Assembly: GCF_964194025.1 (NCBI RefSeq)
Contig: NC_134474.1
Coordinates: 62,434,001-62,498,000, forward strand
Direction of reading: 5' to 3'
From: Convolutriloba macropyga
Taxonomy: Eukaryota
Length of the DNA stretch: 64,000 nt
The number at the start of each line of letters is the position of its first letter. Positions within the stretch are counted from its first letter, which is position 1. Below are positions 1 to 64,000 of this stretch, piece after piece. The notes under the pieces are model-generated. The model saw only the letters and a list, made by a program, of their open reading frames with translations. It was not told where the DNA came from and did not search any database. The position numbers and the translations under genes were made by a program.

Positions 1-3000
1 GAGTTAAACCATCGTTTTTTTGGGTGAAAGTCACAAATGCTAACCGCTAAATTATCTGGGAGAGTAAAGGTAGATTGTCAAGTGTAATTGTATCATCTCG
101 GAGGGAATTGAATAGTGCAAAATTATTGAACTTTTTGGTTGTTATGCTTTTACTCATGAAGTAAAACTTCTCCTGGTGGGAGCTCAATCCGGGCTTTTTG
201 AGCGTGTGCTTAAAAGCATGCCCGATAGAGAACATGGGAGCTGAAATAGTATTTTCGTTTGTGGGAGCTGAATAAGTACTTTCGTTTGTGATCCCCAAAA
301 TATCATCATGGTAAGGAAAAATTTCCCAGACTGGGAGGGAAACCCGGGCCTTTTGGGTAAAAGCCACAAATCACAACCTCTAGACCATCTGGTATAGCAA
401 AGGTAGGTTGACAGGTGTAATTGAATTAACTCGGATGGAAGTTGGGAAGTTGTTTTACAAATAATTAGTTTCTGTTATATTAATCTCTGATTCTGTTTTG
501 ATCTGCTATTGTCATTGAGAAAAATTTTCCCCGACCGGGAGTTGAACCCGGGCCTTGAGGTTGAGAGCCACAAAAAACCTGACCGCTAGTCCAAATGGGA
601 GCTCGAGGAACGATTTTTTGTTTTTGTTCCCTTGAGCTCAGAGAATTTTCTGAGCTTGAAAATGGAGTTCAGGTTTTTTTCTGGTAAGCAGCTTTGCATT
701 TCGATTGAATATGGATATCATCATTTTCAGAAAATAAATTTCCAGACCAGGAGTTGAACCCTGGTTGTTTTGGGTGTAAGCCACAAATCCTAACCGTCTG
801 GTATAGCAAAAGTAGGTCGTCAGGTGTAATTGAATTAACTCAGAGGGAAGTTGAGTTTTACAAATAAGTAGTTTCTGTTGTAATAAACCCTTATTTTGCT
901 GCCATGTTTGTCATGCAAAAATTTTTTTCAGACCGGGATTTGAACCTGGGCCTTGTGCATGCCAGTTGCAAATTCTAATCCCTAGACCATCTGGTATAGC
1001 AAACGTAGGTTGTCAGGTGTAATTGAATTTACTCGGAGGGAAGTTTTACAAATGTTTAGTTTCTGTTGTTTTGAACTCTTATTTTGTTGCCATGTTTTTG
1101 TCTTTATTTTATTTTATTTCAGAAAAATTTTATTTCAGACGGGGAATTGAACTCTCGCCTTGTGGATGAAAGCCACAAATCATGACCGCTAGACTATCTT
1201 GGAGCTGGCGGATTGATTTTTTGCTTTTGTTCTCCTGATCCCAGGGAATGGTTCAGAGCTTGAAAATGGAGTTCAAGTTTTCTTTTTTTCTGGTACGCAG
1301 CGTTGCATTTCGATTGAATATTGATATTATCATTGTAAGAGAAAAAATCCCAGACCAGCATTTGAACCCGGGTTTTGTGTTTGGAAGCCGCTAATCATAA
1401 CCGCAAGTTCCATCTGGGACAGCGCAGGTAGATTGTCAAGTGTAATTGTATCAACTCGGAGGGAAGTTGAGTTGTACAACTGTTTAGTTACTGTTGTATT
1501 GAACTCTTTTTTTTTGTTGTGATGTTTTTGTCACGAGGAATTTTTTTTCCAGACCGGGAGTTGAACAAATCTTGATCGCTAAAACATCTGGGAGCTCGAG
1601 GAAGGATTTATCTTTTGTTCCCATGAGCCCAGAGAATGGTCAGGAGTTCGAAACTGGGGTTCCAGTTTAAATTTTTTCTGTTACGCAGCCTTGCATTTCG
1701 TTCGAATATGCATTTCATCATTATAAATAAAAAAAATTCCCTGACCGCGAGTTGGACCCGGACATTTTTGGTGAAAGTCACAAATTCTAATCTCTATACC
1801 ATCTGGTATAGCAAAGTTAGGTTGACATGTGTAAATGTATTAACTCGGAGGGAAGCGGAATTGTACAAATGTTTAGTTTCTGTTGTATTAAACTCTTATT
1901 TTCTTGCCATTTTTTTGTCATGAGAAAAAACAATTTTCAGACCAGCGTGTGAACCTGGGCCTTGTGGTTGAGCGCCACAAATCCTGACCGCTAGACCATC
2001 TGGTATAGCAAATGTAGTTTGTCAGGTGTAATTGAATTAGTTCAGAGGGAAGTTGAGTTGTACAAATGTTTAGTTACTATTGTATTGAACTGTTATTTTG
2101 TTGCCATGTTTTTGTCATGAAAAAAATTTCTTTCAGACCGGCATTTTAATCTGGGCCTTGTGGGTGAGAGCCACAAAACCTGACCGCTGGAGCATCTGGG
2201 AGCTGGAGGAATGATTTTTCGTTTTTTTCCCATGAGCCCTGAGAATGGTTCAGAGCTTGAAATTGAAGCTCAAGTTTTCATGTTTTCCACGCAGCCTTGC
2301 ATTTCGATTGACTATGCATTTCATCATTGTAAGAAAAAATTTCCTTGAACGCGAGTCGGACCCGGGCATTGATTTGTGGGTGATAGTCACAAATTCTAAC
2401 CTCTATATCATCTGGTATAGCAAAGGTAGGTTGTCAGGTGTAATCGAATCAACTCGGAGGGAAGTTTGGTTTTACAAATAATTAAATTCTGTTGTATTAA
2501 TATCTTATTTTGTTTTGATATGCTATTGTCATGAAGAAACATTTTCCCAGACCGGGAGTTGAAGCCGGGCCTTGTGGGTGAGAGCCACAAAACCTGACGG
2601 CTAGGCCATCTGGGTGCTCGAAGAACGGTTTTCTTTTTTATTCCCATGAGCCCAGAGAATGGTTCATAGATTGAAAATGGAAATCAGGTTTTCTGTTTTT
2701 CTGGTACGGAGCTTTGCATTTCGATTGAATACGGATATCATCATTGAACAGGAGTTAAAATTCCCAGAACAGGAGTTAAACCCTCGTTTTTTTGGGTGAA
2801 AGTCACAAATGCTAACCGCTAAATTATCTGGGAGAGTAAAGGTAGATTGTCAAGTGTAATTGTATCATCTCGGAGGGAATTGAATAGTGCAAAATTATTG
2901 AACTTTTTGGTTGTTATGCTTTTACTCATGAAGTAAAACTTCTCCTGGTGGGAGCTGAATCCGGGCTTTGTGAGCGTGTGCTAAAAGGCTTGCCCGATAG

Positions 3001-6000
3001 AGAACATGGGAGCTGAAATAAGTATTTTCGCTTGTGGGAGCTGAAATAAGTATTTTCGTTTGTGATCCCCAAAATATCATCATGGTAAGGAAAAATTTCC
3101 CCAATAGATTCTCTGCCCAAAATTCTGTCCAATAGATCATCTCAGCGCTGGAAGAAGTTTTTGAGTTTTTGCAGTTTTATACTTGTATGATTGTGTTATG
3201 GTTTTACCCATAAAGTAAAATTTCCCAGGCTGGAGTTGTTGTTGCGAGCTAAAAGTCCTGCCTGCGAGAACATCTGGTATCTAACAGCATGGTTTTCGTT
3301 TGTGATTCCCGACGTGTCGCTGAAGAGAAAACTTCCCAGACCTAGAGTCGAACCCGGGCCTTTTGAGTGAAAGCCAGATATCCTGACCGCTGGACCAACT
3401 GGGAGCGCGAAGATTAATTTTTTGTTTGATTCTATGTCTCAATTTTGAAATTGTGCAAATTTCAAGTTTTATAGTTTTAAACTCTAATTATTGTATTATT
3501 GTGCTTCTATATTATTGTATATTGTGCTTCTTAATCCTGAAGGAAATTTTTCTCAGACCGGGAGTTGAACCCGGTTCTTTGGGTGAGAGCCACAAATCTT
3601 TTTTCTGTATTTTATCTGGGACAGCAAAGGTATATTGTAAAATGTAATTGTATTGACTGGGAGGGATGTTGAATCATGCAAAATACTAGTTTTTGCAGTA
3701 TTAAACTTCTTTGGTTGTTATTTTTTTACTCATGAAGTAAAATTTTCCATGGCGGGAGATGATTATGGGCCTTGACAGCGCGAACCGATAAACCACCTGG
3801 CAGCTGAAATAAGTATTTCGTTTGTGATCCCCGAAAACTTGTGCGTGAAAGACAGAGATCCTTACCGCTAGACCTTAAGTGATAGCCAAGGTAGGTTGCC
3901 GGGTGTAATTGAAATAATTTTCCCTAGACCAGGATTTGAATCCAGACTTTTTGGGTGAAAGCCACAAATCCTAACCTCGCGAACATCTGGGACAGCAACT
4001 GTAGATTGTCAAGTGTAACTGTATCTACTCGGAGGGAAGTTGAATTGTATAAATTTCTAGTTTTTTTCAGTATTGAACTTCTTTTTGCTCTTATGCCTTT
4101 ATTCATGAAGTAAACCTTTCCCTGGTTGGAGTTGAATCCAAGCTTTTTGAGTGCGTGCTAAATTTCCTATCTGATAGACCATCTGGGAGCTGAACTTAAA
4201 TAATTTTTTTTGTTTGTGCTCAACGAAATGACGTTATGATGCGAAAAAATTTCCCTGACCGGGAGTTGAAACCGGACCTTGTGGTTGAAAGCCACAAGTC
4301 CTAACAGCTAGACCATCTGGGATAGAAAAGCTAGATGGTCAAGTGTAATTGTATCAGCTCGGAGGGAAGTTGAATCGTAAAAATTTCTTTTTTTTGAAGT
4401 GCTTAACTACTTTGGTTGTTATGCTTTTACGCAGGAATTAAACTTTTCCAGGCGGGACTTGAATACGGGCCTTGTGAATGCGTGCTGAATTTCCTGTCCG
4501 ATAGACCATCTGGAAATGAAACAAGTATTTTCGTTAATGCTGCCCGAAATGCCGTCATAATAAGAAAATATTTCCTAGACCGGGAGTCGAACGCGTGCCT
4601 CGTGGGTGAAAGCCGCAAATCCTAACCGCTAGACCATCTGCGACAGCAAAGGTAGATTGTAAAGTGTAATTGTATCAACTCGGAGGTATATAGAATCGTA
4701 CAAAGTCTTTGGTTTTTGTAGTATTGAGCTTCTTTGGTTGTTATGCTTTTACTCAAGAAGTAAAATTTCCCTTGGCGGGAGCTAAATCCAGGCTTTGTGA
4801 GTGCATGCTAACAGTCAAGCCCGATAGATCATCTGGGAACTGGAACAAGTATTTTCTTTAATGCTCCCCGGAATGCCGTCATGGTAAAAAATTCCCGGAC
4901 CGGGATTCGAACCCGGTCCTCGTGGGAGAAAGCCACAAATCCTAACCACTAGACCATCTGGGACAGCAAAGGTAGATTGTCAAGTGTAATTGTATCAACT
5001 TGGATGTATATAGAATCGTAAAAAGTTCTAGTTTTTGTAGTATTGAACTTCTTTGGTTGTTATGCTTTCACTCATGAAGTAAAAATTTCCCAGGCGGGAG
5101 TTGAATCCGGGCTTTGTGAATATGTGCTAAACTTCCTGTAAGTTAGACAACCTGGGAGCTGAAAGAATTTTTTTCGTTGGTGATCCTCGAAGCCGTGTGT
5201 GTGAAGGACACAAATCCTTATCGCTAGATCATCTCGGATAGCCCAGGTAGGTTGTCAGATGTTATTGAAAGAAAGTTTTCTGACCAGGAGTCGAACCCTG
5301 GCCTTGTGGTTGAAAGCTTAAAATCCTAACCTCGCGAACATCGACAGCAACTGTAGATTGTCAAGTGTAACTGTATCCACTCGGAGGGAAGTTGAATCGT
5401 ACAAATTTCTAGTTTTGCAGTATTAAACTTCTTTGGTTGTTATCCCTTTACTCATGAAAATAAAAATTTTTCCCAGGCGGCACTTGAATCCAGGCTCTGT
5501 GAGTGCGTGCTAAAAATCCCGCCCGATAGACCATCTGGGAACTGGAACAAGTATTTTCGTTAATGCTCCCAGGAATGCCGTCATGGTAAGACAAAATTTC
5601 CCAGAACGGGATTCGAACCCGCGCCTTGTTGGTGAAAGCCACAAGTCCTAACAGCTAGACCATCTGCGAGAGAAAAGGTAGATTGTCAAGTGTAATTTTA
5701 TCAGCTCGGAGGGAAGTTGAATCGTACAAATTTCTAGTTTTTGGTTGTTTAACTACTTTGGTTGTTATGCTTTTACGCAGGAATTAAACTTTTCCCAGGC
5801 GGGTCTTTTCCCAGGCAGTTTTTTTGTTTGTGCTCCCCGAAATGCCGTCATGGTACAAAAAACTTAGACCTTGTGGGTGAAAGCCACAAAGGATTAACGC
5901 TACCCACAAAGGATTAACGCTAAACCATCTGGGACAGCAACTGTTGGATGTCAAGTGTAATTGTATCAAGTCGGAGGGAAGTTGAATTGTACAAATTTCT

Positions 6001-8125
6001 AGTTATTGCAGTATCAAACTTCTTTGGTTGTTACGCTTTTACGCATGAAATAAAATTTTCCCAGGCACTTGAATCCGGGCCTTGTGAGTGCGTGCTGAAA
6101 TCCCGCTCGATAGACCGTCTGGGAACTGGAAAAACTATTTTCGTTTGTGGTCCCCGAAATGCCGTCATGGTAAAAAAAAATCCCAGACCGGTAGTTGAAC
6201 CCGGGCCTTGTGTTTGAAAGCCACAAATCCTAACCTCTACACCATCTGGGATAGCCAAGGTAGGTTCTCAGGTATAATTCCCAGACCAGAAGTCGAAGCC
6301 GGGCCTTGTGAAAGCCACAAATCCTCACCTCTCGATCATCTGGGACAGCAACTGTAGATTGTCAAGTATGACTGTATCAACTCAGAGGGAAGGTAAATCG
6401 TACAAATTTCTAGTTTTTGCCTTAATAAATTTTTTTGATAGTTATGCTTTTACTCATGAAGTAAAATTTTCCCAGGTCGGTATTGAGTCCGGACCTTGTG
6501 AGTGCCTGCTAAATTTCCTGTCCGATAGACTATCTGGGGGCTGAAGTAAGTTTTGTCGTTTGTGCTCCCCAAAATGCCGTCATGGTAAGACAAATATTCC
6601 CAGGCCGGGATTCGAACCCTGGCCTTGTGTGTGAAAGCCACACATCCTGGCCGCTAGACCATTGAAACAGCAAAGGTAGGTTGTCAAGTGTAGTCGTATC
6701 AACTCGAGGGGAAGTTGAATTGTACAAATTTATAGTTTTTGCAGTATTAAGCTTCTTTGGTTTTTATGCTTCTACTCAAGAAGTAAAATTTTTCCAGGCG
6801 GGAGTTGAGTCCGGGCCTTGTGAGTGCGTTCAAAAATTTCTCTCCGATAGACCATCTGGCAGCTGAAATAAGTTTGTCGTTTGTGCTCCCCAAAATGCCG
6901 TCATGGTAAGACAAATATTCCCAGGCCGGGATTCGAACCCTGGCCTTGTGTGTGAAAGGCACACATCCTGGCCGCTAGACCCTCTCCGACGAGAAGGGTA
7001 GATTGTCAAGTGTAATCGTATCAAAGCCCGAAGGAAGTTGAATCGTACAAATTTCTGGTTTCTTCAGTAATAGTCTTTTTTGGTTGTTATGCTTTTACTC
7101 AGGAAGTAAAATTTTTCCAGCTGGGAGTTGAATCTGGGCCTTGAGTGCCTGCTAATTTTCATGCCCGATAGACCATCTGGGAGCCGGAATAAGTATTTTC
7201 ATTTGTGCCTCCCGAAATGCCGTCATGGTAAGAGAAAGTTTCGCAGTCCGGGATTCGAACCCTAGCCTTGTGAGTGAAAGCCATAAATCCTAACCGCTAG
7301 ACTATCTGGGACAGCAAAGGTAGCTGGTCAAGTGTAATTGTATTTGCTCGAAGGGAAGTTAAATCGTACAAATTTCACTTTTTTGCTGTGTTAAACTTTT
7401 TTGGTTGTTATGCTTTTACGCATGAATGACAATTTTCCCAGGCGGAGTTGAATCCGGGCCTTGTGAGTGCGTGCTAAAAATTGCTGTCTGATAGGCCACC
7501 TGACCTGGGAGCTGAAATAAGTATTTGAGTGTGTGATCCCCGAAGCCTTGTGCGTGAAGGACAAAAATCCTTACCGCTAGACGATATGGGATAGCCAAGG
7601 TAGGTTGTCACGTTTAATTGAAAGAAAATTCCCGGACCGCGAATCGAACCCGGGCTTTGTGGGTGATAGCCACAAATCCTAACCTTGCGAACATCTAGGA
7701 CAACAACTGTAGATTGTCATGTGTAACTGTATCAACTTGGAGGGAAGTTGAATCGTACAAAATTCTAGTTTTTGCAGTATTAAACTTCATTGGTTGTTAT
7801 TCTTCTACTCATGAAGTAAAACTTAATTACGGGCCTTGTGAGTGCATGCTGAGATTACTGTCTGATAGACCATCTGGGAGCTGGTATAAGCTTTTTTGTG
7901 CTCCCCGAAACGCCGTCATGGTAAGAAAAAACTTCTCAGACCGGTAGTCAAACCCTGGCCCTGTGGGTGAAAGCCACAAATCCTGACCGCTAGACCCTCT
8001 GGGTATGAAAGGTAGATTGTCAGGTGTCATCCGGATCAACTCGGAAGGAAGTTGAATTGTACAGTTTTCCCGTTTTTGCATTAATAATATTTTTTGGTTG
8101 TTATGCTTTTACTCATTAAGTAAAA

Positions 8126-10406
8126 CTAGCAGGCCTGCAGAAACATATCACAAGAAAAATCTTTCAACCGAATAGAAGATTTAAAAGAAATTAGGATATG
8201 TGTTTCGTGCCAACTCCGGCTCGAGCCCATATGCCCCTCATTTACCAGGCATAGGTGTTAACGCCTATGCTACCGATGCGTATTTTCCGTTTTTAACCCT
8301 ATGTAAGAGTAAATTTCTGTTAATCGACGTTTTTGGTTTTGCCGAGTTGCATGTTTAAGGAGCGCTAAAACTTGTGCAGATAACGATCTTATATTTGGTG
8401 GCAAAGCGCGTTTATTATCTATTGTCTATTCCTAATTCTGAATCAGCAATTCATGTCAAGGGCTTTTATGGCTCGTCTGTTTTGGCAAGCTTAATGAGCG
8501 CAAAACATCAGCAGACTGGGAGACAAAATATGAAAGAAGAAAGATTAGAAAGAAAAGAAAAACGAAAAAAAAACGAGCGAAAGAAAAAGAAAAAGAAAGT
8601 CAATTAGACTGGAACCCCTGCTTCTCGCTTAAAAGTCATGGATCTTATCCTCTACGCTAATTTTACCGATTGCTCACGCCTATTGAACTTTATAATGCAG
8701 AGAGAGTGAAGGATTAAAGAACGAAAGTAGAACTAACGAATAAACGGAAAGAATTGAAGAACGGAAAAAAAGACAGCCAAATACCAATTGTTTAAATCAA
8801 GTACATGCTTTTCAACCCTTAAGTGGGCTTGAACTCATGCCCCTCGCTTCACAGCCATAGATTTTATCCATTGCGCTACCGACGCCTGTTGCTTTTGTCT
8901 ATTGAACTGATTACATACGCAAAAGGTTATCGTTGGCAATTTTTTCTCACTGGCTTTTCCTAAGCTGCACGCCTAATGAGCAAAAAAAAACATGATCATG
9001 AGCCCGTATCAGGAGCATAGGCATGGTGATGTAGGCTGCATGTTTATGGACCATTTAAACATGAAAATAGGAACGCTGTTAATAATTGCGCTCAATAGCA
9101 ACTTTTGTTCAACATGTTGAGAGGGAGACAATGAAATGCAGAAAGATGAAGGAATGAAGAAGGAAGTACAGGAAAAAGGAAATAAAGAAGGAAATAAATA
9201 AAAAAGAAAACCTAACCCCATTTTTTTAAACGCCACTCTATAATGCATCGTTTTCTGCATCTGCTCGGACTTGACCCATGCTCCTCGATTCACAGCCATA
9301 AGTTAATTCCCTTGCTCTACCGACTACTTGCTTTTGTCTATTGAATTGAATACATACGCAGATGTTTGGTCATTGGCTACTTTTGTCTCGCTGTTTTTTG
9401 CTCAGCTGCATTCTTAATGATCACAAAAAAATGTGCAGATCGAAAGCTTAAGCAGCATGTTTAAGGATCGTTAAAGCACGTGAAGACAAGAGCGCTGTTA
9501 ACTATTCCGCGAAAATGCAATGCAGAAAGAATGAGAGAATAAAGAACGAAAGGAAGATATAGAAAACGATTAAAAGGAAAGAGATGACGAATGGAAGAAA
9601 AAGATATACAAATCCCAAATATTTACCCCAATAAATATTTATCAATTTCCGCTCCTACTCGGGCTGGAACCCATGCCCATCGCTTCACTGTCATAGGTTT
9701 AGTCCCTTGCGCTATCGAAGCTTGTTGTTTTTGTCTACTGAACTGACTACATATGCAAATTGCTGGTCATTGGCTTTTTGTCTCGCTTGTTTTTGTTAAG
9801 CTGCATTCTGAATGATTACAAAAATATTCGCAGATCGGGAGCTTAAGCATGGTGGAGCAGGCTGCATGTTTAAGGATCGTTACAGCGTATCAAGACAGGA
9901 GCGCTGTTAACTATTGCGCCCAAGTGCGATTTACATTTAAAATAATAGACAAATAGATGAAAGGGAGAGATTGAAATGCAGAACGAAATAGGACATATAG
10001 AACGAAAGGAAGATATAGAAAACGATTAAAAGGAAACAGATGAAGAACAGAAGAAAAAGATATCCAAATCCAAGATTTTTACCCCAGTACACTAAGCATC
10101 CATTTCCGCCCTTACTCAGGCTTGAACCCATTCCGATCGCTTCACAGTCATAGGTCTAATCCCTTGCGCTCCCGAAACCTGTTGCTTCTGTCTATACAAC
10201 TTACTACATGCAAAAATTTCTGGTCATCGGCTTTTTGTCTCGCTTGTTTCTGTTAAGCTGCATTCCTAATGAGCACAAAAACTTTTTCAGATCGGGAGCT
10301 TAAGCATGGTGGAGCAGGCTGCATGTTTAAGGATCGTTAAAGCATGTTAAGATAGGACAGCTGTTAACCATTGCGCTCAAATGCGACTTAGATTTAAAAA
10401 TATAGA
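8126..10406 (-). mobile_element. Non-autonomous Helitron (2,281 bp) made of internal tandem units with tRNA-like heads
   Basis: On the minus strand it starts TCTATATT and ends CTGCAGGCCTGCTAG. It is inserted exactly between A and T of the array consensus gaagtaaaa|tttttccaggc with no TSD (A|TC...CTAG|T). Internal ~400-460-bp repeats are present. Confidence 0.8.
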
Positions 10407-10898
10407 TTTTTCCAGGCGGGAGTTGGAACTGGGCCTTGTCTGATAGGCCACCTGGGAGCTGAAATAAGTATTTGCGTTTGTGATCCCCGAAGCCTTGTGC
10501 GTGAAGGACAAAAATCCTTACAGCTAGACCATATGGGATAGCCAAGGTACGTTGTCAGGTTTAATTGAAAGAAAATTCTCGGACCAGGAATCGAACCCGG
10601 GCCTTGTGGGTGATAGCCACAAATCCTAACCTTGCGAACATCTAGGACAGCAACTGTAGATTGTCAAGTGTAACTGTATCAACTTGGAGGGATGTTGAAT
10701 CGTGCAAATTTCTAGTTTTTGCAGTATTAAACTTCATTGGTTGTTATTCTTTTACTCATGAAGTAAAATTTTTCCAGGCAGGAGTTGGATCCGGGCCTTG
10801 TGAGTGCGTGCTAAACTTCCTGTCCTATAGACCATCTGGGAGCTGAAAGAAGTTTTTTCGTCTGTGCTCCACGAAATGCCCTCATAATAAGAAAATAT

Positions 10899-10970
10899 TT
10901 CCCAGACCGGGAGTCGAACCCGGGCCTCGTGGGTGAAAGCCACAAATCCTAACCGCTAGACCATCTGGGA
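10899..10970 (-). tRNA. tRNA-Glu(TTC), intact cloverleaf
   Basis: Reverse complement reads TCCCAGA TG GTCT AGCGGTTA GGAT T TGTGG CT TTC AC CCACG AGGC CCGGG TTCGACT CCCGG TCTGGGA A. All stems pair (with G-U), A and B boxes are intact, and a T-run follows on the minus strand. Confidence 0.8.
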
Positions 10971-13210
10971 CAGCAAAGGTAGACGGTCAAGTGTAATTGT
11001 ATCAACTCGGAGGTATATAGTATCGTACAAATTTTGTAGTATTGAGCTTCTTTGGTTGTTATGCTTTTACTCAAGAAGTAAAATTTCCCCAGGTGGGAGC
11101 TGCATCCAGGCCTTATGACTGCGTGCTAAAAATCCCGCCCGATAGACCATCTGGTAACTGGAACAAGTATTTTCGTTTGTGCTCCCCGAAATGCCGTCTT
11201 GGTAAGACAAAATTTCACAGTCTGGGATTCGAACCCTAGCTTTGTGAGTGGAAGCAACAAACACTAACCGCTAGACTATCTGGGACCGCAAAGGTAGATT
11301 GTGAAGTTTAATTGTATCAACTCCGAGGAAGTTAATTGTACAAATTTCTAGATTTTGCGGTGTTAAACTTCTTTGGTTGTTATGCTTTTACTCATGAAGT
11401 AGTTTGTAATCCCCGAAATGACGTCATGGTAAAAAAATTTTCCCAGAACGGGATTCGAACCCTGGCATTGTGGGTGAAAGCTACAAATCCTAACCGCTAG
11501 ACCATCTGGGACAGCAAAAGTAGATTGTCAAGTGTAAATTTCCGGACCAGGAATCGAATCCGGGCCTTGTGGGTGAAAACCACAAATCCTAAGCGCTATA
11601 CCATCTGGCACAGCAAAGGTAGATTGTCAAGTGTAATTGTATCAACTCGGAGGTATATAGTATCGTACAAATTTCGTAGTATTGAGCTTCTTTGGTTGTT
11701 ATGCTTTTACTCAAGAAGTAAAATTTCCCCAGGTGGGAGCTGCATCCAGGCCTTATGACTGCGTGCTTAAAATCCCGCCCGATAGACCATCTGGTAACTG
11801 GAACAAGTATTTTCGTTTGTGCTCCCCGAAATGCCGTCATGTTAAGACAAAATTTCACAGTCTGGGATTCGAACCCTAGCCTTGTGAGTGGAAGCAACAA
11901 ACACTAACCGCTAGACTATCTGGGACCGCAAAGGTAGATTGTGAAGTTTTATTGTATCAACTCCGAGGAAGTTAATTGTACAAATTTCTAGATTTTGCGG
12001 TGTTAAACTTCTTTGGTTGTTATGCTTTTACTCATGAAGTAGTTTGTAATCCCCGAAATGACGTCATGGTAAAAAAATTTTCCCAGAACGGGATTCGAAC
12101 CCTGGCATTGTGGGTGAAAGCTACAAATCCTAACCGCTAGACCATCTGGGACAGCAAAAGTAGATTGTCAAGTGTAAATTTCCGGACCAGGAATCGAATC
12201 CGGGCCTTGTGGGTGAAAACCACAAATCCTAAGCGCTATACCATCTGGCACAGCAAAGGTAGATTGTCAAGTGTAATTGTATCAACTCGGAGGTATATAG
12301 AATCGTACAAAGTTCTAGTTTTTGTAGTATTGAGCTTATTTGGTTGTTATACTTTTACTCAAGAAGTAAAATTTCCCCAGGTGGGAGCTGAATCCAGGCC
12401 TTATGACTGCGTGCTAAAAATCCCGCCCGATAGACCATCTGGGAACTGGAACAAGTATTTTCGTTAATGCTCCCCGAAATGCCGTCATGGTAAGACATAA
12501 TTTCACAGTCTGGGATTCGAACCCTAGCCTTGTGAGTGGAAGCCACAAACACTAACCGCTAGACTATCTGGGACCGCAAAGGTAGCTGGTCAAGTGTAAT
12601 TGTATCTGCTCGGAGGGAAGTTGAGCCGTACAAATTTTAATTTTTTGCAGTGTTACTTTTTTGGTTGTTAAGCTTTTACGCATGAATGACAATTTTCCCA
12701 GGCGGAGTTGAATCCGGGCCTTGTGAGTGCGTGCTAAAATTGCTGTCTGATAGGCCAGCTGACCTGGGAGCTGAAATAAGTATTTGCATTTGTGATCCCC
12801 GAAGCCTTGTGCGTGAAGGACAAAAATCCTTACCGCTAGACGATATGGGATAGCCAAGGTATGTTGTCAGGTTTAATTGAAAGAAAACTCCCGGACCAGG
12901 AATCGAACCCGGGCTCTGTGGATGATAGCCACAAATCCTAACTTTGCGAACATCTAGGACAGCAACTGTAGATTGACAAGTGTAACTGTATCAACTTGGA
13001 GGGAAGTTGAATCGTACAAATTTCTAGTTTTTGCAGTATTAAACTTCATTGGTTGTTATTCTTTTACTCATGAAGTAAAGTTTTTCCAGGCAGGAGTTGA
13101 ATCCGGGCCTTGTGAGTGCGTGCTAAACTTCCTGTCCTGTAGACCATCTGGGAGCTGAAATAAGTTTTTTCGTTTGTGCTCCACGAAATGCCCTCATAAT
13201 AAGAAAATAT

Positions 13211-13282
13211 TTCCCAGACCGGGAGTCGAACCCGGGCCTCGTGGGTGAAAGCCACAAATCCTAACCGCTAGACCATCTGGGA
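13211..13282 (-). tRNA. tRNA-Glu(TTC), intact, identical to 10899-10970
   Basis: Same 72-nt sequence, 2,312 bp away inside a segmental duplication of the array. Confidence 0.8.
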
Positions 13283-14216
13283 CAGCAAAGGTAGACGGTC
13301 AAGTGTAATTGTATCAACTCGGAGGTATATAGTATCGTACAAATTTTGTAGTATTGAGCTTCTTTGGTTGTTATGCTTTTACTCAAGAAGTAAAATTTCC
13401 CCAGGTGGGAGCTGCATCCAGGCCTTATGACTGCGTGCTAAAAAGCCCGCCCGATAGACCATCTGGGAACTGGAACAAGTATTTTCATTTGTGCTCTCCG
13501 AAATGCCGTCATGGTAAGACAAAATTTCACAGTCTGGGATTCGAACCCTAGCCTTGTGAGTGGAAGCAACAAACACTAACCGCTGGACTATCTGGGACCG
13601 CAAAGGTAGTTGGTCAAGTGTAATTGTATCTGCTCGGAGGGAAGTTGAACCGTACAAATTTTAATTTTTTGCAGTGTTAAACTTTTTTGGTTGTTATGCT
13701 TTTACGCATGAATGACAATTTTCCCAGGCGGAGTTGAATCCGGGTCTTGTGAGTGCGTGCTAAAATTGCTGTCTGATAGGCCAGCTGACCTGGGAGCTGA
13801 AATAAGTATTTGCATTTGTGATCCCCGAAGCGTTGTGCGTGAAGGACAAAAATCCTTACCGCTAGACGATATGGGATAGCCAAGGTATGTTGTCAGGTTT
13901 AATTGAAAGAAAACTCCCGGACCAGCAATCGAACCCGGGCTCTGTGGGTGATAGCCACATATCCTAACCTTGCCAACATCTAGGACAGCAACCGTAGATT
14001 GTCATGTGCAACTGTATCAACTTGGAGGGAAGTTGAATCGTACAAATTTCTAGTTTTTGCAATATTAAACTTCATTGGTTGTTATTCTTTTACTCATGAA
14101 GTAAAACTTAATTACGGGCCTTGTGACTGCATTCTGAGATTACTGTCCGATAGACCATCTGGGAGCTGATATAAGTTTTTTCTGCTCCCCGAAATGCCGT
14201 CATAATAAGAAAATAT

Positions 14217-14288
14217 TTCCCACACCGGGAGTCGAACCCGGGCCTCGTGGGTGAAAGCCACAAATCCTAACCGCTAGACCATCTGGGA
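14217..14288 (-). pseudogene. tRNA-Glu(TTC) copy with one acceptor-stem mismatch
   Basis: As 10899-10970, but tcccaca replaces tcccaga on + (G:G mismatch in the acceptor stem). Confidence 0.6.
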
Positions 14289-15514
14289 CAGCAAAGGTAG
14301 ATTGTCAAGTGTAATTGTATCAACTCGGAGGTATATAGAATCGTACAAAGTTTTGGTTTTTGTAGTATTGAGCTTCTTTGGTTGTTATGCTTTTACTCAA
14401 GAAGTAAAATTTCCCCAGGTGGGTGCTGCTGAATCCAGGCTTTATGACTGCGTGCTAAAAATCCCGCCCGATAGACCATCTGGTAACTGGAACAAGTATT
14501 TTCGTTTGTGCTCCCCGAAATGCCGTCATGGTAAGACAAAATTTCACAGTCTGGGATTCGAACCCTAGCCTTGTGAGGGGAAGCAACAAACACTAACCGC
14601 TAGACTATCTGGGACCGCAAAGGTAGATTGTGAAGTTTAATTGTATCAACTCCGAGGAAGTTAATTGTACAAATTTCTAGATTTTGCGGTGTTAAACTTC
14701 TTGGGTTGTTATGCTTTTACTCATGAAGTAGTTTGTAATCCCCGAAATGACGTCATGGTAAAAAAATTTTCCCAGAACGGGATTCGAACCCTGGCATTGT
14801 GGGTGAAAGCTACAAATCCTAACCGCTAGACCATCTGGGACAGCAAAAGTAGATTGTCAAGTGTAAATTTCCGGACCAGGAATCGAATCCGGGCCTTGTG
14901 GGTGAAAACCACAAATCCTAAGCGCTATACCATCTGGCACAGCAAAGGTAGATTGTCAAGTGTAATTGTATCAACTTGGAGGGAAGTTGAATCGTACAAA
15001 TTTTAAGTTTTTGCAGTATTAAACTTCATTGGTTGTTGTTCTTTTACTCATGAAATAATTTTTTTCCAGGCAGGAGTTGAATCCGGGCCTTGTGAGTGCG
15101 TGCTAAACTTCCTGTCCTATAGACCATCTGGGAGCTGAAAGTTTTTTCGTTTGTGCGCCCCGAAATGCCGTTATAATAAGAAAATATTTCACAGACGGAG
15201 TCGAACCCGGGCCTCGTGGGTATAAGCCATAAATCCTAACCTCTAGACTATCTGGGACAGCAAAGGTAGATTGTCAAGTGTAATTGTATCAACTCGGAGG
15301 TATATAGAATCGTACAAAGTTCTAAGTTCTAGTTTTTGTAGTATTGAACTTCTTTGGTTGTTATGCTTTTACTCAAGAAGTAAAATTTCCCCAGGTGGGA
15401 GTTGAATCCAGGCTTTATGACTGCGTGCTAAAAATCCCGCCCGATAGACCATCTGGGAACTGGAACAAGTATTTTTGTTTGTGCTCACCGAAATGCCGTC
15501 ATGTAAGAAAAAAT

Positions 15515-15586
15515 TTCCCAGACCGGGATTCGAACCCGGTCCTCGTGGGTGAAAGCCACAAATCCTTACCGCTAGACCATCTGGGA
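15515..15586 (-). tRNA. tRNA-Glu(TTC), intact variant
   Basis: Reverse complement TCCCAGATGGTCTAGCGGTAAGGATTTGTGGCTTTCACCCACGAGGACCGGGTTCGAATCCCGGTCTGGGAA; stems pair and a T-run terminator follows. Confidence 0.75.
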
Positions 15587-16499
15587 CAGCAAATGTTGAT
15601 TGTCATTGATTAGCGATGTGGGAGCTGAATCAAGGCTTTATGACTGCGTGCTAAAAATCCCGCCCGACAGACCATCTGGGAACTGGAACAAGTATTTTTG
15701 TTTGTGCTCCCCGACATGCCGTCATGGTAAGAAAAAAATTCCCAGACCGAGAGTCGAACCCGGGACTTGTGAGTGAAAGCCACAAATCCTAACCGCTAGA
15801 CCATCTGAGACAGCAAAGGTAGATTGTCAGGTGTATTTGTATTAACACGGAGGGAAATTGAACCGTAAAAGTTTTTAGTTTTGCAGTATTAATCTTCTTT
15901 GGTTGTTATGCTTTTACTCATAAGTAAAATTTTCCCAGGTGGGAGTTGAATCCGGGCCTTGTGAGTGCGTGCTAAGATTCCTGTCTGATAGAACACCTGG
16001 GAGTTGAAATAAATATTTGCGTTTGTGATCCACGAAGCCTTGTGCGTGAAAGACGAAAAATCGTTACCGCTAGACCATATGGGATAGCCAAGTTAGGTTT
16101 CCAGGTGTAATTGAAAGAAATTACCGAAACCAGGACTCGAACCCAGGCTTTGTGGGTGAAAGCCACAAATCCTAACCTCGCGAACATCTGGGACAGCAAC
16201 TGTAGATTGTCAAGTGTAACTGTATCAAATCGGAGGGAAGTTGAAGCAAACAAATTTCTAGTTTTTGTAGTATTCAAAGTGGTAAGAAAACTTCCCAGAC
16301 CGGGAAATGATCCCGGGTCTGCTCGGTAAAACCCACAAATCCTAACCTCTCGACCATCTGGGACATTAACTGTAGATTTTCATGTGTAACTGTACGAACT
16401 CGGAGGTATGTTGAATCGTTCAAATTTCCAGTTCTTGCTGTATTAACCTTCTAAACTTCTTTGGTTGTTGTCCTTTTACTCATGAAGTAATGTTTTCCC

Positions 16500-19400
16500 A
16501 GGTGGGAGTTGAATCCGGGCCTTCACGAGTGAGTGCGTGCTAAATTTCCTGTCCAATAGACCATCTGGGAGCTGAAATAAGTTTTTTCGTTTGTGCTCCC
16601 CGAAAGGCCGTCATGGTAAGAAAAAACTTCCCGGACCGGGAGTTGATCCCGGGCCTTGTGGGTGAAAGCAAAAAATTCTTTCCTCTAGACCATCTGGGAC
16701 AGCAAATGCAGATTGTCAAGTGTAGTTGTTCTAAGTCGGAGGGAAGTTGAATCGTACAAATTGTTTGTTTTTGCAGTTTTAATCGTCTTTGGTTGTTATC
16801 CTTTTACTCGTGAAGTGTACTTTCCCAGGTAGGAGTTGAATCCGGGACTTGTGAGTGCGTGCTAACATTCCTGTCCAATAGACAACCTGGGAGTTTAAAT
16901 AAGTATTTCGTTTGTGATCCCCGACAGCTTGTGTGTGAAAGACACAAATCCTTGCCGCTAGACCGTCTGGGATAGCCAAGGTAGGTTGCCAGGTGTAATT
17001 GAAAAAAAAATTCCCAGACCAGGAGTCGAACACGGACCTTGTGGGTGAAAGCCTAAAATTTCAACCTCGCAAACATCTGCGACAGCAACTGCAGATTGTC
17101 AAGTGTAACTGTATCCACTCGGAGGGAAGTTGAATCGTACAATTTTCTAGTTTTTGCGTTGTTAAACTTCTTTGGTTGTTATGCTTTTGCTCGTGAAGTA
17201 AAATTTTCCCAGGTGGGAGCTGGATCCAGGATTTATGAGTGCTTGCTAAAAATCCCACCCGATAGACCATCTGGAAACTGGAATAAGTGTTCTTGTTTGT
17301 GCTCCCCGAAATGCCGTCATGGTAAGAACAAACTTCTCAGACCGGGAGTTGATTCCGGGTCTGCTGGGTAAAATCCACAAATCCTACCCTCTCGACCATC
17401 TGGGACATTAACTGTAGATTGTCAAGTGTAACTGTACGAACTCGGAGGTATGTTGAATCGTTCAAATTTCTAGTTTTTGCCGTATTAAACTTCTAAACTT
17501 CTTTGGTTGTTATCTTTTACTCATGAAGTAAAGTTTTCCCAGGTGGGAGCTGAATCCGATTCTTGTGAGTGCGTGCTACATTTGCTGTCCAATAGACCAT
17601 CTGGGAGCTGAAATAAGTTTTTTCGTTTGTGCTCCCCGAAAGGCCGTCATGGTAGGAAAAAACTTCCCGGACCGAAAGCAAAAAATTCTATCGGCTAGAC
17701 CATCTGGGAGAGCGAATGCAGATTGTCAAGTGTAATTGTATTAACTCGGAGCGAAGTTGAATCGTACAAATTTTTTGCTTTTGCAGTTTTAAAATTTTTG
17801 GTTGTTATCCTTTTACTCGTGAAGTGTACTTTCCCAGGTAGGAATTGAATCCGGGACTTGTGAGTGCGTGCTAACATTCCTGTCCAATAGACAACCTAGG
17901 CGTTTAAATAAGTATTTCGTTTGTGATCCCCGTAAACTTGGGCGTGAAAGACACAAATCCTTACCGCTAGACCGTCTGGGATAGCCAAGGTAGGTTGCCA
18001 GGTGTAATTGAAAGAAAATTCCCGGACCAGGAGTCGAACACGGACCCTGTGGTTGAAAGCTTAAAATCCTAACCTCGCGAACATCGACAGCAACTGTAGA
18101 TTGTCAAGTGTAACTGTATCCACTCGGAGGTAAGTTGAATCGTACAAATATCTAGTTTTTGCATTGTTAAACTTCTTTGTTGTTATGCTTTTGGTCATGA
18201 AGTAAAATTTTCCCAGGTGGGAGCTGAATCCAGGATTTGTGAGTACTTGCTAAAAATCCCACCTGATAGACCATCTGGGAACTGGAATAAGTATTCTTGT
18301 TTGTGCTCCCCGAAATGCCGTCATGGTAAGAAAAAACTTCCCAGAACGGGCGTTGTTCCCGGTTCTGCTGGGTAAAATCCACAAACCCTATCCTCTCGAC
18401 CATCTGGGACATTAACTGTAGACTGTCACGTGTAACTTTACGAACTCGCAGGTATGTTGAATCGTTCAAATTTCTAGTTTTTGCCGTATTAAAATTCTAA
18501 ACTTCTTTGGTTGTTATCCTTTTACTCATGAAATAGAGTTTTCCCAGGTGGGAGTTGAATCCGCGCCTTGTGAGTGCGTGCTAAATTTCCTGTCCAATAG
18601 ACAACCTGGGAGTTTAAATAAGTATTTCGTTTGTGATCCCCGACAACTTGTGCGTGAAAGACACAAATCTTTGCCGCTAGACCGTCTGGGATAGCCAAGG
18701 TAGGTTGCCAGGTGTAATTGAAAAAAAAATTCCCAGACCAGGAGTCGAACAAGGACCTTGTGGGTTAAAGCCTAAAATCCTAACCTCGCAAACATCTGCG
18801 ACAGCAACTGCAGATTGTCAAGTGTAACTGTATCCACTCGGAGGGAAGTTGAATCGTACAAATTTCTAGTTTTGCATTGTTAAACTTCTTTGGTTGTTAT
18901 GCTTTTGCTCGTGAAGTAAAATTTTCCCAGGTGGGAGCTGGATCCAGGATTTGTGAGTGCTTGCTAAAAATCCCACCCGATAGACCATCTGGGAACTGGA
19001 ATAAGTGTTCTTGTTTGTGCTCCCCGAAATGCCGTCATGGTAAGAACAAACTTCTCAGACCGGGAGTTGATCCCGGGTCTGCTGGGTAAAATCCACTAAT
19101 CCTACCCTCTCGACCATCTGGGACATTAACTGTAGATTGTCAAGTGTAACTGTACGAACTCGGAGGTATGTTGAATCGTTCAAATTTCTAGTTTTTGCCG
19201 TATTAAACTTCTAAACTTCTTTGGTTGTTATCCTTTTACTCATGAAGTAAAGTTTTCCCAGGTGGGAGTTGAATCCGAGCCTTGTGAGTGCGTGCTAAAT
19301 TTCCTGTCCAATAGACCATCTGGGAGCTGAAATAAGTTTTTTCGTTTGTGCTCCCCGAAAGGCCGTCATGGTAGGAAAAAACTTCCCGGACCGGGAGTTG

Positions 19401-22400
19401 ATCCCGGGCATTGTGGGTGAAAGCAAAAAATTCTATCGGCTAGACCATCTGGGAGAGCGAATGCAGATTGTCAAATGTAATTGTATTAACTCGGAGCAAA
19501 GTTGAATCGTGCAAATTTTTTGCTTTTGCAGTTTTAAAATTTTTTGGTTGTTATCCTTTTACTCGTGAAGTGTACTTTCCCAGGTAGGAATTGAATCCGG
19601 GACTTGTGAGTGCGTGCTAACATTCCTGTCCAATAGACAACCTAGGCGTTTAAATAAGTATTTCGTTTGTGATCCCCGTAAACTTGGGCGTGAAAGACAC
19701 AAATCCTTACCGCTAGACCGTCTGGGATAGCCAAGGTAGGTTGCCAGGTGTAATTGAAAAAAAAATTCCCAGACCAGGAGTCGAACACGGACCTTGTGGG
19801 TGAAAGCCTAAAATCCTAACCTCGCAAACATCTGCGACAGCAACTGCAGATTGTCAAGTGTAACTGTATCCACTCGGAGGGAAGTTGAATCGTACAAATT
19901 TCTATTTTTGCATTGTTAAACTTCTTTGGTTGTTATGCTTTTGCTCGTGTAGTAAAATTTTCCCAGGTGGGGGCTGGATCCAGGATTTGTGAGTGCTTGC
20001 TAAAAATCCCACCCGATAGACCATCTGGGAACTGGAATAAGTGTTCTTGTTTGTGCTCCCCGAAATGCCGTCATGGTAAGAACAAACTTCTCAGACCGGG
20101 AGTTGATCCCGGGTCTGCTGGGTAAAATCCAAAAATCCTGCCCTCTCGACCATCTGGGGCATTAACTGTAGATTGTCAAGTGTAACTGTACGAACTCGGA
20201 GGTATGTTGAATCGTTCAAATTTCTAGTTTTTGCCGTATTAAACTTCTAATCTTCTTTGGTTGTTATCTTTTACTCATGAAGTAAAGTTTTCCCATGTGG
20301 GAGTTGAATCCGAGCCTTGTGAGTGCGTGCTAAATTTCCTGTCCAATAGACCATCTGGGAGCTGAAATAAGTTTTTTCGTTTGTGCTCCCCGAAAGGCCG
20401 CCATGGTAGGAAAAACTTCCCGGACCGGGAGTTGATCCCGGGCATTGTGGGTGAAAGCAAAAAATTCTATCGGCTAGACCATCTGGGAGAGCGAATGCAG
20501 ATTGTCAAGTGTAATTGTATTAACTCGGAGCGAAGTTGAATCGCTCAAATTTTTTGCTTTTGCAGTTTTAAAATTCTTTGGTTGTTATTCTTTTACTCGT
20601 GAAGTGTACTTTGCCAGGTAGGAATTGAATCCGGGACTTGTGAGTGCGTGCTAACATTCCTGGCCAATAGACAACCTCGGCGTTTAAATAAGTATTTCGT
20701 TTGTGATCCCCGAAAACTTGGGCGTGAAAGACACAAATCCTTGCCGCTAGACCGTCTGGGATAGCCAAGGTAGGTTGCCAGGTGTAATTGAAAGAAAATT
20801 TCCGGACCAGGAGTCGAACACGGACCTTGTGGTTGAAAGCTTAAAATCCTAACCTCGCGAACATCGACAGCAACTGTAGATTGTCAATTGTAACTGTATC
20901 CACTCGGAGGGAAGTTGAATCGTGCAAATTTCTAGTTTTGCATTGTTAAACTTCTTTGGTTGTTATGCTTTTGCTCGTGAAGTAAAATTTTCCCAGGTGG
21001 GAGCTGAATCCAGGATTTGTGAGTACTTGCTAAAAATCCCACCTGATAGACCATCTGGGAACTGGAATAAGTATTCTTGTTTGTGCTCCCCGAAATGCCG
21101 TCATGGTAAGAAAAAACTTCCCAGAACGGGCGTTGTTCCCGGTTCTGCTGGGTAAAATCCACAAACCCTATCCTCTCGACCATCTGGGACATTAACTGTA
21201 GACTGTCACGTGTAACTTTACGAACTCGCAGGTATGTTGAATCGTTCAAATTTCTAGTTTTTGCCGTATTAAAATTCTAAACTTCTTTGGTTGTTATCCT
21301 TTTACTCATGAAATAAAGTTTTCCCAGGTGGGAGTTGAATCCGAGCCTTGTGAGTGCGTGCTAAATTTCCTGTCCAATAGACCATCTGGGAGCTGAAATA
21401 AGTTTTTTCGTTTGTGCTCCCCGAAAGGCCGTCATGGTAGGAAAAAACTTCCCGGACCGGGAGTTGATCCCGGGCATTGTGGGTGAAAGCAAAAAATTCT
21501 ATCGGCTAGACCATCTGGGAGAGCGAATGCAGATTGTCAAATGTAATTGTATTAACTCGGAGCAAAGTTGAATCGTACAAATTTTTTGCTTTTGCAGTTT
21601 TAAAATTTTTTGGTTGTTATCCTTTTACTCGTGAAGTGTACTTTCCCAGGTAGGAATTGAATCCGGGACTTGTGAGTGCGTGCTAACATTCCTGTCCAAT
21701 AGACAACCTAGGCGTTTAAATAAGTATTTCGTTTGTGATCCCCGTAAACTTGGGCGTGAAAGACACAAATCCTTACCGCTAGACCGTCTGGGATAGCCAA
21801 GGTAGGTTGCCAGGTGTAATTGAAAGAAAATTCCCGGACCAGGAGTCGAACACGGACCTTGTGGTTGAAAGCTTAAAATCCTAACCTCGCGAACATCGAC
21901 AGCAACTGTAGATTGTCAAGTGTAACTGTAACCACTCGGAGGTAAGTTGAATCGTACAAATATCTAGTTTTTGCAGTGTTAAACTTCTTTTGTTGTTATG
22001 CTTTTGGTCATGAAGTAAAATTTTCCCAGGTGGGAGCTGAATCCAGGATTTGTGAGTACTTGCTAAAAATCCCACCTGATAGACCATCTGGGAACTGGAA
22101 TAAGTATTCTTGTTTGTGCTCCCCGAAATGCCGTCATGGTAAGAAAAAACTTCCCAGAACGGACGTTGTTCCCGGGTCTGCTGGGTCAAATCCACAAACC
22201 CTATCCTCTCGACCCTCTGGGACATTAACTGTAGACTGTCACGTGTAACTGTACGAACTCGCAGGTATGTTGAATCGTTCAAATTTCTAGTTTTTGCCGT
22301 ATTAAACTACTAAACTTCTTTGGTTGTTATCCTTTTACTCATGAAGTAAAGTTTTCCCAGGTGGGAGTTGAATCCGAGCCTTGTGAGTGCGTGCTAAATT

Positions 22401-22560
22401 TCCTGTCCAGTAGACCATCTGGGAGCTGAAATAAGTTTTTTCTTTTGTGCTCCCCGAAAGGCCGTCATGGTAGGAAAAAACTTCCCGGACCGGGAGTTGA
22501 TCCCGGGCCTTGTGGGTGAAAGCAAAAAACTCTATCCGCTAGATCATCTGGGACAGCAAA
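16500..22560. repeat. Higher-order repeat of ~1,030-1,036 bp (six full tRNA-like copies plus one 5'-half copy), about 6 copies, one with a ~320-bp unit deletion
   Basis: The marker gacagcaactg(c/t)agattg recurs at ~17082, 18086, 18802, 19838, 20866 and 21899. ORFs 18877 and 19913 are nearly identical at +1036. Confidence 0.85.
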
Positions 22561-23847
22561 TGCAGATTGTCAAGTGTAATTTTTTTAACTCGGAGTGAAG
22601 TGTAATTGTATGAACTCGGAAGGAAGTTGAATCGTACAAAATTATTAAATTTTTTGGTTGTTGGGCTTTTACTCATGAACTAGAATTTCAATATGCGGGA
22701 GTTGAATACTGGCCTTGAGAGTGCTTGCTAAGAATCCAGCTTAATAGACCATCTGGGTGCAGGAATAAGTTTTTTTCGTTGGTGATCCCCGAAATTTTTT
22801 TTATGTTAAGAAAAACTTCCCTGAACGGGAGTCGAAACGGAGCCCTGTGGGTGAAAACCACAAATGCTTACCGCTACTCCTTCTGAGACAGCAAAGGTAA
22901 TTTGTCAAGTTTATTTCTATCAACTCAGAGGGAGGTTGATTGGTACAAATTTCTAGTTTTTGCAGTATTAAATATGTTTGACTGCGTTATGTTTTTACTC
23001 GTGAAGTGAAATTTCCCCGAGCGGTAGTTAAATCTAGTGTTTGTTGGTGCGAGCTAGAACTCCTGCCCGACAGAGCAACTGGGAGCTGACAGAGTCATTT
23101 TTTCTGGTACGCAGCATTGCATTTCAATATGCATATCCTTGTAGGAAAAAAATCCCAGAATTAGATTAGAACCCAGGCCATGTGGGTAGAAGACACAAAT
23201 CCTAACGGCTAGACTATCTGGGACAGCAAAGGTAGATTGTCAAGTGTAATTGCATCAACTCGGAAGGAAGTTGAATCGTACAACTTTCTAGTTTTTGTAG
23301 TATTAAAATTTATTGTTTGTTATGCTTTTACTCATGAAGTAGAATTTCACCAGGTGGCAGTCGAATCCGGGCCCTGTGGATGCGAGCCAAAAATACTGTT
23401 CGATAGATCATCTGGGAAATGAAATAACTATTTTCGTTTGTGATCCCCGAAATGTTTTCATGGTAAAAAATCTTCCCATACCAAGAGTCTATCTAGGGCT
23501 TTCTTGACAAGAGCCACAAATCCTGTTCGCTAGACCATCTGGGAGCTCGAAGAATGGTTTTCTTTTGAGATACCTTGAGCCCATAGAATGGTTCAGAGCT
23601 TCAAATTAAAGTTCTATTTCCTTCTTCTGGTTTGCAGCCTTGCATTCCGACTGAGTATGCGATCGTTATTGTAAGAAAGAATGTTCCTAGAACGGGAGTC
23701 GAATCTGGCTCTTGTGAGCGAAAGCCACAAATCCTAACTACTGGACCATCTTGTAAAGCAAAGCTAGATTTCCACGTGTAATTGAATTAACTCAGAGGGA
23801 AGTTTTGTCGGAGGGAAGTTTACAAATCTCTAGTCTTTGTATTATTA

Positions 23848-24370
23848 ATAGCCGCCTTCATCTTCTCAGCCGGCTATTATAGCGCTCCTATTTTTTTTTA
23901 CTTCGTCTAACTTTTTTTTCGCCTTACCCATTTTGCCGCTTTTTTGATATTTTGCGTGAAATCTTTTTGACTTCTCTAGGCTAGTTAAACTGTCATTCTG
24001 ATCAAAGTCCTTTTAAACAGCAGCTGCTCTGCAAAGCAATTCAAAATGAAGAGAGTCAGTATAACAAAAATTAAAGTCAGAAATAGAAACGGGATAAACA
24101 CATAAAGCCCATTTTTAGATGCCCGGTACTTGAACTTTGTTCTAATAAGTTTTAGTTACTATCTATTTTGCTTATTGGTATTGATACTGGATCCTGTAGA
24201 CTCTCACTGAGAGACAGGAGTATGTTCAATTACGAAATGACATAAAAATAAATCGCACTTAAAAAGGTTTTTGTTCAAAAATCAATTTTTGATGATATTT
24301 TCTTTTCTATCAATCCCGATAGAGTTATGGGAATCAACGGTGGCTATTTTCTGGCAATCTGCCGGGTATC
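23848..24370 (+). mobile_element. Helentron/DINE-1-like non-autonomous element (family A) inserted in the array
   Basis: 5' subTIR ATAGCCGCC with adjacent partial inverted repeat CGGCTAT. 3' subTIR GGTGGCTAT (24339-24347) is followed by hairpin CTGGCA-ATC-TGCCGG. The array spacer resumes on both sides. Homologous to 39491-39541 plus 41709-42012. Confidence 0.75.
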
Positions 24371-24732
24371 TTATTTTGGTGTGTTGTGTTTTTATTCATA
24401 ATGTAAAATTTTTCCATACCGGGTTTTGATCCCGAGCCTTGTGGGTGAAAGCCACAAATGCCAATTTTTGAACTATTCTTTGTATCAAAGATGGATTTTC
24501 AAGAGTAATTGAATCAACTCAGGGAGAATTTTAGTCGTACCAATCTCTAGTCTTTGTGTTTTTTAACTCTTATTTTGTTGTGTTGTGTTTTTTGATCATG
24601 ATGTAAAATTTTCTCAGACTGAAATTAGAACCCGGTCTTTGCGTTTGAAAGCCACACATCGTACTCTGCTAGACCATCTGGGAGTTAGAATTTTTGTTTT
24701 TAGTTTGTGATACCATGATCCCAGAGAATTGT

Positions 24733-24914
24733 TCAGAGCTGGAGACTGGAAATCAATTTTTATTTTTATTCTTGTATGCAGCCTCGCATTTTGATTAAAA
24801 ATGCATATCGTTATGTTAGGATCCTTTCTAACATAACGATATGCATTTTTAATTGAAATGCGAAGCTGCATACAAGAATAAAAATAAAAATTGAACTCCA
24901 GTCTCCAGCTCTGA
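24733..24914. repeat. Long fold-back palindrome (~87-bp arms, 8-nt loop) of array spacer sequence
   Basis: tcagagctggagactgga...catatcgttatgttag-gatccttt-ctaacataacgatatg...tccagtctccagctctga. Confidence 0.9.
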
Positions 24915-26836
24915 TATGCTTTTGTCATAAAGAAAAATTTTCAGACCGCTGTGATATGCTTTTGTCATGAAGAAAAATTTTCGCTGAACAGGGGATGAAA
25001 AAATTTAAGTTATGCGGCTGTACATTTTGATTGAATATGCACATCGTCCTTGTAAAAAAAAATCCCAGAACGAGTCGAAACACGTCCCTATGGGTGATAT
25101 CCACAATTGCTAACTAATAGACGATCTTGGATAGCTCAGGTAAATTGTCAATTGTAATTGAGTCAAGTTTGAGGTCAAGTTTGAGTTTAGTCGTACAGAT
25201 CCCCTGTTTTTTAGTATTTAACTCTTATTTTGGTGTTTTTTTTAGTCATGAAGTAAAGTTTTCCCGGACCAGAAGTTGAACCCGGAGCTCGTGGGTGAAA
25301 GACAAAACTCCTGACCGGCCGACGATCTGGGAGCGGGAAGAATTTATTTCTTTGTAATCCCAAGAGCTCAGAGAATTAAATGGGAGTTTAAATTTTTATT
25401 TTTGTGGTATGCAGCCATGTGTATTGACTGATTGATTATGAAAATCGTCATTGTAAGAAAAAGTTCCAGAGCGGGAGTCGAAACCGAGCCTTGTGGGTGA
25501 AAGCAACAAATCCCAACTACTAGACTAAGATTGTCAAGTGTAATTGATTCTTCTCGGAGGGAAGTTTTCGTTTGTGTTCCCATGAGCCCACAGAAGGGTT
25601 CAGAGATGGAAATTGGAACTCGCAAGTTTCATTTTTGTGTTTTATGCAGCCTTGCGTTTCGATTGAATATGCATGTCGTCATTGTAAGAAAAGTTCCTGG
25701 ATCAGGTGTCGGACCCGGGACTAGTGGGTAAAATACTAAAGGTAGATGGTCAAGTGCAATTGTATTAACTAGAGGGGAATTTGAATCGTAAAAGTTTTGT
25801 AGTTATCGTAATATTAATATTTTCTGCTGTGTTGCTTTTATTCGTGAAATAAATTTTCCCAATTCGGAAGTTGAAACCGGGCCTTCTGGGTTTGAGCCAA
25901 AAATGCTGCCCTCTAGACCATCTGGGAGCTGAGGAAATTTTTCGTTTCTGATCCCATGAGCTCAAAAAATGATGCACAATTTTTAGTAGTTTGTGTTTTC
26001 ATTTTTTTGAGGCAGCTTTGGATTGCAATTGAATATGCATATTGTCATGGTGAGAAAAATGTTTTCAAACAGAAATTCGAACCTGGTATTGTGAGTGAAA
26101 GCCTCAAATCCTAACCTGTAGACCATCTGGCTAGGAAAGTCTAATCTTTGAATTGTAATTGTATCGGAGTCGTTCAATTTTTCAATATAAAACTAATATC
26201 AATTTTGGTTTGTTGTGCTTTTAATCATAAAGACAAGTTTTCCCAGACCTGGAGTTGAACCCGTGCCTTGTGGCTGAGGGCCACAAGAAATCACCGCTCG
26301 AAAATATAGGAGCCGGAAAAATTAATTTCGTTTGTGATCCCATGAGCTCAGAGAGTTGTTCAGAGCGTGAAATGGGAGAATGACTTTCCTTTTTGTGCTA
26401 CGCAGCTTTGGATTTTGATTGCATACGCATATAATGGGCCTACGAACATAGACCTTAAAAATCCTAACTAATAGACTATCTTGAATAGCAAGAGGTAGAT
26501 GGTCAAGAGTAATTGAAACAACTTGGAGAGAAATCAAGTCTTACAAGTCTCTTGTTTTTTAGTATTAAACTCTTATTTTGGTGTGTTGTATTTTTAGTCA
26601 AGAAGTATAGTTTTCCCAGACCTAAAGTTGAACCCGGGCCTTGTACGTGAAAAACAAATGTCCTGACTACTAGACTATCTTGGATAGCAAAAGCAGATTG
26701 TCGGGTGTAGTTGAATGAACTCGGAGGGAAGTTGAGTTGTACAATTTTCTAGTTTATGTAGTATTAAACTCTTCTCGTGGTGTATTGTGATTGTAGTCAT
26801 GAAGTAAAGTTTCCCCAGACTAGAAGTTTAACCCGG

Positions 26837-27969
26837 GCCTTGTGGGTAAGAGCCACAAATCCATACCTCTAGATCATCTGGGAGCTGGGAGAATTTTTTC
26901 CGTTTGTGATCTCATGAGCTCAGCGAATTTTTCAGAGCTTTATATGGGAGTTTCATTTTTTAAAAAATTTTTGTGGTATGCAGCCTTGCATTTTGATTGA
27001 ATATGCATATCGTCGTGGTAGGAAAGAAGTACTCAGACCGGGAGTCGAACAATGGCCAGTCTTCAAATGTGTTCAGTTTTTGCGGTGTGGAGCTTTGCAT
27101 AATGGTTTAATGTGCATGTAGTCTTGAGAAGTCGAATGTTTACAGACCATGAGTTGAACCCAGGGTTTTTAAAATCAGAATCACAAATTCTAGCCTGTAG
27201 ACTATGTTTAATATGGTAGCTTGAATGTCAACTGTAATCGGTTTAGGTTGGAGATAATAGAACTGGTTGTAGTACGGGTTGTAGTTCAGCCTTTCATTTT
27301 TTTGCAATATGGAGCTTTTCAATGTGCATATAGTCATGAGAAATAATTAATTTTTCTCGGTCGGGAAGTCGAACCCGGGTCCTTTAAATAGGCGTTACTC
27401 GCCTTGTGGGTAAGAGCCACAAATCCATACCTATAGATCATTTGGGAGCTGGGAGAATTTTTTCCGTTTGTGATCTCATGAGCTCAGCGAATTTTTCAGA
27501 GCTTTATATGGGAGTTTCATTTTTTAAAAAATTTTTGTGGTATGCAGCCTTGCATTTTGATTGAATATGCATATCGTCGTGGTAGGAAAGAAGTACTCAG
27601 ACCGGGAGTCGAACAATGGCCAGTCTTCAAATGTGTTCAGTTTTTGCGGTGTGGAGCTTTGCATAATGGTTTAATGTGCATGTAGTCTTGAGAAGTCGAT
27701 TGTTTACAGACCATGAGTTGAACCCAGGGTTTTTAAAATCAGAATCACAAATTCTAGCCTGTAGACTATGTTTAATATGGTAGCTTGAATGTCAACTGTA
27801 ATCGGTTTTTAGGTTGGAGATAATAGAACTGGTTGTAGTACGGGTTGTAGTTCAGCCTTTCATTTTTTTGCAATATGGAGCTTTTCAATGTGCATATAGT
27901 CATGAGAAATAATTAATTTTTCTCGGTCGGGAAGTCGAACCCGGGTCCTTTAAATAGGCGTTACTCGCC
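26837..27969. repeat. Near-perfect 564-bp tandem duplication at the array end
   Basis: gccttgtgggtaagagccacaaatccatacc occurs at 26837 and 27401; both copies end ggcgttactcgcc (gcc microhomology). Confidence 0.9.
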
Positions 27970-28234
27970 CTTTTGGGTATCAGATTCCATCTGGGATCTG
28001 CAGACATTCAACTCAATTTCATTGGAATCTTCTTCACGAGTTTTCGAGTGATTTCCAGATAAGTTTATACAGACTTGATAGGATTCTTTGCTGCAAAGCG
28101 TATACGTAACTGTAGATGCTTGGGCTTAAGGTATTAAAACAAATTCACAATCCTTTGGGTTTTTTTGTTTGTTTGATTTCGTTCCATGTTGCCAGAAAGT
28201 GCACCCGTTGGCAACTTCGTTTGTTTGTTTTTAG

Positions 28235-28382
28235 GGTTTCCAGCTGACCTACTTTGTGGACTATGACGAGTGCAGTGTGCAGAATGGAGGCTGTCAGCAC
28301 ACATGCACAAATACAAAAGGTGGATTCATCTGTTCATGCCACGAAGGATTCATTCTACACGAGGATAACAAGTCATGCAAAG
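28235..28382 (+). CDS. tld/BMP1: Tolloid/BMP1 exon: end of CUB3 plus calcium-binding EGF2 ([49 protein letters not shown])
   Basis: ttttag| acceptor and G|gtat donor. Resembles BMP1 [50 protein letters not shown] (recalled, not searched). Confidence 0.92.
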
Positions 28383-29388
28383 GTATCCATCCTATTGTGA
28401 TCATCCAAACCCCCCCCCCCCCCCAAGATTAGTGGGCATATATTTTTTTTTCGGAGTTTTCCGCCCTCCAGTCGCAATTTCTGCGTTGGGGTCTTTTCCG
28501 TTTGTGCCCCCCCCACCCCCAGCTTAGTGGGCGCATATTATTTGCAACCCCAGAAACACGTGAAATTTTTTTACATAATGATTTACCATGTACTGACATT
28601 GCCTGTAATTGGGTGGAGCATTACGTACTGTTTTACACTGTACGGATATAACCTGCCCCTCCAGCGTTTTTTGTTTTTCTGTATAGTAATCTGCTGATAT
28701 ACTAATACATAATTTTTAAGGTGTCGTAAAAACATTTGGGGGGGGGGGCAGAATCGATCCGTACATTGTTGGTAGAGTGCCCCCCCCCCTCCCGTTAGAA
28801 TATGATCATCTTCATTGTTATTTCTGAATCTTTATGATGGTACATAATAGCATAATAGATCCAGTGGCTAGTCTCACGGTTTATTAAGCTACAAAAACCA
28901 TGGTCAGCTCAAAAACACGTCTTTGGGTTGTTCACACATGCTAATGAATACAAAATTCTTTGCCCACGGCCTCAGTTTCCAATTATGAAAACTAGTCAAT
29001 CAGATGGCATGGTCATTGAAATTTAATAACAGTCCTTCGCGTCCAGGTCAAAAGTTGGTAGGTATGTCCAGTCCGAATTAAACGCATCATGGGCTCGTCG
29101 TACTTTCTTAATTATATATTCGGGAATCACATAAGAATATCCTGGACAAAACCGCTCAAAATTTTGGACATGGTGGCACTTTTCTTCTTGAAAAGTTTTA
29201 AAACTAAAATATTTCTGTCTGTGTGCCTCTGGACACGACCGTTTTCAATTTAGAAACGCAGCCTGGATGTTACTGCGGTTTCAGCATCAACATAGTGATA
29301 TTAACCTAAGTTTTTGAAGCAGGGCGTAATGTGCATAATTGTAACATCTTTATTACTTGTTTGGAAGATTTTAGCTTGTGTTTTGCAG

Positions 29389-29502
29389 AGAGTGAGTGCC
29401 ACTTCAACTTGACAGAGAAGCCAGGAGTGATCCAGACTCCCGGATACCCTAACAAGTACCCCAAACAGAAACAGTGCATCTGGAGAATAACCACTGCCCC
29501 AG
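29389..29502 (+). CDS. tld/BMP1: Tolloid/BMP1 exon: CUB4 N-half (ESECHFNLTEKPGVIQTPGYPNKYPKQKQCIWRITTAPG)
   Basis: tttgcag| acceptor and G|gtac donor; phase 1-1 fits its neighbours; CUB signature C...PGYP..YP....C.W.I. Confidence 0.92.
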
Positions 29503-30171
29503 GTACCATAGGCAACAAATTTGATCTGAACTTCTAAATTTTGATCTTTTAGCCAACCTTCCAGCTGTGCCCGTGCATAAAGCAGCAATTTACAATTGAT
29601 TCGACAAAAGTCTGTATTAATAATTTTGGGTCCTGTTGGTTTATTCGTTCTCCTATGTTGTGATCGGATCACTGTGGCTTCATTACGGACCGTTGTTCCT
29701 TACAAATTGGCATATTTAAGGATATGTTGTGAAATTTAATTGCAAAATGGCTCTTAATTACCTCTTAAATGCTTTGATCGAATATCGCTTGGATTTCCTC
29801 TACGGATAATAACAAATACCCAATTATATGTGCTCATGATAACTACTAAAGTATTACGAAACTTTTGCTATCGCCTTCTCCAAGTTATTCAACTACTCGG
29901 CTTTGCCTCGGAGGTTGATAACTTCTTTGTGACGATAATTTCATTTTTACTCCGATTTTTTAGCGATTTGATATTAAGATGTAAATGCTAGAACAAATTT
30001 CTATCTCAAAAATTTTGAATTGATGGACAATTTCTAAGATGTCAAACGATTGTGGACACGACGAGTTTGAAGGAATTAACTCTACAATAATTTCGTCCAA
30101 AATTTTAAATCTTTCGTATTGTTGCGGAGCTGTAAGCTGAGCTCAGCTATAGTGCGGTGCATATGGTTCTT

Positions 30172-31500
30172 TACAATCCAAAGAGTTTGGATTGTATTGG
30201 TGCTGTCTTTTTGTAAGATGTTTTCTTACATTTTCCATGACTTTGATCTTTCGATAACGGTATAAACAAGTAACGCTCAATCGGCATCAATTTTCATTAG
30301 AGGCCCTTCGCTGTTTATAGTAGTCCTACAAGTGCTGCAAATTGTGTAGTGGCTGCGAAGGCCTTATTTTGAGGTTAAAATGTCATTTTAAGGAGTTTTT
30401 GAGCCCCAACTGGCGTTTTTCGTCCTTTTTTGATCAGTCTCAAATTGTTGTTTGTCAAAATTGATAATGGTCTTTTGCAAGGCGCTGTTATTTTTCAGAA
30501 CTATTTTATGAGCTCTATATGTTGGTACTGCAAAGATAAACGTTCAAAATGATACTAATTTTTTTTGCAATTTATTTTTCCAGTTTGTAAATTTTTAAGT
30601 TTTCCAGAATCAGGTGCCTGAAAAACCCCTTTTGTGTTTGATTGCACAAATATGCATAGTTTTTATTGGCAATGGAGCGATTTTGAACAATGGAATATCA
30701 CGAATTCTAGCATTTTTTCAAATAATGATGGCAATTTCTTCAAGTTTTTTTAATGTTTTTTTCCTGCGTTTATGAATTGTACCAAATCCAGGGGGCACGA
30801 AAACTCCTCTAGTGTTCAAGATAGGTTTACTGTGTAGTTTCTAGTGGCAATGGAATGGTTTTCAGTATTTTAATATTGCGAATTATATCACTTAAGAGTT
30901 ATAATTCAAAATTTCTGAAAAGTTATTATTATCATGTTCTGAGTTGATCAATTTCTATGGGCCAGTGAACCGTTTTTAGGATTGAAATTGGGTTAGTGGA
31001 TAGTTTTGTGAGACAGTCAAATGGTTTTGAAAGCATCAATATATCGAATTTCCGCAACATTTGAGATAATCTGCCTTTTTCTCAATTTTTTAAGATCTTT
31101 CCGCAATATCTGTGCTCATTGATCTTAATTCAATGGAACTTATTGTTGTTACAAATGGGTTATTGGCGGATTCTAGAGACCATAAATGGGTTTTCATTAA
31201 TTTAATTTTCCGAAATAAAGAAACTTCCCTCAATTTAAGTATGTTTTTCTTTTTTGGTCAATAAACCTTCTGCAAGGCTTGGGCGCTGGTTAATGGGTAT
31301 ATTTAAATGGATCAATTTTGGCTTTCAGGGTAAAAGTTTAAGAATTTTTGCGATCATAAGTTTTGTGTTTAGTTTGTTTGATTATTTTAGTTTCTCCTAA
31401 TTTGAAATTTTTTTTTAGCTTGCATTGTTCAATTGATCGGCTGATCATAGTTGTTCTTCCTCTACTTACTAGGATCATATATCAGAACTTGTCCTGCTTC
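30172..31500 (+). mobile_element. Helentron-like element (family B), copy without the nested family-C insert
   Basis: 5' hairpin TACAATCCAAA-GAG-TTTGGATTGTA, then TTGGTGCTGTCTTTTTGTAAGAT. Decayed 3' hairpin cagaacttgtcctg at ~31483-31496. Confidence 0.6.
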
Positions 31501-33208
31501 TTTTTTGTTACATCGTCTGAGGGTGTTTTATCGTTTTACACAGCAAAGCTGAAAAAATAGTTTTTTTTCTGAATAATTTCTTCTCACTAAAGGCATTTGC
31601 GCGTGTGACGTCAGTTTTTACTCACTTCAGTTTTTAGGTCATTTGCGGGATTTTATTTTGCTTATGCAGACTTATCTCACTCAAAAATGACCTTCGCACT
31701 TTAAAACTCGTTTAATTTGAATTAGTTTAATGTTAAAGGAACTCATATGTGTAGTAAAGGTCACTAATGAAACGGTTTCTGCTGAATGAGTTTTAGGAAG
31801 TGTTTTTAATTTAGCGCTCAATCTTTTTGAAAAAGCGTCTTGGGCAGCGTTGATAACTTTTTTGATTTTTATCTGTATCTGTTTCTATCTCTATTATACA
31901 GTACGCAAGTTTATTTCTTTTGCAGCTATTCCCTCAGTCTACCGACTATGTTAACGTTTTGACCTTTGAAGACTGTCGTTGCTGGGAAATTGTACTGAAA
32001 ATATCCCCTTTGGTCGAAGTGCACAGAACAATTTTTTCCTTTTTTTAAATGGTCATCAAGTTTTATCTTTTAACACCCTATCTCTTAAGTGATACTTCCT
32101 TTAACCCCAAAAATTTTTGGGCAAGTTGGTATCACTCTCTATCTATATTTTCAATCGTTCTTAGATTTGCTTTTAATCCATTCTTCATTTTCACTGTTAT
32201 TATTGCGATTTCAAAAAAAATTAAAATTGAGGAGACACGGTGAGCAGCTGCACATTAAATTTTGTAAACTAAGGGTATTTTTTGTGACAAAGGCTAGCTT
32301 TGAAAGTTTTGGAAAGATATTATCTCTTGACATATTAGGCGAATCTGTATGGTTACTTTGTACAAGTACACGGGATTTATTTGCGATCAAAGAGCATTAG
32401 TGAAAGTTATCCTCAGCAGAAAAAATGCTGAATAAAGGATTGGAAGGAGAATGTCGGAGTACTAAAAAGGAACACATTACCGAGACAAATATTGAATGTA
32501 ATATGGTTTTTCTTTTTTTAATACGGCAATTAATGGCTATTTGGAACCAAAGTTTCTTTTCTCCAAAAAATGGGTTCACGTTTTTAGAAGATGTGCTATT
32601 AGCTTTGTTGAGGTAGAGCAAGTGTGACGCGTTTTGTTGGTAATAAGAAGAACCTGTGCAATCTGAATGACCAAAATTAAATGTCAATTTTCCTAGCAGA
32701 GATGCTACAATCAGTAGCAAAGATATCATATTTTGAAAGATTGTGAAGTTGTTTGTCAACCCGCTCGTATAATATAAGAAAAATTATGCTGAAATAAACT
32801 GCACGTGCATCTAATTGAACAGATTGTATGTGTTCAAGTCTAAGTTTGTATGGTTTCGAGTTACTTGGCAAATGAAGGGTCGGAATATTGTGCGAATGCT
32901 TACTGTCCACATCTGTCGTACTTGTTTACAATGCTGTTGTCATTGATTACCACAGAAGAAAATTTTTGTGCTGGCATCCGGACATCTTTGGTTGTCTAAG
33001 GAAAATCAATAGCAAATAATAAAACTAGTACTGGTTCTCAACCATGATGCACCATCGGAAAGTTTCTTAGAAAACATACATAATACAAGCGTCGATAGTA
33101 TAGATTCCTAGTTGCTATGTTCTCTGTGGACTGTTTTGCAACAAAAATATGATGATTGTTTATTTTTAGACATTATTATAGAGTATTGACAAACTGTTGG
33201 TTTTATAG

Positions 33209-33435
33209 GTCATCGAGTGTCTCTTCGTTTTGTTGACTTTGCCCTTGAGAACAAAGAGGACTGTTCTTTTGACTATGTCCTCCTCACAGACGGACCAGAC
33301 AGTGCCAATGGGTCAGTGCTGGGCAAGTTCTGCGGGGAGATGAACACCCGACTGGAGACTGCCAAGATATCCCACAGCAATGTCATGACTGTTCACTTCG
33401 TGTCTGATCAGACTGTCGTCACCAGAGGCTTCAAG
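33209..33435 (+). CDS. tld/BMP1: Tolloid/BMP1 exon: CUB4 C-half (HRVSLRFVDFALENKEDCSFDYV...GKFCG...FVSDQTVVTRGFK)
   Basis: ttttatag| acceptor, AAG|gtcag donor, in phase. Confidence 0.92.
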
Positions 33436-33933
33436 GTCAGATTTAAATAACATGATAGCCTATGAGAGTATACGCCTTTAAAATAAACGACTATTGCTGA
33501 AGCCAATAGTTATGTCTCTCTTCTTTTTGCATCCGATGTCTACCCAAATTGCTACTATCGTGATGATGTATGAGTTGGAGGAGGGAGGAGGTAATGGGGG
33601 GGGGGGGATATGAAAGTGGGCTGCCATGAAGATATTTATTGGTATTATTTCGCAACAGAAATAATTGTGATTTGTAAGACAAGGGCTGCCAAAGAATAAA
33701 GTAGAAAGGGCAGAATAATTTCAAAGCAGGGGACGAAATTTGTGAAGATTAAAAATGAATAATCTAGCATGGGGTAATCATCCGAAATAAACCTAGCGTG
33801 AAAAAATTACTTCCCGTAAACACATGCGCAAATGGTGGCAATTTCTAGACAGAAGACGAAAAGATGGGCGTATTGCTTACTTAAAATAAATGGTGAAGAG
33901 AAAAATTCAGTAGCATTGTTTGTGTTTATTTAG

Positions 33934-34116
33934 GCGGAGTATTTCGTAATATGCGGTGGCCGACTTGTTGCGACTGAACATGACCAGCACCTTGTGTCTC
34001 ATGCACTGTACGGAGACACCAACTACCAGAGTGGGGAGAATTGTGAGTGGACAATCGTGGCTCCAGAGGGACACTTCGTTGAGTTCCAGTTCGAACACAT
34101 CGAAATTGAGTGGGAG
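33934..34116 (+). CDS. tld/BMP1: Tolloid/BMP1 exon: CUB5 N-half (AEYFVICGGRL...LVSHALYGDTNYQSGENCEWTIVAPEG...EIEWE)
   Basis: SHALYGDTNY matches the tolloid CUB5 motif SHAQFGDNNY; atttag| and |gtacg splice sites, phase 0-0. Confidence 0.92.
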
Positions 34117-34227
34117 GTACGTTCGCAAACTTAATATCCAGCCTCGGTGATTCCGGATTTTTTATCGTGTTAGATTCTTCATGTTTTAAATTGCTCTCAA
34201 ACGAAGTTTTTAGAAATTATATTAGTC

Positions 34228-34690
34228 CTGTGGTCTTTTTTATGCGATTTTTCGCTTGACTGATTTTTCGTCTCACCCATTTGACTTTTCGACCTCTGAA
34301 ACGAGATAAACGGGTAGCGGTCGGAGGTCATTACTTTTTATTAGAGCCCTAAGCCCTGTTGTACTCTTAAGAATGTGATTCGCCAGAACTGTTTTTGAGG
34401 AGACAATTTCATGGTCTGAAGGGCGGTTCTTAATCTTAAAAGTTTAACCACCGCATCAGCCCCCCTCCCCCCCCCCCCCCGCATTAACCCCCCCTCCCCC
34501 TCAAAACTCATTCTCCATCGTCCTCCACATCTCGATTTTAACCCCCTCCCTTCTAGCCTTCGCAACCCTACCCCCTTGCTTGCCCCTTAAGCACACACGC
34601 ACGCACCAGTAACCTCCCCTAATGCTAGCATCCCTAGCTTTAATCCCTAATGCTAGCCCAAGCTGACTACTACCGAACCTAACCCCTGGC
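34228..34690. repeat. Dispersed C-rich repeat, also at ~59640-60100
   Basis: Shared ttttatgcga(t/c)ttttt(c)gcttgac and gaggagacaatttcatggt.tgaagg..ggttcttaat.ttaaaagttt.acc, C-tracts and gcatcccta; class unknown. Confidence 0.7.
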
Positions 34691-35460
34691 GAGTCCTTCG
34701 AGAGAAATTAGCCTGAAATTAATCGGTTATGTTTTTAATGTTTTTTATTTTTTTTTTGCAGAACCAGCACAATTGAAGATAAGACTTCTCGCGCGTGTTT
34801 AGAGGATATATTTAGCAAATGCAGCTTTATTTCCTATTGCAGTTTATTAAACAATGCTAAATCTAGTTGTCCAAGTGAAAGATTCTGACGACACTGTTGG
34901 TGATTTTATCGGCGATTTCATTTTTCTAAGCCTCTCAGCAATACACAGTTCTGGTTTCCACGCAGATTTCAATTTTTCAGAGCTCGGTTGAATCCAGCTG
35001 AATTCCAAAATTCGCATGAATCTATAATAAAAATTCTGCCGAAGTTTGGTTCAAACAGTAGAATAAATTCTGTGTTCAATTTCTGCTGTACTTAATAATT
35101 GGCGAGGTCAATGCAGAAAAAAATTTCGGGGTATTATTAATGTCGAGGTTTCTGTTGAGACAGTTATGTTTTCGTTTTGACTGTATTTTGGTAATGAAAA
35201 CTCAAAAGCTTTCTGGAAAATGTTTTTAATTGCTCTCGGAACAAGTTTGAAGCAATAATTCTAAACGTGTTGGTCTTTTTATGCAAAGTTTTTGCTAGAC
35301 CGTTTTTTCGCTTTGTTTTTTTTGCTTTTAGAGCATTCCGTGACTCCTGAAATGACTTTTTACGCTTTACTTCATTTTGTGTTATTTCAATTGCTATCAA
35401 TCTGAAAAAAGTTTGCTGCTAATATAAAAGCAAAGCGATTGTGAGTTGTTGACTATCAGA

Positions 35461-35534
35461 GCCGTTGTAGCTTAGTATTTAAGGCATGAGACTTCTATAC
35501 TGGAGGTCGCGGACTGCAACCCCTATGAGGCAGG
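35461..35534 (+). repeat. Degenerate tRNA-derived (SINE-like) head
   Basis: GCCGTTGTAGCTTAGT (A-box-like), then GGAGGTCGCGG and a decayed B box; tRNA-length; stems do not pair. Confidence 0.35.
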
Positions 35535-35718
35535 ATTTTTGCACCCATAAAAATTTCTGAACTACACCCCTGAATTAATTTTCTCCGCCTGTCGTTCGAA
35601 AGCAATTCGTCCGACGTTAATCAGTTTATGTTTTAATTTTGAGATAATGTCGTTTTTAAAGAGCAGGTTTGATCCAAAAACTTCAGAAAAGAGTAAAAAC
35701 TTTTAATAAATTTTTCAG

Positions 35719-36075
35719 GAACAATGCAAATACGACATGGTTGTCATCTACGAAGGTCAACTTGTGAACCCATCCAGCCACAAAGCCACCGTCTGTGGGG
35801 ATAAGGTGCCAGAGGGAGCCATCCGAAGTAGCCAGAACTCTCTTCTGGTCGTGTTCAAAACAGACGACACCCTCAACAAGAAAGGCTTCTCTGCCATCTT
35901 CAGATCCAGACCAATCAGAGCCATAATTGGAGGGGGAACTTTGCCACACAGCCGGACAAACAACGCCCGAAACAACAACAACAATCAATATGTCGATTTC
36001 CCCTTTTATGGACAAGAGAAAGAAAATGGAAATGAACTGGACGGAGATTCGACCTATCTAAACGTCTACACGTAG
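35719..36075 (+). CDS. tld/BMP1: Tolloid/BMP1 terminal exon: CUB5 C-half (EQCKYDMVVIYEG...CG...FKTDDTLNKKGF) plus C-terminal tail, TAG stop
   Basis: tttttcag| acceptor; FKTDDTLNKKGF resembles BMP1 FHSDDTITKKGF. Confidence 0.92.
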   Translation, partial: EQCKYDMVVIYEGQLVNPSSHKATVCGDKVPEGAIRSSQNSLLVVFKTDDTLNKKGFSAIFRSRPIRAIIGGGTLPHSRTNNARNNNNNQYVDFPFYGQEKENGNELDGDSTYLNVYT

Positions 36076-36319
36076 CCCTCTTTCGGCTGAAATTTCAATT
36101 GTTTATTTAGAATTTTTGATTTTGCGATTGAATTATTCGGATTTTGTTACGACTTTGCAAAAGAATTCCACAGTTTGAGCGAAATGATGCGAATGGCCTG
36201 TTGCTTGCGTGTATGATACTTTGTTTATCAGTTTCAGAAAATACTTGGAATTCTATCAGAAGTTTTGGATCAATATTCGGTCCTAATTTCTACTTTATCT
36301 ACATTGTTTAAAGATCGAC

Positions 36320-36325
36320 AATAAA
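36320..36325 (+). terminator. Probable polyadenylation signal of the tolloid gene
   Basis: AATAAA ~245 nt after the stop codon. Confidence 0.5.
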
Positions 36326-37504
36326 TTAAACAAAGCGCCCCCGTACACACAACTAGCTTGCCCAAAAAATCTTGATTTTGTGAAATGTGAAAAATGTGGC
36401 AATAATTTGAATTTAGTAGGTGTAATTTAGTAGTGAAGACAGAATTGCTAATTTTAATTTGGTTAATTCAATTTTCCACTTTTCTATCTCTTTTCTTTGA
36501 TTTCTGCTTCCCTGTCATCTTATATTCCCTTCTCTTATTCGCTAATCAGTTTCTTGTACCATGTCAAATGTTAAAAATTGAGCCTAAACAGCTTCTTAGC
36601 CCTACCGTTATTTAAACTTAATGTCAAGTTTGCGTTTATTTATAAAGAAATTTGCAAATTTTGTAAATTAACGAATTATTTTTACAAATATTTGCAAACA
36701 GGTCTGAATATTTTTGTCCCTAATTGTTAGTGGTTGGCCTTGTAGGGTGATTTTACCACACACATAGTTTACAAGTTGTATTTTATACATTTTTCAATTG
36801 AATTAAGCAATCTCCGAGAAACAGTTAGGAAAATAATCCACATTGCTAAATAAAGCAGAGCTCTACCAGAACGAACTCTTCCAATCGTTTGCAAATGTTT
36901 GCAAACTTAACATTAATTTGCAAAACTTTGCAAGTTTGATGTTGTCAAGAGATCATTTTCAAAAATTCTCAATTTTGGCATTATCGAGCAAAAAATTGCA
37001 AATTTTGAATTAGAGTAGTTCAACTGTAACGCCTATCGACAAAAAGGCCCACCATAATATCTAGCAATATAGACTGGAATTATGCTACGTTTATAGTACA
37101 CCACGAATGGGGCGATGAATGCAGTAATTCTAGGTCCCTATGTATTATAAAACATAGTTCTGGGAAGCCCAATACAATTAAAGCTCTAATATAAAGACGC
37201 TTCTGCGCGAGGCTAAGCTTTCATTGGCGAAGGGTTCCCAGAATTAAATTGTTGTATTCAAACTTAGACAAGAAGGAATTTTTTCAATTCATTATGACAC
37301 AATAAGCTGCCTAAAACAAACACCTTATGTTTTTCCTTGAAAAAAAATTGTTACTTGTAATAACACCTAATTTGATAGTTAATCATTTCTTCTGTTTTAA
37401 GAGTTAAATCTTGAATAGATTTGCATTTTGAAAGCAGCATTTTTTGCTATATAGTAACCGCTCTTCAGAAATTTGCCAGACTTGCCTGAAGGCGTTGAAC
37501 AGTT

Positions 37505-37873
37505 GGTGTCCCGCTTTTTCACCCCTATGAATTTAACCCCCTATCATTTTACCCCCGATTTATTCAAACCTGTATCATTTAACCACTCTATATTTTAACC
37601 CTTCTATCATTTCACCCCGATTTTAGTCTTTCTATAAAATAAGGATAATTAAATTAGCAATATAATCATTTGGCCATGCCTCGTGGGCCATGGCCATGCC
37701 TCAGCAACCGAACGTGGGATTAATTTATCCACTTAGTTATGACAAAACATGTCTTTAATGTTGACTGCTAAGTGGCGGGATGAAATGATAGAGGGGTTAA
37801 ATGATAAAGGGGTTAATAAATCGGGGTTAAATGATAGGGGGTTAAATGAATAGGGGTGAAAAGAAGTAGAACC
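37505..37873. mobile_element. MITE with long modular TIRs and an 8-bp TSD (Merlin- or MULE/Foldback-like)
   Basis: TSD gaacagtt at 37497-37504 and 37874-37881. ~100-bp inverted arms built of tatcatttaacccc / ggggttaaatgata subrepeats; GG...CC ends. Confidence 0.8.
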
Positions 37874-39541
37874 GAACAGTTTGCTCGGTAGTTTTCTTAA
37901 TTTATTATTTGCGATTGCTCACGGTGATCAAAGATTTGGACTCAATGTGTAAACAAGTATGAACGGATGAGGATCCGTACACAGTAATTTTTTACACGAG
38001 ATATAAATTTATCTAAATTTTGCGGGATCTAAATTGGGTTCTCATTTGCAAGTGTCAGCAGTTCAATACTAGAAGCCAGATGAAAAGTGCTTTAAAATTT
38101 CTATATATAATTTTTACTTTTAATTTAATTAGTTGCTATAGTGGTATTTAATAAACTCTACTGACGTCATGTGAAGTCCCTTTAATTATTTAGTTACTCC
38201 CCACGACTGAAAGAGGCTGCAATAGATTCTAGCTACCACTAGTGGTTCGAGAACATTTCTTCCGACGTCAGTCGTTTCTGTTTTGACATTCGTCTTTTTT
38301 GGAGAGTTCTGCTAACTTTACTTCCAAGGCGGATGATTTACTGCTTCTAAAGAAAGGTTTCGACAAATATGCCAAGCTAATTGCTTAGTTTACGTCGAAC
38401 GTGTTTTTAATATTGGAAAGATGTGAATAAGTATGAATAAATTGAACAGAACTTGAATGCTGACTTCTTGAATGAAAAACGGGTCAACTTGGAGATGTAT
38501 CTCAGATAGTTTTGTTTTTAATTTTAAGCTAAATGTCAGTCTTAGTAAAAAGTGTGAATAAGTTACAAGCGTACGAGATTGCTTGAGCCAATTTTGTTGC
38601 ATCTTCTTTTGTTTAGGACTTGACAATTGACATATCTACTCTTTTGTTCGACTATAGGCTATCTTTGCTCGGAAACAAAAATCACATGCATCTGTCTGTA
38701 AACTGCGGGCAAATTTATGAACGATTGTGGCGAGAATTGCCAGTGTTTCAACCCAGAAATAGAAAAAAACGAGTTGTGATGCTGTTTTTCAGCTTTTTGG
38801 GTCGATGTGATTGCCATCAGTCGCAGGCAAAGCGTTGGTTTTCAAGCAACTGTTTTCCAACAAAAACGGACCATGTTGTTTTTTTGGTTACTCTTATCTG
38901 TTACCCATAATAGTACAACCTTTGTATTAAGTAAAAACCGAACGGGCTCGCTAATGTTAATTTGTAACCTGGAAACTATCAGCTGGATTTAGAGTTAATA
39001 TTATTATGATAAAGTAAATTTAGATCTGCAAATATTGTGATCGGTCGTAGGCATCTAATCCTTTGATGAAAAATCTGAACGCAAACAGTCGCGTGGAAAA
39101 AATAGGTGTTTAGCAGGACTTCGAAATCAAATGGTGTTAAACTGGCTACCAAGTTAACGTTGTCACCAATATGATAATTTTAAAAGAAAAATCGAATGCC
39201 TCTTGTTTTTATTGAGAAGTGAATTTAACTTTTTACAGCATAAGAAAATTGAACAATTGAGTCTTTGATTTACAAGATTTCTTGTAAGAGTTGTTTCCAG
39301 CTGAACTGCTCATTATGCTATTACTTGATGCGATAGGTTTGATCTTAAATTTTTAATTTTCATTTTTATCATTAATTTTGGACATAAAATTATCCTGACT
39401 TGGAAATGTTTGCTAAGTATGTTGATATTAAGATAGTTTCTGTTCTGTATTTGTCTACCTGTAAAAAGTCATTTTTGAAATATTTGATTAGTAGCCGCCC
39501 TCATCTTCTCAGCCGGCTATTATAGCGCTCCTATTTTTTTT

Positions 39542-41708
39542 TACAATTCAAAGAAGTTGTTTTGGGGCGCTGTCTTTTTTTACGACTCGAAGAGGATTAT
39601 TGGAGAAGTCCTTTTTTTTTAATCAATTTTATTGGAGTGATTTTCAAAGCGGGAAATGAAACGCGTGAAAAAATTTGGAGCGGTTTTTGTGCTGAGCAAA
39701 ATTGAAGAGTGGAGCGAAAAGAGAGTGGTTTTTGTTCATACCGCTGTTTTTGAGAGAGCGATAAATTGATGTGTGAAAAAATTTTCTCTAAGCGAGCGAA
39801 ATTTTTTTGTTCACATGCGGCTTTTTAAAACCGTTTTTTTTTGTTTTTTTTTGGTTTAGAGGTCTGATTATGATATTGTGTGATGCTTAGGGTTGTTTTA
39901 AAAGTGGTTCGCAAGTTTTTGGTCATTAATAAGATTTTTATACCATTTTGCTGGTTTTTCAGCTATTTTGCTGAATTTTAGGCGAATTTTACAGTTTTTT
40001 GCGTTTTGTTTTGTTATAATGCTTTGTAATGGCTTTCAATAGACGCATGTTAGTAACTGAGTTTTTAGATACCAAGTGATTACATTGTCTTAGGTTGGAA
40101 ACGATTTTTTTGTTTAGAAAAATGACAACAAACTGAAAAATTTTGAATTATTTTTCTTAATTTTTTGCTGTTTTTCGTTTTTTTTCTAAACTTAGAAAAA
40201 TTTTTGAGCCTATTCGACTTTCCTATTGTTTTCGAAGTCTTCCAGTACTATTTCGCTCCAAATAACGTTTTTTGGGTCTATGTGCTCCCGTGAAATTAAA
40301 AAAAAGCTCAATTTTTTCTATGATTTTTTTTTCAATTTTTTTTAAATGCCCTTTGTGTTCTTCAATTTTTTATTGCATTTGGGGATGCCTATAGTCCAAA
40401 TTAGTTGTCCTTGATGCGTGTTGATGATTTTGATTTCAGTTCTGAATCATTTTGTTAAAGATAATTGAGTAACATTTATGAAGAGTTCTGCAAATTTTCG
40501 TGTTTTTTTTTTGGAATTTTTGCCGAGTTCTTCTGATTGTCTGCTTTTAGCTAGTTTCTAGTGGTCTAGTTTTTGATAGGAGCTTTTCTAGAGGTTTTGT
40601 TGAAATATATTTAGTGCACTTTTCAATGACAAATATCACTAACTTTTCTTAAACACTAACTTTTTTCTATTTTTTTCGTTCTTCGTTTTACTCATATAAA
40701 TATACAATGGTTTGGATTGGTGGACACTTGACCAGATGTAGTATTAAAAGTTTTTTGAAATAATGATTTGATTTTAGCATAATGGTATTTGATTCATTAT
40801 TTGTGGCCAATTTTTTTTGTTTTTTTTACAGAAATAATTTTTGGTTTTGTTTTTTATTTCCTTTCTTTTACCTTCGTTTATTCTACTTGAAATTTGTGTT
40901 TGGTTTTTGTCTCAAATAGCAGTGATTCAACAAAATTAAACTAGACCTATTTCACGGGTTTTCGCCAAAAGTTGTTTTTAAACTTGCAACTCAATGTAAA
41001 ATTTTTATCACGTGCTTTATCGTCTTTTCTGGGCAGTTATTTTTTCATTGTTCTTTTTCTTTTTTTTGTTTTCAAGTGACAAGTGTTATTCAGTAGGATA
41101 AGCATTATGTTAGTTATTGTGTTCAATCAGTAGAATAAGTTTTATGTTTGTAAGGGGCGTTCGTTTTTTCCTTCGAGTCGCTTCCGGAATTCTTCCGGCT
41201 ATGTTTTTTTTTAAGATCTGTTCACACATTTTCATTATTTTTGAAGTCAAATTGGAGTGGTGATTTTGGTCACGCCGAAACAGGAAATAGAGCGAAAAAG
41301 CGAGTGGTTTTGCGGCGTGAATTTTTTTCGCTCTAATTTTAAAGTATAGTGAGGAAATTGTGTTTGAACAAAAATTCGATTTCTCGGTAGTGGTTTTTTG
41401 TTCACATGCGGCAATTCCACTCTGATTTTTACTGTTTTTTCGATTTTTTGGATCGGATTTATTTCTAAATGGTTTTCCCAATCCATTCATAGTTCATTCT
41501 AGGCCTATTTTTTGTTTGAATTGAATTTTCATTTCTCGCTAGTGGTTTTTTGTTCACATGCGGCATTTTGACATTGATTTTCTGTTTTTTATCTGATTTT
41601 TTTTTAAAAATGGTTTTCTCAATTCACTCATAGTCCATTCTTGGTCTAGTTTTTCTGTTTAGTCAATGAAAATTCTTTGAATTGTACGTCAGGACTTGTC
41701 CTGCTATG
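39542..41708 (+). mobile_element. Helentron-like family B element nested in the T-run of family A
   Basis: subTIR TACAATTCAAAGAA (39542) pairs with TTCTTTGAATTGTA (41673-41686), followed by hairpin CAGGAC-TT-GTCCTG, CTATG and a T-run. Confidence 0.8.
39582..41203 (+). mobile_element. Helentron-like family C element nested in the T-run of family B
   Basis: subTIR CGACTCGAAG pairs with CTTCGAGTCG (41171-41180), followed by hairpin CCGGAA-TTC-TTCCGG, CTATG and a T-run. Confidence 0.8.
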
Positions 41709-43821
41709 TTTTTTTACTTCGTCGATTAAAAAAAAATGTTTCGCTTTACCTCATTTTGCCGCTTTTTCAACATTTTGCGTGATATCTTTTTGACTTCTCT
41801 AGGCTAGTTTCTCTCTTCTCTCATTCTGCTAAAAGTGATTTTGAACATCAGTTGCTCAGCAAAGCAATTCAAAATGAACAGAGTCAGTATAAAAAATTGA
41901 AGTCAGAAGTAGAAACGGGATAAACCCATAAAGCCCAATTTTAGATGCCCGCTATTTGAACGTCGTTCCTATAAGTCTTAGTTACCATCTCTAATGCTTA
42001 TTGGTATTGATAGAACTCAAATGTTACATAATTCTTGCAGAACAAAATTACATTAACCCGATACAAAACTCAATAAAAACCAGCCTAAACTAATTTAAAT
42101 GGGTTGAAAGAATAGATTTATCTGTGCTGTCATTTTCAATTTCAGCACTTTAATCAGTGCTGTCATTTTTAATCTGAGCAATCTACTGTTTTTTCGGTTG
42201 TTTTCCAAGACGTGGAGTGCGCTTTTGAGTAAAAATTTTTGTGGTCATATACAAAATGTTAAATGAAGTTTGAGGAAAGTTTCAAATGATCTTGATAAAT
42301 TGATCAATTTTTGTAAAAACTGATTTTCAATCCTTTTTGACTGCCATGTTATTTTTAATGAAATTTAGTTTTGGTTCCATTTTTGAACTTTTGACGAGTT
42401 CTTTGTTTATATGACATGTAAGCGTGGCATCTAAAAATTACTGCGAGTGAAAAAAAAATTCTCCAAAAAAATTTTCCAAAAGTCATGTGCGCTATCAAGC
42501 GCCTATTGGACATCAAGATCTTAGAGAAATTTTTTTCTATCCATTCAAAATTTCTGCTGAGTTTTAAAATTGAACTAAACAAGTAATGTTTCAATGCGCA
42601 TATAAGTCTTTGCTTCACGTGTCTTATTTTGTTCGTAATCAATAAAGCTATAAAAAATGTTTTCAGCGTAGAGGTGTTTTCTTAATTCATAATCAATAAA
42701 ATTGCAATAAATGTTTTCAGCGCAAATTATTTCTCCTCTTAAATTTTCTGGGTAGTCTTCTCTGCTGGAAACAAAACTATACAAATTACTGATACATTTA
42801 GTACTCCATTTTATAGTACATTTTTTCTTTGGGGCATGTTTGAATACAAATGAGCTCAATTATAATTCTAATGCATTTTTTCCCTCTATTTAAACTCAAG
42901 AGTTTTTTTTGATGTGCAAAATTGTTTCGAAACTTTTCCTTTGTTTGAACGTTTTCTGCTATTGAATTTAGGAAATAAATTAAAATTTCATACTTAGATT
43001 TGATATCTTTTTTCCTGAAAACAGTGATCAACATTATATTTTAGCGTTCAATTTTTTGAACTTTTTGCTACTCAAAACTTTCCCAATTAATTGAAGTTAT
43101 GTTTTTATATATGTTTATGTTTGAAAATCATATCACCAGAAGATACTTTAAGTGATTTGTATCGGCTTCACACTCTGTACGAATAAAAAAAAACTATTTT
43201 TTGTTTCAAAAATGTTTGACTTAATTTTTTGCGAGACTTTTTTTTCTGTAGCTACGATTAATTTAGACACGTTTCATACTGAAAAGTACTGTAGTTCAGA
43301 CAACAGCTTTTTGTCAGGTTGAAGATCATGTTCAGACCGTTTCGTTTTTACAGGATAAGAATTTCTTGGTTTAGATCGCTATTCGTCAGATTTTTGGATC
43401 ACTGTTACTATTTAGTAATCAATTGAGTTACTGCAAATTATCCTTCAGATCTTGTGTAAGTAATGAGATGGCAGAAATGGGATCCGATGAAATAAATTAC
43501 CAGACGTGAAACCTTGTAAGGGAAAATTTTTTCTCATTTAACTGTAGAATTGGATATCTGATTAGTCAAATATTAAATATAAAGTCGAAAAGGAAAAAAA
43601 AGTACAAACATCATGTAGCTTTGTGATCTTTTGTTTGGAGTTGTTGTTACAAACTTCAAACATTTTACAGCTCAACTAATCAGGCAGCATGGTTATTGAA
43701 ATAAAACTGCTAGCTATTGGTTTGCCTTCGATTCCTTATTTACAACCAAATTTATATTTAAAAAAATAATAAAACAATTTAAATAAAGAATGTTAACAAC
43801 AGACACTTTTTCGCATTTCAG

Positions 43822-44001
43822 CTGTTCAAAAAACTCCAGAGGAAACAGCAACAGCAATCGAAGAACTCGAAGTCACAGAAAGGTCAGGGAGGAAGTGTAG
43901 ACACTACTACGAGAGAAAAAGATGGGGGTGAAATGTCGACAATTGATGATATTCCTATCCACTGTCTAGATATCACTTTCCGACAGCAAGAGTTTAACAG
44001 G
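43822..44001 (+). CDS. DCDC1: DCDC1-like internal exon (LFKKLQRKQQQQ...IPIHCLDITFRQQEFNR)
   Basis: catttcag| acceptor and AGG|gtaag donor; 180 nt open and in phase with the DCX exon that follows. Confidence 0.7.
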
Positions 44002-44938
44002 GTAAGAATGAAAAATACAAATGTATAATTCATACCCGTTAAGAATGATTGATGTAAAATATGCGTTGCCTACGTGTTATTGGTATTACGAATCGGCGAG
44101 ACACAATTTTCAGATTTTAAGCAAAATGTTGTCACAATGCTCGAAATTAGCTGATAGATAAGTTGATGGATAAGTTAGGATGATCAATGATGGTCAAGAT
44201 GAGTATAAAAATCGTTATTTTTGGCAATGATAATTTTGTAGATTGAACTGTTTGTTCTTAATGATGCTATTTTTCCATTTAACTATGAAGATTTGTATAT
44301 TGCGTTGCGTGACAACTAAATGTCTTTGTAGTTAAACTGAGAATATGGCGGTTGATAGCCAACAGTTCAACCTGTAAACATAAATGGCTTACAATGAACA
44401 AAATATTCATACGCATCTTGTCAATGTATCATCTTTTTTAAATCCATGATTCAATTTTACAGGGCGAATTGTTTGTTTTTAACTCAGCTAAATTTTTCTT
44501 TAACAATGATGACAGTTATACAAGAAAAATATATATCTTCATACTATTAAATGGAAAATTAGCCGAGTTAAACAATTGATTAATAATTTTGACAAAAAGA
44601 TAATTTTAAACGCATCCTGGCTATTAACAATCTTCCAACTCTTTTATTCCTTCTAAGAAATTCACAAAGATTTGATCTACCCTACAACCATTAGAATTTT
44701 AAGCGAATTTTAAACCTCGACGTTTCAAAATCTCCCGGCTTCTGCATTTATGTTTAATTACTCTCAAACAAATTTTGTAGCAATTGCATTAGTCCTGTCG
44801 GTCTTACTTGTTTATGCGATTTTTCGTTCTACCGACTTTTCGTCTAATATTTTTTTGTCTGACCATATGCACCCATTTTTCTCCCCCCCCCCCCCCCAAT
44901 CTCCTTTAGGCTTGAATTTGAAACCGCTAACTTTTCAG

Positions 44939-45215
44939 TTTCTGGACAATTGCACAGCCAGTCTGCGCTTGAGCTCGGCAGCCAGACGTCTGTTCGTGTC
45001 GCCCTCTGGTAAAGAACTCTTCTCACTCGCCGGACTCGAGCGCGACCAGGTAGTATACGTTTCAACCGGGGACCACTTTTTGCCCCCTGACCAGCTTGAC
45101 AATCAAGTAGATGGCACTAATGAGCAATCGGGTGATTCTGGAGGGAGTTTCGTCGCTAGACTGGCAGGTGACGTCAGAGCTATTGAACAGATGCACACTA
45201 TGACAGCTTTTCATG
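44939..45215 (+). CDS. DCDC1: DCDC1-like exon, doublecortin domain (FLDNCTASLRLSSAARRLFVSPSGKELFSLAGLERDQVVYVSTGDHFLPP)
   Basis: Resembles human DCDC1 CTEILNLPSAARRLFNEKGKELFALKDLQRDELVYVSCGE (recalled); ttttcag| and G|gtaag splice sites. Confidence 0.88.
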
Positions 45216-45617
45216 GTAAGATCTGGAACTTAGAAATCGCCTCCTATATATTTTATACTATGAAACCATAGAGAATTGTACCATTGCTTCAGAATACAAA
45301 AGATTTTGCTTTTTTCTTAGTTTTGATATTTTATGATTTAAAAAAACTGTTTTTCAGTGTCGATTTTTAGCTTCATTTCTAGTTCTCACGTTTTAAAAAT
45401 ACATGAAAGTTTTTGAATTGAAAACTTTGAATAGAAAACCTTAAGATTAAGCAAACCCAATAACCAGAACCAGGTACCACTGAAGCGCAGCCTAGATCTG
45501 GTCGTGGGCTATAATATAAACGGTGTTAGGACCCCCCCCCCCCCCCCCCCGTTCAAGACGACGCCTTTAGAGGGTAGTCGGTGGAGTGTTGCCCACCAAA
45601 TTGCAGTTTCCTTTCAG

Positions 45618-45789
45618 GTCTGTGCATGGAGGTTGAAGCCTCTCCTCGAGGTGGGTTGCAGCCGGGTGCACTTGTGAAAGTGGGCATTTGTACCCTGAGT
45701 GGAGAGGACAGAGCTCTCATCGGCAGGACACCCACCCCTCCACCCACTCCTGCACCTGAACCCACAGAGGAAGAAATGCTCGCTACAAG
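45618..45789 (+). CDS. DCDC1: DCDC1-like exon (GLCMEVEASPRGGLQPGALVKVGIC...PTPPPTPAPEPTEEE)
   Basis: ctttcag| and AG|gtttg; phase 1 to 2 is consistent. Confidence 0.8.
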
Positions 45790-46154
45790 GTTTGCTTCAT
45801 TTTAAAGATTTTTTAACACGGACACCTTAAAGACGTCCGTGGTAAAATAAATTTTCCGAAACCCGGTCGAAAATACCCAATAGCTAATATTGCTACTGAA
45901 TAATCTAACATACCGAATGCTTTTACTCTTAACATGTGGTCATAATTACGTTCTTCGCAAAATGCCCAGTCCGGGTTACAACCTCCCCCCCCCCCTCTCT
46001 CCCAACGCATTAATTATTTTGACGTTCCGTTTCATTAGCATAAAATTTATCTATGGATTGTTTAAAATTTAATAATTTGAAAAAGCCAATTATGTGACTT
46101 TGAAAACTTATTTGTGTAAATATGCAGTAGTTTCAATGTTTGTGTTGTGTCCAG

Positions 46155-46304
46155 AGACAGCCACTTCCGTTCCCACTGGCACAGTAGAAAGAGGCACCAG
46201 TCTAAGGAGGAGCAGAGAGTACCCTGGATGACACACTGTAAAGAGTGCCACAACACCAAACAGTGCCAACTGCACGACTTTGAAAAACCACCTCCACCAC
46301 CCCA
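46155..46304 (+). CDS. DCDC1: DCDC1-like exon (DSHFRSHWHSRKRH...VPWMTHCKECHNTKQCQLHDFEKPPPP)
   Basis: gtccag| and |gtaagt; phase 2-2; DSHFRSH resembles human DSHVRAH. Confidence 0.8.
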
Positions 46305-46591
46305 GTAAGTGGGTCTGCTGGAGTTGTTTCTTACGCCGGAATATGATCTACCATCTTCAATTCATATTCTACGCTTTTATATGCGTTTAGGATTGTAAAA
46401 GCTTTAGAGTTAACATCTATTGATTGTTTTTTGATAAATCTGATTGGTCAAAATATTAAAAATTTGTTGACCAATACAGTTGCTGTAAGTCGGATTGTAG
46501 GCTTAAAGTCTCATGTTTTGGTTGTCGGCCAATTCGGCAATCGCCCAAATGGAGTACTTCGGTGGTTTCCTATTCTTTGCTTAAAACACAG

Positions 46592-46796
46592 GAAAGACTC
46601 GAAGGAAGAGATACCCGAGAATCACAGTGCAGACTACTGGAAGCAGAGTTTCCTTGTTGTTGACAATGAGCATATTGTGTGTAAATTTGATCCCAAACTG
46701 GCTCTTTCTGTCAATGAGTTTGGCAGACTGTGTCTGGACATTTTGGATCCTGTCGATCCGAGACAGAAGTGGCAGTTCATGAGAGATGGACAATTG
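46592..46796 (+). CDS. DCDC1: DCDC1-like exon, ricin-B beta-trefoil (WKQSFLVVDNEHIVCKFDPKLALSV...DPRQKWQFMRDGQL)
   Basis: QxW motif; acacag| and |gttag splice sites; phase 2 to 0. Confidence 0.82.
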
Positions 46797-46979
46797 GTTA
46801 GTGCCAATTAGCCTAAGATTGACAACTTGGTATGTGCATGCTTTGTTTGAACAAATCAGACTGAATTACTATTTCACGACTTCGATGTGTTCTGATGATG
46901 TAGTGTTACCAAGTCAATGATATTCTCGTTCAAGAGAATTATGTTACTATTTATATAATTTGGGGACATCGTGGTTTCT

Positions 46980-48863
46980 TACAATTCAAAGAATTTGAAT
47001 TGTATTGGGGCGCTGTCTTTTTTACGACTCGAAGAGGAGTATTGGACAAGTCCTTTTTCTAATCAATTTTATTGGAGTGATTTTTGAAGCGGGAAATGAA
47101 ACGCGTGCAAAAATTTGGAGTGATTTTGGCTCTGATCAAATGTGAAGAGCGGAGCGAAAAGAGAGTGGTTTTTGTTCATACCGCTGTTTTCGAGAAATTG
47201 ATGTGTGAAAAAATTTTCTCTAAGCGAGCGAAATTTTTTTGTTCACGTGCGGCATTTTAAAGCTGTTTTTTTTTATTTATTTTGGTTAAGAGGTTTGGTT
47301 ATGATTTTGTTTTAATTTTAGGCTGGTTTCGGTAGTGGTTTGAAGGTTTCTGGAAATTAATATGAATTTTTTGATAATTCGGAGGTTTTCAATGTAATTT
47401 GCTGATTTTCGGGCTAATTTTTGCGTTTTTTGACGATTATTTTGTTTTATTGGCTCAAATGGGTATTGAAGAAACCCCTTCTACTTGAGCAATTTTATGA
47501 TAACAATTGATTAGAGTTTTGTGGGTAAGAATCATTTTTTTGTTGAGAAATATGACAAAAAAAATGGCGAAAATTGGAACTATTTTTCTTAATTTTTTGC
47601 AGTTTTTCGCTTTTTTCTGTTTTTAGCTAAGTTTCTTTGCCTATTATGACTTGCCTATTGTTTTGAGAGCATCTGGATACCCTATAAGTTGAAGGAAATT
47701 TTTCTTTGGATTTATATGTTTTTGAAATATTAAAAAGAGAAGTAGCTTTTTCCAGTTTTTCAGTGAAAGTTGTTTGTAAGAGCTTTTTTTCATAAATTTA
47801 GCCAAAAGTATTTTTTTCAAAATTCACATAAGTGGTTTTTGTAAGTACTAGTTGTTTTGATGAAGTTATTTTAGCAGAAATAGTTTTTTTGGGATCTCAA
47901 TTTATAACAAAATTTGATCAGATTTCTTATCATATTTTAACAGATTTGATTTTATTGTTTTTACTTTTTTGTTTCATGACTTTGTTTCAAGATAATCATA
48001 AATTAATAAAGGCACGTTTTGTTTGATGAGTAGTTGGATGGCGCTCAAATGGATTTTTACTTTGAGTCGTTTCCGGAATTCTTCCGACTATGTTTTTTTA
48101 AGATCTGTTCACAGATTTTCATGATTTTTGAAGTCAAATTGGAGTGGTGATTTTGGTCACGCCGAAACAGGAAATGGAGCGAAAAAGCGAGTGGTTTTGC
48201 GGCGTGAATTTTTTCCGCTCCAAATTTAAAGTAGAGTGAGAAAACGGTGTTTGAACAAAAATTGGCTTTCTCGCTAGTGGTTTTTTGTTCACATGCGGCA
48301 ATTTCACTTTGATTTTTACAATTTTTTGGATTTTTTGGATCGGATTTTTTTTTCTAAATGCTTTTTCCAATCCATTCATAGTCCGTTCTTGGTCTAGTTT
48401 TCTGTTTAGTCAATGAAAACTGGAATTGACTTCTTGGAATCGACTTCTTGGAATTGACTTTTTCACTAACTTCTATTGCTTTGCAGTTAAAATTTGTGTG
48501 CGTGCTTTTAGGCCAATTGCGTGACTTACCTCACTCAAAAAAATGACTTCTGAACTCACTTATGGAACTTTAAATTTTATGAACATTTTAGTTAAAGATC
48601 AATAGTGTGCATCTAATTAGTGCCAAACTTATACGCCCTAATTCTTGAGTATTAGTTTTAAGTTTTTGTTTTCGAATATCAATTGTGAAAAAGCTCTCTG
48701 AGCACTTTTTCCTTATAGACCGTATGTGTCATAAAATTGACAGTCTGAATCTATCCCTAGTGGTCTATTTAAGGACTGGTGGTCGATCTATCTCTTATTT
48801 CTTTGGTTGTTTCAGTTCATGGAAGGCCACAAGCGGCTATTTTCCGGCAATCTGCCGGCTATG
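46980..48863 (+). mobile_element. Second nested Helentron-like composite: family B containing family C (47024-48092), ending in a family A-type 3' end
   Basis: 5' TACAATTCAAAGAATTTGAATTGTA. Family C runs ACGACTCGAAG to tttgagtcgtttccggaattcttccgactatg. Terminal GCGGCTATTTTCCGGCAATCTGCCGGCTATG at 48833-48863. Confidence 0.75.
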
Positions 48864-49246
48864 TTTTAAAATTATGAACTGAAAAGATTTCGATGGATCC
48901 TTCACTCATTTTTACAAAGGAAATTTAAATTAAAATGCTTGAACATATTTCAATACTTAGCCTGATGGTAATTGTTTTTGATCTATACCTCTGATGAGCG
49001 AATCTTGTCTTTTCATCACGTTGCAAATGAAACATTTCCTAATTTTTTGAGTCATTAAGAATCAGTGCCTCTACCATCTAAAGGAGACACTTTGATCCAC
49101 AATACCTGTAATACATGTAAAAAGGCATGTGGAATATGGCGACAAAGGAACGATTTATTGCTCGACTTTCCTTTCGTCGCCCGATTTCACAAAATAGAAA
49201 CGTAGGCCTCTGTGGAATCGGGTGACAAGCTATGTCTATTTTCTAT

Positions 49247-49635
49247 TGTTACAAATTAAATGGCCGAATTTTAGCCAATCAGAATTGGGTATTTATATTC
49301 GAATTTAAAAGCGTATAAAACGTTCCAACATACGTAGAAAGTTCCGAAAAAGTTCATTTAACCTAATTTTAAGTAAATATAACCACTATATGTATCGAAT
49401 AAGCTGGTTTTCGGCTTGATATTTTTAGGTTTTCTAGACAATTGCCGATTGAATACGAACTGATTTCGACGTCAGTGACATCAGACGAAAAAACCTGTTA
49501 AATGAACAACAAAAAATCTTGCCGCCTAAGTTTCACTTGTTGCTTTGTACATTACTAATGTTTAAACGTTGTTGCTATAAAGGAGCTTATATGAATTCAA
49601 ATATCGGACTACAGTTTTCGATTTACTGAGTTACA
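49247..49635 (+). repeat. 5' LTR
   Basis: tgttacaaattaaatggcc...actgagttaca; 13 differences from the 3' LTR by eye (~3%). Confidence 0.97.
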
Positions 49636-49637
49636 TT

Positions 49638-49649
49638 TGGTGCCGCTCC
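49638..49649 (+). promoter_or_regulatory. Primer-binding site, tRNA-His-like
   Basis: TGGTGCCG(CTCC) begins 2 nt after the LTR; TGGTGCCG is complementary to the typical metazoan tRNA-His 3' end CGGCACCA. Confidence 0.55.
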
Positions 49650-49792
49650 TTACAGAACCACCTTTTGTTTGAAAAAAATCCCTTTTAGCCTAATTGCTGT
49701 GATAAACTTATTTAATAGTTGGAGTAATGCTGTAGTTATAGACGGAAAGAAGTTTGTTCTTAATAGCACAATGTAATCGATATGTATAAATA

Positions 49793-50404
49793 ATGGGCTC
49801 GATTGGTGGGTTGCGAAACAATTTGAAGGGTGCCAAAATGCCATTCGTTTTCACGGTAACTCCTGCGAAAGACATAGATACTGCAGAGAAGCTTGTGAAG
49901 AGATTCACGAATGGCATGTGTAGCAACAGATACTACGAGAATGACTATCAGAACTTCGAGGCAATAAAGCATCAAGTCAACAGAAGAGGCAATCACCAGT
50001 TGGAGAAAATGAGGCAAATTGAAAGAGCCCGAAAGCAGAACCGAGATATAAATTCCCTGAAACAGCACAAGCTAGCCTGGAGGAAGTATTATGAGAAGTT
50101 GTGCCAGTCTGCTTCCAGAATGGAAGAGGAAATTTGCGCCGAATATAGGCTGTGGGGATTTGGTGGTTCAAACGTACAACTTCAATGCGCAAATTGACTC
50201 AAGTGGAGATACACCACACAAGAAAAGTTTTCAAGGAATCCAAGGAATCAATTACACTGTGTAATCAAGATAACCCACTGAAATACATATCCAAAAAATC
50301 CAACGAGAACAAGGCCACTGAGATAGAGTTTGTCATTTGTGCCACCAAAAGAGGTCGAAACACCCACTAAAACTGTAAGACAGAAGCTTCAATTTTTTTT
50401 GTAA
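49793..50404 (+). pseudogene. Extra ORF of the BEL element upstream of gag (134 aa open; ~203 codons with three in-frame stops); charged helical region plus CW-zinc-finger-like motif
   Basis: Reading on in frame gives LQCAN*LKWRYTTQEKFSRNPRNQLHCVIKITH*NTYP...RPLR*SLSFVPPKEVETPTKTVRQKLQFFL, ending at TAA 50402-50404 with an overlapping AATAAA. Confidence 0.55.
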
Positions 50405-51215
50405 TAAATTTATAAGATTTTAGATGGCAAGAAACCCAACCCGATTTATTTTTTTCGATATCACATTGGTTAGTAAAAATAAACTCTTCTTTGTAGAGAA
50501 AAATTGAAAGGGGGCCCCCGGAAACATAATTTTGGGAAGAAAAAACATCGATTTTGAAAATTTTTGGTAGATTTACCAAAAAGTCGAGAAAATTGATATA
50601 GTCGGTTTGTATATCAAAGAATAACTTCTGATATAGAGAAAATTGATAGAAAATAATGCTAAATTGTTCAATTTTGAAAATTTTTGGTCAATTTTGAGGC
50701 AATTCTAAAAATTTTAGAAGATCAATACTGAATACTGATAAACCGTATTATCGAGCATAAAGTTGTCCAGTTTAGTGGATTACCGTTCCGTATTCAAGAA
50801 ATTGCAAAAATTGACCAAAAAAATTGAACAAAAGTATAAAATTTTGACAAATTTGTCAAAAAATCAATTTTCCAGCAAGAAGTTTCGTAAATTGAGTGAA
50901 ACTCAATTAACACAAAAAAGTTGTGAAAATTTTCACAACCTCCGGCCAAAAAAAATATCGAATTCCCATAATTTCTCTTGTCGATCGTTTATGAACCGTT
51001 TTGCCCGCGTGCTTTTCGTCCTTTCGCTCTTTAGTTTTCCGTGTTACGATTTTTTTCTCAATAACGTCGCTCTCCCAAAACTTCGCTTTTCGTTTTCTTC
51101 CGCTACTTCTCCAGATTTCAGTGTAGTATGTCATATGTGATGAAGTATGCTGTTTTTGCTGTAGTATGTTGAGTATGCTAGTATGCTGGTTTTGTTCTTT
51201 AGGTCTTATAGCTTT

Positions 51216-51745
51216 CTAGGGTGTGATTTAATTTTATTCTCGAGTTACGGCTGGATTGTCCTTCGACTTTTCAACTTTACTAATTTACTAGCCTTCCTGT
51301 TGTAGTATATTGATTTTGCTGCTTTATGTTTGTGTGTACCTGTATGATTGCTAGTTGGTTTGGTCTTGTTGCCTTCTAGGGTGTGACTTAAGTTTATTCT
51401 CGAGTTACGGCTGGGTTGTTTCTTGACTTTTTCAACTATCTTAGTCTACAAATACACTATTGTAATTTATTCAATTTTGCTGTAGTTTGTTTAATACCGT
51501 TAGTATGCTGATTGTTTGTTTTGGTTTGGGTTTAGCTAGGATGTGACTTAAGTTTATTCTGGAGTTACGGCTAGTCAATTTCTTGACCTTTGCATCCTCT
51601 TAGTGTTCTACTGCTTTGCCGTAAATTAGTTTGTCGTTAAATTTATCGTTATAGACCCATTATGAACTATATTAGATTGTCTTGCAGTAGCTTCTCTCCT
51701 TCTTCCTGGGGTGTGACTTAAGTTTGTTCTGGATGTTTGGCTAGG
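51216..51745 (+). repeat. Four diverged repeats (spacing 160, 160, 170 bp) with a conserved ~38-nt stem-loop core in the retrotransposon leader
   Basis: Core ctagg(g/a)tgtgacttaagtttattct(c/g)gagttacggct(g/a)g; the (g/a)tgtga hexamer starts at 51221, 51381, 51541 and 51711. Confidence 0.85.
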
Positions 51746-52084
51746 TTGTTTGGTTGAGTTTTTGCTGTGGTCTGCTAACATAGTTCTTTCCGACCTCATT
51801 TCCTGTCCGTTCTTTCCCACTGTCCCGTTTCGTGGCGTTGCGCGTTTTTCGTTCGCTTTCCCGCACGTCCCGTTTCCGTTCCGTCGCGCACTGCTCGCTC
51901 GACTTCTCGTCTGTCCCGTTTCCGTTGCGTCGCGCGTTTATCGCTCGACTTCCCGTCCGTAACGTCTCCGTTTCGTCACGCGTTGCTCGCTCGACTTCCC
52001 GTTCGTCCCTTGTCTCCCTCTGCGTTGAGCGCATAGCGTTCAGCGCTCCACTTCTGTTTTTGTCGGGCACTGTGTGCTAGACGA

Positions 52085-52808
52085 CATTTTCTGCTCTTTG
52101 GGCGGTTTACAGACTGTCTACAGTGTGCTGTGTTTGGTGCCTTTTTGCGTTGGGATTGTTTTTGTGGGTTTGGTTTGATAGGAGTGTGCATATAATAGAT
52201 AACCGTTTGCAGTGGTAGTTTTGCTGGTCTTTGAAAATAATAACATCGTGATGTCTAATAGTCTTGATCAAAAAGTTGTACGCTGCAGGTCAAAGCGTGA
52301 AGCTGAATTGCATGCTATACATGAAGATATTCTTCATTTTATAAATAGTCAAAGTAGGCGAGTGAAAGTTGAACGCCTAGTAACAAAGTGCAACGAAGCA
52401 TTTATGACTGCTATAGACAAAAATGAGGACCTAATTGCATTTTCTGCTCTTTGGGCGGTTTTTTTACAGACTGTCTACAGTGTGCTGTGTTTGGTGCCTT
52501 TTTGCGTTGGGATTGTTTTTGTGGGTTTGGTTTGTTAGGAGTGTGCATATAATAGATAACCGTTTGCAGTGGTAGTTTTGCTGGTCTTTGAAAATAATAA
52601 CATCGTGATGTCTAATAGTCTTGATCAAAAAGTCAAAAAGTTGTACGCTGCCAGGTCAAAGCGTGAAGCTGAATTGCATGCTATACATGAAGATATTCTT
52701 CATTGTATAAATAGTCAAAGTAGGCGAGTGAAAGTTGAACGCCTAGTAACAAAGTGCAACGAAGCATTTATGACTGCTGTAGACAAAAATGAGGACCTAA
52801 TTGCATTT
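52085..52808 (+). repeat. ~355-bp tandem duplication covering the gag start
   Basis: cattttctgctctttgggcgg at 52085 and 52438; junction microhomology CATTT; the first copy gives the truncated ORF 52212-52538. Confidence 0.92.
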
Positions 52809-55800
52809 GCTGGAAAAACGGAGGATCCAAGTGCACTTGTTCCTTCATTAGAGTCTTACTTGGAGGCAATGACAACTAAGAATGACAAGATACTCACTTC
52901 AGCACGAAACTACATCAACTCTGCTGATGATAAAGTGAGTGAGTTCCAGGAACCGAGGGCTCCCATTCTTTCTAGACTTCCCTCAATTATGACCTCGTCA
53001 AAAGCATCTAGTCAGCGTAAACATGATTACGTAATTGCTAAGATGAAGCGTGAAGAAATTGAAAAACAGAATGAGGCAGCCATTCGCCTTGCTAAACAGA
53101 AAAAGCAAATGGAATTAGATGAACTGGAGGAAAACAACAGGAAACGGTTGGCAGAGGCAACTCTGCAAGAATTTGAATTGCTGGACGCCGTTTCTAAAGG
53201 TAGCCAATCTGAAACAACTGCAAGTGCTAGGAGCTCGATGAGAAGTGAAAAGGCTGTCCAGGATTGGATCAACACCTCACTTGCTTTAAGTTTTAACAAC
53301 GAGAAAACTGGTGAACCAGAGGTTACGAAAGACCCTCCAGAATGCCCTAGCCACAATAACGGCGAATCAGTGGAAGATCACAACACTGACATTTCACGGC
53401 ATTCCATTCCAAAAAATTGTCGAGGCAATTACTTCTTAAGCATTGAGACCTTGCAGCAACTCGACCCCTATTATACCCCACCTGAAAATTTTTTGGCTGT
53501 TGCTAACACACAGGCGCTGTACCAGGCGCACCTAAGGGCGCAAATGTTTCAAACAGGCCAGCAAGGCATGGCGCTCCAAAGCATAACTAACCAAGGAACC
53601 GCAGATAGTCAGCCGCCTTCTGTACACGCCCCAGGGGCTTCTTCACCACCCATTCAAGAGCCCGTCCGACCACAAATAAACCAAAATAATTCGTCCGATC
53701 TTTTCCCACACGCACAGTTTAAAATTTCAAAATTTCAGAATCCAGGGGACCTGGAACAGCAAGTCTACCCAAGAATAAATCGGCAAAGCATATATGCTCC
53801 CGACAACAAATTAATTTTGTCCCCCGAGCACCAAACGCCACTCTTCCTCCTTTTCCGACAACAAATCATCCAGCCCCCGTAATAAACGTTCCCTTGCACC
53901 CAAGTGCCCCACCAAGTCCAAACACTCAACAGCACAACTCCGAACCCGCCCATCCCAATGACCTTCCCATTCCGAACCCAGTCTTCGCCTCTAACCTCAC
54001 TGCTCCCATCCCACACGCCCCTTTGATTAACCAGCCTCTCGTCAACAACAATTTTCAGAATAGTATTAACCAGTACACAAAGTTGTACGTTCTGTTGCTC
54101 CTCCTGTCCCAAATATGCCCAATATCCCATTTGGCCAAAACTTTGTGCCAAATATGAGTCATTGGCGGTTTCCACAGCAAAGACCGTCAATAGTAAACCA
54201 AGACACAACCACCGTGAATAGTCTGCCTCCAAATGTACACACCCATATCGCACCATCGAGCACTTATGTTCCACTACGAATTTAACAGAATTCGCCCCCT
54301 TTGATTGATGTGCAATCACCATCAGGTGCACAGCAGGAAAACCTGATCGCGACTACTAGTAATGTTGTACCTGGTCTAGCCACGCCGGTTTTTCAGCCAA
54401 CATACCCCTATGTTGGGCCCACTCCGTTGAGTTTGAGCGGTCCGCAGGTGTCTGCACCTGGCCCTCCGATACCGGACAATGCGTCATTGATTAAGGAATT
54501 AGCTGATGCAATAACAAGCAAGAGAAACGACCCTTTGCCCGAGTGGAAACTTGCAGAGTTTAACGGCGACCCATTAAAATGGCATGAGTGGTATGGTCAA
54601 TTCAAAAGCGCGATTGACTCGCAGTCGTTCACTGATGACGTTTAGTTGACATACCTTAAAACACTCGTCAGCGGTAAAGCAAAGGTTGAAATCGCCGAGT
54701 TTGCTTACTGTGGTTTAATGTACAAGGATGCACTAAGGACTTTGGAACGTAAATTTGGCCAGCCACAGGCAGTCGTAAGTGCACACTTGGATAAACTAAG
54801 CATTTTTCCACCTCTTAAAATGCACAATAGTGATAACATCATTAACTAATCTGCAGCCATATCCAGCCTCGTTGGGGTTTTCAAGTCGTTATCATATGAT
54901 GCTGACTTGAAGAGCGCTTCCCTACTTAACCAAGCGGTACAGAAGTTACCACCAAACATGAAAGAGTCGTGGTCGCTCTTTACGGCTAAGAAGCACTGGG
55001 TTAAGCCTAACCTCCTTGACTTTAACGATTGGCTTAAAGAAAAAGCTGAGGCCCATGATCTTATGAAACAAAGCGCAACCAAGGCAAAACCTGAAGAGAA
55101 CAGCACTTCAGTAACCAAGAGCAAAACAGCCTCAAAAGTGTTTGCATCGAATTCACAACAAAGGGAAACAAAGAAGCAAATACCATCTTCTTCCACAAAC
55201 ACTTACTCTCGGTGCATTGTATGCAAAGGTAACCACCGTCTATGGGAGTGTCGAGTTTTCAAGGAAAAGACTCCAACCCAGAGAGCTAAGTTGGTGGCGG
55301 ATAACAAACTTTGTTTTTCGTGCTTAAGGGACAAGCACACTTTCCGCCAGTGCCCTCAGCCAAGAAAGTGCCGAGCAGAGGGGTGCAATAGTTCGCATAA
55401 CTCACTATTGCATGGTGCAGATAAGGTTTTCCCAACAAAACAGTCAACAAATCCCAATACTATCCAGTCTTCTGGCAACACAGGTCAAAGTAAAGCAACT
55501 ACTAGTCAACGGCCGTCTAATAAGACCACAACAATGTCATCTGTTACTGATGTTAAGGGGCTCCTTCAGGTAACGGAATTGCAGTTGGTCAATTGTCCGG
55601 TTTAGATACCAAGGCTTTAGTATTGTGTGATACCGCCTGCAGTAACTCTTGGGTGGCCGGTAGTCTCGCAGATAGACTCCGTTTGCACGGTAAAGCACTA
55701 AAGCTAACTGTCAAGGGTATTAATACCGAAGAAGTAGTTGATACTAGAGTTGTTGAAGTCACTGTGAAACCAAGAGAACATCAGGATTTCGAACCATTTA

Positions 55801-58800
55801 CCATCAAACCTTTCGTTAAGGAGAGTCTGAATGTCGGCTCAGATATCATTAATGTACAGGCTCTGCAAGAGACTTACCCACACTTAGCAGTCCTTGATCC
55901 CGTGACATATTCCTATAAAGACATTGAGATGATGCCCGGACAAGATGTCTATCATGCGATCCGCCCGTTAGAATACTTCTCTGCCGAAGAGAAGCGTTCA
56001 CCCGTTGCCGTACGCTTATCCATAGGTTGGGTCTTAAGCGGTCCGTTACCATCAAGTTCTTGTTTAACCTCAACGTGCTTTAAATTGAATATCGAACATG
56101 ACAAGGAGTTAGCAAGTCAAGTAAAGTCATTGCACGACATCGAGTCATTTGGGGCAAACAAGCAGGTCGACCCATGATCTGCAGCAGACGCGAGGGCTCA
56201 CGAAATCCTTGAGAATACCACCGTACACAATGGCCTGAGATACGATGTCGGAATGCTGTGGGCAGCAGACAACACCAAGCTCCCAAATAATTACTTCTCC
56301 CTTGTGCAACTAAAATCTCTCGAAAAACGATTGGCCAAGGATGAAGACCTTAGAGAAAAGTATACTAGTACCATCAAGGAAGACCTAAATAAGGGGTATG
56401 TAATTGAGGTTCCGGACGCTCACAAGGTTGAGAGCTGGTCTGATAAAGAGTGGTAACTACCCCACCATCCGGTTTTAAACCCGAACAAACCAGGTAAGGT
56501 GCGTAGGATGCTCAATGGAGCAGCAAAATTTCATGGCGCCTCACTGAATAAATCTTTGCTCACTGGCCCTGATCTGCTCCAAAATCTTATTTACGTACTT
56601 CTTCGCTTCCGACAACATCCATATGCCGTCTCCGCCGACATCGAGGGAATGTTTCTACAGGTTGGCGTGTTACCATCAGATCAACCATCACTTCGCTTTC
56701 TGAGGCAGGAGGACCCCACAACTAACGTTGTAGTGTATCAATATACGCGCCATATATTCGGGGCTAAGGACTCGCCCACATGCGCCAACTATGCACTGCA
56801 ACGCACTGCGAGAGACAATGCTAAGTTTTACCCCGAAGCTGCAAAAGCCGTCCTTGAAAACTTTTACATGGACAATTACCTTGACTCAGTGGAGTCTCCT
56901 GAGAAAGCCATCAATAGATCGAAGGAATTGGTACATCGTCTCCATCTCGGTGGGTTCAAGCTTACAAAGTTTGTAAGCAATGTGCCAGATCTAGCTGATC
57001 GAATTGATGGTTCTCCTCAATCTACTGAGCCCAATATTATTGTTTCATGTCAAGAGGATTCATCGCACGTGCTTGGGCTAAAATGGGACCACACTAATGA
57101 CACTTTAGTTGTGAGTCGGGGTACAAGCTGCGCTATCACCAAGTCCCTCACGCAACGCTTGGTCCTAAGTCTTGTCTCGAAAGTCTTTGACCCCATTGGT
57201 CTTGTCGCACCGTTTACCGTCGGTGCGCGACTGCTCTTAAAAGACATCTGGCTTGTCACAGGACAATTGGATGACGAGCTCCCACAGGACATGGTTCAAA
57301 GATTTTTGGTTTGGAGTGCGGACTTACCAAAGCTTGAAAACATCAAAATTCCTCGAAGTTACTTTAGTGGACCCTTTGATAATATAGAGTTGCATATGTT
57401 CGGTGACAGTTCCCAGGATATTTTAGTGCCGTCGCATTTCTTCGAGCCCGAGTAACAACTCCTACGGGCAAGATAAAAACAGAGCTTGCGTTTGTTTTGG
57501 GGAAAGCGCGCGTGGCGCCAATGAAAGTAATGACTGTCCCAAAACTCGAATTACAAGCAGCTCTACTTGTCGCTCGACTGAAAAGGGAAATTACACAAGC
57601 ACTTACTGTAACTGTTAAACAAGTATACATGTGGACAGACAGCACGACCGTTCTCCAATGGATTAACTCAAATGAAAAGCAACCAATCTTTGTCGCAAAC
57701 CGTGTTTGCGAATTTTTGGAGTATACCAGCGTTGACCAATGGAACCACTTCGCAACTATGGATAATCCAGCTGACGCTGGCACGCGTGGAATGTCCGCTG
57801 AGATTTTGCAACTAAGCAGTTGGGTCAAAGGTCCACAGTTCCTAACTAATTCACCTTTCCCGTTTGTACCGAACAAATACGTCATTAATAACATCAAACT
57901 TGGCGTCAACCAAGCAATCACTATAGAAGACACTGTTTCTCTGGTTACATCGGCCAAAAAACGGATAACTCCCGTTCCTTCATTATTTCCGTTTGATAAG
58001 TTTAGTTCTTATCAAAAGTACTTGCGCATTGCCGCATACGTTCTCCGGCTTTTACCGAAACATGCCGGCTACCGTAACCCCGATGGTAGCATTACTGACC
58101 CTACTGAGCTTGACGAAGCCGAGTTACATTCATGAACACCATTTCTTGTGTTATGGGAGTTGAGTGGTTTGTGTCAAGTAGAGGTACACCTGCCATGATT
58201 TGGTCAGACAATGGCACTAACTTTATTGGAGAGAAAGAACTCCGAGAAAGTATTGAAAAGTGGAACGTTGTCAACATTGCAGCTGAGCTCGCTCACAAGG
58301 GTATAAAGTGAAGGTTCAATCCACCCAGCGCACCACATCAAGGTGGTATCTGGGAGAGGTTGGTACGCAGCTTCAAGCGCGTGTTGTATACTATTCTTGG
58401 CACGCGTCGCCTCACAGATGAGGTACTACATACTACCTTTTGTCTCGCGGATAATGCTCTCAATTCGCGTCCATTAACACCCGTAAGCGCTGATCCGTGC
58501 GATTTGAACTCTCTAACGCCCAACCACTTTCTTCTAGGAGAATACTCCACCTGTATTCCATCTGTTGTCGGCAATAATGAGCTTGACCATCGTAAACGTT
58601 ACGCCCGTGCTCAGTCGTACGCTAATGCGATCTGGTCCCTTTGGATCAGAGAGTATGTACCGACGCTGAACCGACGCTCTAAGTGGCACACGCCTGCTGA
58701 GCAACACCTTACGACCGGTGACTTGGTTTGGATAGTTGAGGAAACCAACCCTAGGGGTTACTACCCTACCGCTCGGATTGTGGAACTCCGTTACGGCTCC

Positions 58801-58920
58801 GATAGCGTCGCTCCCTCCGCCGTTTTACGTACGTCGACCGGTTCATTCGTCCGTCCGCTTGTAAAACTTGTACCAGTTTTCCCAACATCTTCTTCCGTGC
58901 CGGAGGATGTTACAAAGTAA
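52608..58920 (+). pseudogene. BEL/Pao gag-pol polyprotein disrupted by stops, frameshifts and an integrase deletion
   Basis: Gag capsid-like LPEWKLAEFNGDPLKWHEW. Three zinc knuckles CIVCKGNHRLWEC, CFSCLRDKHTFRQC and CRAEGCNSSHNSLLH. Protease LCDTACSNSW. RT ADIEGMFLQV and YMDN (56865-56876). RNase H FGDSS, PKLELQAA, WTDS, NPADAGTRG. Integrase WSDNGTNF and GGIWERLVRSFK. C-terminal WIREYVPTL. The stop lies inside the 3' LTR. Confidence 0.95.
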
Positions 58921-59296
58921 ATGGCCGAATTTTAGCCAATCAGAATTGAGTATTTATATTCGAATTTAAAAGCGTATAAAACGTTCCAACATACGTAGAA
59001 AGTTCTGAAAAAGTTCATTTAACCTAATTTTAAATAAATATAACCACTATATGTATCGAATAAGCTGGTTTTCGGCTTGATATTTTTAGGTTTTCTAGAC
59101 AATTACCGATTAAATACGAACTGATTTCGACGTCAATGACATCAGACGAAAAAACCTGTTAAATGAACAACAAAAAATCTTGCCGCCTAAGTTTCACTTG
59201 TTGCTTTGTACATTACTAATGTTTAAACGTTGTTGCTATAAAGTAGCTTAAATGAATCCAAAAATCGGACTACAGTTTTTAATTTACTGAGTTACA
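58908..59296 (+). repeat. 3' LTR
   Basis: tgttacaaagtaaatggcc...actgagttaca, preceded by a short purine tract ggagga. Confidence 0.97.
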
Positions 59297-59639
59297 TCTA
59301 TGGTGTGAATTTTTTGCTAGGAGTCTATGATTCCAAAACCTAGTTCCTTTTTATCCAAAAATAATTGGGCCCATTCACATCTGAACGTGCAGTTTGTTCC
59401 ATGTTTGTGGACAAAGAATTAGTTGGGGGGTTAGCAGTTCGTCCGACTTCAAAGACATTTTGAAGGTACAAAATTACAGACAATGAGCGTTAAAAACTTG
59501 CGTTAAGAACGGTATTTTTGTTAACGTACAATTTATCCCGTAAAAATATCACATTTAAATTTTGGGTCTTAGATCACATATATTACGTTTGAAAAATGTA
59601 ATTTAATTATTATTTGATCGCAAGCGAGATCAATGGTCA

Positions 59640-60100
59640 TTTTCCGGTCTTTTATGCGACTTTTTGCTTGACCGTTTTTTCATCTGACCCTTTTAACTTT
59701 TTTTCATCAAGAACTGGATAAACAGGTGAAACCGAGAGGGCCTTAAGTGGCTGAGCAGCCCTCTTAATGCCCTACGCCTTACTATTCTCCATGTAAGTGA
59801 TTCACTAAAATTGTTTCGAGGAGACAATTTCATGGTGTGAAGGATGGTTCTTAATTTTAAAAAGTTTGACCCCCTCAATAACCCCAGCTCTCAGGCAACC
59901 CCCTCCTCCCACTCATCTCTTCCCCAACACTCCACCCTTCCACCCTCCTCAACCTGGCGATTTATTTGGACTGCCTCGTCTAGTCTTCCCAGCCGTACCC
60001 CCCCCCCCCACTGTCCACTCTTTGCTTGACCCCCTACACTCCGCTCACCCCCTCTTAAATCTGGCATCCCTAAGCATCAGCATTTATTACCGAAACTCAC
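59640..60100. repeat. Dispersed C-rich repeat, also at ~34228-34690
   Basis: See the 34228-34690 entry. Confidence 0.7.
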
Positions 60101-61508
60101 CGCTTGCTTTTGAGAGCATTTTGCCCAACGTTAGTTGGTTATGTTTCGTTACTTTCCTATTGGACTTTAGATATTTACTCCATTTTTTTGCGCTAACTTG
60201 CTTTGAAGTAGGATTTGCAGGTGGTTTAGCTACAGCAACACAAGATACAGAAAAACAAAAATAAAAAAGACTAAAATATGCTCAAAATTGGTGAAATTAA
60301 GTGTGTAACCTATTGTGGCATTGGGGGTACAAAATTTGTTTCCAATTGCGATTTTCATAGCTACAAATTCTATTAATGTCTATATTGCCAGGAAATGTTG
60401 GTGGAATCTGGCAAAAAATGAGTTGACCTAGATTCCAAAAAGCGTATCTATTAGACATAATGGAGGAGTAAATGATCCATTTTTACAGGGGGCACTGCCT
60501 TGTAATGGTCTTTTTTGCTGCCTTTCACAGACAACAGTGTTAACATGTTTCCGTTACCTATTTTCACTTTGTCACAGTTTTCTGTGTTGAAAACCTTAAA
60601 GGTTAACTTTAGACAACAATGACAAAATACATTTGATTTTTATCTCTAGCTTTGTCAAAGACCGTAGCCATTGTCCGCAATCTTTAGCATTAATATCTTC
60701 ACGAGACTCTTCATGTAGCCTCCATCTTTATTGCTCAATTTTATTTAATAAGTAATTGAGACCCTTTTTTGTCCCAGACTTGTGAGACCCAACTTTTCTT
60801 GTGAGCCGTGATATGGTTTCTTTTGCAAAATTGCCAATTGTCTTCTTAGTTTGCAATTAGTATTGTGACAATTACTTTAGTTTCATGCCCACTAGATACT
60901 GTAGCCAAGGGCAACAGTAATGGTTCAGACAGCTGTGACTACGTGAGTGTACAGCAATGACTGATCTTGTCAATGCTGTCCGCGCTTACTCGAAAACAGG
61001 CATCGTGGCCCAATTTGGCAGATATTTGAAAGTTTGAAGCTAATTTTATTTACTTCTGCTTACTGTCAGTATTTTCTGCTTGTCACCCGATAAAATTTAC
61101 TCTTTGCGATGTGATGCGTTCTCAAATGTTAAATTCTTGTGTGCTATCATTTCTAGTTCTAACTTGATTTCTTAGGTCTTTCCCGTTATACCCCCCTGCC
61201 CCCTCAAAATTTTAGCCCACCATTATGGTGTATCTGTTTTACTGTGGGGTTGTTTGTTATATTATAATTAAGCTAGGGGAAAATAATGGGAATGAGCCGA
61301 ATTAATTATGGAGCTACTGCTATGCAATCAAATGCTACTCGGGCCGAGAAATCGGGAAATCCGATGGATTTTGAGTACAATAATGGAAAATGATCCAAAT
61401 TACCGAACTTAATCGCAATCACCTGAAATTTTGGCACTTAGAAATGAGATCTTGATCAAAAATGTAAATGTATTAGAAAAAGATCTGGAGCAGAATAAGT
61501 TTTGCCAG

Positions 61509-61728
61509 GTGTCCAGAAGTTCCGGAGGAGAACAGTCGCTGGCTGTGTGCATTCCAGCTTGCATGCCAGGAGATGAAGAAGTTGAAAACAAAGCAGAGCT
61601 CTACAGAGGGTGCGAGATATTATTACAACCCAGAGGAGTTCATGAATGTGGGTTTGCTCATCACAAGTGGGGTTTTGATCCAAAGTTGGGCATAATTGAC
61701 GCATTCGCAACAGATGTTCTCGATATTC
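61509..61728 (+). CDS. DCDC1: DCDC1-like exon (VSRSSGGEQSLAVCIP...GCEILLQPRG...HHKWGFDPKLGIIDAFATDVLDI)
   Basis: tttgccag| and C|gtaagt. Phase 0 joins 46796 across a 14.7-kb intron. Resembles human LVLAVSM...GYPVIVQKYK...NQKWHYMKNIKALVAFHSTALD (recalled). Confidence 0.82.
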
Positions 61729-64000
61729 GTAAGTTTGGATTGTTGTAGTCTGAACAAAATAAATTTTCTCTTGTCATGATATGCCATCTGTAATCTAATC
61801 CGGCTTTGCTCAGTTAAATTTAAATATATCTAAATTGAGAACCTTATTTTTCTAGTTGAGCTGCTGTGTGGGTCTAACTGCAGCTATGTTGACGTCATAA
61901 TTAATTGAATCTTTTTGCGAGTTGAACTACTGTTGAGTGACTCCATTAACAGATTTATTTTTTAAAAATGGCCAGGAGTTTTAGAAGGAGGCTCGGTAAT
62001 GTGAGTTTGCATGTAAAGTTTTGTTCCGACCCCGCTCATGCAGAATCATGGCTTTATCTCCAGAACCAAGCAGAGATAGAAAAAAGTCAAAAGGTGAAAA
62101 GGCAGATCAAGCTGTGCGATTCAAAACTTGATCTATTCTCAAAGTAGGACAAACAAAAATACCAGTGAATCAAATTCCAGTCTGATCATTTGTTCTTTCA
62201 TCGGAATTAATAAAAATAATCGAGCAAAGCTGAAAATTGAGAGAAAGCTTATTGAGAAAAGCTGAAAATAAAAACGATTTGGTTAAGGAAAACTAGTTTT
62301 GTCAAACAAGAATGATGAGATTCTAAATTTAACTGATCTCCGACTTTCAAACAAAGAATTTCGAACATTAAGGTCCCTCAAAGAACAAAAGCTTTATGAG
62401 AAACCAGCTTGTTTAACGCCAACTTAAGGTTGCACTCTCCAAAAATGTTTTACTTGTGCTGCTTGTGGCAAAAAAAACTCCAAAAGCACCTATTAAGCAG
62501 CATAGTGTTTGCTTGTAGAAAAAATTACTTATTTCTTGACGCTTGATCCAATGGTCATAAATATTATCAAGGGAGAAAACTGATCGGAGAAAGATGCGAG
62601 ATCAGGTCATAAATTTAAAGCCAATGAAAGAAAACAATGACCTGAATTTACCATTTTGCATTTTCAACCTCTGGCAGTGAGCAAAACAGCAGGAGTAAAA
62701 AATAAACGCGAAAACAATGAGAAAAAGATATGGACGACGGATAACTCCTTTTTCTTCGAAATATAGTGATAAGCTTCCTATGAATTCATTTTGTGCTAAT
62801 CAAGTTCACACTTCTTATCAGCAAAAATTTCAATTTTGAGGAGAAAAAGCGGCGAGAAAAAGTAAGAATAAGCCTAAAACATGGACATCTCGCGAAATCT
62901 AAAAAATATTTGGAAATTTTTGTTGTCAAAGAAACACGCAACTCCACATTAAAAGACAAAACAGAAGTTTAAATTCAGTTTTCACTTTTTAGTGTTCATA
63001 ATGGTGTCTCATTCAGTGATTTCAGCTACAAACAGAAACCACTAAGCCACTAAGACTGCATTACAAGCCTGATGATACAACTTATTGGGAATAAGAGACA
63101 AGACAACAAAAGACAAATACGGACCAAACTCAAAAGTCCATTGTTTTCCTAAAACCATATCGAAGTCAGACTTTAAGTGGAAACTAATACCCTGAAAATA
63201 TTTAATTGATTCACTGGTAAGCAATTATTGGAGCTGTCATTAAAGATACTGACATGTATTTCCACGGAATAAAGAGGCAAAGTCAAAAATCAATTATTAT
63301 TTTCGAAGATAAACGATTTTAAAGTCGTGAAAAGCCTGAACTTTTGACCTCGCGCAAAATTAACGCACTTTGTTGGCTTCCTAGACAACTAAATGAATCC
63401 TCATTAAAGATATAATAATAATAAATAATGGTATAATAATATATATCGAAAATCACTGCGGTGCGGAAATCACTTCTTCAATTTGACTTTCTCTTACTTT
63501 AGAAATTCAAAAAAATGTGAAGATTTTAAAAAAGGCTCCCCAATATGGCTCCGCTGTTGCAAATTTATAAATATTTGAATGATTTTGACATGTTCTCCTT
63601 AGACCATAAAGGATAAGGATCACAGAATTTTCCTGTTCTTCCTTCAAAACTGTAGAATTGTTTCATAGAATTTTTCAGCATCTTACTTGTAGAATATGAG
63701 CGCATTATTTCACCTTTAAAATCTGAACCATTATTAGCGCCTATCTGTACCGATTTTGACATGCTTACACAGAAAGTGGCGGCAGCTGACAGGAGCTCAA
63801 TTAGATACCGTGGAAAGCTCTCAAATTTTTTATGTGAACATTAAGAATTAACCAATTAAGAAGCCAATGAGGGGATTAAACCATAATAAACAGCCATATG
63901 CAAACAGTAGAAACCAGTTTCGGAAATGAGTAAATGTGTTTGCAAAATTCGGGACCGGTAGACTGTAGTAATGAACGTATGATGGTGAATTTAAAATTAA

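What the first reader, a model, noticed from the sequence alone, without database searches (positions are those of the whole stretch)
1..27969. A ~28-kb-plus tRNA-Glu-derived macrosatellite, antisense inside a tolloid/BMP1 intron
Seen: apart from the inserted elements, the 28 kb upstream of an internal phase-0 tolloid exon is a same-orientation array of tRNA-Glu-like copies on the minus strand. Many copies keep A and B boxes and a T-run terminator, but only a few fold properly. Known: tolloid needs upstream astacin, CUB1-2, EGF1 and CUB3 exons, none of which is in the window, so the array should be intronic. Inference: the pre-mRNA would carry over 100 antisense copies of tRNA-Glu, including the 5'-half sequence typical of tRNA fragments. 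Possible consequences are a tRNA/tRF sponge, a source of dsRNA or siRNA from convergent Pol II and Pol III transcription, or a dense TFIIIC/Pol III chromatin domain in a dorsoventral patterning gene.
Basis: partly seen in the sequence, partly recalled or inferred. Interest (0 to 1): 0.8.

Follow-up and report, generated by a model that had tools for sequence, protein, structure and literature searches.

The report
Decaying tRNA-Glu satellite in tolloid-like intron
About 150 head-to-tail copies of a glutamate tRNA gene, nearly all dead, fill at least 28 kb just upstream of an internal exon of a conserved tolloid-like gene; it looks like ordinary satellite DNA that grew from a tRNA gene and shows no sign of a function.

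Summary
Window 19-27,979 carries about 150 tRNA-Glu-derived segments, all on the minus strand. None lies on the plus strand or beyond about 28 kb. The array runs off the left edge.

The oldest unit is about 197 bp, a tRNA plus spacer. The core unit is a 322-bp dimer: a tRNA-Glu(UUC)-like part and an already-dead tRNA-like part. A 1,033-bp higher-order repeat occupies 16.3-22.8 kb. A Helitron-like element interrupts the array at 8,127-10,405.

The copies decay neutrally. The tRNA parts are no better conserved than the spacers, and stems diverge as fast as loops. Broken stem pairs number 248, against 11 compensated. Only 12 copies keep A box, B box and T-run, and only two identical copies are perfect.

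The intronic reading is indirectly supported. mRNA contigs from a related species splice the exon at 28,235 to up to 1.95 kb of upstream transcript that is absent from the window. Codon changes are 21 synonymous to 4 non-synonymous.

The sponge, dsRNA and TFIIIC ideas remain untested. No RNA run of this organism was found.

Earlier unchecked notes of this scan list other tRNA arrays elsewhere in this genome, so this looks like a genome-wide habit rather than something specific to tolloid.

The parts
1..3600 (-). Left, older part of the array. It consists mostly of ~197-bp monomers (tRNA-Glu-like part plus ~125-bp spacer) and is cut by the window edge.
   Evidence: nhmmer spacings are about 197-216 bp with low scores. 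TRF reports period 197 at 1770-2199. The first copy, at 19-61, is only a partial match next to the window edge, and the array runs on past that edge.
3601..8126 (-). 322-bp dimer units: an A part that is tRNA-Glu(UUC)-like, then a degenerate B part 127 bp later, then 195 bp to the next A.
   Evidence: TRF reports periods 320-322. The A/B alternation is seen and the unit sequence was read.
8127..10405 (-). Helitron-like insertion that interrupts one unit. It is not part of the array.
   Evidence: The array unit stops and resumes exactly at the T-run after a B part. On the minus strand the insert starts with TC and ends with a GC-rich palindrome followed by CTAG, and it sits between A and T. The unit blast shows no coverage here.
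10406..16280 (-). Best-preserved core: 322-bp dimers, a repeated 99-bp A-A' duplication and a 2.3-kb segmental repeat. It holds the only perfect copies.
   Evidence: Rfam scores 60.3 bits at 10899-10970 and 13211-13282 (identical copies), 59.6 at 15515-15586 and 54.1 at 14217-14288. 10437-11398 and 12744-13712 are 95% alike. TRF reports period 99.
16281..22800 (-). Higher-order repeat of 1,033 bp (three dimers, one carrying an extra partial A).
   Evidence: In the self-blast, HOR copies are 89-95% alike over 2.4-3.8 kb at lags of 1,033, 2,069, 2,758 and 3,794 bp. The nhmmer spacing pattern recurs.
22801..27979 (-). Right, decayed part of the array, with ~200-bp spacing and gaps. It includes a recent 564-bp tandem duplication at its end.
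   Evidence: nhmmer scores are low, 11-40. 26837-27412 and 27401-27979 are 98.8% alike. The last T-arm fragment was read at about 27,915-27,969.
28235..28382 (+). Internal exon of the tolloid-like gene, encoding the end of a CUB domain plus a calcium-binding EGF domain.
   Evidence: There is an AG acceptor at 28233-28234 and the frame reads [13 protein letters not shown]. The relative's mRNA contigs begin matching here and carry 637-1,952 nt of further upstream sequence. They join to 29,389 across a GT..AG intron.
29389..29502 (+). Exon encoding the first half of CUB4.
   Evidence: Joints 28380>29387 and 29500>33207, each with the cut 2 places further right and GT..AG ends, appear in all four RNA runs. 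tblastn agrees.
33209..33435 (+). Exon encoding the second half of CUB4.
   Evidence: The joint is seen. The donor GT at 33436 was read. The loose end behind 33436 matches the start of the next exon at 33934.
33934..34116 (+). Exon encoding the first half of CUB5.
   Evidence: tblastn gives colinear matches. AG and GT borders were read.
35719..36075 (+). Exon encoding the second half of CUB5 and a tail running to a stop codon. It is probably the last coding exon.
   Evidence: tblastn matches 35716-35910. The frame and the stop codon were read. The 3' limit has not been checked with RNA.

Best explanation
This is satellite DNA that grew out of a tRNA-Glu(UUC) gene. A cassette of tRNA gene, T-run terminator and ~125-bp spacer (about 197 bp) was multiplied head to tail, most likely by unequal crossing-over or replication slippage. 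An internal duplication then made a 322-bp dimer, and its second tRNA part had already lost its anticodon arm before the dimer itself was amplified. Later, a 1,033-bp block of three dimers and a 2.3-kb segment were amplified again in the middle of the array, leaving the oldest and most decayed units at both edges. The copies now drift neutrally, with faster loss at CpG sites. Two identical copies, and perhaps two to four more, may still be transcribed by Pol III and add to the tRNA-Glu pool. The rest are pseudogenes. The array lies antisense in a large intron (at least 28.2 kb) of a conserved tolloid-like gene and is probably just transcribed through and spliced out. What is shown: the anatomy, the orientation, the neutral decay, the layered amplification, and the conserved internal exon. 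What is inferred: the amplification mechanism, the intronic position in this organism, and the array's inertness.
For: All 150 segments share one orientation, and their spacers are homologous. B aligns to A over its whole length, with its anticodon arm the most changed part. Flanks carry 197-bp monomers and the core carries 322-bp dimers. HOR copies are 89-95% alike, whereas neighbouring dimers are 67-80% alike. In 33 aligned dimers, identity to the consensus is 0.863 for the tRNA part, 0.871 and 0.891 for the two spacers, and 0.855 for B. CpG columns score 0.82 against 0.88 for the rest. In 58 distinct full-length A copies, stems diverge 0.172 and loops 0.166. There are 248 broken pair cells against 11 compensated, only 3 copies keep all 21 pairs, and the anticodon is TTC in 32 of 58. 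Only 12 of 150 keep A box, B box and T-run. Intron position: no tolloid-like coding matches lie in 1-28,100. The relative's mRNA is spliced at 28,235 to up to 1,952 nt of upstream sequence that is not in the window. Codon changes are 21 synonymous to 4 non-synonymous. Unchecked notes of this scan list other tRNA arrays in the same genome.
Against: There is no RNA, Pol III or chromatin data for this organism, so inertness is inferred from sequence decay alone. The few intact copies could matter for tRNA supply. The upstream exons were not seen in this genome, so the intronic position rests on a relative's mRNA and on the absence of those exons from the window. The assembly of the array could not be checked with long reads.
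Confidence: 0.75

Rival explanations
1. It is a working tRNA-Glu gene cluster kept for dosage, like the tandem tRNA clusters of zebrafish, Xenopus, Arabidopsis or Entamoeba. The pseudogenes would be by-products of turnover.
For: Two identical perfect copies score 60.3 bits, and a few more score 54-60 bits with A box, B box and T-run. The isodecoder has a fully paired cloverleaf.
Against: The tRNA part is no better conserved than the spacers. Stems decay as fast as loops, with 248 broken against 11 compensated pair cells. The dimer was amplified after its B half had already died. Only about 2-6 of 150 copies are plausible genes.
Confidence: 0.1
2. The intronic antisense tRNA-Glu copies would act as a tRNA or tRF sponge, or give dsRNA or siRNA through convergent Pol II and Pol III transcription, or form a TFIIIC/Pol III chromatin domain that tunes tolloid.
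For: The array is antisense to a conserved, expressed gene. Up to 22 B boxes remain, clustered mainly in 10.4-16 kb. tRNA arrays acting as chromatin boundaries have been proposed elsewhere, for example the human 1q23.3 tRNA repeat (abstract of PMC4041453, listed).
Against: Decay is neutral in every part of the unit. There are no inverted copies. Most copies are 8-18% diverged from the intact tRNA. The relative's RNA gives no depth on 27,500-28,096. Similar arrays are noted across this genome in unrelated places (unchecked).
Confidence: 0.04
3. It is a pile-up of tRNA-Glu-derived SINE insertions, or an array carried and amplified by a Helitron, rather than a locally grown satellite.
For: Helitron-like elements are present in this window, one of them inside the array. 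Unchecked scan notes mention Helitron-borne tRNA-like cassettes in this genome.
Against: Spacing is regular, the spacers are homologous, 150 of 150 copies share one orientation, and there is a higher-order repeat structure. The units read showed no poly(A) or LINE-like tails and no target-site duplications. I saw no TC...CTRR junction between units there either. The one Helitron is a clean later insertion into a unit.
Confidence: 0.04
4. The array is real but not intronic. The tolloid-like exons in this genome would be a truncated or rearranged gene copy, or the junction would be a misassembly.
For: The upstream exons were not seen in this genome. The linkage evidence comes from a related species.
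Against: The exon has an intact acceptor and an open frame. Comparison with the relative's mRNA shows 21 synonymous against 4 non-synonymous codon changes across three exons. The runs that hold the adjoining 27,800-36,200 stretch almost completely are probably DNA.
Confidence: 0.07

Closest known systems
Tandem tRNA gene arrays of eukaryotes: the Arabidopsis chromosome 1 Ser/Tyr/Tyr cluster and tRNA-Cys clusters, the Entamoeba tRNA arrays, and the zebrafish and Xenopus clusters
   Same: They are head-to-tail, same-orientation repeats of a short unit holding a tRNA gene plus spacer. They grew by local duplication and hold many silent or decaying copies. Sources: abstracts of PMC2886086 and PMC10701932, abstracts of PMC12308677 and PMC2652664, and text of PMC2888827 read.
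   Different: Here a single isoacceptor dominates and nearly all copies are pseudogenes. The amplified unit is a dimer with one half already dead. The array also lies antisense in an intron of a protein-coding gene.
Satellites derived from Pol III genes or SINEs (for example SINE-derived satellites of scaled reptiles)
   Same: A tRNA-related sequence was converted into tandem satellite DNA (abstract of PMC10702118, listed).
   Different: The source here is a tRNA gene cassette with its own terminator and flank. It is not part of a retroposed SINE, because no SINE body or tail is present.
Human 1q23.3 tRNA variable-number tandem repeat
   Same: It is a large, copy-number-variable tandem repeat carrying tRNA genes, with a proposed chromatin-boundary role (abstract of PMC4041453, listed).
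   Different: According to that abstract, the human unit is 7.3 kb, GC-rich and binds CTCF. Here the units are 197-322 bp, with one decayed tRNA type and no evidence of boundary function.
Genome-wide tDNA excess in some animals (for example more than 17,000 tRNA genes and pseudogenes in Nematostella vectensis)
   Same: There is lineage-specific, rapidly turning-over expansion of tRNA genes and pseudogenes, mostly in parallel orientation within clusters (PMC2888827). Unchecked notes of this scan report many tRNA arrays in this genome too.
   Different: The organism here was not identified. Its tolloid-like exons are only 35-51% identical to the sea-anemone tolloid P0047, so it is not that gene.

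Membership tests
tRNA-gene-derived tandem array (tDNA satellite) | Head-to-tail copies in one orientation with homologous spacers | tested here: met
   150 of 150 segments and 161 of 161 unit hits lie on the minus strand. Spacers align across 33 units at 0.87-0.89 identity to the consensus.
tRNA-gene-derived tandem array (tDNA satellite) | The unit contains a sequence recognised as a tRNA by a covariance model | tested here: met
   27 Rfam RF00005 matches reach the gathering score, the best at 60.3 bits. ARAGORN finds 33 tRNAs, mostly Glu(UUC).
tRNA-gene-derived tandem array (tDNA satellite) | Layered amplification or higher-order repeats, as in satellites | tested here: met
   There are 197-bp monomers, 322-bp dimers, a 1,033-bp HOR at 89-95% identity and a 2.3-kb segmental repeat at 95%.
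tRNA-gene-derived tandem array (tDNA satellite) | The array is physically real and its size is confirmed by long reads | not testable with these tools
Functional Pol III type-2 tRNA gene | Complete cloverleaf with the expected anticodon | tested here: not met
   This fails for the array as a whole. Only 3 of 58 distinct full-length A copies keep all 21 stem pairs, and the B copies have lost the anticodon arm. It is met only for 10899-10970 and 13211-13282 and a few near-perfect copies.
Functional Pol III type-2 tRNA gene | A box, B box and a downstream T-run | tested here: not met
   12 of 150 segments have all three. B copies have none.
Functional Pol III type-2 tRNA gene | Transcription and processing to a mature tRNA | not testable with these tools
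   No RNA run of this organism was found.
tRNA-derived SINE | tRNA-related head, unrelated body and LINE-like or A-rich tail, dispersed with target-site duplications | tested here: not met
   Units abut one another with shared spacers. No tails or duplications appear in the units read, and every copy sits within one array.
Macrosatellite | Basic repeat unit in the kilobase range (definition from my own knowledge) | tested here: not met
   The basic units are 197 and 322 bp. Only the higher-order repeat is 1,033 bp.
Tolloid/BMP1 (astacin-CUB-EGF metalloprotease) | C-terminal EGF2-CUB4-CUB5 in that order | tested here: met
   Five exons are colinear with residues 769-1047 of P0237 (1,066 aa) and 701-998 of P0165 (1,008 aa), at 37-59% identity. 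Pfam shows astacin plus CUB and EGF domains in the related queries.
Tolloid/BMP1 (astacin-CUB-EGF metalloprotease) | N-terminal astacin protease domain and CUB1-3/EGF1 in the same transcript | tested here: inconclusive
   None is in the window. The relative's mRNA contig has up to 1,952 nt upstream of this exon, and its last 30 nt read as the end of a CUB domain. The rest of the contig was not shown.

The most novel reading that the evidence does not exclude
The antisense tRNA-Glu array may be more than passenger DNA. Its remaining B boxes (up to 22, mainly in 10.4-16 kb) could recruit TFIIIC or Pol III inside the tolloid-like intron, or the spliced-out intron could supply antisense-tRNA-Glu RNA. 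Either would couple expression of a patterning protease to Pol III activity or to tRNA-Glu and tRF levels. The other intronic tRNA arrays noted in this genome would then be further cases of the same regulatory device.
Probability: 0.04. Interest if true: 0.75.

Novelty: new member of a known kind. Interest (0 to 1): 0.3.

Why it matters
This is a clean, datable example of how a tRNA gene turns into satellite DNA: monomer, then a dimer with one dead half, then a higher-order repeat. It also shows that a conserved developmental gene tolerates at least 28 kb of such DNA in one intron. The practical value lies mainly in annotation. tRNA counts for this genome will be inflated by such arrays, and gene models must span them. 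If several introns in this genome really carry tRNA arrays, the genome would be a good place to test whether clustered Pol III promoters affect Pol II genes. Nothing here shows that they do.

Tried and rejected
- **RNA of this organism.** Two run searches gave only probable DNA runs of organism A and small RNA runs of a relative. Transcription of the array could therefore not be tested. Reads were laid on the exon junctions.
- **Upstream tolloid exons in the window.** tblastn with 269 CUB, astacin and tolloid proteins found nothing significant below 28,100. The 30-nt end of the relative's upstream exon is absent from the window even with 3 mismatches.
- **More flank beyond the left edge.** Exact-product look-ups of three array ORFs were not on record.
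- **The organism's own tolloid protein.** It was not among the best 120 homologues of the sea-anemone tolloid P0047. The whole-library search with one CUB exon was swamped by multi-CUB proteins.
- **Organism identity.** It was not determined. The BEL/Pao RT has 80-90% relatives only in an unnamed ENA assembly, and the nearest named hit is Convolutriloba macropyga at 64%. The closest named tolloid-like hits are from an echinoderm and a horseshoe crab, at 37-59%.
- **This isodecoder in metagenome contigs.** Two scans gave 0 matches.
- **MFE folding of single copies.** It does not return cloverleaves even for the perfect copy. I therefore relied on covariance-model scores and explicit pair counts.
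- **SINE pile-up and Helitron-carried array.** Both were rejected on the anatomy.
- **Earlier findings.** The search stopped answering.
- **Literature.** The first search was wasted on terms that were too loose.
Full report
**1. What is there**

The first 28 kb of the window is a tandem array derived from a tRNA-Glu gene.
- ARAGORN tRNAs, all on the minus strand between 323 and 26,883. Twenty-three of them are Glu (21 with anticodon UUC and 2 with CUC).
- Rfam's tRNA model gives 27 matches at or above its gathering score. All are on the minus strand and none lies beyond 26.7 kb.
- blastn with the best copy gives 93 hits: none on the plus strand and none beyond 27,614.
- nhmmer with the two tRNA-like parts of the unit gives 150 non-overlapping segments from 19 to 27,769. 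A last T-arm fragment lies at about 27,915-27,969.
- The copy at 19-61 lies next to the window edge, and the array runs on past that edge, so it is longer than what is seen here.
- The rest of the window (28-64 kb) has no tRNA-like sequence on either strand.

**2. Anatomy of the unit**

Read on the minus strand, the core unit is about 322 bp and has four parts:
- An A part of 72 nt that is a tRNA-Glu(UUC)-like sequence followed by a T-run.
- A 55-bp spacer.
- A B part of about 73 nt, followed by another T-run.
- A 123-bp spacer leading to the next A.

B aligns to A over its whole length, with its anticodon arm the most changed part. It is therefore a dead paralogue of A, and the unit is a dimer.

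At both ends of the array (1-3,600 and about 23,500-27,979) the spacing is about 197-216 bp. There the unit is A plus the long spacer only. This looks like the ancestral monomer.

Three further features sit in the centre:
- A 99-bp A-A' duplication recurs three times.
- A 2.3-kb segment is repeated at 95% identity.
- A 1,033-bp higher-order repeat fills 16.3-22.8 kb. Its copies are 89-95% alike, whereas neighbouring dimers are only 67-80% alike.

The youngest layers are in the middle and the oldest at the edges, which I take as the usual pattern for a satellite that grows by unequal exchange. The one exception seen is a 98.8% duplication at the right end (26,837-27,979). The array has no inverted copies apart from one 182-bp palindrome.

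**3. Are the copies genes?**

Two identical copies, at 10,899-10,970 and 13,211-13,282, score 60.3 bits and have all 21 stem pairs, anticodon UUC, A box, B box and a T-run. Copies at 14,217-14,288 and 15,515-15,586 are close to that.

Beyond these, decay is general:
- By strict patterns, 21 segments keep an A box, 22 keep a B box, 15 keep both, and 12 keep both plus a T-run. None of the 50 B parts keeps either box.
- In 33 aligned dimers, identity to the consensus is 0.863 for the A tRNA, 0.871 and 0.891 for the spacers, and 0.855 for B. The tRNA is therefore not protected relative to the spacer.
- CpG columns are less conserved than the others, 0.82 against 0.88.
- Among 58 distinct gap-free A copies, stems diverge as fast as loops (0.172 against 0.166). 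There are 248 broken pair cells against 11 kept by double change. Only 3 copies keep every pair, and the anticodon is TTC in 32.

This is neutral decay. Because B is as uniform between units as A, B was already dead when the dimer was amplified. The amplification was therefore not simply selection for more tRNA genes.

**4. The neighbouring gene and the 'intron' claim**

Five plus-strand exons lie downstream of the array: 28,235-28,382, 29,389-29,502, 33,209-33,435, 33,934-34,116 and 35,719 onward. They are colinear with EGF2-CUB4-CUB5 of tolloid/BMP1 proteins at 37-59% identity. Examples are residues 769-1047 of a 1,066-aa protein and 701-998 of a 1,008-aa protein. They are only 35-51% identical to the sea-anemone tolloid P0047. 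I therefore call the gene tolloid-like rather than naming an orthologue.

None of the 269 CUB, astacin or tolloid queries matches anything significant in 1-28,100 or beyond 36,200.

No RNA run of the organism itself was found. Four small RNA runs of a related species hold the gene, and laying them on 27,500-33,460 gave the following:
- One contig per run joins exon 1 to exon 2 to exon 3 across GT..AG introns.
- The same contig carries 637 to 1,952 nt upstream of the exon at 28,235 that match nothing in that stretch.
- The last 30 nt before the junction read as the end of a CUB domain (..FHTDDSIEKK|GFQLTYF).
- That 30-mer is absent from the whole window even with three mismatches.

Applying the listed differences to the window's codons gives 21 synonymous and 4 non-synonymous changes. 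The exons in this genome are therefore under purifying selection and are not a dead fragment.

Taken together, the preceding exon must lie more than 28.2 kb upstream, beyond the window. The array then fills that intron, antisense to the gene. This remains an inference for this organism, because its own upstream exons and transcripts were not seen.

**5. The proposed consequences**

The sponge, dsRNA and TFIIIC-domain ideas cannot be tested with the data available. Several observations speak against a dedicated function:
- Every part of the unit decays neutrally.
- Intact B boxes are scarce.
- There are no inverted repeats.
- The relative's RNA gives no depth on the array's last 600 bp. This is weak evidence, because the species differs and the copies there are decayed.
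- Notes of this scan (unchecked AI notes) list other tRNA arrays in the same genome. These include one said to fill an intron of an unrelated gene and a tRNA-Arg array of more than 52 kb.

A genome-wide tendency to amplify tRNA cassettes explains this locus without any link to tolloid.

**6. Comparison with what is known**

- Tandem tRNA gene arrays and large lineage-specific excesses of tRNA pseudogenes are documented. PMC2888827 reports mostly parallel orientation within clusters and more than 17,000 tDNAs in one sea anemone.
- Arabidopsis has a Ser/Tyr/Tyr array that is largely silenced, and tRNA-Cys clusters (abstracts of PMC2886086 and PMC10701932, and of PMC12308677).
- Entamoeba keeps nearly all its tRNA genes in arrays (abstract of PMC2652664).
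- Humans have a 7.3-kb tRNA-bearing repeat with a proposed boundary role (abstract of PMC4041453).
- SINE-derived satellites are known in reptiles (abstract of PMC10702118).

This locus is another member of that kind. Its particular traits are a single isoacceptor, a dimer with one dead half, clear layering, and an antisense intronic position.

**7. Verdict**

The functional speculation is unsupported. I rate it as a new member of a known kind with modest interest.

Noticed in passing
window 8127-10405 (minus strand): The element interrupting the array has textbook Helitron ends. It starts with 5'-TC and ends with a GC-rich palindrome (GCAGGCCTGC) followed by CTAG. It is inserted between A and T of the unit's T-run, with no loss of array sequence. 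Inside it, TRF reports a 457-bp repeat at 9519-10406.
   Followed up: partly
window 1-27800, plus strand: The tolloid-sense strand of the array carries 41 perfect GT[AG]AGT 5'-splice-site-like hexamers against 1 on the other strand. They appear to come mostly from the ..ACTCAC.. motif of the B part. The same strand has 18 AATAAA and 29 ATTAAA motifs. Whether these decoy sites matter for processing of the long intron is unknown.
   Followed up: no
window 26837-27979: A 564-bp tandem duplication at 98.8% identity lies at the decayed right end of the array. It is much younger than its surroundings and ends about 250 bp from the exon.
   Followed up: no
window 24733-24914: A 182-bp palindrome (91% self-complementary) is the only inverted repeat inside the array region. 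Weaker copies of one arm lie at 26932-27027 and 27496-27591.
   Followed up: no
window 28511-28551: A ~40-bp motif beginning with a C-run in the first intron downstream is matched by many unrelated RNA contigs of the related species, with loose ends on both sides. It is therefore a dispersed, transcribed short repeat. Similar C-run motifs recur elsewhere in the window and show up as proline-run ORFs.
   Followed up: no
window 52200-59000: A BEL/Pao LTR retrotransposon has gag-like, protease, RT and integrase ORFs broken into pieces. Its RT has 80-90% identical relatives on long contigs of an unnamed ENA assembly (ERZ25071359), and the nearest named hit is an acoel protein at 64%.
   Followed up: partly
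window 1-27979: CpG observed/expected is 0.73-0.78 in the array against 0.85-0.88 in the rest of the window. CpG columns of the unit are the least conserved. This is consistent with germline methylation of the array.
   Followed up: partly
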